Shown piece after piece: positions 1 through 64,000 of a stretch of DNA of 64,000 nucleotides. The stretch comes from Chiloscyllium plagiosum (lineage: Eukaryota). Position numbers and translations under genes: made by a program. Every line of letters begins with the position of its first letter. Position 1 is the first letter of the stretch. The stretch covers positions 87,911,872 to 87,975,871 of the forward strand of contig NC_057712.1 in assembly GCF_004010195.1 (NCBI RefSeq), given 5' to 3'. The notes under the pieces are model-generated. The model was not told where the DNA came from. It made no database searches and saw only the letters and a list, made by a program, of their open reading frames with translations.

Positions 1-607
1 TTCACAATCTACAGACTCAGAAAATAACACCGTCTTATTCCTCTACAAATACTGCCCCAGGTTAAATTAATAGCTATGGCTTATATTTTAAGTTTAATCA
101 AGAGACTTTATCTCCAAAACATATAATCAAGAAAGAATCCACTGTACTCACTACTGCAGCCTTTCTCTTGGACAGACTTAAAACAACAATTAACTTATCT
201 GATTCTGTGCTGTGAACTTCGCCCAACAGTTCCTCCAAGATTAGTTGTGAATTGCACTGTTTGTTAATTTTCCCAGATGCACTCCGATGTCCAGCGATTC
301 ACGAATTCAAACAGATATCTTCATCTCGAATGGTATGCGCACCTGCAATTGGTCAATAAGATAGAAAATTTCACAACACTCCCCTCTCCATCTTCCCTAG
401 TTTATAGTTAAGCTTAAAGCTATGTTCACTGATCAAACCTTGTGGGACTGCAGACTCAGAGATAAAAATCATGGAGGTAGAGTCTTTGCATTGCTGGTTT
501 TGTTGGAAGGATATTCATCATAGATAATGTATATAATGGCAGGTCTAAAGACTGTGGGAGACATCAATCACAGGGAGACTATCCCTTGGATCATCCTCAA
601 CTCAGTA

Positions 608-1303
608 GTTACAGAGTCAGAGTCATAGAGATGTACAGCACAGAAACAGATCCATCATTCCAACCTGTCCAAGCTGACCAGATATCCCAACCGAATCTAG
701 TCCCACCTGCCAGCACCTGGCCTATATCCCTCCAAACCCTTCCTATTCATATACTCATCCAAATGCCGTTTAAATGTTGCAATTGTACCAGCCTCCATCA
801 CATCCTCTGGCAGCTCATTCCATACATGTAGCACCCTCTGACTGAAAAGTTGCCTCTTAGGTCTCTTTTATATCGATCCCCTCTCACCCTAAACCTATGC
901 TCTCTAGTTATGGACTCCCCCACCAGAAAAGACTTTCTCTATTTACCCTATCCATGCCCCTCATGATTTTATAAACCTCTTTAAGATCACCCCTCAGCCT
1001 CTGATACTCCAGGGAAAACAGCCCTATCATATTCAACCTCTTCCTATAGCTCAAATCCTCCAACCCTGGCAACATCCTGTGAATCTTTTCTGAACCTTTT
1101 CAAGTTTCACAACATCTTTCTGATAGGAAGGAGACCAGAATTGCATAGTGGCCTAACTAATGTCCTGTACAGCCAACATGACCTCCCAACTCCTGTACTC
1201 AATACTGACCAATAAAGGAAAGCATAACAAACGCCTTCTTCACTATCCTATCTACCTGTGACTCCACTTTCAAGGAGCTATGAACCTGCACTCCAAGGTC
1301 TCT
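608..1303 (-). mobile_element. CR1 (HER1-like) LINE 3' fragment
   Basis: Reverse complement of the (gactctat)n tail at the left end. Sequence nearly parallels 57441-58160 (C-terminal RT domain and 3'UTR). Confidence 0.9.
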
Positions 1304-1446
1304 AGTTAGGTGAATGCACTTTCAACTTAACCTGAAGTTATAGAGTCTGCTATGAAATTTGCCACTTGGGATATGATGGTTAAAGATGACAACTCAATAT
1401 TCTTTTGACCGTTCATTGCATCACTGATAACATAAAAATATCATTG

Positions 1447-2300
1447 GATAAAAGCAAATTACTGCAGATGCTGGAATCTGAAACCCAAAGAGAAAATGCT
1501 GGAAAATTTCAGCATGTCTGACAGCATCTGCAAGGAGAGAAAAGAGCTGATGTTTCAAGTCTAACTGACCCTTTGTCAAAGCTAAAAAAAGGGAGAAATA
1601 GGGAGGTATTTACACGAGGCTGAGAGAAGGTGAGACATGGTTCCAGAAGCAACGGTAGCAATAAAGAGGTGATAATGACAGTGCATAGAGAGATTATAGG
1701 GAGATTAGGAGCTGTGAATGACCAAGGCTGAAGCCAGTGCTATGTGACAAAATATGTGGGGGATGGGGGAGCTGCGTGAAGCAGAGGCAAAATGGAAAAC
1801 GGGGGGAGGGGGGGAAGCAGAGAGGGGGAAGAGGAGAGAAAAAAGGTGATGAGAGATTGGGGAGCAAGAGAAAGAGAGATAATCCTGCCCCACTGAACTC
1901 ATCTCTACTCTCCTTCAAGAAATAAGAGGTACAGAACAGTGAAAAAAAAATTTAAAAAGATGAGAGAGAAAAGGAAAGCAGTGAAGGTGGACAGGGGGAG
2001 AGAGACAAATGAAAATCCTGTCAGAGAGAAGAGCAGTACTTCTTCAGGGTAGGCATTTCCTGGGAGAGAGATGGCAGTGGGTTAAACACTGGATAAAAGC
2101 AAATGACTGCGGATGCTGGAATCTGAAACCTTACACCTAAAACCTTGAATCTGAAACGTTACAGCCTGCCGGTCTCAACATTGAATTCAACAACTTCAGA
2201 TGATTATCCCATCTCGACCCCTCTGTTTTCATTCTGCTCCGAAATTTTATTTCATTTATTTTATTAATTTTTTAAAATATTTTTTTCACTGTTCTGTACT
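1447..2300. mobile_element. Penelope-like element remnant with direct and inverted terminal repeats
   Basis: ggataaaagcaaat..actgc.gatgctggaatctgaaacc is repeated at ~1447 and ~2091. gtacagaacagtgaaaaaa (~1929) is inverted at ~2281. 2159-2203 (+) reads LQPAGLNIEFNNFR*, a typical PLE GIY-YIG C-terminus. Decayed hammerhead-like motif on the - strand at ~1545-1582. Confidence 0.7.
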
Positions 2301-4459
2301 GTTCTGTGTGGCCTGACTTCATAAGCTACCTCTTGGTTAACATATGCATAGAGTCACTTCATCATATCTCTAAGGTGTATCTTATGTTTTTGGCTAAGTC
2401 TGAGTTGTGTCAGGTTTTTTGGAGGCATTTCTAACGTAACCCCAAGTGAGTTTTCTCACTGCATCTTAACAAACCCCCTTCATTAACTAGCTACCCCATC
2501 TCTATGGCAACCTCCATGTCCAATTCTGGCACCATCTTACCACACACCATTCCCAAATCAACTCACCCCTCAGCAGATATCAGCATCCCTTGCACTCATG
2601 CCATTTTTCAAAGTCCATTGTGCACCCTGACCATCCCTGTCAGTCCCAAGCTGACCTGCATGGTTCCTGACATCTTGCACAGACATGTCAGACAGGGAGA
2701 GATCAGCTCCCAACTGGATGGGCGGGGATCTGGAGGTCCCGCATGATGGAATGAGTGTAGAAGTGGGATTTCCACATTTCCCAGGACCAGGAGTGGAGGG
2801 CACGATGCCAGACAATTTTTCTCAGTCAGAGGTTGACAGTTAGCTAAAAGCAGCCTTAGCCATCAGTGGAAATGACCATAAGTATGAGAAGAAAGTAAGA
2901 CTTCTGCACTTTGCAAGACTAAGATCCATCATCTCCTCTCCAATATCTCATGCTCATTCCCTCTATCTTACTGTGCCCACCTCCCACTAAGGCTCATGCT
3001 CCACCACGCAAGTTATTGAGTGCAACATCTTTCTTTACTCACTATCACTTACCCTAACCCCTGATAACACCAATACTGTGTTGTTCCCTCAGCACTGGCC
3101 TAATCACTCTCTCAGGACACCTTCCTGGCTATACTAAAAGTAACAGCTGTGCTACCCATTTTCATTTTCCTTAATATCTGCCACCCTCTATAGGGCAGAC
3201 TCAAGATTAATGGTGGGCTGCCTGATTCCTAATCCTTCACATAGAGAGCTTCCTGATTCTGATTGCTCCAAGCAAATGATTGACCAGTTCCAAACACCCT
3301 GGACTAGTATTGCAGTCTGCCCTTTACTTACTGTGCCAGGATGCTCTGATTGAAGGCTATCCCCTTGACTTGACTTAGGCCCTCTGACAACCATGTCAAG
3401 CTTCCTGTCTTTGTGTCTGAGCTAAACATCAAGCAATACTGAAATAATGTAAGACTTATAGCTGTAGCTGAGGGTGCTAAGTGAACAAAGGTAAAACAAG
3501 GTGATGCAATGTAAGGCAGGGATGCTATGAGCACACAGGTAAGCTCAAAGTGAATGTGTGTGTTCCTAGCACCAGATTACAATGAGAGATGCCGTTACAG
3601 CTCAAGGTGCAGCATTGAAGTGCAGCAGTGATTGTAATTGGATTGGAGGTGTGTTATGAAGGTTCACAGAGGCAATATTGGATAATTATTTCTGTGGATG
3701 TGGGGCATGCCCAGAGATGTTGATGATCAGAGTCCAACATACGAGTCCCTTGGAGCAAGGGGCCAAAGTAACCCGGGACCTGCTCTGGTTTTCATGTTGA
3801 GTTTTGTCGCTATCCAGCGTGATGGCAAGTTTGGTAACATTGAAAGCTGAATATTAATGAGGTGAATTGAACTGTCAACAAGGCATTTAACAAGGAACAA
3901 TCTCCCTTAACTGGCAACTCACAGTTGCCCAGCAGGAATCCCACCATACCGCTGTTTAAAAAATGGACTAAGATGCTCCTGACATCATGACAGGCCTCTC
4001 CAAACTTCGTGTCTAATTCTACCGCAAATCTCACCATAATCCACTTTGCTCAGGCACCTATAGGATTCTGTATCAGGTCTCTGTTTGAACAATTTCATTT
4101 CAGCTATCAGCATTTTGTTAAAATTTCTGTTAAAAGTTTGTTGATTCCTGGGATATGAAGATTGATCCATTTCTGACTATTTACAAACTGCCTTAACAAT
4201 ACAATGGCTCAATGTTAAATGTTGGCTCCTTTTAAGCTTCCTTGCTGAAGCTTATTCTATAGCTAAAGGTCATTACATTATAACCCTGCCTCATGATGTT
4301 CATTCTGTGGCTTCCACTACCTTAGATCAGCTCAGCATTCCAGAGAGCAAGTCCAAAACCAAAAGCTGTCTTTACGCGTACAGGAACATAATTACTGATA
4401 GTTTGTGCTCATATTATTAGACCAAAATAGTTGAATTTGAGTGGGTGGGAAAAGGGTAC

Positions 4460-5400
4460 CTTGCACAAAAAAATGGAAAGTTCTAATCCTACATTTAAAT
4501 TTCAATGTAGTTAAGTATGAAGTTATCCACTTTGGACCTAAAAAGGGCAGAGGAGAAAGTGAGGACTGCAGATGCTGTAGATCAGAGCTGGAAAAGTGCA
4601 GCAGGTCAGGCAGCATCCAAGGAGCAGGAGAATCGACGTTTCGGATATGAGCTCTTCTTCAGGAATCCTGAAGGGATTCGTGAAGAAGGGCTCATGCCCG
4701 AAACATCGATTCTCCTGCTCCTTGGATGCTACCTGACCAGCTGTGCTTTTCCAGCAACACATTTTCAGCTCTAAAAAGGGCAGAGCAAGGTACTTTCAAA
4801 ATAGTAAATAACTAGAGATAGTTGTGTTCCAAAGAGAGGTAGTGGTCCAGCTACATAAGTCATTAAAATGTACTGAACAAATAGTGAAACTAATGCAAAA
4901 GATTAATGGAATACCAGCTGTTCTATCCCAAGTGTTCTGGGCCACCACACCTTATAAAGGATATATTGGCCTTGAGTGGCATGAATACTACCTGACTCAA
5001 AGTGTTCTATTACGAAGCATGATTCCACAAACTAGCATTGCACTCTCTGTATTTTAAAATATTAAGTGTGATTTAATCAAAGTTGTCAAGGTATTAAGAG
5101 AACAGATAGAGCAAATGGAAGCAACTTTTAATTGTTGGGAGTCTAAGACATAGTCCAAGTATTGGAACCAAACCTTTCAGGCCTGAAATTAGGAAACACT
5201 TCGAAAGTCTGGCACTCTCTTGCAAAGAGCTATCGATGTTGGACCAGTTGAAAGTTTGAAATCTAAAATTAATAGTTCTTTATTATTGATTTAAATGCAG
5301 GGATAGGAGGTATGGGAAAATACATAGAGTTCAGTCAGAGATTAGACATGACCCTATTGAATGGTGGAACATGTTCAAAAGTTACATGGTCAACTCCTAT
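4460..5400 (+). mobile_element. Degenerate CR1 3' fragment, interrupted by a palindromic element
   Basis: FNVVKYEVIHFG resembles CR1 'FN..KCEV.HFG'. Downstream ...gtgatttaatcaaagtt... and 3'UTR-like sequence. Confidence 0.7.
4553..4770. mobile_element. Short palindromic PLE-derived element (hammerhead family A), both cores decayed
   Basis: Inverted arms meeting at ggaatcc..gattc. 15-bp TSD ctaaaaagggcagag at 4538-4552 and 4771-4785. Confidence 0.85.
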
Positions 5401-5463
5401 TGCAACCTCCCTGAGTTCCTGTGTAAGTAATATCAAGCATGAATTGTGTATCTGCAATCTTAA

Positions 5464-5615
5464 AGGAGAAAGTCTGGCACTCTCTTGCAAAGAGCTATCG
5501 ATGTTGGACCAGTTGGATCATTCCTGAAGAAGGGCATGTGCCCGAAACGTCGAATCTTCTGTTCCCTAGATGCTGCCTGACCTGCTGTGCTGTTCCAGCA
5601 ATAAAGTTTCAACAC
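5464..5615 (+). mobile_element. Chimeric family-A insertion with captured local DNA
   Basis: 15-bp TSD tatctgcaatcttaa at 5449-5463 and 5616-5630. 5468-5515 copies 5203-5250. It is followed by one hammerhead-bearing arm. Confidence 0.8.
5520..5555 (+). ncRNA. Minimal type-I hammerhead ribozyme motif
   Basis: ATTC-CTGAAGA-A-GGGC-ATGT-GCCC-GAA-ACGT-C-GAAT. Stem I ATTC/GAAT, core CUGANGA and GAAA, stem II GGGC/GCCC, palindromic stem III, GUC triplet. Confidence 0.75.
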
Positions 5616-6138
5616 TATCTGCAATCTTAAGCACAGCTTTAAAAACTGCTTTGCCTGAAGTTGGTGCCATCTGCTAAACTGTTCAATTCTCAGCTCAAAA
5701 TAATAAGAAAGGCGTATTTCTAACAATTATTAGCATCCACTCAAGGAAGCTTTAGAAATTAAATAAGTTTTAAATAAGTATAGACATTAGGAGAGTTCTA
5801 GAAAAGCTGTTTGTGTGTTGAAATTGTTTTATTTAATCAGAAACAAACATTCAATGAAGGAAGTATATTTTTAAGCCATTGACAATTATTTAAAATCAGC
5901 TTACTTGCGACTCGGCACGAAAATTATTTTTGCTACAAATTCATTTTCAGCTTCATTAATAAAAATGCAACAGCTTAGTGATACCAATTGCATTTTTTAA
6001 AGCAAATAAAAATAATAATATTCTATTACATTGATCATGCCTCATGAAAGGTGTGATTGTGATAATGTCAATGAGTTTTTATAAAAGGCTGAACCACAAC
6101 AGCACTTTGGATAACTTTTGCTATTTCAAACATAATTA

Positions 6139-6420
6139 GGCCAGCACATTGGCTCAGTGGTTAGCACAGCTGCCTCACAGTATCAGGGACCCCGGCTCAG
6201 TTGCACCCTCAGGCAACAGTCTGTGTGGAGTTTGCACACTCTCCCTGTGTCTGTGTGGATTTCCTCCCATAGTCCAAAGATGTGCAGTTTGGGTGAAAAA
6301 ACCACAGGAAGTGCAGGGATAGGGTTCATATGATGAGTGTGGGTTGGATGCTTTGCAGAGAGCTAATTTGGACTTGATGGATCAAATGGATTGCTTCTAC
6401 ACTGTAGGGATTTTCTGATT
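6139..6420 (+). mobile_element. HE1-type tRNA-derived V-SINE (diverged)
   Basis: tggctcagtggttagcac head, gtctgtgtggagtttgcac.ttctccc V-domain, tccaaagatgtgcag, CR1-like tail. Confidence 0.85.
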
Positions 6421-7550
6421 AGTATTACAAGGTTACTTATCAGCTGACTTGATATTCTACAGGTATCTCTGCTCCATCAGAATCTGGAAAACAAAATTCC
6501 CTTTAACTGTAAAATTGTCTCCACTCATTAACTCTAACAGCAAATCACCAACAGCTTTGAACCCATTAAATCGATAAAATAATGGATAGTGCAAATAAAA
6601 ACAGACTATCTGCATTAAGCAACTGATGCTTTAAATGCAAAATGCACAAGCTTTATGCATGATTACACCATCTTTTTTTCTCAGAGTAGTGCACGAAGAA
6701 CAGATTTCATGAAAAAAAACCTGGATAAATATGTATGAAGACGACAGCTGAATGCCAACTTATCTGCTCTATCCTCAAGTGCCGAATGAGTTGCTGAATG
6801 ATTTCAGCATTTTCTGCTTTTCTCTCAGATGAATAGAATTTGCAGTTTATGTATTTTCTGCATGTATATCATATTCAAATGGAATTACTTGTTATCATGG
6901 TCATCCCATAATCTAGAAATAATGATGGGCACAGAGATACTGAGACCACACATATTGAGTGCACACAGATTAACCACTCAAGGAGAAGCAATGCATATTA
7001 AATGTTTTGGTCGATATTGTGAAATTGTGCAGAATTATTTTTGGGGTGCAAGAGGAATCTTGACCCAGCTTCCTTGAGATTAAATAAATTAGATACAGAT
7101 GACATTGCACATGTAACAGTGGGAAAGATTGCCTTGTTCAAATGAACCTGCTCTATTTCATACTTTGCGACCTCATAAGAAAATTGAGCTTGAGTAGCTC
7201 CAGCAGGGAACTTGCAGTAAGTAATCATGGAATGAGATAAGCCTAGGGAACACACATAAATTACAGGAAAAAATATCTTAAAAAGCAATGATATTATCTG
7301 AATATCACAGTTGGACTAAGACTGAACGCTCGTAATGCTATTTTTAACAGACATCAAACTAAATCATTTTAGTATCATTAAGGATGTTTCAGCATCATTG
7401 ACCTGAGGGGCAATAGATTTTGAAGTATTCTTTTATAATAAGATTTTACTTCAAGACCATTCTGCCCCCAGATGTACAAGAAAAAGAGGAAGGTGTGATG
7501 AGACAAAAAAGAACAAGACATACCATCAAAGGCTGGGTTCAGCCTAAGAA

Positions 7551-7868
7551 ATTAGATTAGATTACTTACAGTGTGGAAACAGGCCCTTCGGCCCAACAAG
7601 TCCACACCGACCCGCCGAAGCGCAACCCACCCAGACCCATTCCCCTACATTTACCCCTGCACCTAACACTACGGGCAATTTAGCATGGCCAATTCACCTA
7701 ACCTGCACATTTTTCGACAGTGGGAGGAAACCGGAGCACCCGGAGAAAACCCACGCAGACACAGGGAGAATGTGCAAACTCCACACAGTCAGTCGCCCGA
7801 GGCGGGAATTGAACCCGGGTCTCTGGTGCTGTGAGGCAGCAGTGCTAACCACCGTGCCACCGTGCCAC
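7551..7868 (-). mobile_element. HE1 SINE, young, full length
   Basis: Reverse complement has A/B boxes (tggcacggtggttagc; ggttcaattcc), V-domain and an (atcta)n tail. Near-identical to 34762-35061 and 45015-45340. Confidence 0.93.
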
Positions 7869-7981
7869 TGGGGTATGGGTACGGGCTCACACACACACAC
7901 AGACACAGACTCTCACTGGGGTACGGGCTCACACACACACACAGACACAGACTCTCACTGGGGTATGGGCTCACACACACA
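7866..7981. repeat. Minisatellite, ~42-48 bp unit, about 2.5 copies
   Basis: actggggta(t/c)gggctcacacacacacacagacacagactctc repeated directly at the 5' end of the HE1. Confidence 0.85.
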
Positions 7982-8359
7982 GCTATGGTGGAGATGGGGG
8001 TGGTGGTGTGGGGTGGAAGTGAGTATAGTTGGATCCTGGAAATGATAGCCTTGTCATTCTATTTAGGGGTAGTTTAAAATTGATATTGAGCTATCATCAA
8101 TAATGATTTATAGAAGGTGACAACTTGACAGTCTTCCTCGCCTAATATTCAATGATTTCATCCACTGTAATAAATAAATTATCAAACTCATTCAAAATCA
8201 AACTCCAAAATCTACATCCTTGTTCATAAGAGAATGGATGGATGAGTTCAGCTGGCCAGGCTGTTTAACCTCGGTGGTGGGAAAATCTTTGGGAAAAAGA
8301 TCTGAGACAAAAAAAAAGTTTGTTAAAAAACTGTGGATGAAAAGGAACACCTGTAGGAA

Positions 8360-9085
8360 TTCGTACAGGGCAAACCATGTATAACTAAGTTTAAAATTCC
8401 TAAGCTTGAGTTATTTTGATGAGGTAACAGAGGGTTTAACGTGGCTACCACGTGTTGGTGTGGCAAATATGAACTTTCAAATCACACTTAATGAAGTAAC
8501 GCTTAAAGGATTGGTCAGAAAAGTTAGAACCATGAGAATAAAAATGATAATGATAGCATGAATATGATGTTGGCTGAATAGTAAGGAACAGAGAAAAATG
8601 GTGAACAGTTGCCTTTCAGACTGGATCAACACATATAGAAGAAACTCCCCCAGGATCAGCATTAGGAACATTGCTCGTCCTGATGTATGTTAATGACCTA
8701 GTTTGGGTTTTGTATGGCATAATTACAAAATTTGGGGATAACACTTAACTCAGAATTATTGTAAATTACAAGGAGTATATTGGTAGACTTCAGGAAGACA
8801 TAGACTTACTGGTGGAATGAAGAGAAAGTGAGGACTGCAGATGCTGGAGATCAGAGCTGAAAATGTGTTGCTGGAAAAGCGCAGCAGGTCAGGCTGCATC
8901 ATTACTGGTGGAATGGACAGACATGTTGTAAATTAAACTTAGTGCGGAGAAATGTGAATTGATTCATTTTGGTAGGAAGAATGAGAGAGGAAATATAAAA
9001 GATATAATTCTAAAGGGGTGCAGAAGCAGAGGAATTTGAGGATATATGTGTTCAAGTTATTGAAGATTGTCGGGCACTTTGAGAA
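8360..9085 (+). mobile_element. Degenerate CR1 RT fragment
   Basis: ccccaggatcagcattagga (PQGS.LG), atgtatgttaatgaccta (YVNDL), cttcaggaagacatagac (LQEDID). Confidence 0.75.
8820..8901. mobile_element. Truncated family-A element (terminal arm only)
   Basis: gagaaagtgaggactgcagatgctggagatcagagctgaaaatgtgttgctgg.... 14-bp TSD ttactggtggaatg at 8806-8819 and 8902-8915. Confidence 0.85.
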
Positions 9086-9097
9086 AACAGTTTTACC

Positions 9098-9250
9098 CCA
9101 CCCCTCACAACCGCAACAAGGATAGAATCCCCTGGTCCTTGCATTCCACCCCACTAATCTCCAAATCCAGCACATCATCCTCCATCATCTACAGTCAGAC
9201 CTCACCACTAAAAATACGTTTCCCTCCTGACCCCTATCTGCATTTCATAG
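9098..9250 (+). mobile_element. Small Penelope ORF fragment (RT-EN linker)
   Basis: With one frameshift reads NKDRIP(L)VLAFHPTNLQIQHIIL, resembling the PLE 'RVPLVLTYHP' motif. Confidence 0.5.
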
Positions 9251-11284
9251 GGACTGAAATATGTCCTCTTCACAACATACTTTCCTACTGTCTCTGTTAC
9301 CAGCAAACTTAACAACGGTAAGTTACGTCCTTTCATCCAAGTCTGTTAATTAAATTGCATAAATCGTTACTTGTTGCATTTGTTACATCAGAAAATGATC
9401 CAGTTATGTCCACCAACTGTTTTCTGTTAGCTCGCCAATCTCCTATCAATGTCAATATTTTACTCACCACACTGCGAACATTTTGCTTTCTACATTAACC
9501 TTAGATATTATGTCAATTAAGACAGAGTGAGTGTTTACAGTCTCCAATGGCTGGTGATGGTGCAATAGTGACAATACGTTATTTTAACAGGGTACTCTGT
9601 GATTAAGTTTCTTTTGATGCAGCACACATGGTACTACATGCAGAGTGGTGTTTGAGGTCTTGAAAGTCTTGGCATTTGTGAACCATCTCCTCAATAGGGC
9701 TGAAATGATCTAGGCATCCTTGCCCCCTGTTGGCTCTGCTCTGTTCCCTTCTTCCATGTGTCACCTCATTCTGTAAGAGAAAGAGAAGAATCTCGGTGAT
9801 GTAACATATTTGGGTGATGTGCCCGTCACAGCTGAATAACTGGAGGTATGTAGAAACTGCAAGGAGCTGGCCACGAAGTTAACATCATTAGAGTGTGTGC
9901 AAATTATGTGGAATATCTAAATATTAGGTATGAGTGTAAAATGTGAGAAACAGCAGATGGGAGTGATGATGCAGTTATTAAAATGAAAGGCTGGTAGGGC
10001 AGTAGGCATGAGATATTGTTGGAAGGTGGATTTACTGACCATGACCACCTTCTCAAGGGCATTAGATTTATTGTACCCCAACTGTCAAGCTCTTGTTCCA
10101 AACTATTGGAATTGATCTTCTGGGTCGCCTGATCACAATCCTATTGAGGGATATTTGGAAAGAGCTACTGGCCCTTGTAAATCACTGGCCTTTCTGTCCA
10201 TCCACCTACAAAGCCAACAGTGTCAACGTGCCTGTTACCTTGGAGTCAGTCTCTGCCCTGCTGCACCATTTTCCTGGTATGGAATTGCAGTAGTCATTTT
10301 CAGAATGTTATAATCATGCTGGATGGATGCACCATCACTCCAGTCCCATAAAAATACTTTCTCCGCTTACCAAAATGACCAGGTAAATATCTCAGATTTA
10401 AATAACATATCTATCAATCAGGTTTCTTAATATGTTCAATTATTGGTTGATCAAAACAAAACTTACTTAGTAAAGATGAAATAATGGGTTGGCGTACCCA
10501 GTCAGCTTATAGAATTATAATGCTTATTCCTTTAAATTTTCAAAAGCATGCCCACACACACACTTCACGAAGAGAAAAAAAAAGATTTCTGTGTAGTGAT
10601 TGAATTGCTGAAAAACAGAACATTTTTGCTAATGTGTTATTCTTAAAGTCACAAGGATAAAGCACAGAATGCTCCAGAGTCTGTTCTGTTTGTGCCTAGG
10701 CATATGTTTTTGTACACTTAGCTCTGATGTCTTACAGCTTGCTCAGGAAATACAATCATTGAGATGTTTCTTCAACCAATCTTTCAAAAGAACAAATAGA
10801 TTTCATTTTGAGTTCAAGAAGTGGATTTCTTTTCAGAAATGACAGAAATCAGCTAGGTCAACTTGTTCTTAGCAAGGTTTCCTTCACTGGACCAGTTAAA
10901 ACAAGAACCTCTCGAAGCTACTCACTATTTAAAACAGTACCAGGTCGCAAAAGCAAAGAAAGCTTTTGTGGAAAATTTTCCAGTGTCTACAGTAAATTTC
11001 CAATGACATCATTCAAAGAGCTCACTGCAGGTATTTCCATAAAGCTGAAAATAAGTCAGTTTTCCTCAATCCTTCAAAAGTTATGCCACCAAACAATCCT
11101 ACATGCTTGTAATAAGTAGCAGTTACCTGTAACTCTCTGTACCTACCTTGTATGAGGAATGGATTATCTTTAAGAACAGGAGGTTGGCTGTGCCATATGT
11201 TTTGGCACAGTTCTTTGGGTTTTGCTAACCATCAAGGCAGCAAGATGTGCATGCTGCTTAGCTGTCTGTAGAGTAAATGTGACA

Positions 11285-11489
11285 CTGAAAAAGCACAGCA
11301 GGCAGTATTTGAGAAACAGGTGAGCCGATGTTTGGGGCCTAAGCCCTTCATCAGGAATCATTCCTGATAAAGAGTTTATGCCCAAAACGTCAACTCTCCT
11401 GCTCCTCAGATGCTGCTGACCTGCTGTGCTTTTCCAGCACTACACATTTTGACTCTGATCTCCAACATCTACTGTCCTCACTTTCTCCT
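11285..11489. mobile_element. Older palindromic family-A element
   Basis: Centre cccttcatcaggaatcattcctgat; right end ...tcctcactttctcct. Decayed hammerhead cores. Confidence 0.8.
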
Positions 11490-12399
11490 AACATTAAAAT
11501 ATGTCAGGTACATCAGTCATAATGAAAGAGATCATATGATGGAGAAACTCTGAAGAGAGATGTTACTGTGTACACTTCATGCAGTGAGTGTAGATAGTTT
11601 AGAGAATGTTGAATAAACATAATCTTTAAAAGACCTTAGATTCCAACAAACTCCCTGAAGCAATGTAGAGCAGCGAAATTCTCCCAAGATTCACTACCAC
11701 AATAACAGATGGTGACTGTCAGCAAGAGACCCAGCAGCAGGACAGAACAGCTGGAGAAGCAGGAAGGGCAATGCTAGAAGTAGAATGGAGCTCCACTAAA
11801 GGAACAGCTCAGTCACTGAGAAACACAGTGACTGTGAACAAGTGTGACAGAAAAGGAAGCTGTGGAACAAATCCTACCACTACTACAGTCTTTCAAGCAT
11901 GTGGAAGGAGCACATCAAGCCAAGAGTGGCAGATGCAATGCAGATGATTCACTAAATATAGGAATGCTTCTGGGTTATCAGCCAAATCCTTCTCTAAGCA
12001 ATTGGCAGCAATATTTTAACAAGGTAGGGGGTAAACAAAGAAACTGCCATTCACACAAAAAAAATTGGAGTTTTTGATACATCCTCTAGTATTCAGTGAA
12101 ATCTAACAATAAAGAGAGCAAAATGTAAGAAATGGAAGCAAAAGCCCAGAGAGCATATAGATTAATTTATCAATTTTCTCTATCGTATAGTAGATAACCA
12201 TGAATACAAGACATCAAAGATAACCTGATTAGATGTTAGATCATGGACAGATGTTTTGGAAGATGCACTATCTGATTTCTTGAAGTCAAGGGAAGAATAA
12301 CTTCAGCAAACATGGCACATTTACCAAGACAAAAGTAACAAAATAGAATGGAGTCTTTATTAGAGATGATAGAGACATATTACGGAAAAATATTTTTAA

Positions 12400-13320
12400 G
12401 GCAGTACAATATGTGGGGCATAAACATGAAAGGGCACAAATCTTATACAAAGGAAGGGTAGCAGATGCCAATCTGCAGTGTTCTTGCTCCAGTAAGAAAG
12501 GGCAGCATCAACATAAAGGTTGTCCCACCAAAGTGCCATTCTATTGGGAAGACTGACCAGTTGAATATTTTGTTGTACTAAAAATGCCGCACACATAAAC
12601 AGAAGATAGAACTCATAATGACAAGCAATATTGAAGAGATTGAACAGCTAGACAGCAGTAAAATTATATCCTTGATGAAATAAAAAGAGATATTGGAGTG
12701 TTGTCATGTAAGTAAATAGGCACCAAATGAATTTTAAACTTGACAATGGAGCTGGAGTATCAGTCTTCTCAGATAAAATAAAACAGCTAAGTCAAGAAAT
12801 GCTCAAGCCATCCATCATCTGATGCCTAGGATGAGGAAATAGATATTCAACTAAGACTAAAAAAAAGATGACTATGTGACTGCAGTATAAACAAAACAAA
12901 AAACCATTGAGACAGTATATGTGTTTCAAAACCAAGAGATTTACTGAGCAGGATTGCTTACACAGACTGCAATAAAGTTGCTGAAGTGGATAGCAGAGAT
13001 TCCTTCTGAACAAGAAGGATACAACACTGAGTTTCCACAGTTGTTTCCTGGAACGGGAGACCCAAGGATTATTTACCACAACACAGAGCATGTACCGAGA
13101 CAATTTTTCCACTTAACTATAATAGTTCCACATCTATTTTTTAATGAAGTAAAACATAAGATTGAGGAAATGCTTCACGAAGGAATCATTTCACCTGTGA
13201 CTAAGCCAAGAAATTGGTCTCTTTGGATGGTACCAGTTCTAGATCCAAACAGCCTGTGTTACCATTTGCTGCTCAGCAAAGGTTTGGTGGTAAAGGAAGA
13301 CAGCTATGCATGACATCTTT
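12400..13320 (+). mobile_element. Gypsy LTR-retrotransposon gag/protease/RT relic
   Basis: FKLDNGAGVSVF at ~12733 (aspartic protease DTG-like). ORF 12954-13313 EFPQLFPGTG...VKHKIEEMLHEGIISPVTKPRNW...MVPV resembles the Gypsy RT N-terminus. Confidence 0.7.
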
Positions 13321-13380
13321 TTGTTGGAGAAACTGTTGCATATCATGTATTTTGGCAGGTTTGCATCTTTTGACTTCCAG

Positions 13381-13613
13381 AGCTGGAAATGTGTTGCTGG
13401 AAAAGCGCAGCAGGTCAGGCAGCATCCAGGGAACAGGAGAATCGACGTTTCGGGCATAAGCCCTTCTTCAGCCCTTCTTCTATCATTCCTGAAGAAGGGC
13501 TTATGCCCGAAACGTCGATTCTCCTGTTCCCTGGATGCTGCCTGACCTGCTGCGCTTTTCCAGCAACACATTTCCAGCTCTGATCTCCAGCATCTGCAGA
13601 CCTCACTTTCTCC
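13381..13613. mobile_element. Young palindromic family-A element with perfect 94-bp inverted arms
   Basis: 13378-13471 is the exact reverse complement of 13489-13582. 15-bp TSD tcttttgacttccag at 13366-13380 and 13614-13628. Confidence 0.92.
13485..13520 (+). ncRNA. Minimal hammerhead ribozyme motif (a mirror core lies on the - strand at ~13444-13471)
   Basis: ATTC-CTGAAGA-A-GGGC-TTAT-GCCC-GAA-ACGT-C-GATT; stem I is weak (one T-T mismatch). Confidence 0.65.
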
Positions 13614-14767
13614 TCTTTTGACTTCCAGGACAACCATTAAGATGTTCCAGATGGTGCTATTTCGGCTGTTGAGGATTTGTTTGCCACAACGTTTTCTGTT
13701 AAGTATTCCCCTGATGTCTTTATGGTAAAACATCTCAAACACCTCATTTTATGTACTTTAGAAGCTTTTATAATCTTTTGTTTTGTTGCTTCATTGCATT
13801 CTATATTCCCTTTATAAACGTCTTTACTAATTGTCTTCTTGAATCCTCTCATTTATTATTACTTCTAGCAACTTTGTTAATCTTTTCTTTTAATCTTATA
13901 CAATCTTTAACTTCTTTTGTCAGCCAGAGTTGACTAACCATTTTTGAGTATTTTCAGTTTGAAGAAATGTATAGTTGCTGTAAGCCATAAATTGATTCTT
14001 TAATGGCTACACATTGTCTGTGTACATGTCATGACATTTAAGGTATTTTTCCCAAACCACCTCAGCTAATTTGGGCTTCAAGCCATAATAATATCCCTCA
14101 TCCAAATTTAACATTTCAGATTGAATTACCTAACTTTCAAACAGAAATGTAAAATTCTATCATGCGATAGTCATTCTCCTGAAAGATTTTTTTGCAATAT
14201 CATTAATTAGCTCTTCCACATTACATATTACTCGACATACAGTAGCCTATTCTCCAGTTGATTCCTCAAAATACTGCTCTCGAAAACTATCCCTGGCATA
14301 CTCCAGAAAATCTTCCTCCACTGCTTTTTAGCTTACTTGGTTGACATGGTCTGTACTCAGATTGAAGTCACCCATGATTACAGTTTTGCCCATGCCATAT
14401 GCTTCTCTCATTTCCTGATTAATACCAGGCCCACATTATCATTCCTACTCAATAGCCAACAGCTACCTCCAACCAATGTCTACTGCCATTGTTGTTTCTT
14501 AGTTCCAGCAAAACAGATTCCAAAAATTGTTCTTTTGATCTTCTCCTTCTAATGCAATGATCTCAATTTTTTTTAAGTGCACTCCACCTCTTTTTCTTTC
14601 CTGCTTGTCTTTCTAGCTGTTGAATATTCTTGACTATTCAGATTCTAGTCCTGTTCACCATGGGGCAATAATATCCAATTATTTTTATTTGTGTCTTTAG
14701 ACCATCCACATTGCTGTGAATGTTTTATGAATTCACGTAGAGTGTGATGAGTCTTTTTATTTGATTT

Positions 14768-14900
14768 ACTGTCATAGAGTCATAGAGATGTGCAACATGG
14801 AAACAGACCCTTCAGTCCAACTCGTCCATGCCGACCAGATATCCCAACCTAATCTAGTCTCATTTGCCAACACTTGGCCCATATCCATCCAAACCCTTCG
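14768..14900 (-). mobile_element. CR1 3' tail fragment
   Basis: gtcatagagtcatagagatgtgcaacatggaaacagaccc..., same family as 608 and 57441. Confidence 0.85.
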
Positions 14901-16879
14901 ATTTATTATTGTCATATGTAATTAAGTACATGAAAAGTTATGTTTTGCAAGCAATATAGGCAGATCATAACATGCAAGGACATACAGATCACAAGATGTT
15001 TAGACAGAGCGAGGCATATCATTCCACATTTGAATCATACTCATTGCTCAGATTTGTTTCTCATATCTTCATGCCTCTCCAGAAGATTTACTACTTCTTG
15101 CTACTAACTTTACTTCCTTCCAATTTAGGTTACCCCTCAGGTTCCCAGCCCCTTGACAAGTTAATTTGAACTGACCAACGACACTAATAAAGCTGCCAGT
15201 GAGGATACCTGTTAAAATGTAACAGATCTCATCTGGCTAGAAGCAGTCACAATTCCTCAGAAATCTGATGTCCTCCCTGTTACACCAGTTCTTCAGTGTT
15301 CACACCATTAATCCTCCTGATCTTTTTAATTTCCTTCTTAACTCCCTGACATGTGCTTTTCTAATGTCATTCCTCTTCCCACATTTGTCATTGGTACGAA
15401 TGTGGACCATGACTTTAGGCTGATAACTCTCTGCTAGAGGAAGATCCTGCAACTGCTCCATGGCATCCTAGACCAAGGCATCAGGGAGGAAACACATCAT
15501 CCTGGAGTCACATTTAAAACCCGCAGAAACACAGGAATACTGATTGGCAAATAGGACAGATTCAGGGGATGTCTTCACTACCGATCTAATTTTGTTAGGC
15601 TTTCCCAGATTGCCTGATGGTTGCCCATTCCCTGTTTGTTTGCACGATTGTAACACATGGTATGATCAGCTCCTCATGTATGCTCGTAATGTAATCCTCT
15701 GCACCATGGAGATGCCTCCTGCAAGTCCAGCTGTCTCTCGATGACAAGAATTTTGAAAATTTTCAAATAAACCTCCTTTTCACTTTATTCCTCAAACCTT
15801 CATTTGAGACTTTAGCTGATAAGTGGGAGACATTTCTGGTATAGTAACTCAGGACACATAAGTTATAAATAATACTTTCTAAAGGATGGCAGAGACTTTA
15901 CAGGCATATCACAATTCTTGTATTCTGATTCAGTTTCTCACTTCCTTCCAATGCCTTACGGCAGGATAACTTCAAACTTTTCCTGCACCTTGGTTGCTGA
16001 AGGCTGCTGCTTATTAACACCTTCCAGATCACAATCCATAACATAATCAATTTGGTTATTCTATTTTGACTGGCTGAGACTAGGCAAGACTTATTGCTAA
16101 AATTAAATCAAAGAACATGGATGCTTGAAGTCAGAACAAAAACAGAAATTCCTGAAAATTTCTAGAAGTGCAATAGTTTTTGTGGAGAGAAAACAGAATT
16201 AATATTTCAGATCCAGTGACCCTTCTTCAAATGCAATTTAAGGGACACATGATCAATCTCTAATTAGCTGTTAAGGATGATGGAGGTTGACTGATGGCAC
16301 TTCCCACTATTACCTGACTGGAGTTGCTTAAGTTGTCAATTATCCATAGGTCCATCCTGTTCACTGAATTTCAACTTTACTTCTTTGTTACAGAAAAAGG
16401 GAGGCATTTGCAATTAAACTCAAGGACTGATATCCCTGAGCCCATGTCTCAATCTTCGTTTGGCTTGGCGAAGTTCTCATTAAATCAAAAGCTTACTTGT
16501 CACTGACCATTTGTATTTCCCCTAGGTTCATTATTTTTTGTTTCAGCTGTGTTTCAATGCATGGAAACAATTTATATTACCCCTATATTCTTTAGAGGCA
16601 ATGGTATACTATCAAAGATATGTAAAAACTAATACAGAGAGTCAAAAAGTGTAGGTAGGAGTTCAAAGTTTATACAGGATGTAAAAAGACTGAAATAATG
16701 GAATATTCTTCGCTACATAGTTTTGAGTTATGAAACGCTAAAGGATTATACAATTGCAAACATTGCAAAGTTGATTCTAATATATAGGTTTTATTTAGTC
16801 AGAAGTTACACTTCTAAACAAATCAAACATACAAGTACAAGAGCACAGATATGGTTATGATTTATTTTAAGCTGGAGTA

Positions 16880-18660
16880 TATTATGTCTGTCATCTTCAA
16901 ATTTGGCTGTCTAAGACAAACAGAGGCCCCTCATTCTTGCAACTGTAACTCGAGCGTGACGTATTGTCTTCTCTCTGCTCATAATCCCAAGGTGCATTTC
17001 TTTGTCAAATGAAGCTAAGCAGAGTCACATGATGTCACAGTGCCAAAATCTGTCGTGGCTATGCTTAAAAAGATTATAATATTAGATTGAGTAATGACTA
17101 TGCTTTAATTGTGCGATTATAACTAAGTCAATCATGAAATGTTAGTTTTCCTACTAATCCTACATCTTCTACCCTGCACAGATTGCAAGCCTGACTGATG
17201 ATGTGAAATTGGTTTCTGCTGTACCTTTTATCACAGTCTGATTTGTTTAATAATTCATTTTCAGTTGAAGAATGATTTCTATTGGTGGATGCACTTTTCT
17301 CAGGTGATAGTCATTGTGTATGGTCAACAGAATGTGTTGTTTGATTAGGCCTGCTTGTCAATGGAATATTAGTTTTCATGCCTCCATTATACTGGCATTG
17401 AAACTCAAACATCAAAATACTCCTTTGTGGGGGAGGCAAAACAACTTTTTGGTTTGATAGGAGTGTCCTGCAGTGGAAAAGCCTATTCATGCACTAACTG
17501 CATTATAGCAGCATGAGACCTCTAGCTTCAACTGTTCTTATTTTTGAGACACTTTCTCCTTCCAGGGTAATATGAGAGAGACTGAGGTAAACCTTTCAAG
17601 GCCAAGGGTAGAGGACATAGGCTCTCTCTTGAGTTTTCACAATATGATTTGATGATGCTATCCATTATCACACTGAATAGTTTTGATATCCCAATCGCAG
17701 CATCAAACTTACACTTTAATCAAATAGCTGACACTCTATTCAAAAGGTTGCCAATAAATTGATCTTGTAGCATTTGGGACTGTAGGAATCCCAATGCGTA
17801 AACTGACTGATGGACATAGGCTTTCAGTGGATAACGGTTAGAAACCTGTTGTCAGACTTTTAAACTAATAAATCAAAGGAAAAGATCTCATTTGATTACT
17901 TCATCTCAGTGATAAATTTAAACGCAGGATGGAGTAAGCTGTGTAAAGCAATTCTTTAATGCAGATGCGAATTCAAATGTTGCTAACGTGTCATTTACAT
18001 GTCAGAAATATCCAAGGGATGGAAGATTTGTGGTCGTTCAATCAGAAATGCACTTATCTTGGTAGTGAAGAAAGATTTTGTCAAGACCTGGGCCAAGGGA
18101 GGCTCCCATAGCAACACTACTTGGATGAATGTGGTTTCATTGAAGCTGAACTTAGAAGTTGGTAAGTCCTTAAGTTCAAAGAACACAGTTTCAGATGCCA
18201 GTGGCACATCTAGATTGCCATGATATAGTGACATAGTGTAAATGTCAATGCCCTCTTTGAATATAATGTTGTTACATAAGCTTTTCAAAAGAGCACAGGA
18301 CATGCTATTGCATTGGCAAGGCAATCAGATTGAGGATCAGGACAAATGGAGGATACTTGCTGCCACTGGCTGGAGGATAACATGCTCAGTCTGTGAGTAT
18401 CACCCCTCCTTAGTTGAGGCTGGTCTTACAAATACCGTCACTGGTCCTCTATGATTGTGGGCATCTATAGAGCAAAGGGGACAGACTAATTCAGGAAGCG
18501 ACATAAAGTAAAAGTTCCATCTGGTCCAAATCCACCCCTCTCTCCCAACATGTTTTGACATACACTTGTCACAAGCATGAACAACCTCTATTTTTCTAGG
18601 TTTGGAATTGAAAGTTGTTTTCCGTACAAGCAAGCAATAAAGAAAGACTTGAGCTAAGGC
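16880..18660 (-). mobile_element. Long degenerate Penelope-like element (RT plus GIY-YIG endonuclease)
   Basis: Minus-strand motifs in order: SVAMGASLGPGLDKIF (~18120-18070, cf. GVAMGSPLGP.LANIF); YF*HVNDT (~18005-17985, cf. YFRYVDDT); WDSYSPK.YKI (~17795-17760); FEFQC and ..IKQH (~17410-17330, GIY-YIG region). Many stops and frameshifts. Confidence 0.7.
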
Positions 18661-21600
18661 TCAAGCTGAGGCCACAGCTGCAATAATTTGAAGTGTCACT
18701 GGAACACTTGTCTTGTGAGTTGGGGACAAATTAAGACAAAATAAAAAGACACTGATAATTAAAAGTGAAAAGCAGAATTTAAACTACTGTCTGTAAATAG
18801 GTTTATTTACTGTTATGCTTAATTTAGATAAGTTTCTGGTTGCAGTAAATCAGATTCTATCTGTACTTACTGGTTTTCTGGTATTAAACACCAACCATTT
18901 ATATTTACAAGTATAACCAAACAAAGTCATTAAAGCCACTTAACAAGTACAATATTAATGAAAACATTTTTTGACGTGAAAGTACATAGGTGGTATTTGT
19001 GCAGTTGACCATAAAGCCTGTTAAAAGACTAGGTTTTTAAGAAACATGTTAAAGGAAAAATAGGCAGAAAGGTGAAGATATTTACTGGTGAAATTCCAAA
19101 GCTTAAGACCTATGTTGCTGAAAACTGAAAACCATCAATTTAAATGAGCACAAGTTTATGTGGAATGAAGGTTGGAAGGTTCTCAGTGGTGCAGTGTTCT
19201 AGTCAAAACTACAGGTACAAGGAGTAGATGTGGCTTTCAGTTTCAGATGAGCTGGAGAAATTTAAATGACCTACAGGTGAGAAGCAAATATGAGAAGAAT
19301 ACAGTTCTCTTAAAGGCCTGTAAGGCTGGCGAAGGTTACATACATAAGCAGAGATGTTATATAGTAAGAATAATTTCTGCATCAATTTAGGTGCAATCAA
19401 ACTATCAAATAAACAATTGAGGAATTTTCATTCAAATGTAGACTGTCGTTTCAATACTATTGGTTGGTGCATCATATCTTTGCAATGGCAGCACGTTTGC
19501 CAGGACTTTGATAAAAAAAACACTTTAGTAGATTCTTGCTTCAAAGACCATCTCAATCAAGACAGAGTATAACCATCTCTTCTTTGTATTAAATGTCATT
19601 AGTATCACTGAGTCTTCCATTAACAACATCCTGGCGTTACCATTGATCAGAAATTGAACTGGATCAGTTATATAAATACTATGGCTACAATGGCAGATCA
19701 GGGACTATGAGTCACCATGCCTCAGGTGAGAGACAAGGTTGACCAGACAAGACCTTCATGGGTGACCTCATCAGGAACAGGAATTCAACCTATGCTGCTG
19801 GTGTAACTCTACACGACAAACCAACCATCTAGTTAACTGAGTTAACCAACCCCTAAAGAACTGAGTAAGTACACCTCCAATAACACTAAAACAACTTGTT
19901 ATGATTCAGGACAAAGCAGCAAGACTTGTTTTGCACCCAAGTACACACTTGTGCTTATTAAAATTTCAAGTTGATGGTCTCTAATCGGAACTGGGAAAAT
20001 ATAGAATCCTCTCACTGCTGTTTTTGAGACCATGCAGTGCCATATTTATCTACATGGTACTAGTGATTTTAACGTAAGGAATTGTACTTGAAAAGTGGGA
20101 ATTATTCTGAGCGATGCAGAATATATAATTAGATATAGTCATTGTTATATTGACTGTCCTGCACTGTAATGGCTCTGACCTGCCTATTTTCTGGCACATA
20201 TCTATTTGCAATATTTCTTGCCGTTTTTGAAGTTGCAATGTAGTTCTGACCATTTTTTTCTTCATGATTAAGGCTGCTTAGCTCTACCTCACTAAGATTG
20301 TTTAACTCTGACCCTACCTCAGCTCATCTGAAACTGAAAGCCACATCTACTCCTTGTACCTGTAGTTTTGACTAGAACACTGCACCACTGAGAACCTTCC
20401 AACCTTCATTCCACATAAACTTGTGCTCATTTAAATTCTACTGCCACTATTTTTATTTGCTGTCAATCTTGTTCATCCCCCACCTTTGTGCTTGCTAAAT
20501 TGCACAGGCATCTAGTCTGACATTGCGCCGGATAAAAAAAACCTTTCCCTTGTTTTTATAGTAACCAAATCAACAGTTCTGATGACAATACAATGAAAAT
20601 GTGATCAGGTGTTATAGGAAAGAAACTATTAAGTCACCCCTTTGAAGCAAGATGGTCTTTGCCTACTATTTATTAGCCTAACATGGATGTTGTCCAGCTC
20701 TTAATGCACATAGTGACCAGATTATTCAAGGCGTCACAAACATTGCACAATCATCAGCAAATATCCCCAGTTCGGAACTTATGATGGAGGGATGGTGTTT
20801 GATGGCTTAACTGAAGATGGTTGGACCAAGGACACCAATCTGAGGAATTCCTGCTGTGATGTTTGGGATTTTAATAATTTATCTCCAACAACCAGGACCA
20901 TTTTCCTTTGTGCCAGGTATGACTGCAACCAGCAGAGAGTTATCCTTCAATCTCCACTGACTAGTTTTTCTAGGGCTCCTTGATGTCACATTTAGTTAAA
21001 TGTTGCCTTGACGTAAAGGTAAGTACTTCATCTTTGGAGTTCAGGTTTTTTGTCTGTTTTTAACAAGGCTGTAATGAGATCAGGAGATGGGTGGCCCTTA
21101 AGAAATCCCGGCTAAGCATCAGTGAGCTGAACACTTAATAGCACTGTTGTAGATAACACTGTAATAGATAACATCTTCCACCACTTTACTGAACAAGCCT
21201 AAAGGTGTGAAAATAGGAGCTGTGCAGCTAGCCATGAACTGTCAGTGGAACTGATCAGGACCATTCTGAGATAACAGGTCAAATTGGTCAAGAAATACCA
21301 GAGGACTAGCTGTTCAGTACAGGAGAAAGGGAATTTCGCAAATTCTGGGCCAGGTGACAATGATGGTGCAAGGAGTGGGGTGGGGTGGGGGGGGGGAGCG
21401 GGGAGCAGTTGAATGGTCAGGTATATAATGGATAAATATTAGAAACTAAAAGAGAAAATGTGAGAGAAAGATTGTGACTCAGAGCATTTTGGCAAAGCAG
21501 AAGGAATATAGGAAAACTCAGAATAAAGAAAGGAAGAGAAGGCCATGGTCATAAATATTAGGTACTTAAGATACAGCAGACTTGGACAGAATCAGATCAT

Positions 21601-22471
21601 GAAGAGATGATGTAAAGAAACTGTTACACAGAGACTGTGACCTGCACTCTTGGCTGGCCACAATGACTTGACTGGGAGGATTAGGAAAAGAAGCCACAGA
21701 GTTCAGCAAATGGGACGCTGATTGACAGGAACCATCATTGTAATAGTCTCCAAGGTAGACTTAAAGAACATGGAAGTAATACTCACTGATAAGAAGGAAA
21801 GTGGTGGCTGTGATAGCCAACACAATAAATTGGTACACCTGCAACAAGTTGGACATTTTGCACTGAATGTAAAGTGAATAATGGAAACGTGGACACTAGT
21901 TGGAGCATCTATTGAAAAGTAGGCCACAGCTGAACAGAATGTTTGGGTAAAGGAAGGAAAAGAACAAAAATAAGTGTCTTCATGAAAGGATATCCTTTTT
22001 ACCTGGATAAATGTCAGGGAAATTATTTAGCTTGCTTTTTAAAAATAGGACATCCCAGACCCTGGGTTGGACAGAGGTTACAACCCTTCCCATGACACTA
22101 TTACATGTCATCAGAATGAGTATTGGTGGAGCAGGACCATCCTACTGGAAATAGAAAATCTCATGATCCTCACAATTTAATGGGTACTCCAGCCTACAAA
22201 GGCCACAGTATTGGGAATTGGCATACTGAGAATTGAGCACATTAATATTTCCAAAGGGAGGTTGGATACTTTAGCCAAACCAAAATGGGATTAGAGCACA
22301 TGGTTATTCCAAATGACCTAAATGACAGGTACAACAATAGCCAGTTTCGCAGGTGGTAAATTGAAAAGAGCACAGGAATTTGGGATTGTTCGGTCAACAG
22401 AACCTGAAGTATGAACCAAAAATTAGCTGGAGTGTGAATTTGTTAATGTGAACCCATAACCATAAACAGGC

Positions 22472-22595
22472 AGGCAAAAGTGAGGACTGCAGATGCCTCC
22501 ATTCCTGATGAAGGGCTTTTGCCTGAAAAGTCGATTTTCCTGCTCCTCAGATGCTGCCTGGCCTGCTGTGCTTTTCCAGCACCACTCTAATCTAG
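22472..22595. mobile_element. Family-A-related short element with decayed hammerhead
   Basis: aggcaaaagtgaggactgcagatgc joined to attcctgatgaagggcttttgcctgaaaagtcgatt.... 20-bp TSD acccataaccataaacaggc at 22452-22471 and 22596-22615. Confidence 0.85.
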
Positions 22596-22620
22596 ACCCA
22601 TAACCATAAACAGGCCAGTA

Positions 22621-23010
22621 CACAAGCCACACAGGCATTATTCTGTTAAACCTGAAGGCCAACAAGCAGTTGTGAAGATTGTTCAGCAGTTAATGCAAAG
22701 AGGCATGGTCAAACCAACCACCTCGACCACCAACTCCCCCCACATGGTCAGTTAAGAAGCCAGATAGATTGTACCACTTAATCTCTGAATGAGGCTGACC
22801 CTAGAGAATACCCAATTTTGGTCAATCCTATTACAATTACAATGGCCTTAAACCAGAACATTGAAGTTTCAATATCTGTGCTATATCTAATAGATTCTAG
22901 ATGATTCCCCTGACAGAAGAATCGCCAGATAAATTTGCATTTACAGCAGGAAATAGTTAGTACAGATTCAGTTTTCCACAGGAAATCCCACAATAATCCA
23001 AGGACGTTTC
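22621..23010 (+). pseudogene. Retrovirus-like reverse transcriptase relic
   Basis: HRHYSVKPEGQQAVVKIVQQLMQRGMVKPTTSTTNSP/TWSVKKPD ... ISNRF*MIPLTEESPDKFAFTAGNS*YRFSFPQ/HNNP, matching the retroviral RT pattern QY.. / SP.N.P.WPVKK / D..NGF..IPL..ES..KFAFT / LPQG..NSP. Confidence 0.7.
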
Positions 23011-23099
23011 AATTCATCATGAGTGCAGCTTCAGAACTCTTGAATCTAACAGTTTCATAGAGGAAATGGATTGGTCATAGTCATGGCGTGTCCCTCAAA

Positions 23100-23880
23100 A
23101 GGGAAAGCATTGTAAATAAATCCAGAGATCACTGGATGACCAGAGAGAAAGATATAAAGTTAAAGAAGAAAATGTGCTGAAGGAAGCGTCGTTCAGAAAA
23201 TACAGTTGAAGACCAAGCTGAATACAGAAGGTTCAGAAGGGAGGTAAAAAAATGAAGACAAGAAGCAAAACAGGTTGATAACAAAAGACTAGCACTTAAC
23301 ATAAAGTAAAATCCTGAAGTCTTGTATAGGCACATCAATAATACAAGGGTGGCAAATGGAGGAGTACAGCTAATTAGGAACTAAAAAGGAGATGTATTCA
23401 TTGAGGCAAGTGGCATGTCTAAGGTGCTAGATAAATACTTTGCGTCTGTATTTACCTATGAGGTAGATGCTGACCAGGCCATCATGGAAAAGAAGGAAAT
23501 TTAGTCACTCAAAGGTTTAAAATTGATAAGGAGGATGTAATGAATAAGCTATTGCCACTTAATCTTGATAAGGCACTGGGACCAGATGAGACGCATTCAA
23601 AGACAGACGAAATTGAGAGTGGATACTGTATTGCAGTGATACTGGCAATAAACTTTCCATCTTCCCTGGATTCAGGGTTGGTACTGAAGGATTGGAGAAC
23701 TGTAAACATGATGTACTTTTTCAGAAATGTTTGTAAAGTTTGGTCCAGCATTTAAGACCAATCATAGTTAACTTTGGTGATGGGAAACATTTAGAAACAA
23801 TATAGAAACTAATAGTTTCATGTAAATTTGTGCACTGATTCAGGAGTGTCAGAATGAATGGGATTAGGAAAAATTGTTTA
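23100..23880 (+). mobile_element. Degenerate CR1 ORF2 fragment
   Basis: ORF 23540 contains DKALGPD...SLDSGLVLKDWRTVN (CR1 'KS.GPD..H..SL..G.VP.DW..ANV'). Confidence 0.75.
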
Positions 23881-25785
23881 TTTGAGATTTAGTTGTTGAC
23901 TAAATAATGTTTATGTTTTTTTGGCAATTTGTTACTGTCATCGTCTTAAAACTAGAAACCTTGCCTTGTGGTCCTTTCAGTTGGTCACTGTGAATTCCAG
24001 TCTTGTGTAATGTTATTAGTCTCTACAGAAGCTACAACAAATAGTAAACATAAATGTTAGCTGCAAAATGTCTTATTACCCAGCTGTACAGACTCAGAAT
24101 GCATTCACGCATGTCAATCATAAAATGCTACAGAACAACACCCTTAAAGAGAGAGTTTGAAGAGTTAAGGAGAGAGAGAAAATTAAGGGTTTATCAAAAG
24201 CTGAATTATTTGAAAGCTTTTCAAAATGGTAATAAATACATAAATGGAAAGTAAAATAATTAAGCTTTCATCAATGATATTCAGGAGAATAAATCTCCCC
24301 AGAACTAGCTGTTAGTTTTGCTTTATTTAGTTAGTATTTAATATTCATTGAAGCTTTTCAAACTTATTGGAAATTAATGTTTCATCCAGAACATATTGCT
24401 ATCAATAAGACGAATATCAAGACTGTATTCAAGGCACAATGTAATATAAATGACTGCCCACTGACTCATCATTAAAAACTATTCCAATCCAGGAGACTGT
24501 GGAAGTGATGTAATCAGCATTTGCCGTACATGTATGTAGTTTAATTGAGAAAGCATTAGCATCAGAAAGTGTAGGTTATGGAAATGTCCAGGCTTTTTTG
24601 TAAATGCTTTTTTTGTTCTGTTCTTTGGGTTGTGATTGGCTGACCTTAATTCTTTTTACATGTAAAATCCTGTAATTTAATTTTTTTTTAAATTATCAAA
24701 CAGTTCAGCTATTTCCCAACTATCAAATTAGGGAGAGAAATTTGACAGTTTAGAATTGTAGCCAGTGAAAGCATAGCCACCTATATCGTCCAGGATGCTC
24801 AAGAGAACCAAATTAAAGGAGTACTAATAATGTGCAACTGTACATGCTTGATAGGAGGGTGACAGCAAAGGCACAGAGGGATTTAATAGACATGACTGAG
24901 AATTTAAAAGTCATGCCTTTGCTTAACTGAAGACAACGTCAGTAGGCAATCACAGAGATGATGTGAAAAATGGGCTTGGTGTAAATTAGGACAGAGGCCT
25001 CTGCACTTGTATTGACATCTGGCTTATTTGGAGCACTAGACAGGAATTTGTTCGAATAGTCAACTCTAAAAGTAACAACACTATCGCTAAGGGTTTCACC
25101 AGCAGATGAATTAAAGCAGAGATAAAGTCACACATTGCCACATATGTGGAAATAGACATCCTTAATGATCCCATGGACATATGGTCAGAATCTCATCTTG
25201 GGATCAGATATCACACTAAGTCTGTGAACAGGCTGGTTCAGCCTCAGACAGATTCCAGGAAGACTAATGAAGTCCCTGAATAGGGAAAAGACCTTGTAAT
25301 AGTGATCAAAATAAATGGGATTTCAAATATTTAGTTGGAAAAATGTCTGCTCATCCAATACTGGATGTTAAAAACACAACTTCACAATTTAGACACAATG
25401 CAGGGGTGAAGAGAGGTCATGATGAGGTAGAAATAGTTGTCTTCAGCATACATGTAAAAACTAACATTGTGTTTTGGAGAATGTCACTGGGAGCAACTTG
25501 TTGCACGAGGTGGCCAAGAATGGTTCCTTGGAAAATATCAGAAAAAAAATTGTGGAAGCAGAAAGAGATGTCATACTAGATAATTCTCTGGCAACAATTC
25601 AATATGAATAAAACCACAAGTGCAATTTCATCCAGCTGGATGACAGGGAAGAGAAGTTGCTGGAAAATGGATTGAACACACACGTTAAAGCTGAGGTCAA
25701 GAAGGATGAGTGCAGAAGACTTATCTTTGACACAATTGCATGCAGAATATCTTTTAGCTATGATAAGGCATGTTTTAGTGCTGTG

Positions 25786-26064
25786 ACACGTGGCTCAGTG
25801 GTGAGCACTGCTGCCTCACAGCACCAGGGTCCCAGGTTCAATTCCAGCCTTGGGCGACTGTGTGGAGTTTGCACATTCTCCCTGTGTCTGCGTGGGTTTC
25901 CTCCCATAGTCCAAAGACATGCAGGTCAGGTGAATGGGCCATGCTAAATTGCCCATAGTATTAGTTGCATTAGTCAAAGGGAAATGGGTCTGGGTGGGTT
26001 ACTCTTCGGAGGGTCGGTGTGGACTGAAGGGCCTGTTTCCACCCTGTAGGGTATCTATCTATCT
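25786..26064 (+). mobile_element. HE1 SINE
   Basis: tggctcagtggtgagcactgctgcctcacagc, ggttcaattcc, V-domain, tail gggcctgtttccaccctgtaggg.atcta. Confidence 0.9.
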
Positions 26065-27971
26065 GATATGGATAACATCTGATTGGAGTGAGTCAAACAT
26101 AATGTGCTAGGAAGGCAACAAATCATTCAAGAACTTGGAGGGAAAAGGTAGGTTGGCCGTATCTCTTGACTGAAATTTTAAGTAGTTTAAATACTTTATA
26201 AATAACTTGGTTTTAGAATAGTTATATACAGAGTCCTCAGAATTAATGAAGTGAACTAATTAGTTCCAAATAGAATTCAACTAGTATTATTGCTATATTT
26301 ACAAATGACAATTACATAAGGCAAAATCTAATAATACAAAGACTGATTAATACTATACTTAAGCCACAACATACATCCAGTTATGGACTTAATTTCTTCC
26401 TTTGATTTAATTTATTACTCAAAATGAAAATGTAAATAGTATGGGGTTTGATAACCTGTAATCAAACACCATCAAATCCAACTGAAAATTATTACTGTGC
26501 AGCTTAGGAATTGTTTTATAATTACAACTCGGAACTGTGTAGGAGAGAAATCACTTGTTCACTAAACAAATCTGATGCAGGCAATGAATCCTCTACAAAC
26601 TGAACTGTGACATTTTCATGACCTAATTCTGAGAAAAGGAGGAAGATGGGACAGTTGTTGTACAAAGGGTGAATGAGCAGCTGGGTCGTTATTAAAGGAT
26701 TATCTGAATTGTACATTAGTTTATCCATCAGTTGCACTGTGTACGGTTGCTGCACCAATTAATTCACGAATAAGGAGCAGAGTTCACCTTTCCTTAAGTA
26801 TGGTAGATATCAGATAATTAGTGTATTTTGTCCCTTTTTGTTTAATTTTTAGTACTTCTTTCCCATAAACGTTTCTTCTTCATTTTGTATCCAACTGTCT
26901 TGTATGTAGTGATCTGTGTTACACTGCAGCTCAGCAAATAGAGATATGCCACTTGCACCTTGTCTGATGGCTAATTTTGAGTTGAATTGAGAAAATAAGC
27001 AACTATTAAGGCATGAACAGCGAGTCAGACCGTGTCCACGTATCAAGCACATTGATACACATTATTCCAAAATAATAGATAATGATCAGCTGCAGGAACC
27101 CTAGATAGTTCTTTCACCACCCATCCTAATATGATGTATCCCATCATAGAATCCCTACTTTGATATCAATTTAAATTAACCCAATGTAAATCAAGGATTG
27201 AATTTGAGGCTTCCCCGTCCCATAAGACTCTAACATCATATTTAACTACAATGTCACAAAAAGAACCAAAGACTTACTTTCAATTAACAATTGTCCTATA
27301 GAAAGTGCACCTTATAAGGTTGCTTTTAATCTGTTTGGTAATATCAGTTTAGAAAATGTTGAAATTGAATAAAGTGAGATGTGAACAATTATATACTATC
27401 CTGTGCTTTTGCATTTGAATTACAGATATTTTTGTGAGACAGCTTGTACTTCCAGCAGACTATGTACATTTCAAATGCACGTTTGTTCCTCTGAGTTTTT
27501 TTTAATTGTTGCACTAGGTATTGTCTCAAGTTCAACATCACCAGTTCTTTTTGTAAATTGCCACCACATCATCTGTAATCTGGAGTGCACTTTTCCCTGA
27601 AAAATATCTAGATGAACAACAGCATGGACAAGAGGTCAACAATGGTCACATTTCTAATGCAATAAAGCAAACACCAATTTCTTCAGTACACAAAGGCAAT
27701 GAAATAAATGAACCTGAAAATTACAGTCTGAGTTACCCTGCTTTTCCATAGATTTCACTATCCCAAAACTTCATGCACACATTAGGCATGTAATCTATGT
27801 AAAAGGGTAAAATTTTGATACTTAATTTTTGGTTATTGAGATAAAAGGCAGAAAAGATTTGGACTAGTGCATTGAGACTTGAGCATATTATTGATGCTAT
27901 GAACAGTGACAGTTACTGCAAACAAATTCTCTGACACTGAAAGTGTAATTTTATTTATGTCATGTACTCAT

Positions 27972-28750
27972 AAAATCATAGAAGTCTACAGCACAAAAGA
28001 GAACCCTTTGGACTATCAGGTCTGTCCCAGTCAAAAATAACCAGCTAATTATTTTAATCCCATTCCAGCCCTTAGCCCATGGTCTTGAATGCCTTGGCAT
28101 CGCAAGTGCACATCTAAATACTTCTTAAATGTTGAGTGTCTCTGCCTTTACCACAGTTACAGACAGTGAGTTCCAGGTTCCCACCTCCATCAAGGTGAGA
28201 GAATCTTTCCTCACATTCCCCCCAAACCTCCTGCCCCCAGCCATTGATCCCTTCTCCAAGGGGAAGGTCTCTTTCTGTCTACCCTATCTAAGCCACATAA
28301 TTTTATATATTGCAATCATGTCACCTCCCCAATCTCAGCCTGTATTGCACCAAGGAAAGCAATCTTAGTCTATCCAATCTCTCTTCATAACTAAAACCCT
28401 CCAGTCCAGGCAACATTCTGGTGAATCTCCTGTGCACTCTCTCTAGTACAATCACATCCTGCCTATAATGTGGATTCCAGAACTACACATAATACTCTAG
28501 CTGTAGTGTAGCCAAAGTTTTATATAGTTTCAGCATCACCTCCATGCTCTTGAACTCTATGCCTCAACTAAGAAATCTCATACTCCTCTAAACCACTTTA
28601 TCTACCTGTCCTGTTATCTCCAAGGGCCAGTGGACATAAATACCACAGTATCTCTAACCCTCGGTACATTCCAGGGTCTTAATGATCATTATACATTGTT
28701 TGTCTGCCAGGTGCAGATCTCACATTTATCAGGATTAATTTCCTTGCCCT
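27972..28750 (-). mobile_element. CR1 3' fragment
   Basis: tcatagaagtctacagcac tail; ccaggcaacattctggtgaatctcc is the reverse complement of RRFTRMLP. Confidence 0.8.
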
Positions 28751-30179
28751 GAAATCAAGGATCAAAGGGACCAAATACCCATTTGAAGAGCTGCCTGCTC
28801 TCCATTGCAAGTAGCATCACCGAGAGGAATGGTAATTACTGCCCAGCAATGCAATCATGAGAGGGCCAGGATCAGCAAGACATGCAGGCAACAGCTGAGG
28901 GAACACGGGATTGAAGTCTGAGAGAGAGGATCTCCCCCTGCTTCCTGATTGTACTTCCAGTATGTAACTTTTGGAAATTGCTGTTCCAGACAGATATCTT
29001 ATTCTCTTATCAGACATCTTGTTCATCAGAGAATGTGGCTTGCAGTATAAATTACTGCTAAGTTATGACAGTTTTGTATTGTGCAGCGACATTTGACCTT
29101 GACTCTGCACAAATGTATTATGTCTCCAAAGCTTGTTGTCCCAAGTACAAGGTGACGGGGAGACATAGATCACTGTATCCTCCAAGTTTCCCTCTAAGTC
29201 TTACAGTAACCTGACTTGGATAAATATTGTCTTTCTTCCAGTGTCATAAGCTCGAAGTCCTGGAAATTCCTACCTGTTCCCAAGAAGAGTAATATAAGAT
29301 TTGAAACATTCACTTTGCTTGTGTCTCCATTAGTGCTTCGAGACCTGCTGAGCTTCACCAAGACTTTCTGCTTTTTGCTTCTTACCAGACTGCTTTGTGG
29401 CATCACAGTTTTAGAAAAAGTGCAAAAATGAATGTTGAATAGTAAATGATTTTAAGCAATAAATTTTGGCTGTGGTATGGTCTTCCATATCTCAAGAATT
29501 AGTTTAAAAGACTTTTCTGTCAAAAGGAAGATGAATTTTTTTGATTGTTCTAAACCAGTTACAAAGATATCAGGATGCGTACTGAGCCTTTGAGTTACTC
29601 AACATGTTACCTACATGAGATACTTCCATTAGTTTCAATAGTGTAATTAGAAATTCGAAGTCTGAAAGCTTTTTGTCTTGTCCAGTCACTCTTGGGAGAT
29701 TTCAGAAGTGATACATTTCTATCTGTCATGCTTACAGGTTGATTACTTGAGAACCAAATATGTACACTTGCCGATTTGATGGACAGGAAAACATTCGACC
29801 ATCAGTGGATCATGCATGCCTCACAGACTATGATAGTTGCACAAATGTGACTAGATATTCCCACTGCCTTGCAACCATGTAACATCCTGGGAGATAGGCT
29901 TGGGGAGAAAGCGTGGCTGCCATAAAAACCTGGAGATAATTTTCACCTATCACAGAACATAAATCTAATGTCGCATGAAAGATGCCTGTTATAGAAAATC
30001 CTTACTTTCTTTCGTATTTATTTCAAGGAAAAAGAAAATAACAGTTTCTATAACAGACACTTGGACCTCAAAACCAGTTTTCCCTCGACTCCTTAAATGC
30101 TGCAGAACAACATTGTTATTCATTTTTATCTGATTCATACAGTCTACTAGATGTGCTCATTTGACCAAATATTAGTGTC

Positions 30180-30660
30180 TTTCTGTAGTGTCTATTCCCC
30201 ATGCAAAATAGTAAGGGCTGGGCAAAAGAAAAGCTGGCGTATCCAGTGATGCCAAATGCCACGATTAGATAATTAAAAGAGGTGACCTCACTGGAAAAAT
30301 GTGAGATTTTGAGGTAGCTCAACAGGGTAGATGTTGAGAAGATATTTTCTGTTATGGAGATATCTCAAATTAAAGGGCACAGTTTTAAAATAATGGCTGT
30401 CCTATTTGAGACAGCAACAAGGCAAAATGTCTTCTCTTAGGGGTTGTTGGTCTTTGGGATTCTCTTCCACAGTGCACACTGGAAGTTGGGTGATTGAATA
30501 TATTTAAGGCTGAGCTAGACAGATTTTTAATATACAGGGAAATGAAGGATAATGGAGGACAGATAGACTTTTGGCCACGTTTGATCAGTCATGATCGTAT
30601 TCAATGGCAGAACAGGCTTGATGGTCCAAATGGCCTAGTCCTGCTCTAATTTCTTCTGAT
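30180..30660 (+). mobile_element. CR1 3' fragment
   Basis: aagaggtgacctca (RGDL), ...aagggcacagttttaaaat (GH..K), 3'UTR aatggcctagtcctgctc. Confidence 0.7.
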
Positions 30661-30869
30661 TTTACATTTAAATTATAGCCACTGTTGGTGGTTTGGGAAG
30701 CATGGGAGCCAGAGAATACACAATGACAGAATCCTCAATTGGGAAAGTGATAATGAGTAGATAACCTGTTTTAGGGATGCTAGTTGATCCTGGAGGAATG
30801 CTGTATTTTTACTGTATCAGTTGTATATGGTAGAAATGACAAATAAAAGCTTCTCTCTCTCTTGGTCAG

Positions 30870-31300
30870 GAAACTTGAGAGAAATTTCCTGGACTTGTGT
30901 ATTGTTGAAAAGAATCTGACAATCAATTTCAGGCTTGTTAGGGAGCTCACATTGCCGCATTTGTATGGATTGAAAGCCATATATGTTAATACACAAGACC
31001 CTGTTCTTTGCAGACAGAAATAACATATACACACACTGTATGTGTTTCAAATCCACAAGCATGTGACAGCCATTCTCTGGTTTAGTTCTCAGGGCAATAT
31101 TTTGATTAATTAGTGTCAATCTGCCTGGTGCCTGGCAGTTAGCTGTCAGTCATCACCTAATGGGTGCATTCTTCATGGCAACACCTCGATCAATCACAAT
31201 CTGCTTGCACATGAAATGTAGTTTTAATTTTACATTTTGCAAATTGTCCTGATGAGTTCAAGAGTAAAGGCTTTTACAAAATATGTCTTTATGTGTAGCA
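30870..31300 (+). mobile_element. Penelope-like element 3' end with decayed hammerhead
   Basis: 30961 reads LYGLKAIYVNTQDPVLCRQK*HIHTLYVF (cf. PLE LEAIYI...P.LCRQK). gtc-CTGATGA-gttcaagagtaaaggct at ~31246-31275 is a damaged hammerhead-like core. Confidence 0.5.
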
Positions 31301-31889
31301 GTTTTCAAGTTCTGTCCTTCCAAATGACTATTTTGTAATCTTCTTAAGAGTCCCATGATCTAATTTAAATCCACTCCAAGTAACAAGAGATTACATTTAA
31401 TGTCTCATCCAAAAGACAAAATTTCTACCAGTGCAGCACTCTTTCAGGATTAAACTAGAGTACACCCAGAGTTACCACCCAGCTCATGCACTTTGCTGAA
31501 TTTTGTGACGAGTCCTTTCGGATCCTGGGCATTCTATTTTCCAGTAGGATTGAATCATGCTACTTCAAGGCCAATCTTCTTCTACCGTGCACCCGGAGTA
31601 CAATCAGAACTCGAGGTCATAACAGATGCCTGAAAAGCAGAGATTTGGTTTGCCTGATCTCCCCCTCCCTTACCTTCCCCTGGAATACTTTCAGAAGGTA
31701 ATGGGTGATGTAACGGTGGGGGAAGATGGCTCAGTGTAAACAGGGGTACACGTTACAAGCTGCTGTTCTGGTGCTGTAGAAAAGCCCCTACCTCTGCCTG
31801 GGAAAATCTGGATTCAAGTCCCACCTGTCCCCGAGATATGTCATAACATAACTGAATAGGTTGAATAAACAACTGCATTCGAAATAAGT

Positions 31890-32652
31890 CTTTACGGGCG
31901 AAGCTTTTATTTTGTTTTTCTTTCTTTAAAGTCTCGTGCATATACACATCGGGTCTCTGTTCCTGCACCCATTGTAAACCAGTATCATGTCATTGACATT
32001 AGCTCTCCTTATTCTGCCGGCCATTTGATACACATTACATCAGCACGCGCGTCTGCCCACTCAGCTTTTGTACAGTATCCATTAATGTTATGGAAAGGCA
32101 CAGGACAGACTTCCAGCTCGCGGTTCTAGCTGCAAGGTAACACGCCCCCGGCACTTTCTGCTCAGTGTGTTACACAATTACAAAGTTAGAAGTCTGGCGT
32201 CATTGCCGAAATGAATTATCCCAACATATGTTGCCGAGATACTGCTGACTATTTGAACATAATTGACATTCGATTAAGCTTGTAAAGACGCGAAGAGCAG
32301 ATGCGAGTGGAGAGCGAACTGTTGCAGAGGGAGCTTGGCAGGATCTGTACTTCACTCACCTCAATCTCTTCCAGGCTCGGCTCGGCTGGAGATACCAGCG
32401 GAGTTCCCAGGCTGACAACACAACCTCATCAACTCACGGACAGGTCTCACTCAAATCCAGCTGCTTGTCACTTGCCCAGCACATTTGCTGATCTCCGCAA
32501 AAGCCAAGACTTCTGAAAGGAGGGGAGGCGTGTCAGCGTGTTGTTAGAAACACACACATTGAGCTCACAGCAGCCAGCCAGGGAGATACAGAAGGCAGAC
32601 TTGGAGTTAAGGAGTATTATCAAAGAACTCCTCCGACATAAAGCAGGTAAGG
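31890..32652 (+). promoter_or_regulatory. Candidate MCHR2 promoter and non-coding first exon ending at donor 32646/32647
   Basis: Local rise in CpG/GC (cacgcgcgt, cacgcccccgg, gctcgcgg) in non-repetitive sequence, ending in a strong donor AAGCAG|GTAAGG. The first coding exon has a splice acceptor 26 nt before the ATG, which implies an upstream non-coding exon. Confidence 0.5.
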
Positions 32653-32799
32653 GTTGAATTAAGTTAAGATACTAAACATGTATAAGAAAAGACATTTATG
32701 TATTGTCAATACAGAATATCACAAAGTGTTATCATTATCTATGTTATAGCCATACGTGTGTATCAATTTGCTTTACCGATTACATTAGTTGAAAACTTT

Positions 32800-32931
32800 G
32801 AGGAGAAAGTGAGGTCTGCAGATGCTGGAGATCAGAGCTGAAAATGTGTTGCTGGAAAAGCGCAGCAGGTCAGGCAGCATCCAGGCAACAGGAGAATCGA
32901 CGTTTCGGGCATAAGCCCTTCTTCAGGAATC
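32800..32931 (-). mobile_element. Young single-arm family-A element with intact hammerhead core on the - strand (32894-32931)
   Basis: Minus strand GATTC-CTGAAGA-A-GGGC-TTAT-GCCC-GAA-ACGT-C-GATTC. cattagtt is duplicated at 32783-32790 and 32931-32938. Confidence 0.85.
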
Positions 32932-34761
32932 ATTAGTTCACTGTTGGGACACATCTGCTACATTAGATCATTGAAAATCATACAAGTCCAGTTATGGTTC
33001 GAGTAGTGGTTTGGACAGACAGGTAAAGCTGGGATCTGTTAGCCAGTGATTCATAATCTAACTTTATAACCACTCCTGCCCAAACCTGTTAGTGATCGAT
33101 AAAATGGAACTTTCACCCTCACTAATCCAGAATCTGGTTTCCAGCATCTGCAGTCATTGTTTTTACCTCACTGACCAGCAGAGTGTACAAACGAAACTGG
33201 GAGAGACTTCTGCAGTTTGCGATTTTCTGGTGTTTAAGAAAATCGAGATCCTCTATCGAGTGCCGACAAACCAGTGTCTCAATACACTGGCAGCAAGGGA
33301 AACTAATAAATATTTTGCGTGCATTGAAGAAAACAGCGGCGGCCTCTTTGCACCAGAGTTACGCCATGATTGCAGCAGCATTTGAGAAAGCGCAGGCATA
33401 TTAAGAAGTTGGTATTGTACCGGAGCTAGTCGGTAAGTTTGTTGGCTTCTTGCAGACAGTTGATTGCTGTTCCCTTCAGAATTACTCGGAAAGAAAAGGT
33501 GGCAAGAGACATTAGGGAAAGAACTGACGGCCTTTCAGATCAGTAACTATTGCAAGAAACAGTTCTGTCTGAACAAATGTTATTTAAAGATATATACGTT
33601 TCATACAGGTCACTTCAATGGTTGTCGTCTTGCAGACCTGCTGAGCATCACTAAAAAGAGGTGTCAAGGTAGTTGTGTTTAAAATCTGCTTCCTCCTCGC
33701 TCGTTTTTCCTTTTCTGGGCATTATCAGCTTCAGGCCATTAACTATCGAGAGGATATTAACGCTGGAGAACGCTCAGATGAAACCCAATTCTGTCCCCAC
33801 CCAGCACGGGAAGGTAGGTTAAAAAGCTTCATAGCGAGCACATTATCCATCAAATGAATATTGTTTAGTTGATGCTCAATGTGCTGTCAGCTTAATTTTG
33901 TACAAATGAAATATAAACGTGACTCATTTAAATTTGACCACAACCGATAATTAATGTTTGATTATGTAAAGCGTGCTAGGTACATCAATGTTGTCAGCAC
34001 TGAGACACCACCGTCCCGCCTGAGGGGCGAATGGACAGTGACAATCTCTGAAGCGTCTGTTCAAGAGAAACGGTGGAGCAGCGGAAGAGGCTGGGGAAGA
34101 TGCGGCATAATAATTGCCCTCCGTCTGGAAACAAAATCAAAATTCCAAAATAAAAACATGCCTCCCACCCCGAAAGTTCGGAACAAGAAACTCGGTCGAT
34201 CTGGCAATATCTGTGGAGAGGGAAACAGGATTTGATGTCTCCTGGTCAAACAGGAGCTTCAGGTCTGCAGGAAGGGCTGTTCATTGGTAGAATTAACGGA
34301 GTCTCCTATCATGTTCTCAGTATTTTCCTGAATTTTGGAAAGGTTCCTCTTTCTCCTTTGGTGACACTTTTGGTGGAATACACCGATTTTTAATCAGTCA
34401 CGAACGGTTATGTGGAGAAAACAGGAAAGTGGCGATGATGTCATGATCCCATGAAAAGGAGCAGACTGGATGGGCTGAATGGCCTACTTCTGCTCCCATG
34501 TCTCATGCTGCTATGATCCGAGACAGTAACCATTCAGGACACAATTCATAATTGGTATTTTGACTTTTTGCCCTGTCTTAAACAACCCTTGTGGCACCAT
34601 AGTAGACCAGGGTTCAATCCTACCTACGCCAAAAGCATGTGTTAATATCTCTGAACAGCTTGATTTAGAAAATATCTACCCTGTAACCCTGCATTTCCCA
34701 TGGCTAAACCATCTAGCTTGCAGGTCCCAGGACAGTATGGAAAATTTTACTTTCAAACCGT

Positions 34762-35061
34762 GGGTGGCACGATGGCACAGTGGTTAGCACTGCTGCCTCA
34801 CAGTGCCAGAGACCCGGGTTCAATTCCCGCCTCAGGCGACTGACTGTGTGGAGTTTGCACGTTCTCCCTGTGTCTGCGTGGGTTTCCTTCGGGTGCTCCG
34901 GTTTCCTCCCACAATCCAAAGATGTGCAGGTCAGGTGAATTGGCCATGCTAAATTGCCCGTAGTGTTAGGTAAAGGGGTAAATGTATGGGTGGGTTGCGG
35001 GTCGGTGTGGACTTGTTGGGCCGAAGGGCCTGTTTCCACACTGTAATGTAATCTAATCTAA
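34762..35061 (+). mobile_element. HE1 SINE, young, full length
   Basis: A box tggcacagtgg, B box ggttcaattcc, V-domain, tail ctgtaatgtaatctaatcta. Confidence 0.93.
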
Positions 35062-35160
35062 ACCTTTTTTAAAACCAAAATGAGTTTAATGCCAATAAAA
35101 CAATTCATTGTATTGCAGTTCCAACCTCCACAACTGAAGGTGAAAGGAAATATTCTTTTA

Positions 35161-35550
35161 AAATAAAAAACCGAAGGAACTGCAGATACTGGAAGTCAGA
35201 AACAAAAACAGAAATTGCTGGAAAAGCTCAACAGGTCTGGCAGCATCTGTTGAGGGAAATCAGCGATAATGTTTCAGGCCAGTGACCCTTCACTGGACCC
35301 AACATGTTAATTCTGATTTCTCTCCACAGATGCTGCCAGATCTGTTGAGCTTCTCCAGAACTATTGTTTTGTCTGTCTGTATTAACTTATGGACTGATTT
35401 CAGCAAAACCTGGTGTACAGATAGGTTACGGCAGAAAGAAGAACTGAATTACAGCAAAAATAAATTGCTAGAGAAACTCAGCAGGTCTGGCAGCAACTGT
35501 GGGAGAAATCACGGTTAATTTTTTAGTCCAGTGGCTCTTCATCAGAACTG
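35161..35550. mobile_element. Older palindromic PLE-derived elements (two adjacent copies)
   Basis: gaactgcagatactggaagtcagaaac...ctggcagcatctg arm, inverted as cagatgctgccagatctgttgagc around the centre ccagtgacccttcactgg. A second arm lies at ~35452-35550. Related relics at ~6750-6830, ~16105-16230, ~29270-29390, ~34135-34260 and ~52225-52310. Confidence 0.7.
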
Positions 35551-36379
35551 TTTAGTTTTTCATGAAGATGTAGATGTAGACTTGGATCCTTATTCTGGAA
35601 TTTTGCAAAGGATCCCTTAACACTGGGAGATAGGGACTTTCTTATAGAGTGTTGTAGTTTGTGTTATTTAAAATGCTGTGGATTGTTTTAGAATAATATG
35701 GATTGTCTTGGCTACTGTGACAGAATTAGCTTTCAAATCATAGAATTCCTACATGTGGAAGCAGCCATTCAACCTATCAAGTCCGCACCAACCATCCAAA
35801 GAGTATCCCACCTATACAAACCATCCTAGCTTATCTTTGTAACCCTGCATTTCCCATGGCTAATCTACCTAGCTTGCACATCCCAGCACAGTATGGACAA
35901 TTTAGCATGGCCAACCTATCAAGCCTGCACATCTTTGGAGTGTGGGAGGAAACCAGAGCACCTGGAGAAAACCCACTGCAAGCAGAGTTTTCACAGCCGG
36001 TTGTTGAAAGTGAGCTTAAAGTGAGATGGAAACTCTTAATAAGAAGATTTATTTCTGGCTTTGTAACTACAGAGCATCAAGCAGGCAGTGAAAACCCTTA
36101 GGAAGAAACTGTGTTATTACAATTGCATTTAATTAAAACAGCGTATAAGACATATGTAATCTACAGAGTGTCCTCTTCACTTAGTTTATAACAATGAATG
36201 ATAACCTGATAGTTTCACCATTAAATGACATTTTTCCAAGATGTGTAAATGATCTTTCACTCAATACCTACGGACTTTCCCACATACATAATGGCCAATG
36301 ATGCTAAAAAAGCTGTTGCTGAGAATATAAAGATAAATGGAGAACCCTGACATTTTTTTAATGGATGACAGTATAGAGG

Positions 36380-37545
36380 ATGAGCAGATAGGTAAGAGCC
36401 TATGGGACCAAAGGAAATTTGTTTATTTGGATCCAGGGTTATTTGAGTGGCAAGAAGCAGGGGTAATATTTGAGGAGTGTTTTGGTGATTGGAAGCCTGT
36501 GTCTAGTGCTGTTCCTCAGGGATCAGTTTTGGGTTTTCTGCTGTTTGCGGTACATATAAATGATTTAGACTTGAATATATGAGGTTCTGGATTAGTGGTG
36601 CTGGAAGAGCACAGCAGTTCAGGCAGCATCCAAGGAGCAGTGAAATCGACGTCTCGGGCAAAAGCCTTTCACGTCGATTTCGCTGCTCCTTGGATGCTGC
36701 CTGAATTGCTGTGCTCTTCCATCACCACTAATCCAGAATCTGGTTTCCAGCATCTGCATCATTGTTTTTACCTCGTTTTTACCTTGAATATATGAGGGCT
36801 GACCAGTAAGTTCACAAATGACATGACAATTTATGGATGGTAAATAGTGAGGAAGGTAGTGTTGATGTTCACTGGTCCCTTAAGGTAGCAGGACAGGTAG
36901 TTAAGGTGGTTAAGAAGAAATATGGGATACTTACCTTTATTAGATGAGGCATAGATTTTAAGAGCAGGGAGACAATGTGGGAACTGTAAAAAAATATTGG
37001 TTAGGCCACAGCTAGAGTATTGTGTGCAGTTCTGAATTCCACATTATGGAAGGGATATGATTGCACTGGAGACGTTGCCGAGGAGATTTATCAAGATATG
37101 ACCTGGGTGGCAGAGTTTCAGTTATGAAGAGATTCGATAGACTGGGATTCTTTTCTTTGGAGCAGAGGAAACTAAGTGGGGGGCACAATTGAGATACACA
37201 AAATTATGGGAGGCATAGGTAGGAAGAAACTTGTCCCTTTGGAGGGATAAATGACCACAGATTTAAAGCATGGAAGGGGCAGGAGATTTAGAGGGGGTGT
37301 GAGAAAAATATTTTTCACCCAGAAGAAGGTGGAATCTGGTGGTCACTGCCTAAGAGAGTGGTGGAGGCAAAAACCTTCACAACATTTAAGAAGCATTTAG
37401 ATGTACACTTGCAATATTAAGATATACAAGGCTATGGGCCAGATGCTGGAAAATGGGATCAGAACAGTTGGAGCTTGTTTTTGACCAGCTCAGGTTTGAT
37501 GAGCTCTAGGGCTTTTCTCTGTGATGGAGAGACTGTAACTGTATA
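36380..37545 (+). mobile_element. CR1 RT and 3' fragment, interrupted
   Basis: ORF 36337: WKPVSSAVPQGSVLGFLLFAVHINDLD. It continues after the insertion (SKF..D, LVRPQLEYCVQF). Confidence 0.88.
36585..36782. mobile_element. Palindromic family-A-related element, centre deleted
   Basis: Arms ttctggattagtggtgctggaagagcac.../...accactaatccagaa. 15-bp TSD cttgaatatatgagg at 36570-36584 and 36783-36797. A same-subfamily fragment lies at ~33120-33168. Confidence 0.88.
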
Positions 37546-37977
37546 GAAATGCAATAATTCACTTGGATTCTGTTGTTGTGGTTAGACCATATCAATGGAT
37601 GGGCACATGAATTTTGTTTTGGCTGTGGAGGTTAGAAGTTTTTATATTTTTAATATGTTTTAAAAGTGTGTACTTCTATGCACTTCCTACAAAACCTACT
37701 TTCTGCTGTCAAGTTCTCTCTATGAATTTCAATGTACATATATATTATGACTACTGTTCATATAACAGTCCCAAAGTAATTACATCCTCCCACCCATGTG
37801 GTATTGCAGTTCAGTTCTGCACCACCCAACTCCCAGGAGAAATTGTTATGCTCCACATATTTCTGTGAGAAAATATTACAGCCACTCATCGATGACTTTA
37901 AAGGCAGGGAACACATTAAATACAGCACATGATCTGACACTGCCTACTCACCCTTCCCAAGTTGTCTCCCACTTTAC

Positions 37978-38585
37978 GGAGAAACATAGGAACAGGAGTT
38001 GACCATTCAGCCCCTTGAGCCTGTTCCGTCATTCAATGAGATGTTGGCTGATCTATGGCCTAACTTCATATACCTGCCTTTGGCCCATATCCCTTAATAC
38101 ATTTGCTTAACAATCTCTCTCAAACATAAAATTAACAATTGAATAGCATCAACTGTCTTCTGTGGAAGAGACTTCAAACCTCTACCATCCTTTGAGTATG
38201 GAAGTGCTTCTCAATATCTCTCCTGCATGGTTTGGCCTAATTCTCAGAGTATGCCCCCTAGTTCTAGAAGCTCCAACCAGTGGACCTACTCTGTCTTTTC
38301 CTGTAAATATCCTGAAGACTTTGATCAAATCACCCCTTAATCTCTGAAATTCTAGACAAAGCAGACATAATTTATAAATTCCCTTCATAACGTAATCCCT
38401 GAAGTCCAACTATCATTCTTGTAAACCTACGTTGTATTTCCTTCAAGGTAAATATATCCTTCCAAACATATGATGCACAGATCTCCTCCAAGTGGGGCCT
38501 CACCAGGGATTTGTACAGCTGCCATATGATTCTGCATCCTTATAATACAGTCCTCTAGATATAAAAGTCAGCACACCGTTAGTCA
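37978..38585 (-). mobile_element. CR1 3' fragment
   Basis: ORF 38182-38409: LEFQRLRGDLIKVFRIF...SRTRGHTLRI. Confidence 0.85.
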
Positions 38586-38694
38586 TCTTAAATATGAAAA
38601 TGTTGGCCATTTCAGTTCCTCACCTCACCTCTATCACTAATGCACCTTGTTGGTGGGAAGTCTTCATTCAGTGAGTAGTAAGACAGCTTTAGCT

Positions 38695-39650
38695 AGTGAA
38701 TTTTGAGAAGATAGGTAGCTCAGGTTGAGGTTCTGGCTGTAGGATTGCTCGCTGAGCTGGAAGGTTCATTTTCAGACGTTTCATCACCATACTAAGTAAT
38801 ATCTTCAGTGAGCCTCCAAATGAAGCACTGGTGGTGTAGCCTGCTTTCTGTTTATATGTTGGAGTTTCCTTGGGTTGGTGATGCCATTTCCTGTGGTGAT
38901 ATCATCTCCAATGGTGATGTCATTTCCTGTTCTTTTTCTCAGGGCATTGTATATGGGATCTAAGTCAATGTGTTTATTGATAGAGTTCTGGTTGGAATGC
39001 CATGTTTCTAGGAATTCTTGTGTGTGTCTCTGTTTGGCTTGTCCTCTCCAATGGTGATGTCATTTCCTGTTCTTTTTCTCAGGGCATTGTGTTTATTGAT
39101 AGAGTTCTGGTTGGAATGCCATGTTTCTAGGAATTCTTGTGTGTGTCTCTGTTTGGCTTGTCCCAGGATGGATGTGTTATCCCAGCCAAAGTGGTACCCT
39201 TCCTCATCCGTATGTAAGGATATTAGTGAGAGTGGGTCATTTCATTTTGTGGCTAGTTGACGTTCATGTATCCTGGTGGTTAGTTTGCTGCCTGTTTTTC
39301 CAATTTAGTGCTTCTTACAGTTCTTGCAAGGTATTTTTAGGTGACATTAGTTTTGCTTGTTGCCTTTATAGGGTCTTTCAAGTTCATTAGCGGCTATTTT
39401 AGTGTGTTGGTGGGTTTGTGGGCTACCATGATGCCAAGGGGTGTGAGTAGTGTGGCAGTCATTTCCATCCTAGGACAAGCCAAACACAGACATACACAAG
39501 AATTCCTAGAAGCATAGCATTCCAACTGGAACTCAATCAACAAACGCATTGACTTGGATCTCATTTACCATGCCCTAAGAAAAAGAATAGGAAATTACAT
39601 CACCATAGGAAATGATGTCACCACAGGAAATGACATTACCAACCCAAGTT
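38695..39650 (-). mobile_element. Penelope-like element: GIY-YIG end, terminal repeat with hammerhead, and inverted 5' segment
   Basis: Minus strand 39360-39090: SKTNV../KIPCKNCKKH*IGKTGSKLTTRIHE..HTDEEGYHFGWDNTSILGQAKQRHTQEFLETW. 39463-39650 is an inverted (+) copy of the 3' part. Internal tandem duplication ~38905-39160. Confidence 0.85.
38772..38811 (-). ncRNA. Minimal hammerhead ribozyme motif in the PLE terminal repeat (family B)
   Basis: TCA-CTGAAGA-T-ATTAC-TTAGTATG-GTGAT-GAA-ACGT-C-TGA; stem I TCA/TGA, stem II ATTAC/GTGAT. Confidence 0.7.
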
Positions 39651-42150
39651 CAGAGACTGGTTGTAGTCCCAGAAGTAGCCACCACTCAAACCTGGCGCTG
39701 CTGGGACTGCAGTGCTGTCCTCCTTCCAACATTGTCCAGTACCTCTCTAAGTAAGGATGTCCTCCCCTAATAGGGGACAAAAGTTCATAGAATTCCTAGA
39801 GTGTGAAAATAGGTCAATTTGGCCCAACAAGTCCACACCAACTTTCCGAAGTGCATCCCATCCAGACTCAACACCCCACCCTATTGCTGTACCCCTATTT
39901 TCCCATGACCAATCCACCTAAGCTACACATTGTTTGATTTAGCCTTAACCAATTAAAAGCCAGCTGAAAGTAACTAGGTGTGAGAGAAACAACAGTGAGG
40001 ATGCATTTTATTGAGGGGGTGGATGGGAAATCCTGCAACTTTCAACTACTGTTATCTGTGAAGCAGGATGAGCAAGAGTAAGAAAAAATAGAAATGGGTG
40101 AACAACTATGATGACTTTGTTCACTCCAATTTGATACCTGTTTAAAGAAAAAGAATATTTAATTTTGTAAACATACAGACAGCTTCTAATTGTCACCCAT
40201 TATTAAAGAATTTTAGAGCATGCATCCTTTCTTAACGATACTGGTGAGGCATAGCAAAGGACGGAGTTTATAAACACAGGAACAGATTTCCTTGCGTCAA
40301 TCACAAACCTTCAAATTTAAAGTAATGCAAAACAATGTTACCAGAAATGGGTTGTCTACAAACCTCACAAAACCCAAATTGTCTGGCGGTTTGTACTGTG
40401 ATGGATATCAAGATTCAGGAGCAAACCAAAGCATATACTTCAACTCAGACCACTGGGAGCCCTAATTTTTCCTGCTATAGTTCAATGAAATTCTACATAC
40501 CCCATGCACAATGACAATATAGACTGATGATATTCTTCTCTGTCACGATGTATAAAACCACTGTAGGATGGTACTGAATTTCACTTACATGGCTGGGTAA
40601 TTTATAAGAAGGAAAAATACTTACCAATCAAAATAACTGAAGATAAAAACAAAATGCAGGGTTTGAAAAAAGCAGAAAAACCCAACAACAAAGAAATAGA
40701 CCCATCACGGGTTGAAACCAAACATTTTATTTTAAAATGTAGTGCTTAAATCAAAGACATATAAATAAAACAAAAGCAGGCTTGGGCCAGGTTTAAGTCC
40801 AAAATGCTGAATAAAGGAATGGTGTTGGCTCTGTGTGAAAACCAAAGAACCAGAAAAGATGGAGGGGAATGGGACAAGACCAAAGTAATACATTGAGCAA
40901 AGAACCAAAACTGCGAAAGCTGTGCTGATGGAGAGTGGTAACAAGGGCAGCAAATTTAAAGATATATTTCACATTTATTTTGAAAACAACACAAATTAGA
41001 AAATTCAAAGCACACTTTCTTTTCCAGTTTATGACAACTTAAAAATTATAGAAGGAGCAAAGAACTACAGGTAGTAAAATGTGGCTGAATCATGGAAACT
41101 GAGGGCTGAAGGAAATATTATTCCATTCCCTGGGAAGGGCGAGCAACTATATAGTGATAGTCTGTTGTTTTCTAACAGTGTTGATATTATGAATGGTAAC
41201 AGCATGAAATAAGATTTGTGAAAGGAAAACATGAACACATGCAAACATTTAAATAAAACCAACACGTTTCCCCTTGTCGTATTCACAGCAGGTCAGACAA
41301 TGCACTATTTTATAACAGTAAGGTAGGGACATATCTTTATACTGAATGAAACAGTTAGGACGGAATCTTGCAGGGGTCTGAGCAATATGGGCTATGGTGA
41401 GATTTGCAACAGAATTGGACAAGAATTCCAGTGAGGCCCGTCTTGTTGTCAGGGGACCTTTTATGCTTTTGGCAAACAGCGCAGCACATTTCTCACTTGG
41501 CAGCAATGGGTGACTAATTAAGGGGATTATTTCCGATTAAATGCCTTGTTACAAGCCCAACTCTGTTCTTTCATATGCAGCTTCCTATCTTATTAGCACA
41601 CCAAGCAAATTAGAGAATTCAGCTTGGAAATCAGTCTGGGCACCAGGCAATTTCAGCTTGCAGGCTGCGCTGAAGGATCCCTGTGTTGGCATTGGTTACC
41701 AACATTTCATGGCAGCACCATAAATACTGGCCATATACATCCCACATTCACAAACATATGTGTCAACCTCGAAGAACCCTGGTGACGCATCTTAGATTCA
41801 CTTCTGCAATTTAATGCTGTATCAGAAACTATCATTGAAACACTTCTGCAAGGACACCGTGCATTCATTGTCACAGACTGGGACTGGACCAGGCTGTATG
41901 TCCACCTGATACCTCATTCTCATAGTTCTCAATCACTCTGAGCTTATCTGGACGCTCTCACCATTCATGCCTTGATATAACAATTTTATGCTCATATTAC
42001 TTCTGTTCAGCAGGGACCCAAAGGAAGGAAGCTTGTCAGCAAGCCTTAGTCAGGTCAAGGGAGTCAGTCATTGCACAGGGATTCTTGACACAGGAAGTCA
42101 AGGATAGCCTCTGTTACCAATCCATTGGCTTGGACACAATCATTCAGCTA

Positions 42151-42365
42151 GGAAAAAGTAAGGACTGCAGATGCTGGAGATCAGCGTTGAAAAGCGTGGT
42201 GCTGGAAAAGCACAGCAGGTCAGGCAGCATCCGAGGAACAGGAGAATCTACATTTCGGCATAAGCCCTTCATCAGGATTGACAAAGGGCTGATGAAGGGT
42301 TTATGTCTGAAACATCAACTCTCCTGTTCCTTGGATGCTGCCTGACCTGCCAGCACCACATTTTC
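42151..42365. mobile_element. Palindromic family-A element, decayed cores
   Basis: Arms around cccttcatcagg..ctgatgaaggg. 18-bp TSD gacaca(a/g)tcattcagcta at 42133-42150 and 42366-42383. Confidence 0.85.
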
Positions 42366-42504
42366 GACACAGTCATTCAGCTACTTGTGCAGTCAGGGTC
42401 AGGCTGCTCTCCAATAAAAGAGGTGATTTACTGAATGTTGGGTAACCTACCACCTGTTTTATGCCTTTCTGCCTAATTGGGGATTTTTTTCATTCTAGAC
42501 TAGA

Positions 42505-43462
42505 GAGGTAGAGTCATAGTCATACAGCACAGAAACACTCCCTGCAACTCATCCATGCCTACAAAGCTTCCCAAACTTAATTAATCCCACATTCCTGTAT
42601 TTAGCTCACATCACTCTAAACCTTTTCTATTCATGTCCACATCCAAATGTCTTTTAAATGTTGTAACTGTGCCTGTACCTACCACTTCCTCTGGCAGTTC
42701 ATGCCACATACGAACCACCCTCTGTGTGGAAAAGTTGCCCCTCAGGTCCCTTTTAAATATTTCTCCTCTCACCTTAAAAATATGCCCCCTAGTTTTGGAC
42801 TCCCCCACCACAAGGAAAAGACCTTTGCTATCCACCTTATCTGTGCCCCTCATGACTTTATAAACCTCTGCAAGGCCAAAGAGCCACACAGTCATACCAT
42901 GCCTCAATCTCCTAAGGTCCAGTGAAAAAGGCCTGTCCAGCCTATCCTTATAACTCAAATCCACCCATCCAGGCAACATCCTGCTAAATCTTTTCTGAAC
43001 CCTCTCCATTTTCATAATGTCCTTCCTGTAGCAGTGTGACCAAAACTGGATAAAGTACTCCAAAAGTGGCCTCACCAACATCCCGTACAACTCCAACTTT
43101 ACATCCAAACTCCTATACTCAATGGACTGAGCGTGCTAAATGCCTTCTTAACCATCCTGTTGACCTGTGATGTAGCTTTCAGAGAATTATGTAACTGAAC
43201 CCCTAGGTCTCTCTGTTCAACAACACCACCCTGGGCCCTACCACCATTAACTGTGTAAGCCCAGCGCTCATTTGTTTTACTAAAATATAATACCTCGCAT
43301 TTATCCAAATTAAACTCCATCTGTCACTCCTCAGCCCATTGGCCTAATTGATCAAGATCTCTTTGTAATCTTAGGTAACCTTCTTCCCCGTCAACTATAT
43401 CACCCAGTTTATTGCCATCTGCAAACTTACTAACCATGCCTCCTAAATTCTCATCCAAATCC
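42505..43462 (-). mobile_element. CR1 RT C-terminal and 3' fragment
   Basis: ORFs 43099-43320 (MEFNLDKCEVL) and 42611-43108 (LVRPLLEY..QFWS...TRGH.FKV). Confidence 0.92.
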
Positions 43463-44076
43463 AAGATGTGAAATGAGTGACACAACTGTTACATTTGGTG
43501 TGAGGTGTCCCAAGTAAATGAGGGGGCAGAACAGTGGGAAGGGTTAATTGTGTCAAGGGTTGTGGTCAGTGAAAGCAAGTGAGAGGAGAAGTTGCAGGTT
43601 TTACTAGAGGAATAGAGCATGAGCCTTGGTGGGAGGTGAGTACAGGAACAAAGATAGAGAGATTGTGAGGCATCATAGGGAAAATAATGGCATTAAATTT
43701 GGCATGATGTCACTGATTATCTTCCGACATTGCTGGGCATTCCTTCAGATAGCTGAAGCTGCTTTAACTGGGTGGTAACCCTGGACCAGGCTGTTTTTTG
43801 GTATTATGGCCACCACTACTGCTTCTGGGGGGAAAGAAAATCCCACCCATTCCCCTTCCCCATCTGTATGTCCACAGCAAATGGCAGGAACCATGCAGAG
43901 CATCTCCAGACTGATAGTGCTTATCTGGGTGCATAACAACGTTTAAACATGACATAGATGTAAGGGATGTCAGTGAATTCTGGGATATCGGCTGAATAGT
44001 ACATCGCTCTTAAAACGGCACATAGTAAGATGGGGTTGAAATTGAACACAATAGTCATCATAGGGATGGAATGAGA

Positions 44077-44333
44077 TATAACAAGAAAGCAAGCTGAGCC
44101 TTGCAATGAAAATCCCAACAAAAAACAGACTTAATCAAAAAAAATTCAATCTTGGTCATGACATATCATTAAGGACCAGAACAAACACCCTCAAGACACA
44201 TTATAACAAGAAAGCAAGCTGAGCCTTGCAATGAAAATCCCAACAAAAAACTTAGACTTAATCAAAAAAAATTCAATCTTGGTCATGACATATCATTAAG
44301 GACCAGAAGACCAAACCCCCTCAAGACACATTA
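44077..44333. repeat. Local tandem duplication, period 125 bp
   Basis: tataacaagaaagcaagctgagcc...tcaagacacat starts at 44077 and again at 44202, with small indels. Confidence 0.9.
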
Positions 44334-44499
44334 AGAATGGAGCCTAGAACCTAATGTTTTCTTATTTAAAAGACAAGCATATGGTGTTACATTCCAGATG
44401 CAAGTTAATTGGACAAACTACTAAACTTTAGGCAAAATACACTTTATTTTTACACTACAATTAAAATACAGACAAAATAAAAATAAAATGAGAAACCCC

Positions 44500-45012
44500 T
44501 CATTCTTCTAATCTCCAGCAAAGACAGACTATGAGACAGAGCATCAGAAGTGGGCTATTCAGCTAATTCAATGAGATCATGGATCATCTGATTGTCTCAA
44601 ATCCATTTTCATTCCTCTTCCCCATAACCCTTGCTTCCTTTACTGATCAAAAATCTGTTGATCTCAGCCTAGAATATACTTAATGAGCCAGCCTCAGTAG
44701 CCCTCTGTGGTAAAGACGTCCACAGACTCTCCCACAAGAGGAATCAATATTTCTGCATCTACCCTGTCAAGGCCTCTCGTGTATGTTTCATTCTGTTATT
44801 CTTCTACATTCCAATGAATACTGGCCTAATCTCTTTATCCTCTCCTTGTAAGGCACTCCTTCCAAACCTAAGATCAATCTAGTGAACCTTCTCTAGACTT
44901 CCTCCAATGCAGTATATCTTGCCTTTGATAAGGGGCTCAAAACTGTCCACAGTATTCTAGCTGTGGACTGACTAGTGCTTTGTATAGTTTGAGCAAAAAT
45001 CTTCCTACTTTT
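44500..45012 (-). mobile_element. Old CR1 3' fragment; appears to continue at ~46060-46400
   Basis: 3'UTR-like attcaatgagatcatgg; ggggctcaaaactgtccacagtattctagctgtgg is the reverse complement of PQLEYCGQF.AP. Confidence 0.7.
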
Positions 45013-45014
45013 AT

Positions 45015-45340
45015 GATTAGATTAGATTAGATTATAGTGTGGAAACAGGCCCTTCGGCCCAACAAGTCCACACCGACCCACCGAAGCGCAACCCACCCAG
45101 ACCCATTCCCCCACATTTACCCCTTCAACTAACACTACGGGCAATTTACCATGGCCAACTCACATAACCTGCACATTTTTTTGGATTGTGGGAGGAAACC
45201 GGAGCACCAGGAGGAAACCCACGCAGACACGGGGAGAATGTGCAAACTCCACACAGAGAGTCACCTGAGGCGGGAATTGAACCCGGGTCTCTGGCGCTGT
45301 GAGGCTGCAGTGCTAACCACTGTGCCACCATGCCGTCCAC
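45015..45340 (-). mobile_element. HE1 SINE, young, full length
   Basis: Near-identical to 7551-7868; (attag)n at the left end. Confidence 0.93.
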
Positions 45341-45357
45341 AAACGTGGGCTCGTCCG

Positions 45358-46060
45358 GGAGAGATGAGCATAGAGATCTCGGTGTCCAGGTACACAGATC
45401 CTTGAAAGTTGCCACCCAGGTTTACAGGATTATTAAGAAGGCATACAGTGTATTAGTTTTTATTAATAGAGGGATCAAGTTCCGGAACTATGAGGTTATG
45501 CTACAGCTGTACAAAACTCTGGTGCGGCCACACTTGGAGTATTGTGTACAGTTCTGGTCACTGCATTATAAGAAGGATGTGGAAGCTTTGGAAGGAGTGC
45601 TGTGGAGATTTACTAGGATGTTGCCTGGTATGGAGGGAAGGCCTTACGAGGAAAGGCTGAGGTACTTGAGGCTGTTTTCGTCAGAGAGAAGAAGGTTGAG
45701 AGGTGACCTAATAGAGACATATAAGATAATCAGAGGGTTAGATAGGGTGGACATGGAGAGCCTTTTTCCAAGTATGGTGACGGTGAGCATGAGGGGGCAT
45801 AGCTTTAAATTGAGGGGTGATAGATATAGGACAGATGTCAGAGGTAGTTTCTTTACTCAGAGAGTAGTAAGGGTATGGAATGCTTTGCCTGCAACAGTAG
45901 TAGATTCGCCAACTTTAAGTACATTTAAGTCCTCATTGGACAAGCATATGGACGTACATAGAATAGTGTAGGTTACATGGGCTTCAGATTGGTATGACAG
46001 GTCGGCGCAACATCGAGGGCCGAAGGGCCTTTACTGCACTGTAAAGTTCTATGTTCTATG
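45358..46060 (+). mobile_element. Young 5'-truncated CR1 with open RT C-terminal frame
   Basis: ORF 45330-45971: RDLGVQVHRSLKVA...LYKTLVRPHLEYCVQFWS...RGHSFKL...FFTQRVVRVWNALP. Tail (gttctat)n. Confidence 0.93.
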
Positions 46061-48879
46061 TGACTCTTTGTGTCATCATAATCCTTGCCTTCCCAACTTA
46101 TTTGTGACTTTCATAAATTTAGCACTCATTTTCCTCTTCCAAGTCATTAACATATATTGTAAATAATTGTGGCCACAGCACTAACCCTGTGGCACATCAT
46201 TAATTCTAGGTTATATCCTGAGAATGACTCCTTATCCCAAATCTGTCTGCTATTAATTAGCCAATTTCCTATCCATGCTCACATACATGGTCTTTTATTT
46301 TATAATGTAATCTAATGTGCAGTAACTTATCAAACACCTTCTGAAAATCCAAATCATTTGCATTCACTGCTTCTCCTTTATCTATTAGTAAATTTGTCAT
46401 GCATGATATATTCTTGGCTATGCAACTTGTGAAATCCGTTCTCACCATTGTCCAAGAATCTGGCCTGAAGTACATGCTATGGAATGTGTAAACATGATCC
46501 TATGCTTTCTGCCAAAACCCCTGTCTTTATCCCACACTTCCCTTCTGCAGTTACTCTTTCAGGTACAAAGAACTGCCACTTACATTTCTTGGAAAAGTCC
46601 AACACCATTTCCTTCTGATTACAATGATTTTAAGAGCTCTTGCAAAAATACATAATGCAATGATATACTAACTCTCTACTGAAAAACAAGACCAAAACTC
46701 TGAGAGTCTCGTGTTGATGTCCTTCACCAGCCCCACAAGAGGATCTCTTTTGCATCGAAATGCATGTCAGTTGAGAATGGTTAATAGAAAACTTTAAAAG
46801 GTGAGGTCCAACATGGCAGTGCATGTTAAAAATCAATGTAAAACACTGTTGTCACAATCTGCCCACTCTGCATATTTGCAGCAATATGCATGAACTGGAA
46901 CCCTTCCAATTGTGATGCATTGCAAGCTGCACCAGAAGCAGATCAGTCATCATTTTCAACATTTCTCAGCTTCATTGCAGAATCCAATCGTACAATTCCT
47001 ATATCATTACAAATCATACATTTTGTTCTTTTTAAAGTACTTTGAAGTATTATTTACTTTTTAAACACTGTGTTAAAATTTCTGTCCACCGTTTCATGAT
47101 TTTAACAATTGAGCCCTTTCAAAATGTCAAAAATGACTTGTTAACAATGCACAGTCTTTGCCTCCACTGTGCAGTTCCATAGGTCACAAGATTACTTTTT
47201 ATCAAGAAACTTCTGTCAATTTATCCTAAATTTATCCTCAATTGCTTTTACATTGATAGGTCTGAAATCAGCATCTCTTGTAATCAGTATTATTACCAAC
47301 TCCCTGACACCTTTGAAGACAAACATCAACTCTCAAAGAAATTAACAAAATGGCAGCTCATTACATGCCTCAGTCATTCAATACTGATTATACATCCCGT
47401 CTAATGAAAGTAAATGCAAAGGAGTTAACATTATTTTTGAATTGAGGTCATGACGTGTCATTTTTAATACAAAATTACAAAAGTGAAAGATTTTATAAAA
47501 ATAATTTAAATGGAATATTATCTAATACAAAGAATGAGAATATTTACAGCACAGAAAGCAGCCCATCATATCCATTACTAATCTTGGCAAAAGCAACTCA
47601 GCTTATCCCAGCCCTTGGCTTTTTCTTCACATCCCTGGTCAGATAATTATCCAATTCCACTTTGAAAACTGCAACTGAATCTGTCCCCATTCTCTAATAA
47701 AGGTTTTCCTCATATTCTCTTTGACTCTTTTGGAATTCACCTTTAATCATTGCCCTGTAATTTCTGACTCTTCCTCCGACAGCATCGTCTTTTCTGTAAA
47801 AACCCTGTCCAGGCGCTTCATGATTTTGAAATCTAGCTTCTCAAATCTATCTGGTATCCAGAAAGCATTCTCATAAATGTTTCATATTCTCTCTGAGGCC
47901 TTCATATCCTTCCAAAAGTGTAACAATCAGCAATCAGAATCAGACACAGCACTCGACTTAAGGCCAAACCCATATTTTACATATGTTGGAATATTTTTGC
48001 ATTTGTAATATTTTGCCTCTATAAAGCCCAGGATGCCATGTGCCTTATTATCTGCTTCCTCAACCTGCCCAATACAAAAATAAAGTTTATTCTGTAAGTA
48101 GGCCCAGTTGGACATGTTATAGTGGTTTAAATGATACTTGACACAGACAAAGCAAAGGCTGTTTTCCGCTAGTGCGCCTTTGGGGATACAACACAAAAGA
48201 TTGACAAATTCACATACTTATTAACTTTACAGTTAAGCTTGTCACTTAGGCATACAATTTGTTGTGTGACCAGGAACAGTATAAGATAATTACAGTATTA
48301 ATGTCTCATTGAAAGACTGGACCTTGGTTGGGATAAACATTTTCCATCGTAAGGCTAATCAAACTCTATCTGTGTCAATGTCCAGTGACTGTGTCCCTTG
48401 TAAACGCAATCAGGTTCCCAATATGCAACTTTTTTTTTCTGTAATATTAACAAGTTTCTACTTATACTACATTATCATTGTTATGTCTCCTTGTGTAGCT
48501 AAATGACTCATGCGTCCTCTAGATCTGAGCAATCCTTCATAAAACTCATATTTAAGTATGTTTTGTTTTAACACTTAAAGTCTAAGCTAAGTGTCACATT
48601 ACACCAATCTGCAGCCTGCTGGATATCAATCTACCATCTCTATATCTACATTGTTGTTGAATTAATTCCTGCACCTATGGACATCAATTATGTCCTTTGC
48701 TCTTTGAAGCCACATTCATTGGTAATTGTTGCTCCTTGCCCCAGTTCCTGGTGGCCTATTAGGAGGTTAGATTTACAAGTTCCAATGAGCTATACCACAA
48801 ACCTGCCCCCAAATCTCTTCCTATCTAAATGCAGTCCTTTAGGCAATATTTTTATCAGTGATTATCAGCATCTACACCA

Positions 48880-49630
48880 GTAGCAAACTTCATATTCAAT
48901 AATGAGTCCAACCTGGATTACCAGCTACTCTGTGTGGTACACAATTCTAATCCAGGGATAAGACCCCAATCCCAAACCATCTGCCGCTCCTGTGTGTTTT
49001 TGAGTTTGGCTTCCACATCCTTTCCTAGTTGTTTGATGTCCTGTCGGATTGATTGAATGTGCTTCCTTTGTGTCCCAGCTTCTTTCTTCATCTTCTGTAG
49101 ATGCTCTGGCAGGTTTTGGATTGGCTTCCCTTTAAAAAACAGGTATCTCAACAAGTCTTGGGTTCAATGATTGATTATACTCATCTCGTCCCTGTGCCGA
49201 GGTTAGACTTAGATATCACCAAATATCTGATTGTCAATGGTACTTGGGTGTGGAAGCAGAAACTTGAGTTGCTCACTGGGCAGTATATTACTATTCTGCT
49301 TATGAGGCACACTGGTGGTCTCATTGTATTCCTCTTCTCTACAAGTGTTGGTTCATGGTAGATGCTGGATATTTCAAGAGTGCAGCTAAGGAAGATAATA
49401 AAATCATACGTGGCTTTCAACTTATCCTTATGAACAAGTACCACCTACACCCAAGCAGTAAGCCACATGTTTGGGTACAGGAAAGTCCTTCAGCCATTTG
49501 CTATCTCCCCTAATCACTGTATTTTTGTGCATTATACCGTTGTGATGGTTAAAGTCAAATTGAGCATAAAAGTCCATTGGAACATTGCTTTGCTCAATGT
49601 AATTTATATGTGAACAATTCTTTATAGCCA
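48880..49630 (-). pseudogene. Possible env/fusion-glycoprotein relic of an LTR element or endogenous retrovirus
   Basis: Consecutive - strand ORF pieces: Cys-rich SCTLEI...PVCL...YCPVSNSSFCF, then heptad-like HIQSIRQDIKQLGKDVEAKL, then aromatic VWDWGL. Order resembles a class-I fusion protein ectodomain end. Pattern recognition only. Confidence 0.35.
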
Positions 49631-51004
49631 ATAACTAATAATTCATTAATAAATTTCAAGTAGCTGTATACAATTATTCTAGCAATTCAAATTTCTATTT
49701 ACAATTGAATTGGCAACTCAGGCGACAAAATTTAGCCATGTAGCCAGCCCATATCCTCATGTGCATTTACTCGAATTAACCAGCTTCTCTCATTCAGGCT
49801 CAACAAGTTACGCAAAATGTGAACCTGCAATCAACATTCACATTAATTAGACAATTTAATGATAAATAAATTGAGTACTTCTTGATTGCAAGAGATGTTA
49901 CTTGAGTTTTTATTGGATAGGCCTGTTGGGTTCACAACAAACTGACTCAATTCCTTTCACAATTATGGTTGCCAGGCAAATCAGCAAGTCTGCAGTTTCC
50001 ATAGTAAAGAGAACATTGCAGATACTGGTCATCACCAATTAATCTTTATTATTCATCACATTTCCATAATCCTTGATCTGTGTCAAGTGTTACAACCGAA
50101 ATTTCCTTTTCATTTCCACACGTGGCTACTCGCACTTTATTAGGGCATTACCAGCAAAGTGCTAAGCTTGGTTTTGCAAGAGGACCTATTCTTGATTCTC
50201 CTATATAGTCATAACTGGGTTAATGATCCATGAACCTTAGCTTTGACGACTCCAACTTCTTGCTGCTGTTGCTGTGAGGTTCCATATTATCTCTTTATAT
50301 TATGTACAACCAGCCCTTGAGCTAACATACATTCTCACCTGCTCCAGGCAATCGTATAATCATGCACTGCTTCAAGTGTACATCCACTATTCATGTATGT
50401 GGTGGTTCCTTTTCTTTCCCTTTCAAGAATTTGCTGGAGCTAAAAATTATGTATCCTGACTTAAACTAGCTTTTAATGTTATATTCTGGAACTAGACAAT
50501 TTGTTCAAAGAGCAACAATCAGTTTGTTTAAAGTGCACATTGCCTGACCACACGGTGTAATGATTTCATTTCAGCAATCTGTGGGTCTCAGGGCTCCCTG
50601 GGCTATTGCATTCCCCGAGAATAGACTACATTTAATTGGCTTCTTCTTTGACTTTGGTATGAAAGATTGGAATTTAAAAATGACTAGATCTTTATGCACA
50701 GTTGTGGAACTGTTTATAAGCTTTAAAGTAATACCAGCTATTCTTACTCAGTAACTTGAACCTTCACATTTTGATAATTTCCCTCAGCCCTGTTGCTTAA
50801 TTACAGAGTGTTGGATGAATTGTCAAGTATGTCCAAACCTCTCAGTTTTTTTTTTCGCCTTCAGAATTTAAATCACCTAACAGGTTTGTCTGTAAATTCC
50901 AAATAGCAACATTGGAAATAAAAGTAAGTTTGCCTTAGTCTTTCAAGAATTGTGGCAACTATCAGAATCCTCAAATCTTAAGCTTTACACCATGTTTTTA
51001 AACA

Positions 51005-52235
51005 AAGAGTGAAGAACAGTATAGCAGAGGAACTGGCCTTTCAGCCCACCATGACAGCACCAACACATGATACATTTCTCAACTAAAAACCTTTTGGCTC
51101 TACACAGTCTGTGTTCCTCTATTCCCTGCTGATTCATATATCTGTCCAGACACCTCTTAAGGTTGCCTTATATCTACCACCATCATCCCCTCTGGCAGTG
51201 CATTCCAGGCACTTACCTCCTATGGTAAGTGCAAAAAACTTCCTTCTCTCATCCCCTTTAAACTTATACATTAAACCTATGTCCCAAGTAATTGACATTT
51301 CACCAATGGAATAAAGACTCCAACTATTCATTTTTGTCCATATTTCTCATAATATTGTAAACTTCTATCAGGTTGCCCCTCATCTGCTTTAAACCTATGT
51401 CCCAAGTAATTGACATTTCACCAATGGAATAAAGATCCAACTATTCATTTTTGTCCATATTTCTCATAATATTGTAAACTTCTATTAGGTTGCCCCTCAT
51501 CTGCTGACATTTAACTGAAAACAAACCAAGTTTGTCCAATGTCTCCCCTTTAGCTAACAACCTCCAAACCATGAACCATCCTGGGATATCATTTCTGGAC
51601 CCTCTCCAAAGCCACCACATATTTCTGGTAGTGTGGTGATCAGAACAGCACACAATATTCTAGATGTTGCCGAACTAAACTTCTATACGACTACAGCATG
51701 ACTTGCCAATTTTTATATTCTATGCCCTGACTGATGAGGCAATCATGCCATATGCCTTCATGACCACCTTATCAACTTGTGTTGCTACTTTCATGGAACT
51801 GTGGACCTGTATGCCTAGATCCCTCAGTATGTTAATGCTGCCATGGGTTTTGTCACTTACTGTATACTCCCCTCCTGCATTGTACCTTCCAAAATGCATC
51901 ATTTCACATTTGTCCAGATTAAACTCTATCTGCCATTTATTGGGACAACTGTCCAGCCTATCTATATCCGGTTGTATCCTCTGGCAATCCTCCTTCCTAT
52001 CCACGGCTCCACCAATCCTTGTGTGGTCCACAAACTTACTGATCAGACCATCTATATTCTCCTCTAAGATACTTATATAGTTAACAAACAACAGGAGTGC
52101 CAGCAGTGATCCTTATGGAAGAACATTGGTCATAGATCTCCAGTCAGAAAAATACCTCTCCACTGCTACTTTGTGTCTTCTATGACTAAGCCAGTTCTCT
52201 ATCCAATCTACCAGCTCAGCAGACCTTATGTGACT
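51005..52235 (-). mobile_element. CR1 RT and 3' fragment with internal 118-bp tandem duplication (51271-51505)
   Basis: ORF 51720-52091: LISKFVDHTRIGGAVD..DCQRIQ.DIDRL...FNLDKCEMMHFG. Confidence 0.9.
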
Positions 52236-53058
52236 TCACCTGCTGAGTTTCTCCAGTAATTTCTGCTTTTGCTTCAGATCTTCAGCAGCCTCAGTTCTTT
52301 GTTTTATTATATTTCAATGCTGTTAACTTATGTAATTAACAGAAATAGAAAGCTTTAACATACCTATTCTAACAAAGGGGAGAAATAATGTTTAGGTTTT
52401 GTGAGCAAAAGCCCAGTCAATGATATGGGTTTAAAATGACCTTAGAAGTGTAGAGGGTGGGTAAGGAGGTGGAACGTGTGGAGAGAGACTTCAAAAGTGG
52501 GGCTTCAAAAAAAGGTAAAATGAGGTGAGCAAATAATGCACAGGTGGTGGAATAAAAGAAAGTGGTGAATTTGAGGTTTGGGGCATTTTGTTGGAGGAGA
52601 AATGGATAATTATAGCATTGATAGAAGCTAGAGAAATAGAGGGTAAGGCCATGAAGAAGTATAATTATAGAGATAACAATTTCAAATACGATGCCCCAAT
52701 GGACTGAGACTCAATAAGAAGAAGCTGTTGGGTGAGCGTGAGAAAAAAATAATATCCAGCGATAATATCAGCATTGATGTGACCCTTATAAGTTACAAAC
52801 CCTCTGATAGTGTCCAGGGATGTACAGGTTAGATGGATTATCCATGGGAAGCACAGGATTCAGGAATAGAGTGGGAGGATGGTACTAGGTACAAAGTTCT
52901 TCAGTGGGGTGGTGTAGACTCGATGGGCCGAATGGCCTGATTCCACACTCTAGGGAATTCTATTGATTCTATGATCCTTCCTAACTAGAATACCTACTCT
53001 TAATTATAATGCTATTTTTGTTCTCATTGCAGGAGCAAGAATCAAAACCATACAGACA

Positions 53059-53240
53059 ATGAATGGATCTCAGACACTATGTTGGACCTGGCACAATGAA
53101 TCTGATTGGATAAATGAGTCCTTCACCGCTCATTATCACATGTTTGATATGGTAGAATCAATACTCCTTCCTTCTTTCATTGGTGTTATCTGTTCCACAG
53201 GATTGGTCGGAAATATTCTCATCCTCATTACCATTACCAG
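53059..53240 (+). CDS. MCHR2: MCHR2 first coding exon (N-terminus and TM1); the exon starts at 53033 with 26 nt of 5'UTR
   Basis: Translates [60 protein letters not shown](R), closely matching MCHR2 '[26 protein letters not shown]'. Acceptor ttttgttctcattgcag|GAG at 53032/53033. Donor CAG|gtacag at 53240/53241. 182 coding nt, phase 2. Confidence 0.95.
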
Positions 53241-54039
53241 GTACAGAGAAACAAAACTGAAAGATTAAGATTGCACCAGAAGTGTACAGAATTATTGAAT
53301 ATTAATGCTTATATTTTAGTTGAAGCAAGGTGTTATTTTGAGTCATAAGCTTTTAGAATAACACAGAATTCTATCTGGTAAACACTTGCATTCTTCTGCT
53401 GTCAAGTTGTACAAAGATAAGGAACAATTGTTGGTGCAGGCATTCCAAAGCAGGTAAATAAGTCTGACTTAAACATTCTAAATAAACCTGTATTGAAATC
53501 AAAAGTAAAATAAGACACTGAAAAATCTGTATTAATTGGCAAATGTCCCACTGATCCTTAGATATTGGTGATTTTGTGCTATAAAAGATCATTAGGCATT
53601 TATTAAAGGTGAATTGGAGAGGGAGGATGTATTCCTCAACCCTCAGACAGTCATGAGTCAGTCAGCGCCTTGCAAACTCTAATAGTTAGTTTAATAAAGT
53701 TAGAATGTGACTTCCACTCTCAGGCACAGAACATTCTGTACGCAATCTGACCAATCTGATTGGCTGGCCATATTTTAGTCTCAGCATCGCCAGAACACCA
53801 TAGTGGTCAATGCTGGAACAACAAGCAGTTCCAAGAAGAACTGAACGGAAAACAGCAAATGCTGGAGATGACAGCGGGTCAGAGAACATCTCTTGCTCCA
53901 AGAAGAACTGAATATGCAGTGGAATTTTCCTGTTCTTTGAGGTGTTGGGAGAGGTGGTGAAAAGAGAAATAGGATTCAATGAAGAGTGCAGGAGGGCAGG
54001 CCAAGAGCTGCACCAGGCAAACAGAAAACTGAGATGTCA

Positions 54040-54700
54040 ATAGCAACAAAACAGAATTATTACTGTGGTAAACAGTATAGGCATCAAGTGATAGACCAAG
54101 TAATTCCACTACTAATGGATCAGATCTAAAGTCTGCAGTCCTGCTGTATCTTGTCTTGAATGGTCATGGGTAATTAAACAACTCACTTGAGGAGGACGTT
54201 CTTCAAATATTCTTATACTCAGTCATGGGGGAGCCCAGCACATCAGCGCAAACGTTAAGGCTAATGCATTAACAACAACCTTTAACTTGAAGTGTTGAGT
54301 GAATAATTCATCTCATACTATTCCAGAGCTCTCCAGTGACATATATGCCAAAATTCAACCAACCTTTTTCATTCCACGTGTTATCAAGAAAACCTTAGAG
54401 TCACTGAATACTGAAAAGATTATGGATCCTGACAATATTCTGGCAATTGTCCTGAAGACCTGAAATCCAGAACATACCATCTGCAACACTGGCACCTACC
54501 TAACAATGTGGAAATTTGCCCCAGTATGCCCTATACATGAAAAGCAAAACAAATCCAACCCAGTCCATTGTCACCCCATCAGAATATTCTTGATCATCAG
54601 TAAAATGATGGGAGGTGCCATCAACACTGCTATCAGGCAGCACCTATTCGTGCTTTCCTGCTCAGTTTGAGTTCCACCAGGGCCACCTAGCTTCACATAT
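54040..54700 (+). mobile_element. Degenerate non-LTR LINE (CR1/L2 group) ORF2 fragment in the MCHR2 intron
   Basis: Reads ..GGAQHISA..KA.A.., DPDNI..IVLKT, TGTYL..WKFA.V.P.HE KQNKSNP..HPI, the pre-RT motifs 'GPD.I', 'WK.A.V.P..K', 'NYRPI'. Related relics at ~19400-19700 and ~20700-21190. Confidence 0.6.
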
Positions 54701-55898
54701 TCACATGTGCAAAGTTAGTAAGGAGTTTTACCTAACAACATGAGCACTATCACACACATCCTAATCTGCATAATTGCATTAACCTGTCACTTTGTGTTCA
54801 TAAATCTGCTCCCAATAGATTCACTTTCTGCCTGATCATAAGTTGTTCATGATCTTTGCACATGCACATCTTCTCCATTTTTTTCACCCTACTGTTGATG
54901 GTCAGACTTCCAGGCACCTAGCTCCTAAATTCTGGAGTTCCTTTTCTGTCTGACCTACTCCTTACCCTTCTTTATGACCAAGCTTCAAACCTGCCTTTTT
55001 GGTCGAGGTTTCAATCACCCCTGATAATAAGCCCTTCTCTGACTTGGTATCAGTTTTATCTGATTGCTCTTCACAAGAGTGACTTGGATTTTTGACAACT
55101 TCCTAGTTTAAAGACATCATGTAAAATGACTCAGCATTGTGAAGCAGCTCATAAGTGGCCTGATGCTCTTGTAACTGCCAAAGGACTATGTATTTCTTTT
55201 TACCAATTTAATAAAATTGAGGCTAGTTTGAGTTCAATCAATTATCCTACAATTGACTACACTGCCCATAGTCCAATGGAAGTTAGGGACATCGTTTTTA
55301 ATTCATAAATTCCCCATCCATGTTGCACACTGGGAACATAAATCATTCAAAGCGCCCTCTGATGCATTGAGGCAAATGATGGAAAATATGAAGCCTAATG
55401 CTTTCTCACTCACTTGAATATACCTGCATGAAGTAGATAGTTGGTAGGTTTGGAGCCATAGTCGCTGGGATTCCTCATCCAACCATTATCTTTATGGTTG
55501 CAAATCCATGAACATCCAAACTTTCAATTTGCAGTTTGTTCAGGACAGATTCCTTGCTTGGAGTGTTATGTCAGAAAATTATCGCAGATATTACACTAAA
55601 ATTACATGAATTAATATACTTTGATAAAAATACAGAGTCCTTAAAATAAGGTCTTATTCTTAAAAAAAATATATACCTAATAAATTACCCTTAGTAAATG
55701 TTAGAATTAACAGGACATGTGGTTATAATTGAGCAATACATATTATTGTCATCACACTGTAGTCTCCTTTACTGAACCCATTGCTTGAATAAACCCATCA
55801 CTAAACAGCATGAAGTATCTCTCATGAGGCACCAAATATATTTAATTTACTGGGCAATAATATCAATTCTGACTGAATTACATTTGGATTTGTTTCAG

Positions 55899-56108
55899 AT
55901 CAGTGCGGAAGACCATTCCAGATATTTATATTTGTAACCTAGCTGTGGCAGATTTGGTTCATATTATTGGAATGCCATTTCTGATTCATCAGTGGGCACA
56001 AGGAGGCAAGTGGGTGTTTGGCAGTACTCTCTGCACCACTATCACATCACTAGACAGTTGCAACCAGTTTTCGTGTTGTGCAATTATGACTGCTATGAGT
56101 CTGGACAG
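55899..56108 (+). CDS. MCHR2: MCHR2 second coding exon (ICL1, TM2, ECL1, TM3 up to DR of DRY)
   Basis: Acceptor tttgtttcag|A at 55898/55899 completes the AG+A Arg codon. Then [69 protein letters not shown](R). Donor AG|gtaagc at 56108/56109. 210 nt, frame consistent with the previous exon. Confidence 0.96.
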
Positions 56109-56439
56109 GTAAGCAAGAGAACAAATTTGTTAAGTTAACAGATCTTTAAATTAATCAAAAATAACTCTTTTTAAAAATTAATTCATGCCTGTGATGTGGA
56201 CACACTTCACAATTAAGGCCAACAATTTTAGTTTTTTGCCAGTTGCCTAATTGAATACGATTCAGTGACTTGCTCAGCCATTTCAAATGACAATTGAGAG
56301 TCATGCACTTTATTGTGGGTTGGGAATTACATTTGGCCAGAACAATGAAGGAAATACTTCCTTTTCTAAAGATTATGAGTAAAACATGTGTACTTTTTAA
56401 TGAGAATGCAGTTACTTAATGGCTACCATTATTTTTAAT

Positions 56440-56537
56440 GATTTGGAGACAATCACCTGATGAAGGAACGGCACTCCGAAAGCTAGTGCTTCCAATTAAA
56501 CCTGTTGGACTATAACCTGGTGTTGTGTGATTTTTAA
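56440..56537 (+). mobile_element. Short PLE-derived element (family C) inside an older SINE in the MCHR2 intron
   Basis: 13-bp TSD cattatt(t/g)ttaat at 56427-56439 and 56538-56550; contains a hammerhead motif. Confidence 0.75.
56454..56488 (+). ncRNA. Minimal hammerhead ribozyme motif, sense to MCHR2
   Basis: CAC-CTGATGA-A-GGA-ACGGCAC-TCC-GAA-AGCT-A-GTG. Stem I CAC/GTG, canonical CUGAUGA, stem II GGA/TCC, palindromic AGCT, CUA triplet. Confidence 0.75.
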
Positions 56538-57440
56538 CATTATTGTTAATAGTTTTTTATTATAGATTTATTTCATTAATTTTGTTTGAATTTCTCAGCT
56601 ACTGTGTTGAGATTTGAACTCACGACTCCAGTTCGATCAATACAAGCTTCAATCACATACCCACTCCTCATCTTGTACTTACCTATCCAGTTGTGAGTGT
56701 TAAAACAAGGAACTCAGTCAGGTCTCACAGCTGGGAATTTAAGAGTCAGATGTGCATCAGTCAATTCAATGAAATGTCCATATCACAAGATGCCCCACTA
56801 TCTGAATATGATAGAAGATCACTCCAATATTTGAGTTATCTGTGTCAAATAATCAAGTATGACAGGAGCCCTCAAGCTATAAATATGATGACCAATCTAT
56901 GTTCACAGGATATGCTTTAATCATGTCTTCATAAACCATAGAATATGTCTTTGTAAGCACACAGAATACAGTACAAGAATCATTGAGTCGATACAGAGCT
57001 TATGATTGAAAAGGTGATGGTTTAACAATGCAGTACCTGTGAGAAGATAAAAGGAAAAACACTATCATGTATCTTTAGCCCGTAGAATTTAATCAAACTC
57101 TTAAAGTACCAAAGGAAGTTCCTGCCTGGAGAATTTTGAGGTAAAAACTTAACCCTGTCAAGCTCAGAAAACTATTAGCAGATAGTTGTTGCATGCATAC
57201 ACCCTGCTGAATTTGACTTTCCATTGATGCCTCTGGGTCACTTTTTATACCTGTGCCAAAGATAAATTACTCCTTCCAAATTAATAAAATATTTTTCCAT
57301 TTCTTCCTATTTCTTCTCTACAATTTTCCTTGGATCACTTCAATGTAATAATGGTGACCCTGTGATTACTTCATTATTTATGGCAACACAGGACAGTCGT
57401 AAAATATACTTTCTTGTTTTGTTATTAAGCCACTTCAGCG

Positions 57441-59087
57441 TTACAGAGTCATAGAGTCATAGAGATGTACAGCATGGAAACAGACCCTTCGGTCCAACTC
57501 ATCTATGCCGACCAGATATCCCAACCCAATCTGGTCCCACCTGCCAGCTCCCGGCCCATATCCCTCCAAACCCTTCCTATTCATATACCCATCCAAATGC
57601 CTTTTAAATGTTACAATTGTACCAGCCTGCATCACTTCCTCTGACAGCTCATTCCATATTCGTACCACCCTCTTTGTGCAAAACTTGCCCCTTAGGTCTC
57701 TTTTGTATCTTTCCCCTCTCACCCTAAACCTATGCCCTCTAGTTCTGGACTCCTCGACCCCAGGGAAAAGACTTTGTCAATTTACCCTGTCTATGCCCCT
57801 CATAATTTTGTAAACCTCTGTAAGGTCACCCCTCAGTCTCCGACACTCCAGGGAAAATACCCCCAGCCTGTTCAGCCTCTCCCTATAGTTCGAATCCTCC
57901 AACCCTGGCAACATCCTTGTAAATCTTTTCTGAATCCTTTTGAGTTTCACAACATCTTTCTGAAAGGAAGGAGTCCAGAATTGCATGCAATATTCCAACA
58001 GTGGCCAAACCAATGCCCTGTACAGCCGCAACATGACCTCTCAACTCCTGTACTCAATACTCTGACCAATTAAAAAAAAGCATACCAAACACCTTCTTCA
58101 CTATCCTGTTTATCTGCGATTCCACTTTCAAGGAGCTATGAACCTGCACTCTAAGGTGTCTTTGTTCAGCAACACTCCCTCGGACCTTACCATTAAGTGT
58201 ATAAGTCCTGCTAAGATTTGCTTTCCCAAAGTGCAGCACCTCACATTTATCTGAATTAACCTCCACCTGCCACTTCTCAGCCCATTGGCCCATTTGGTCA
58301 AGATCCTGTTGAATCTGAGGTAATCCTCTTCGCTATCTACTACACCTCCAATTTTGGCGTCATCCGCAAACTTACTAACTGTACCCCTTTTGCTCGCATC
58401 CAAATCATTTATGTAAATGACAAAAAGTAGAGGGCCCAGCACCGATCCTTGTGTCACTCCACTGGTCCAGTCTGAAAAATAACCCTCCACTACCACCCTC
58501 TGTCTTCTACCTTTGAGTCAGTTCTGTATCCAAATGGCGAGTTCTCCCTGTATTCCGTGAGATCTAACCTTGCTAAACTAGTCTCCCATGGGGAACCTTG
58601 TCAAATGCCTTACTGAAGTCCATATAGATCACATCTACTGCTCTGCCCTCATCAATCCTCTTTGTTACTTCTTCAAAAAACTCAATCAAGTTTTGAGACA
58701 TGATTTCCCACGCACAATGCCATGTTGACTATCCCTAATCAGTCCTTGCCTTTCCAAATACATGTGTATCCTGTCCCTCAGGACTTGCTGATCTTTGAGG
58801 GGCCCTATTCTCTCCCTAGTTACCCTTTTGTCCTTAATGTATTTGTAGAAACCCTTTGGATTCTCCTTAATTCTATTTGCCAAGGCTATCTTATGTCCAT
58901 TTTTTGCCCTCCTGATTTCCCTCTTAAGTATACTCCTACTGTCTTATACTCTTCTGAGGATTCACTCGATCTATCCTGTCTATACCTTACATATGCTTCC
59001 TTCTTTTTCTTAACCAAATCCTCAATTTCTTTAGTCATCCAGCATTCCCTATACCTACCAGTGTTTTCTTTCACCCTGACAGGAATA
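57441..59087 (-). mobile_element. CR1 (HER1-like) ORF2 and 3' fragment with internal deletion near 58785
   Basis: ORFs: GVTQGSVLGPLLFVIYINDLD...SKFADD; IRDSQHGIVRGKSC; IKENPKGFYKYI. (gactctat)n tail. Confidence 0.95.
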
Positions 59088-59088
59088 T

Positions 59089-60020
59089 GCAGGAAAATTG
59101 GAGGTGTCGTGGACAGCGAAGAAGGTTACCTCAAAGTATAATTGGATCTTGATCAGATGGACCAATAGACTGAGGAGTGACAGATGGAGTTTAATTTAGA
59201 TAAATGTGAAGTGTAGCATTTTGTAAAGGCAAATCAGGACAGGACTTGTACACTTGATGGTAAGGTCCTAGGGAGTGTTGTTGAACAAAGAGACCTTGGA
59301 GCACAGGTTCATAGCTCCTTAAAAGTGGAGTCACAGGTAAATAGGATAGTGAAGAAAGGTGTCCATATAGAACATAGAACAAGGTATAGAACAATGTATG
59401 CTTGCCTTTGTTGGTCAGTGCATTGAGTATAGAATTGGGAGGTCATGTTGTAGGTATACAGGACCTTGATTAGGCTGCTGTTGGAATATTGCATGCAATT
59501 CTGGTGTCCCTGCTCTAGGAAAGATGTTGTGAAACTTGAAAGGGATCAGAAAAGATTGACAAAGATGTTGCCAAAGCTGGGGGGTTTGAATTATAGGGAG
59601 AGGCTGAATAGAACTGGGGCTATTTTCCCTGGAGTGTTGAAGGCTGAGCGGTGACCTTATAAAGGTTTTTAAATTCATGAAGGGCATGGATAAGGTAAAC
59701 AGACAAGGTCTTTTTCCCCAGAGTGGGAGAAGCCAAAACTAGAGGCTTTAGGTTTAAGGTGAGAGGGAACCAAAGGGGCAACTTTTTCATACAGAGGGTG
59801 GTGCATGTATGGAATGAGCAGCCAAAGGAAGTGGTGGAGGCTGGTTCAATTCCAACATTTAAAAGGCGCCTGGATGGGTATCTGAATAGAAAGGGATCAG
59901 AGAGGTTGGGGAAATGCTGTCAATTGGAACTTGATTTATTTATTATCTGGTCAATATGGACGTGTTAGACCAACAGGTCTGTTTCCCTGCTGTACATTTC
60001 TATGACTCTATGACTCTGTA
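59089..60020 (+). mobile_element. CR1 (HER1-like) 3' fragment, back-to-back with the previous copy
   Basis: Starts at KIGGVVDSEEG; LLEYCMQFW; tail ctatgactctatgactctgtaa. Confidence 0.93.
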
Positions 60021-61389
60021 ATGCGATGTTATTGTGGAGTCTGCCACGAGCGGAGCATGAAGCTTCACAATGGATTATTGAAGATTATCTAATGCATACA
60101 GGATGACCTTTTTCATTTATTCTCCTGAAGTGCTCAAATACTGATAAACTTTCCAATTTTGAACTCTTTGCACTGAGCATTGTATATCAGTCAAGAATTC
60201 AGTCAATAGAGATCAATATCTCACAGGATATTCTGCTCTTTAAAATTAAAATTAAACGGCAGAAAATCCTGCATGGCCTGCTGACCTTCATACAAGAATT
60301 CCTGGCTTGTTCTCTAAATACACAAATTTGTGGAATGGAAATAAGGATTCATAAAATCCAAGGGGTTATTTCAAAACTACCCAACCTGTGGATGTAAATA
60401 GTGAACAATTACCATCAGGACCAGATTGTGACTAGGTTCCCATCATCTGGGATAATAACCTACTCTCCTGAACAGCTCACAGAACACTCTCCTCAAAACT
60501 CGTGTCATCCATTTTTCTTTAAGCATACTCAGCCCTGATAGTAATGTTATCATCGGGAATGTGTGTGTGTGTAAGTCACTGTCAATGATTGAGCACCAGA
60601 CTCACTGCATACACTTTTGACACTAGATTTATTACACTGTGCAGCCCTAAGCCCCAGAAGTTACATACGTTTACATTAAATAACATTATTCATCTGAAAC
60701 TCATTCACGTTAAAGACGACAGATATCAATACTGACACTACTCTTCAACATACAAAGACACTTTATTCATGGTCTGTTAGATTCTTTCAATGATATATTC
60801 AGAGCATGAACTATTGATTTACATTTCACTAGATCAATTTACATGTCAGCTCCTTGAGAAAACGGCTTAATGGTATTGACCTAAGATGAGTGGTTCAATG
60901 AAAATAATTAATAGGGGATCAAACTGTTCTATTTCCTTAACATTTTTTTTTGTCTTTTTATGTATATAAGTATCATCAATATTGTATAAAAAGGACTGCT
61001 CTCATGCTATAATTATTGGTTGATATACTGAATTATGTATCAATTGAACTGAATATTTTGAAGGGAAATCTAAATCTTGAATTTTGATAATCATTCAAAA
61101 GCATTATTGAATGCAGTTGAAGGACAAGGGTAAATTTCAAGTGCGTTATTAGTTGAAGGGAGGAATCTCCAGACTTGCACTTCCTTACAGAAACGTGCCA
61201 TCAGAAAGGTTAGGTCAAAAATTCACACAATGTGCAGAACAATGTTCATCTATTTTTCTCTTTTAGCTGTAATCTACCAACTATATTTCCTGAAATTTTG
61301 GTGAAAATCTAAGCATTTGTTTACTTTGTACCTCTTCTCCATGTAGTTTATGTATCAAAACTCAAACTGTATTTAAAAAATAACACCAG

Positions 61390-61676
61390 CAGAGATGCCA
61401 TCTTTCAAATGAAACACTAGACTGTCTCCCTCGCTGTCCTCTCAGATGAACATTAATAATCCCTTGACAATATTTTGAAGACATTTGGCATTATGGCCAG
61501 TATCTACACATCAAACTTACAAATGATCTAATATTATTCCATTGTAGCTGTGGGAACTTGCTGTATGTGCATTGTCTACCACTTATCCATTTATTTCTGC
61601 ATTTCAAAAGTACTTGTCTGCAAAGTACGACTGAACATCCTAAAGCAGTGAAGGGATGCTACATAAATCGAGTTCA
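61390..61676 (+). mobile_element. Ancient Deu-domain SINE relic (SacSINE1/AmnSINE1-like)
   Basis: gccatctttcaaatga..., cattgtagctgtgggaacttgctgt, ttcaaaagtactt and gtgaagggatgctacataaat resemble the Deu domain and L2-like tail. Confidence 0.55.
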
Positions 61677-61864
61677 AACTTGTGTGATTTTTATAATGAG
61701 TGCATAATTTAATAGATTAGTATATACAGGAAAGTTCCTTCCAATCATTTCCATCTGTTAGCAGTGCTGATTGACCACACGAGTCTTACGATGAACTTGA
61801 TGAATGTATCAGATCTGGCTTGAAATTATTAATGGGAATCTCACAGCCTCAGCTGAAGTGAATT

Positions 61865-62252
61865 CTTTGGTTTTCTTTATTTTTGTTCATGGGTCGTGGG
61901 ATGTCACTGGCAAGGCCAGCAGTTGTTGCCCGTCCCTAAATGTCTTGAACTGAGTGCCTTGCGAGACCATTTCAGAGGGTCCACATTGTTAAGGGTTTGA
62001 TATTACAGATAGGCCAGACCAGATAAGAACAGCAGGTTGCTTTCACCGAGGGGAATTAGCAAAATCAAATGGGATTTTTATGACAATGATGATAGTTTCA
62101 TGCCTCCCATTACTGACTAAATCTCAGTTCCAGATTTTATTAATTGAATTCAAATTCCACTAGCTAGCACGGTCGGATTTGAGCCCATGCCCTTACCGGG
62201 TTTGTATGGGTTACTAATCTAGTGGTGTTCCCACAAGGCCACCATCCGCCCT
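61865..62252 (-). mobile_element. Old tRNA-derived SINE; related copy at ~56180-56670
   Basis: gtcactggcaaggccagca.ttgttgccc.tccctaa at the left; ttgaattcaaattcc and ggatttgagcccatg (reverse-complement B box) at the right. Confidence 0.55.
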
Positions 62253-63164
62253 TTTACTGGTTTAGGTATAAACCTAAAAGGAAATGGGGAAACATGTTGC
62301 AATAGCAAGTTGTTATGATTTAAAATGCATTGCCTGACAGGGTGTCAATAGTAGATTCAAAACTGAACTGGATAAATGCCTGAGGTGAGGTGTCTATTTG
62401 CATATTTTGAAATTGCTCCTTAAATGGTTGCAACTGCATCACTGTTCACCTATCCCTTAACTGAATTTGCCAGTTCACTTCACTTTAGCTAGTTCTGCTT
62501 TTGTGCCCTTATAATTGTCCTTGTAATTATAAGTTTAACATGCTAATCCTTGATGTACTCTTCACTCCTTCAAAGTGAATGTAAAATTCAATTATATTGT
62601 GATTGATACTGTCTAGCAATGCCTTCACTAGGAGGTTATTAATTCGTCCCACCTCTTTGCACAATGTCTTGTCGAGTACAGCCTACTCTCCTTTTGACTC
62701 GAGAATGTGGTGTTCTAAAAATATTATCCCAAAACATGCTATGTACATCACATTTAGGCTATTTTTGCCCATCTAATTTTTCCAATCCATATGCAGATCA
62801 AAAACTCACTTGATTTTGTCATTTCTTTCTGACAAGCTCTAATATTTCTTTCTTATTCTCCATCCTCCCATGTGATAGCAGACACGGAGCCTGTTTTGCA
62901 AGTGACTTCTTGTCATTATCATTTCTCATCTCTACCCAAACCACTTCGACATCCTGGTTTCCTGAGCTTAGGTCATCCTTCTCTGTTGTGCTAATACCTG
63001 TTTTCTATTCTTACATGTAGTTTGGGTGTTGCTGACAAGATCAGCATTTGTTGCCCATCCGAATTGCCCTTGAGTGGCTTGATGGCCATAATAAATTAAT
63101 TAAATAACACAACAACCTCCCCACCTTTTCTTCGCTGTCCTTCCCTAAGTGTCATATATCCATA

Positions 63165-63353
63165 AGGCAGAAGTGGGTACTGCAGATGCTGGATATTAGA
63201 GTCAAGGTTAGAGTGGTGCTGGGAAAGCTCAGCAGATCAGGCAGCATCCAAAGAGCAGGAAAATCAAAGGGCCTTTGCCCGAAACGTTGATTTTTCGGCT
63301 CCTTGGATGCTGCCTGACCTGCTGTGCTTTTCCAGCATCACTCTAATCTTGAC
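63165..63353. mobile_element. Palindromic family-A-related element, CTGATGA box deleted
   Basis: aggcagaagtgggtactgcagatgctgg...gaaaatc|aaagggcctttgcccgaaacgttgatt...ccagcatcactctaatcttgac. Confidence 0.82.
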
Positions 63354-63374
63354 ATTTATATATATATATATATA

Positions 63375-63722
63375 GATGTTATGGCCAACTTTACAGATGA
63401 CGCAAAGTGGATATGAGAGTCTAGGACCAGAGGGCATAATCTCAGAATTAAAGTTCACACACATTTAAGACAGAGAGAGGGATTTCCTCTCTCAGACACT
63501 AGTAAATCTGTGGCATTCCTTACCACAAAGGGCTGTTGAGATTGTGTTGTTAAGTATGTTCAAGCTAAAACAGACAGATTTTTAATCAGCAAGGAAATCA
63601 AGAGTAATAGGGAAAGAAAAGAAAGCAGAATTAAGGATTAGGATATTGGCCATGATCACATTGAATAGGAAAATGGACTCGATGGGTTGAAAAAGCCTAC
63701 TTTTGCTCCTATGTCATATTCT
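63375..63722 (+). mobile_element. CR1 3' fragment
   Basis: gagtctaggaccagagggcataatctcagaat (SRTRGHNLR) and 3'UTR. Confidence 0.75.
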
Positions 63723-64000
63723 CTTACGTGCCCTTCAATGTGTAAGTCCAAATGTCTGTCATCCTACAGCCATAGCTCTGTATTGACAACTGGATCATAC
63801 CCATTTATTTCTATTTGTGTTGTTACTTCATTTGTTTTATTTTAAATGTTGCAAGTATTCAGTTAAAAAGCATTTAGTTTTCTCCTTTAGTTTTGTAGCT
63901 TTTAGCCTTTTCTATGATTCATTGTTAAAACTGTACTCTCTATTCATTCCTGTTGCAGCTAGTTTATCTCTTCTCATATTAATACCTTTCTCTCATGCCT

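What the first reader, a model, noticed from the sequence alone, without database searches (positions are those of the whole stretch)
4538..63353. Prolific short palindromic retroelements built around a hammerhead ribozyme
Seen: at least ten related 80-250 bp insertions (4553, 5464, 8820, 11285, 13381, 22472, 32800, 36585, 42151, 63165). They share one fixed end (aggagaaagtgaggactgcagatgctgg or a variant). Most fold back on themselves. Where the centre is preserved, the fold-back point lies just upstream of CTGA[A/T]GA-A-GGGC-N4-GCCC-GAA-ACGT-C, a type-I hammerhead core. They look like MITEs, but flanking duplications are long and variable (15, 15, 14, 15, 20, 15, 18 bp), and the arms and spacers differ per copy. 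Established: Penelope-like elements carry minimal hammerheads in their terminal repeats and often insert with inversions. Inference: this is a non-coding, ribozyme-bearing, PLE-mobilised family (retrozyme/SINE-like) whose palindrome is rebuilt at each insertion. It could place a ribozyme core on both strands at very high copy number. I cannot tell whether it is already catalogued as a repeat.
Basis: partly seen in the sequence, partly recalled or inferred. Interest (0 to 1): 0.85.

Follow-up and report, generated by a model that had tools for sequence, protein, structure and literature searches.

The report
Cap-marked Penelope run-off palindromes
These short mirror-image insertions are stump copies of the ribozyme-bearing end of a Penelope-like retrotransposon, and their fixed start point, extra G and one-sided tail suggest that each was likely written from both DNA strands off a capped, uncut RNA, which would explain how this class of element makes its inverted ends.

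Summary
The ten insertions are real. They are not a separate SINE or retrozyme. The same 130-nt unit (minimal hammerhead plus 'tail') ends the RT + GIY-YIG ORF of a Penelope-like element (PLE) with a Neptune-type linker in this genome. A 1.22-Mb sample holds 145 insertions per Mb. Pairs are head-to-head (53 against 1 tail-to-tail), 44 of 46 carry the tail on one arm only, and duplications are 13-16 bp in 29 of 35. Arms stop sharply 3-8 nt before the hammerhead core. Genome-wide, the base before the stop is G 4,426 times against 2,901 A/T; control position 13 of 100. That fits a reverse-transcribed cap. Likely mechanism: a PLE dimer primes both target strands at two internal RNA sites, both cDNAs run off the capped 5' end, and they are joined head-to-head. 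No clear trace of ribozyme-cut templates. Inverted ends with a tail are published for PLEs, and this scan noted the family twice on other pieces of this genome. I did not find the cap signature in print.

The parts
4538..4785 (.). Head-to-head insertion, family A: tail arm 4551-4666 (-, -4..+125), tail-less arm 4676-4772 (+, -4..+92), 9-nt filler; both arms have G before -4; 15-bp duplication at 4538 and 4771
5449..5630 (+). Family B: 10-nt tail stub at 5464 (-), filler, arm from 5518 (+, -6 to about +92) with intact hammerhead core 5524-5551; 15-bp duplication at 5449 and 5616
8806..8915 (-). Single tail arm 8820-8900 (+45..+125), no hammerhead; 14-bp duplication
11275..11489 (.). Older palindrome: tail-less arm (-, -4..+84) and tail arm (+, to +124), one base between the two -4 ends; no duplication found
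13366..13628 (.). Young palindrome: tail-less arm 13378-13471 (-, 0..+93), filler, tail arm 13483-13614 (+); cores intact on both strands (C3 at 13489 + and 13471 -); 15-bp duplication; centre unique in the genome
13485..13520 (+). Minimal type I hammerhead: stem I 5' side 13485-13488, CUGAAGA 13489-13495, bulged A, stem II, GAAA, palindromic ACGU, predicted cut after 13516; inferred transcription start at 13485 (-4)
   Evidence: sequence; architecture as in PMC4209133
22452..22615 (+). Family C: 26-nt tail stub at 22472 (-) joined to arm 22494-22597 (+, -11..+92); the arms do not overlap in element sequence; 20-bp duplication
32801..32931 (-). Single tail arm (-4..+125) preceded by G instead of the element's C; no convincing duplication
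36570..36797 (.). Family C palindrome with the centre cut through the core (+4 / +23); 15-bp duplication
42133..42383 (.). Palindrome: tail arm 42150-42281 (-), tail-less arm from 42289 (+); 18-bp duplication, 1 mismatch
63165..63353 (.). Family C palindrome: tail arm stops at +28/+29, tail-less arm 63267-63353 (+6..+92); no duplication found

Best explanation
The insertions are the shortest copies of an autonomous Penelope-like retrotransposon with a Neptune-type linker, likely made when its reverse transcriptase primes on both target strands at two internal sites near the 5' end of the element's capped RNA and runs off that end. Steps: (1) shown: the unit is the hammerhead-and-tail end of the pLTR of an RT + GIY-YIG element. 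(2) Inferred: the RNA starts at -4 (families A/B) or -8 (family C), just 5' of the hammerhead core, and is capped. (3) Inferred from the duplications: the endonuclease nicks the two strands about 15 bp apart. (4) Shown as a pattern, inferred as a mechanism: one strand is primed at about +125 (tail) and the other at about +90. (5) Inferred: each cDNA ends after 95-130 nt at the cap, often gaining a C; the two are joined head-to-head, bluntly, through 1-4 nt microhomologies or with filler, and if only one is kept a single arm results. (6) Longer copies would come from the downstream pLTR of read-through or tandem RNA. The ribozyme is carried along uncut in most templates; the short copies are probably dead on arrival.
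For: Unit directly 3' of GIY-YIG frames. 893-aa and 749-aa frames with RVT_1 (E 6e-8, 1e-8) then GIY-YIG. L126 is pLTR-ORF-pLTR; in this copy the ORF's first ATG lies about 35 nt after the tail. L033 is a long insertion with the same geometry: inverted pLTR with tail, direct pLTR without, duplication. Orientation 53 head-to-head, 1 tail-to-tail in 199 clusters; 44 of 46 non-edge pairs have exactly one tail, 0 have two (chi-square p 5e-10). Of 138 arms at 85% identity or more, 40 start at -8..-3 and 2 at -50..-13. Base before -4: G 4,426, A+T 2,901, templated C 19,738; control at -7: G in 13 of the first 100 listed, counted by eye. Family C, base before -8: G 355, A+T 316. In the first 30 G loci the DNA upstream of the G differs from locus to locus (16 two-arm, 13 one-arm, 1 long copy), and in L194, L197 and L204 the G is absent from the 14-15 bp target duplication. 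L214/L215 has G before -8 on both arms. In an RNA run the largest listed loose-end pile on the 5' side is at -4 (152 reads). In 19 of 44 pairs the tail-less arm reaches more than 5 nt further 5' than the tail arm, which copying one cDNA cannot give. Anolis Poseidon protein cuts and extends both strands, starts at two internal sites, is predicted to be a dimer, and does not need ribozyme cleavage (PMC11167929). Untemplated G is the accepted mark of a copied cap in L1 and SVA (PMC4859970).
Against: No RNA shows a start at -4: one search lists no place where many molecules begin (one usable poly-A single-cell run, about 2% read, reads on both strands from embedded copies). The G could come from terminal-transferase C addition at a 5' end defined in another way. 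Some G are shared with the target or the other arm (7 of the 13 one-arm loci have G next in the target; 3 two-arm loci are ambiguous). PMC11167929 saw no difference in start site between the two strands in vitro. Many -3 starts sit on a TTC/GAA microhomology that also fits cDNA snap-back. Uneven centres could partly be later hairpin deletions. Starts at the predicted ribozyme cut (+28) are 1.5-fold above one control (279 against 183). Arm ends come from local alignments, good to a few bases. No intact active copy was shown; many long copies contain assembly gaps.
Confidence: 0.72

Rival explanations
1. The second arm is made by fold-back: one cDNA (or an antisense transcript, as proposed for rotifer Penelope) primes on itself near the hammerhead and is copied back.
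For: Junctions on short internal microhomologies (TTC/GAA at -3; stem I GAAT in 7 of 25 loci); arms agree in loop II in 11 of 12 pairs; PMC3846280 (Discussion) reads such palindromes as self-priming on an antisense template.
Against: The tail-less arm ends at +87-92, the same site used by single and long copies; 19 of 44 pairs and the two stub copies (5464, 22472) hold sequence in each arm that the other lacks; G marks the sense 5' end, on both arms in L214/L215. Matching arms are also expected if one RNA or one source locus serves both primers.
Confidence: 0.13
2. A separate non-autonomous, retrozyme- or SINE-like family is transcribed from its own short master copies and mobilised in trans by the PLE.
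For: 118 of 177 insertions have no sequence 5' of -12; the sharp common start looks like a SINE 5' end; non-LTR retrozymes derive from pLTRs (10.64898/2026.07.22.740005).
Against: Every window variant has an autonomous counterpart; lengths grade into the 3' UTR and ORF; centres are not inherited; copies are dispersed and inverted, not tandem; short copies lack the sequence 3' of the tail (6 hits against 192 for the unit), which the Anolis protein needs (PMC11167929).
Confidence: 0.07
3. The template is ribozyme-processed (cut or circular) RNA, and the fold-back point reflects ribozyme action.
For: Core invariant and stems covary across PLE families here; starts at +28 exceed one control 279 to 183; circles proposed in PMC4209133.
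Against: The main edge is 32 nt upstream of the cut site and keeps the whole core; many +28 hits are stem I microhomology joins or shared bases; a rough correction gives at most about 800 such ends against more than 4,400 G-marked ends in one loop variant alone.
Confidence: 0.05
4. A MITE of a DNA transposon.
For: Short, palindromic, abundant.
Against: Arms unequal by a fixed 35-nt tail; duplications about 15 bp; variable centres; many single arms; the parent codes RT and GIY-YIG, not a transposase.
Confidence: 0.01

Closest known systems
EN+ Penelope-like elements with inverted pLTR and 'tail' (PMC3846280, PMC8557442), Neptune/Nematis type
   Same: Single RT-GIY-YIG ORF, pLTRs, heavy 5' truncation, head-to-head inverted copy, 30-40 bp tail at one end, target duplication, CX2-5CxxC linker motif.
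   Different: Here most copies are only the last 95-130 nt, with a sharp G-marked 5' edge and duplications of about 15 bp (8-10 bp in the rotifer examples read). The papers read give self-priming on antisense RNA or endonuclease resolution as causes.
Poseidon of Anolis (PAc) in vitro (PMC11167929)
   Same: Both strands cut and extended; two internal start sites bracketing the tail, downstream of the hammerhead; ribozyme cleavage not needed.
   Different: Other clade; its start sites lie inside the ORF, here in the 5' leader (one copy read); no strand difference in start site seen there, near-strict one-each here; caps and inverted products are not discussed in the main text read.
Minimal hammerheads of metazoan PLEs (PMC4209133)
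   Same: No real stem III, palindromic 15.2-16.2, bulged base before stem II, short stem I; mostly single motifs from truncated PLEs; pairs on opposite strands 100-700 bp apart noted in Schistosoma.
   Different: No shark in the parts read; the opposite-strand pairs were noted but not explained.
Non-LTR retrozymes (PMC7229834; 10.64898/2026.07.22.740005)
   Same: Short, non-coding, type I hammerhead, pLTR-related.
   Different: Those are head-to-tail tandem repeats; these are dispersed head-to-head or single copies.
L1 twin priming and cap-derived G (PMC4859970, passages)
   Same: Inversion by priming on both target strands; untemplated G at complete 5' ends.
   Different: L1 primes at the poly-A end and the two parts barely overlap; here both primers start internally and usually copy the same stretch twice.

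Membership tests
EN+ Penelope-like element | One ORF with RT then C-terminal GIY-YIG | tested here: met
   L121 and L122: RVT_1 above cut-off, GIY-YIG E 3e-4 (21.2-21.5 bits, just under the 22.6 cut-off); family search over cut-off in the genome
EN+ Penelope-like element | pLTRs flanking the ORF, hammerhead inside | tested here: met
   L126; unit 3' of GIY-YIG frames
EN+ Penelope-like element | Inverted truncated copy and 30-40 bp tail at one end | tested here: met
EN+ Penelope-like element | RT phylogeny within PLEs | not tested
   No named reference PLE proteins at hand; homologues unnamed
EN+ Penelope-like element | Intron in the 5' region (optional) | tested here: inconclusive
   No GT-AG joint listed; depth over the ORF start was low
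Neptune clade | CX2-5CxxC linker motif and CCHH motif | tested here: met
   C-x4-C-x2-C before the GIY motif, two Cys between GIY and YIG in P0001, read by eye; definition from PMC8557442. Nematis shares it
Neptune clade | Placement in Neptune rather than Nematis by tree | not tested
   Vertebrate PLEs were Neptune or Poseidon in 10.64898/2026.07.22.740005
Minimal type I hammerhead | Conserved CUGANGA and GAAA-N-UH core | tested here: met
   Core columns invariant across families; 86 against 0-3 descriptor hits
Minimal type I hammerhead | Stems I and II covary | tested here: met
   8 of 8 pairs with double changes, 80% cells paired, score 0.67 against 0.30 or less when slid; 14 hand-picked related rows, three misaligned by one column
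Minimal type I hammerhead | Self-cleavage as a dimer | not testable with these tools
   Monomer folding gives stem II only, z about 0
Rfam hammerhead families | Model match | tested here: not met
Non-LTR retrozyme | Head-to-tail tandem units each with a hammerhead | tested here: not met
   Of 177 insertions, 106 single and 52 head-to-head; the same-strand clusters were not shown to be unit tandems
Non-LTR retrozyme | Circular RNA | not testable with these tools
   cannot show it
MITE | Matched terminal inverted repeats, short fixed duplication, transposase partner | tested here: not met

The most novel reading that the evidence does not exclude
About half a million stump copies record the PLE cycle in vivo: one dimer engages one capped sense RNA at two fixed sites, one per target strand, and both cDNAs run off the cap like a strong-stop product. 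This single rule would explain the inverted pLTR, the one-sided tail and the excess of solo hammerheads in animal genomes. The hammerhead would then act not in shaping the template but as a switch that removes the cap-bearing first 32 nt, for instance to end translation or limit transposition.
Probability: 0.45. Interest if true: 0.72.

Novelty: new member of a known kind. Interest (0 to 1): 0.5.

Why it matters
How PLEs make head-to-head ends and a one-sided tail, which strand is the template, and what their hammerhead does are stated as open in PMC3846280, PMC8557442 and PMC4209133. This family gives countable in vivo footprints that favour a capped sense template, two-strand priming and an uncut ribozyme, and each can be tested in the existing in vitro system. 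Practically, these copies can be mistaken for MITEs or miRNA hairpins, and an estimated half million of them put hairpins into host transcripts (reads on both strands). The element type and its inverted-plus-tail layout are already known.

Tried and rejected
DNA search of the own genome with the unit gave nothing because very common words are skipped; no evidence. Long 'open frames' were mostly N gaps and were dropped. Rfam: no hammerhead. Folding the monomer: not better than shuffles. Run search: no RNA holder listed. Read lay: X20 laid nothing; X19 gave no start or end peak; X1 and X5 are contigs of uncertain kind, with a few joints from the ORF start back to -4 or nearby that may be genomic tandems. 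Splice-acceptor origin of the -4 edge rejected: no AG before it and no shared upstream exon. Stalling at the ribozyme fold rejected: RT meets stem I from its 3' side, and family C stops at -8 with the same fold. Apparent piles at +31, +38 and +45 are alignment edges of an older family. The automatic two-arm classing was unreliable; those loci were read by eye. One arm pair set excluded: 1 of 47 at a stretch edge. Literature searches found no paper on a cap mark or twin priming in PLEs, or on this shark family; the library lacks most subscription papers, Repbase and Dfam could not be searched, and no supplements were read (those of PMC4209133, PMC11167929 and the bioRxiv preprint may bear on prior cataloguing).
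Full report
Observation. The 133-nt stretch at window 13482-13614 finds all ten sites and none in 20 shuffled windows. Positions below count from the first C of the hammerhead's CUGA (0). Rfam reports no hammerhead, but a minimal-hammerhead descriptor matches 86 sites in 1.22 Mb against 0-3 in shuffles. Across 14 hand-picked motifs from several families in this genome the core is invariant and all 8 stem pairs show double changes.

What it is. The window lies in a 3.56-Gb genome. A GIY-YIG search gave 149 matches among 150 scored of 14,403 candidates, and an RT-region search 150 of 150 scored among 58,265 candidates. The unit follows the GIY-YIG frame after a C-rich 3' UTR of about 250 nt. L121 holds an 893-aa frame and L122 a 749-aa frame, each RT then GIY-YIG; P0001 has the C-x4-C-x2-C linker that marks Neptune and Nematis in PMC8557442. 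L126 is pLTR-ORF-pLTR. The three sequence variants in the window (A, B, C, my labels) each also end a coding element. The closest named protein relatives are from sharks and rays at 67-76% identity, all 'uncharacterized'. So the short elements are the pLTR end of an autonomous PLE.

Population. I sampled a 464-kb block around the window and 80 spaced 10-kb stretches, 1.22 Mb without N. It holds 177 insertions with the unit, 145 per Mb (146 in the spaced stretches alone), about half a million if extrapolated; 118 have nothing 5' of -12. Of 199 clusters 53 are head-to-head and 1 tail-to-tail. Arms end at about +90 or about +125. Of 46 non-edge pairs, 44 have one tail, 2 none, 0 two (expected about 23, 13 and 11 if independent). 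Duplications were called in 35 of those 46: 13-16 bp in 29, mode 15; the caller found 3 of 200 at random, none over 10 bp. The 47 pairs show 43 different pairs of 5' ends, and the one centre tested occurs once in the genome.

The 5' edge. Among 138 arms at 85% identity or more, 40 start at -8..-3, 2 at -50..-13 and 18 further up. Short arms often have G where long copies have C. Exact genome counts for one family A variant give, before -4: G 4,426, A or T 2,901, C 19,738. Flanks at 40% GC would give about one G per three A/T. Two bases further up, G is 13 of the first 100 of 2,035 matches. For family C, before -8: G 355, A or T 316. Reading the first 30 G loci shows unrelated DNA or the other arm upstream, with one long copy; in three one-arm loci with full 14-15 bp duplications the G is not in the target, in seven it is shared with the target (one of them a near-duplicate locus). 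Both start points resemble initiator motifs (recalled, not tested). An untemplated G is the accepted mark of a copied cap in L1 and SVA (PMC4859970, passages). The alternative is terminal-transferase addition at an end defined otherwise. RNA reads confirm the edge (152 loose ends at -4) but come from copies embedded in host RNA and show no start peak.

Mechanism. Anolis PLE protein cuts and extends both strands, starts at two internal sites that bracket the tail, needs RNA 3' of them, is predicted to be a dimer and uses uncut RNA (PMC11167929, main text). Applied here: the RNA likely begins just before the hammerhead, the two start sites lie 95 and 130 nt from the cap, and each cDNA runs off. 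Joining gives the palindrome, with the tail on one side and a 15-bp duplication. Fold-back of one cDNA cannot give the 19 of 44 pairs in which each arm has sequence the other lacks, unless later deletions did so, though it may explain some joints on short microhomologies. Starts at the predicted ribozyme cut are 279 against 183 at one control, and many are stem I joins, so cut RNA is at most a minor template. The ribozyme is conserved between families, so it matters to source elements; what it does stays open.

Against known work. Inverted pLTRs with a one-sided tail are typical of PLEs (PMC3846280: passages and Discussion; PMC8557442: passages). Minimal hammerheads from truncated PLEs, with pairs on opposite strands, are in PMC4209133 (parts 1-2 of 4). 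Non-LTR retrozymes are tandem (PMC7229834: passages; 10.64898/2026.07.22.740005: parts 1-3 of 5), which these are not. PMC6155905 was seen as passages only. Eight searches found no report of a cap mark or twin priming in PLEs; supplements, Repbase and Dfam were not seen. Two earlier notes of this scan on other pieces of this genome reach the same identity; a word search for the cap reading found none.

Verdict. Real; a new member of a known kind. The added value is a countable in vivo signature bearing on an open mechanism. Interest 0.5.

Noticed in passing
window 38767-38816 (-) and 38869-39648: A different PLE-like family with its own minimal hammerhead (longer stem II) and an inverted piece; the same end follows a GIY-YIG match in L009.
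   Followed up: partly
window 1446-1593, 35165-35361, 35456-35550: Older related family with a variant hammerhead; 35165-35361 is also head-to-head.
   Followed up: partly
L107:8142-8186, L158:4198-4242, L170:2010-2054 and others: A further abundant minimal-hammerhead family (stem I CAC/GUG, palindrome AGCU), about a dozen copies in 1.22 Mb; parent not traced.
   Followed up: partly
window 19137-19254 and 20320-20437: Perfect 118-nt inverted repeat 1,065 nt apart with no other copy in the 1.22-Mb sample; a recent inversion or an assembly artefact.
   Followed up: partly
window 9096-9272 and 38024-38350: PLE ORF or 3' UTR fragments without the hammerhead unit; 33122-33167 is a lone tail piece.
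   Followed up: partly
window 6139-6267, 7587-7868, 34760-34990, 45053-45340: tRNA-like SINE copies resembling elasmobranch HE1 (name recalled); LINE RT fragments at 42500-43400, 45300-45970, 51580-52110, 57440-59900 resemble CR1-like elements (recalled).
   Followed up: no
L033:795-1434 and joints: Partial tandems in which pLTR plus the ORF start jumps back into the 3' UTR or to about -4, once with a single G between: possible template jumps after run-off.
   Followed up: partly
After sharks and rays (67-76%), the nearest named proteins are from molluscs and echinoderms (44-50%); no other vertebrate is named among the best 120.
   Followed up: no

What the first reader, a model, noticed from the sequence alone, without database searches (positions are those of the whole stretch)
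38772..56488. Three unrelated families converge on the same minimal hammerhead with a palindromic 4-nt stem III
Seen: family A ATTC-CTGAAGA-A-GGGCn4GCCC-GAA-ACGT-C-GAAT (5520); family B TCA-CTGAAGA-T-ATTACn8GTGAT-GAA-ACGT-C-TGA (38811-38772, - strand); family C CAC-CTGATGA-A-GGAn7TCC-GAA-AGCT-A-GTG (56454). Stems I and II differ in sequence but stay complementary. All have one extra nucleotide after A9. The 4-mer after GAA is self-complementary in each (ACGT vs AGCT). It is too short for a hairpin, but it could pair between two copies. Established: minimal PLE and satellite hammerheads with palindromic stem III are proposed to act as dimers. Inference: this covariation argues for selected ribozyme function that needs two same-strand copies.
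Basis: partly seen in the sequence, partly recalled or inferred. Interest (0 to 1): 0.75.

Follow-up and report, generated by a model that had tools for sequence, protein, structure and literature searches.

The report
Shark Penelope hammerheads, known minimal type
The three small self-cutting-RNA motifs are real but are the already described minimal hammerheads of Penelope-like jumping genes, and the way their genomic copies were inserted suggests that two ribozyme-bearing RNA copies are likely held together during insertion, which would give these ribozymes the partner they are predicted to need.

Summary
All three motifs are present as written. [quoted passage not shown] So they are related, not convergent. 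Exact cores number 131,671 (A), 27,401 (C) and 23,506 (B-type). Stem I covaries between B subfamilies. The palindrome does not covary within families (mostly CpG decay), and only two states exist. Close copies are nearly all head-to-head, so they cannot form same-strand dimers. What I add: short copies start just before stem I, often with an extra G (likely a capped start). 42 of 46 typed head-to-head C pairs have one tailed and one untailed arm, mostly inside one target duplication. Arms differ at a subfamily site in 12 of 49 pairs against a 6% background, which points to two templates per insertion. This scan noted the same motifs, cap mark and single two-template cases earlier on other DNA. 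Cleavage itself is untested.

The parts
5520..5555 (+). Family A minimal type I hammerhead (subfamily with 4-bp stem I); predicted cut between 5551 and 5552; 5520 is the likely transcription start (A at -4)
5449..5630 (+). Whole A insertion: 15-bp target duplication (5449-5463, 5616-5630), 10-nt inverted tail stub (5464-5473), 48 nt identical to 5203-5250 (5468-5515), then the pLTR arm without tail, which holds an AATAAA at 5600-5605
38772..38811 (-). Family B minimal hammerhead in the 3' pLTR of a 5'-truncated Poseidon-type PLE; predicted cut after 38775
38690..39470 (-). Decayed Poseidon-type element: GIY-YIG remnant with stops (about 39470-39089), partial internal duplication, pLTR down to about 38690
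39472..39648 (+). Inverted partial arm of the same B element
56454..56488 (+). Family C minimal hammerhead (AGCT, A17), stem II damaged by two changes; predicted cut after 56485
56427..56550 (+). Whole C insertion: 13-bp target duplication with one mismatch (56427-56439, 56538-56550), inverted tail stub, G at 56448 and likely start A at 56449, arm without tail
4549..4772 (.). Head-to-head A pair (cores 4662 -, 4680 +; the + core is broken)
11275..11489 (.). Old head-to-head A pair
13378..13615 (.). Young head-to-head A pair with identical arms (cores 13471 -, 13489 +)
22480..22588 (+). A copy with inverted tail stub; palindrome mutated
32800..32934 (-). Young solo A copy beginning with G then ATTC
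36587..36773 (.). Head-to-head A pair, both cores truncated
42150..42350 (.). Head-to-head A pair (cores 42275 -, 42289 +), CpG-decayed
63165..63353 (.). Head-to-head A pair; the minus arm begins at the predicted cut site
55903..56109 (+). Host exon, best match melanin-concentrating hormone receptor 2; the C copy lies about 340 nt downstream in sense orientation, probably in the intron
   Evidence: E 4e-36

Best explanation
The three motifs are minimal type I hammerheads carried in the pseudo-LTRs of three Penelope-like retrotransposon families, and the window's copies are likely dead insertion products of elements whose ribozyme likely cuts only weakly and only when two copies pair. Shown: the motifs sit in pLTRs downstream of RT/GIY-YIG remnants. 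In tandem copies the A motif lies about 160 nt upstream of the ORF start. Short copies begin 4 (A) or 8 (C) nt before the core, often with an untemplated-looking G. Head-to-head pairs have one tailed and one untailed arm in one target duplication. Inferred: transcription starts at that A and the RNA is capped, so stem I is short because the ribozyme is the first structure in the mRNA. The PLE protein primes both DNA strands from the two internal start sites and copies uncut RNA back to the cap. The two arms often come from two different pLTR templates (two RNAs, or the two pLTRs of one tandem RNA). That complex is the likely place where the 4-nt palindromes pair into a shared stem III and the cap-bearing 32-37-nt leader is occasionally cut off, probably with help from the protein.
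For: PLE context: Poseidon-type EN and RT pieces upstream of B in most of 30 loci. Neptune-type CX4CxxC linker plus GIY-YIG upstream of C in L021, GIY-YIG pieces also in L020 and L022. A natural 725-aa frame with RVT_1 (E 3e-6), linker and GIY-YIG (E 7e-4) upstream of an A motif in L193. pLTR running into the ORF start, and a same-strand pair 334 nt apart, in L116. Start site: 44 of 171 A arms begin at -5..-1, against 7 at -10..-6 and 6 at -30..-11; 27 of 70 arms in inverted pairs begin there. The base before the start is G in 66 of the first 100 listed purine cases for A (24,847 in all; p 3e-8 against base composition) and G 69, T 22, A 9 of the first 100 for C (4,338 in all) (my counts). An extra G marks capped full-length L1 insertions (PMC11702581, passage). 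Both strands primed: 2,426 tight C pairs genome-wide; of all 50 listed, 42 tail/no-tail, 3 no-tail/no-tail, 1 tail/tail, 4 untyped; A pairs 30 of 35. Two templates: loop-centre base differs in 12 of 49 pairs against 6.4% at 62 background sites (p 4e-5); 2-nt indel differs in 6 of 48; linked differences inside perfect target duplications in L005, L172 and L206. Literature: dimer and trimer constructs cut weakly, monomers not (PMC4209133). The Anolis PLE ribozyme cuts only with protein, uncut RNA is the main template, there are two internal start sites, both strands are extended, and the protein is a predicted dimer (PMC11167929).
Against: No cleavage, dimer or start site was measured here. Most pairs have matching arms (37 of 49 at the loop centre; two random copies would differ in 58%), which also fits one RNA or fold-back copying. 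Gene conversion with other copies could make arms differ. The G at many junctions can also be read as microhomology with the partner arm. Starts at the cut site are few and not clearly above neighbouring positions (4 of 129, with 4 also two bases further on). 1,735 RNA reads from one poly(A) single-cell run showed no pile of starts or ends. In the Anolis system ribozyme mutants transpose normally in vitro (PMC11167929), and Naiad elements thrive without hammerheads (PMC8557442). No intact pLTR-ORF-pLTR copy was found among 20 long-frame loci; the assembly has gaps there.
Confidence: 0.62

Rival explanations
1. The dimer forms only in cis, between the 5' and 3' pLTR hammerheads of one tandem transcript, as in the published model. 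Head-to-head pairs are made from one RNA, or by fold-back, and say nothing about ribozyme pairing.
For: Same-strand partial tandem in L116. Arms match in about three quarters of pairs. Self-priming has been proposed for inverted PLE junctions (PMC3846280, passages). In L248, L261 and L263 the second arm carries 3' UTR sequence, which fits priming on the 3' pLTR.
Against: Pairs in which both arms end at the start site yet differ at subfamily sites (L005, L232). The excess of mismatched arms over background. Fold-back would not explain the strict one-tail, one-no-tail pattern inside one target duplication.
Confidence: 0.25
2. The motif is kept mainly as a protein-bound RNA fold or a start-proximal promoter element, and cleavage is incidental. 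The 4-nt palindrome could be a DNA-level signal.
For: It sits right at the likely start site. Most copies were made from uncut RNA. D. virilis Penelope has an internal promoter whose conserved downstream element contains ACGT (PMC2377424, passage). Cleavage is dispensable in vitro (PMC11167929).
Against: The full catalytic core and stem I pairing are kept across two PLE clades, with compensatory changes. Family C has AGCT, not ACGT. The spacing from the inferred start does not put a downstream-promoter consensus (recalled) on the motif.
Confidence: 0.1
3. Three unrelated repeat families converged independently on this ribozyme, each genomic copy being under selection.
For: Stems differ in sequence and length between A, B and C.
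Against: All are PLE pLTRs. Copies decay neutrally by CpG loss. The same plan is reported across metazoan PLEs (PMC4209133).
Confidence: 0.03

Closest known systems
Minimal hammerheads (min-HHR) in pLTRs of metazoan Penelope-like elements (Cervera and De la Pena 2014, PMC4209133; parts 1-2 of 4 read)
   Same: Type I core, no true helix III, extra base between 9 and 10.1, G10.1-C11.1, palindromic 15.2-16.2, short helix I, several consensus families per genome, mostly single dispersed copies and opposite-strand neighbours, dimer model.
   Different: About 182,600 exact cores in three patterns here, against about 9,000 (Xenopus) and 4,000 (coelacanth) there; the search methods differ. Sharks are not named in the parts read. 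No start-site or two-template analysis in the parts read.
Anolis Poseidon element PAc (Frangieh et al. 2024, PMC11167929; parts 1-2 of 4 and passages read)
   Same: Two internal RT start sites that define the tail, both strands extended, uncut RNA as main template, hammerhead near the pLTR-ORF junction.
   Different: There the ORF starts inside the ribozyme; in family A the ATG lies about 160 nt downstream. The parts read do not describe head-to-head pairs, a cap mark or two RNA templates.
Inverted-pLTR insertions of EN+ PLEs (Arkhipova et al. 2013, PMC3846280; Craig et al. 2021, PMC8557442; passages read)
   Same: Head-to-head pLTRs, tail on one end only, target duplication around the whole unit.
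   Different: Explained there by self-priming. Here the arms differ at subfamily sites more often than background.
Animal non-LTR retrozymes (PMC7229834 part 2; bioRxiv 10.64898/2026.07.22.740005 parts 1-2)
   Same: Type I hammerheads of PLE origin, reported also from one chondrichthyan.
   Different: Retrozymes are same-strand tandem arrays; these copies are solo or head-to-head.
LINE-1 twin priming and cap-derived extra G (PMC11702581, passages)
   Same: Both DNA ends primed; extra G at the RNA's 5' end.
   Different: L1's inverted segments mostly abut; here both arms copy the same stretch of template.

Membership tests
PLE minimal hammerhead | Core CUGANGA and GAAA..UH around helix II, closed by helix I | tested here: met
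PLE minimal hammerhead | One extra nucleotide between 9 and 10.1 | tested here: met
   68 of 68 A, B, C hits
PLE minimal hammerhead | G10.1-C11.1 pair | tested here: met
   A and C window copies have it; B family G-C in 37 of 62 and G-U in 20 of 62, window copy decayed to A-U
PLE minimal hammerhead | Palindromic 15.2-16.2 in place of helix III | tested here: met
   ACGT in 76 (A) and 53 (B), AGCT in 93 (C) of the first 100 listed; deviations in A and B mostly CpG decay (my counts)
PLE minimal hammerhead | Lies in the pLTR of a PLE | tested here: met
PLE minimal hammerhead | Self-cleaves, and as a dimer rather than a monomer | not testable with these tools
   needs an assay; starts at the cut site inconclusive; no read pile-up
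EN+ PLE, Neptune/Nematis type (A, C) | RT followed by C-terminal GIY-YIG with a CX2-5CxxC linker | tested here: met
   A: L193 (both Pfam scores below curated cut-offs). C: linker and GIY-YIG pieces in L021, RT not seen
EN+ PLE, Penelope/Poseidon type (B) | RT followed by GIY-YIG without the cysteine linker | tested here: met
   L041, L051 and others; GIY-YIG E 0.003
EN+ PLE clades | Placement in an RT tree with reference elements | not tested
   no reference sequences at hand; clade names rest on the linker rule in PMC8557442, and Neptune versus Nematis is not resolved
EN+ PLE insertions | Inverted pLTR, tail at one end, target duplication | tested here: met
Non-LTR retrozyme | Same-strand tandem repeats, each unit with a hammerhead | tested here: not met
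   neighbours within 100 nt: 35 head-to-head and 4 same-strand for A; within 5 kb: B 15 of 16 head-to-head, C 10 of 14

The most novel reading that the evidence does not exclude
PLE insertion complexes routinely hold two capped RNAs, one per protein subunit, each beginning with a half-built hammerhead. The palindromic stem III is a two-RNA checkpoint that can cut only inside this complex, and the ACGU versus AGCU letters plus stem I keep co-resident families from cross-pairing. The thousands of head-to-head mini-insertions are a fossil record of these RNA dimers.
Probability: 0.3. Interest if true: 0.65.

Novelty: new member of a known kind. Interest (0 to 1): 0.3.

Why it matters
As stated, the finding repeats a 2014 result in another vertebrate. 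The part worth keeping is indirect. The role of PLE hammerheads and the origin of head-to-head PLE insertions are both open (PMC8557442, PMC11167929). This genome offers thousands of young pairs that locate the likely start site and allow a count of how often two templates enter one insertion. If two RNAs share one complex, that explains how a ribozyme that needs a partner finds one, and it can be tested in the existing in vitro system.

Tried and rejected
Rfam: no match at gathering thresholds. Folding z-scores of the motifs and leaders: none significant; cofolding two copies gave other pairings than the hammerhead dimer and is uninformative. Search for further lineages with AATT or ATAT: 2,104 matches against 111 reversed. 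The first 100 are mostly doubly decayed copies of known families, and the one recurring ATAT string (8 of 100) is a dead fragment carried as a passenger in longer insertions, so no third palindrome state was found. Intact pLTR-ORF-pLTR copies: none among 20 long-frame loci chosen from 150 listed hits. A pile-up of 5' ends before stem I was not seen in family B (1 of 25 arms at -10..-1). No RNA holder listed. Of two raw poly(A) single-cell runs laid, one gave 1,735 reads on both strands with no pile of starts or ends, the other none; this library type is a poor test. Starts at the cut site: inconclusive. The BLAST peak for C at -3 was an artefact of subfamily mismatches; direct reading gives -8. 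PDB search of the 725-aa frame: nothing. Lunse et al. (dimer cleavage of PLE hammerheads) was not held; I know it only from the review PMC6765202 (passages). No supplements were read; those of PMC4209133 and PMC11167929 may hold shark motifs or junction data. Rows dropped: 5 of 67 distinct B rows before alignment A1 (2 false hits, 2 out of register, 1 truncated); 4 of 50 pairs untyped for tail, 2 for the indel, 1 for the loop.
Full report
Observation. The window comes from a 3.56-Gb vertebrate genome, probably a shark; that label is recalled and echoed by earlier notes, not tested. A scan for core plus stems, with no palindrome required, found 78 motifs in 100 evenly placed 10-kb stretches, against 1-3 in each of five resampled controls: 45 A, 13 C, 10 B and 10 others. 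Five of the others belong to an older family (D) that shares downstream sequence with A and also has ACGT or its decay products. Exact patterns give 131,671 A, 27,401 C and 23,506 B-type cores genome-wide, with 0, 3 and 34 for the reversed patterns. The window copies are partly atypical or decayed.

What they are. B lies downstream of a GIY-YIG remnant in the window, and related loci carry RT-thumb and GIY-YIG frames with no cysteine linker: Penelope/Poseidon type. C continues upstream through a simple-repeat spacer into GIY-YIG pieces, one with a CX4CxxC linker. A lies downstream of frames with the same linker; L193 holds a natural 725-aa frame with RT and GIY-YIG matches. By the linker rule in PMC8557442 (passages) A and C are Neptune/Nematis type; no tree was built. 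In L116 a pLTR runs into the ORF start about 160 nt after the core, and a second same-strand motif follows 334 nt after the first. So all three are pLTR hammerheads, related by descent. PMC4209133 (parts 1-2 of 4) lists the extra base after 9, G10.1-C11.1 and the palindromic 15.2-16.2 as hallmarks, and reports no monomer cleavage and weak dimer or trimer cleavage.

Selection. In 62 natural B motifs the outer stem I pair is U-A in 34, G-C in 13 and C-G in 12. 93.9% of cells pair, against at most 41.9% when partners are slid; 0 of 500 shuffles reach the score. These are a few events in source lineages, counted many times. The palindrome is different. A15.1 and U16.1 belong to the core, so only the inner pair is free, and a random lineage would be palindromic one time in four. 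Within families it does not covary: by my count of the first 100 listed, A has 76 ACGT with 22 of 24 deviations being CpG transitions, B 53 with 45 of 47, and C has 93 AGCT. A search for AATT or ATAT lineages found none. The evidence here is thus one CG-GC swap plus retention of a mutable CpG in the sources; the wider support is the 2014 survey.

Same-strand partners. Among A arms in the 1-Mb sample, neighbours within 100 nt are head-to-head in 35 cases and same-strand in 4. Among the first 100 listed hits, neighbours within 5 kb are head-to-head in 15 of 16 (B) and 10 of 14 (C). Such copies cannot form a cis dimer. The partner must come from a tandem source transcript or from a second RNA.

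Where copies begin. Of 171 A arms, 44 begin at -5..-1 relative to the core, 7 at -10..-6 and 6 at -30..-11. Of the 70 arms in inverted pairs, where no upstream sequence can hide, 27 begin at -5..-1. RNA reads show the same edge: 97 reads have loose ends before the A at -4. Long copies have C or T before that A; where a purine stands there it is G in 66 of the first 100 of 24,847 (p 3e-8). In C, long copies have C before the A at -8; otherwise G 69, T 22, A 9 of the first 100 of 4,338. Both sites fit initiator consensus sequences (recalled), and an extra G marks capped full-length L1 insertions (PMC11702581, passage). I infer a capped start just before stem I. Some G's can be read as microhomology with the partner arm. 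Family B showed no such pile. These copies contain the whole uncut motif; 4 of 129 arms start at the predicted cut, which is inconclusive. This agrees with PMC11167929 (parts 1-2), where uncut RNA is the main template and the ribozyme cuts only with protein.

How pairs form. There are 2,426 tight head-to-head C pairs. Of all 50 listed, 42 have one tailed and one untailed arm, 3 no tail, 1 two tails and 4 could not be typed; the 42 lie in target duplications scoring 8-16. A pairs: 30 of 35. This matches priming of both DNA strands from the two internal start sites. Both arms copy the same stretch. They differ at the non-CpG loop-centre base in 12 of 49 pairs, against 6.4% at 62 background sites (p 4e-5) and 58% expected for two random copies. 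They differ at -4 in 4 of 13 and at a 2-nt indel in 6 of 48. L005, L172 and L206 show linked differences inside perfect 13-16-bp duplications. A simple mixture puts two distinct templates in about a third of events. Against this: most pairs match; T/A changes in the small hairpin could arise by inversion; gene conversion among tens of thousands of copies was not controlled; and the two pLTRs of one tandem RNA could supply both arms.

Mechanism. The most likely picture: a capped PLE RNA begins with the hammerhead, and a protein dimer (predicted for PAc, PMC11167929) holds two pLTR segments and primes both strands. In that complex the palindromes can pair into a shared 4-bp stem III and cut occasionally. 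ACGU and AGCU cannot pair with each other, and A and B differ in stem I, so families would not cross-react (inference from base pairing). Cleavage, dimerisation and the start site are not measured.

Novelty. The motif, the dimer model and the inverted layout are published. I did not find the cap mark or a count of two-template pairs in the papers read, or through searches; most subscription papers, Lunse et al. and all supplements were out of reach or unread. Other agents of this scan reported the same motifs, the capped start and single mismatched-arm cases. I reached those readings before looking, but they are not independent support. PMC6155905 and PMC10018344 (passages) added nothing. Verdict: a new, very abundant member of a known kind; interest 0.3.

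Noticed in passing
L246-L253, L261-L264: Eight young A-subfamily insertions (8 of the first 100 hits, so perhaps 170 in the genome) all switch from the pLTR at -7..-31 onto the same host-like sequence of 0.7-1.3 kb or more, 98-100% identical, at slightly different points each time. Three then continue into ORF pieces, and three have a second inverted arm inside one 13-15-bp duplication. It looks like repeated template jumping to one co-packaged or read-through RNA.
   Followed up: partly
window 5468-5515 and 5203-5250: The A insertion carries 48 nt identical to DNA 265 bp upstream, joined through a 6-nt microhomology with the tail stub.
   Followed up: partly
L111, L114, L126, L138 and others: A fourth, older family (D) with stem I AGTT/AACT and ACGT shares downstream sequence with A; its copies also start at about -5.
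   Followed up: partly
listing; L087, L144: One young B subfamily has U at position 17 (GUU triplet) and a G-G or A-G mismatch in stem II; GUU is recalled as a slow cleavage triplet.
   Followed up: no
listing: CpG decay of the B palindrome is lopsided, ACAT 30 against ATGT 13 of 100; context effect or a non-palindromic sub-lineage.
   Followed up: no
window 5600-5605: The A subfamily with the 4-bp stem I carries AATAAA about 50 nt after the predicted cut site.
   Followed up: no
window 55903-56109: Exon of an MCH receptor 2-like gene; the C copy sits in sense orientation just downstream.
   Followed up: partly
window 19137-19254 and 20320-20437: A 118-bp perfect inverted duplication about 1.1 kb apart; not examined.
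   Followed up: no
window 608-1303, 42501-43476, 45365-45971, 51463-52206, 57438-60024; 7551-7868, 25783-26061, 34760-35061, 45016-45334: LINE-like RT fragments (CR1-like, recalled) and a family of about 300-bp SINE-like repeats.
   Followed up: no
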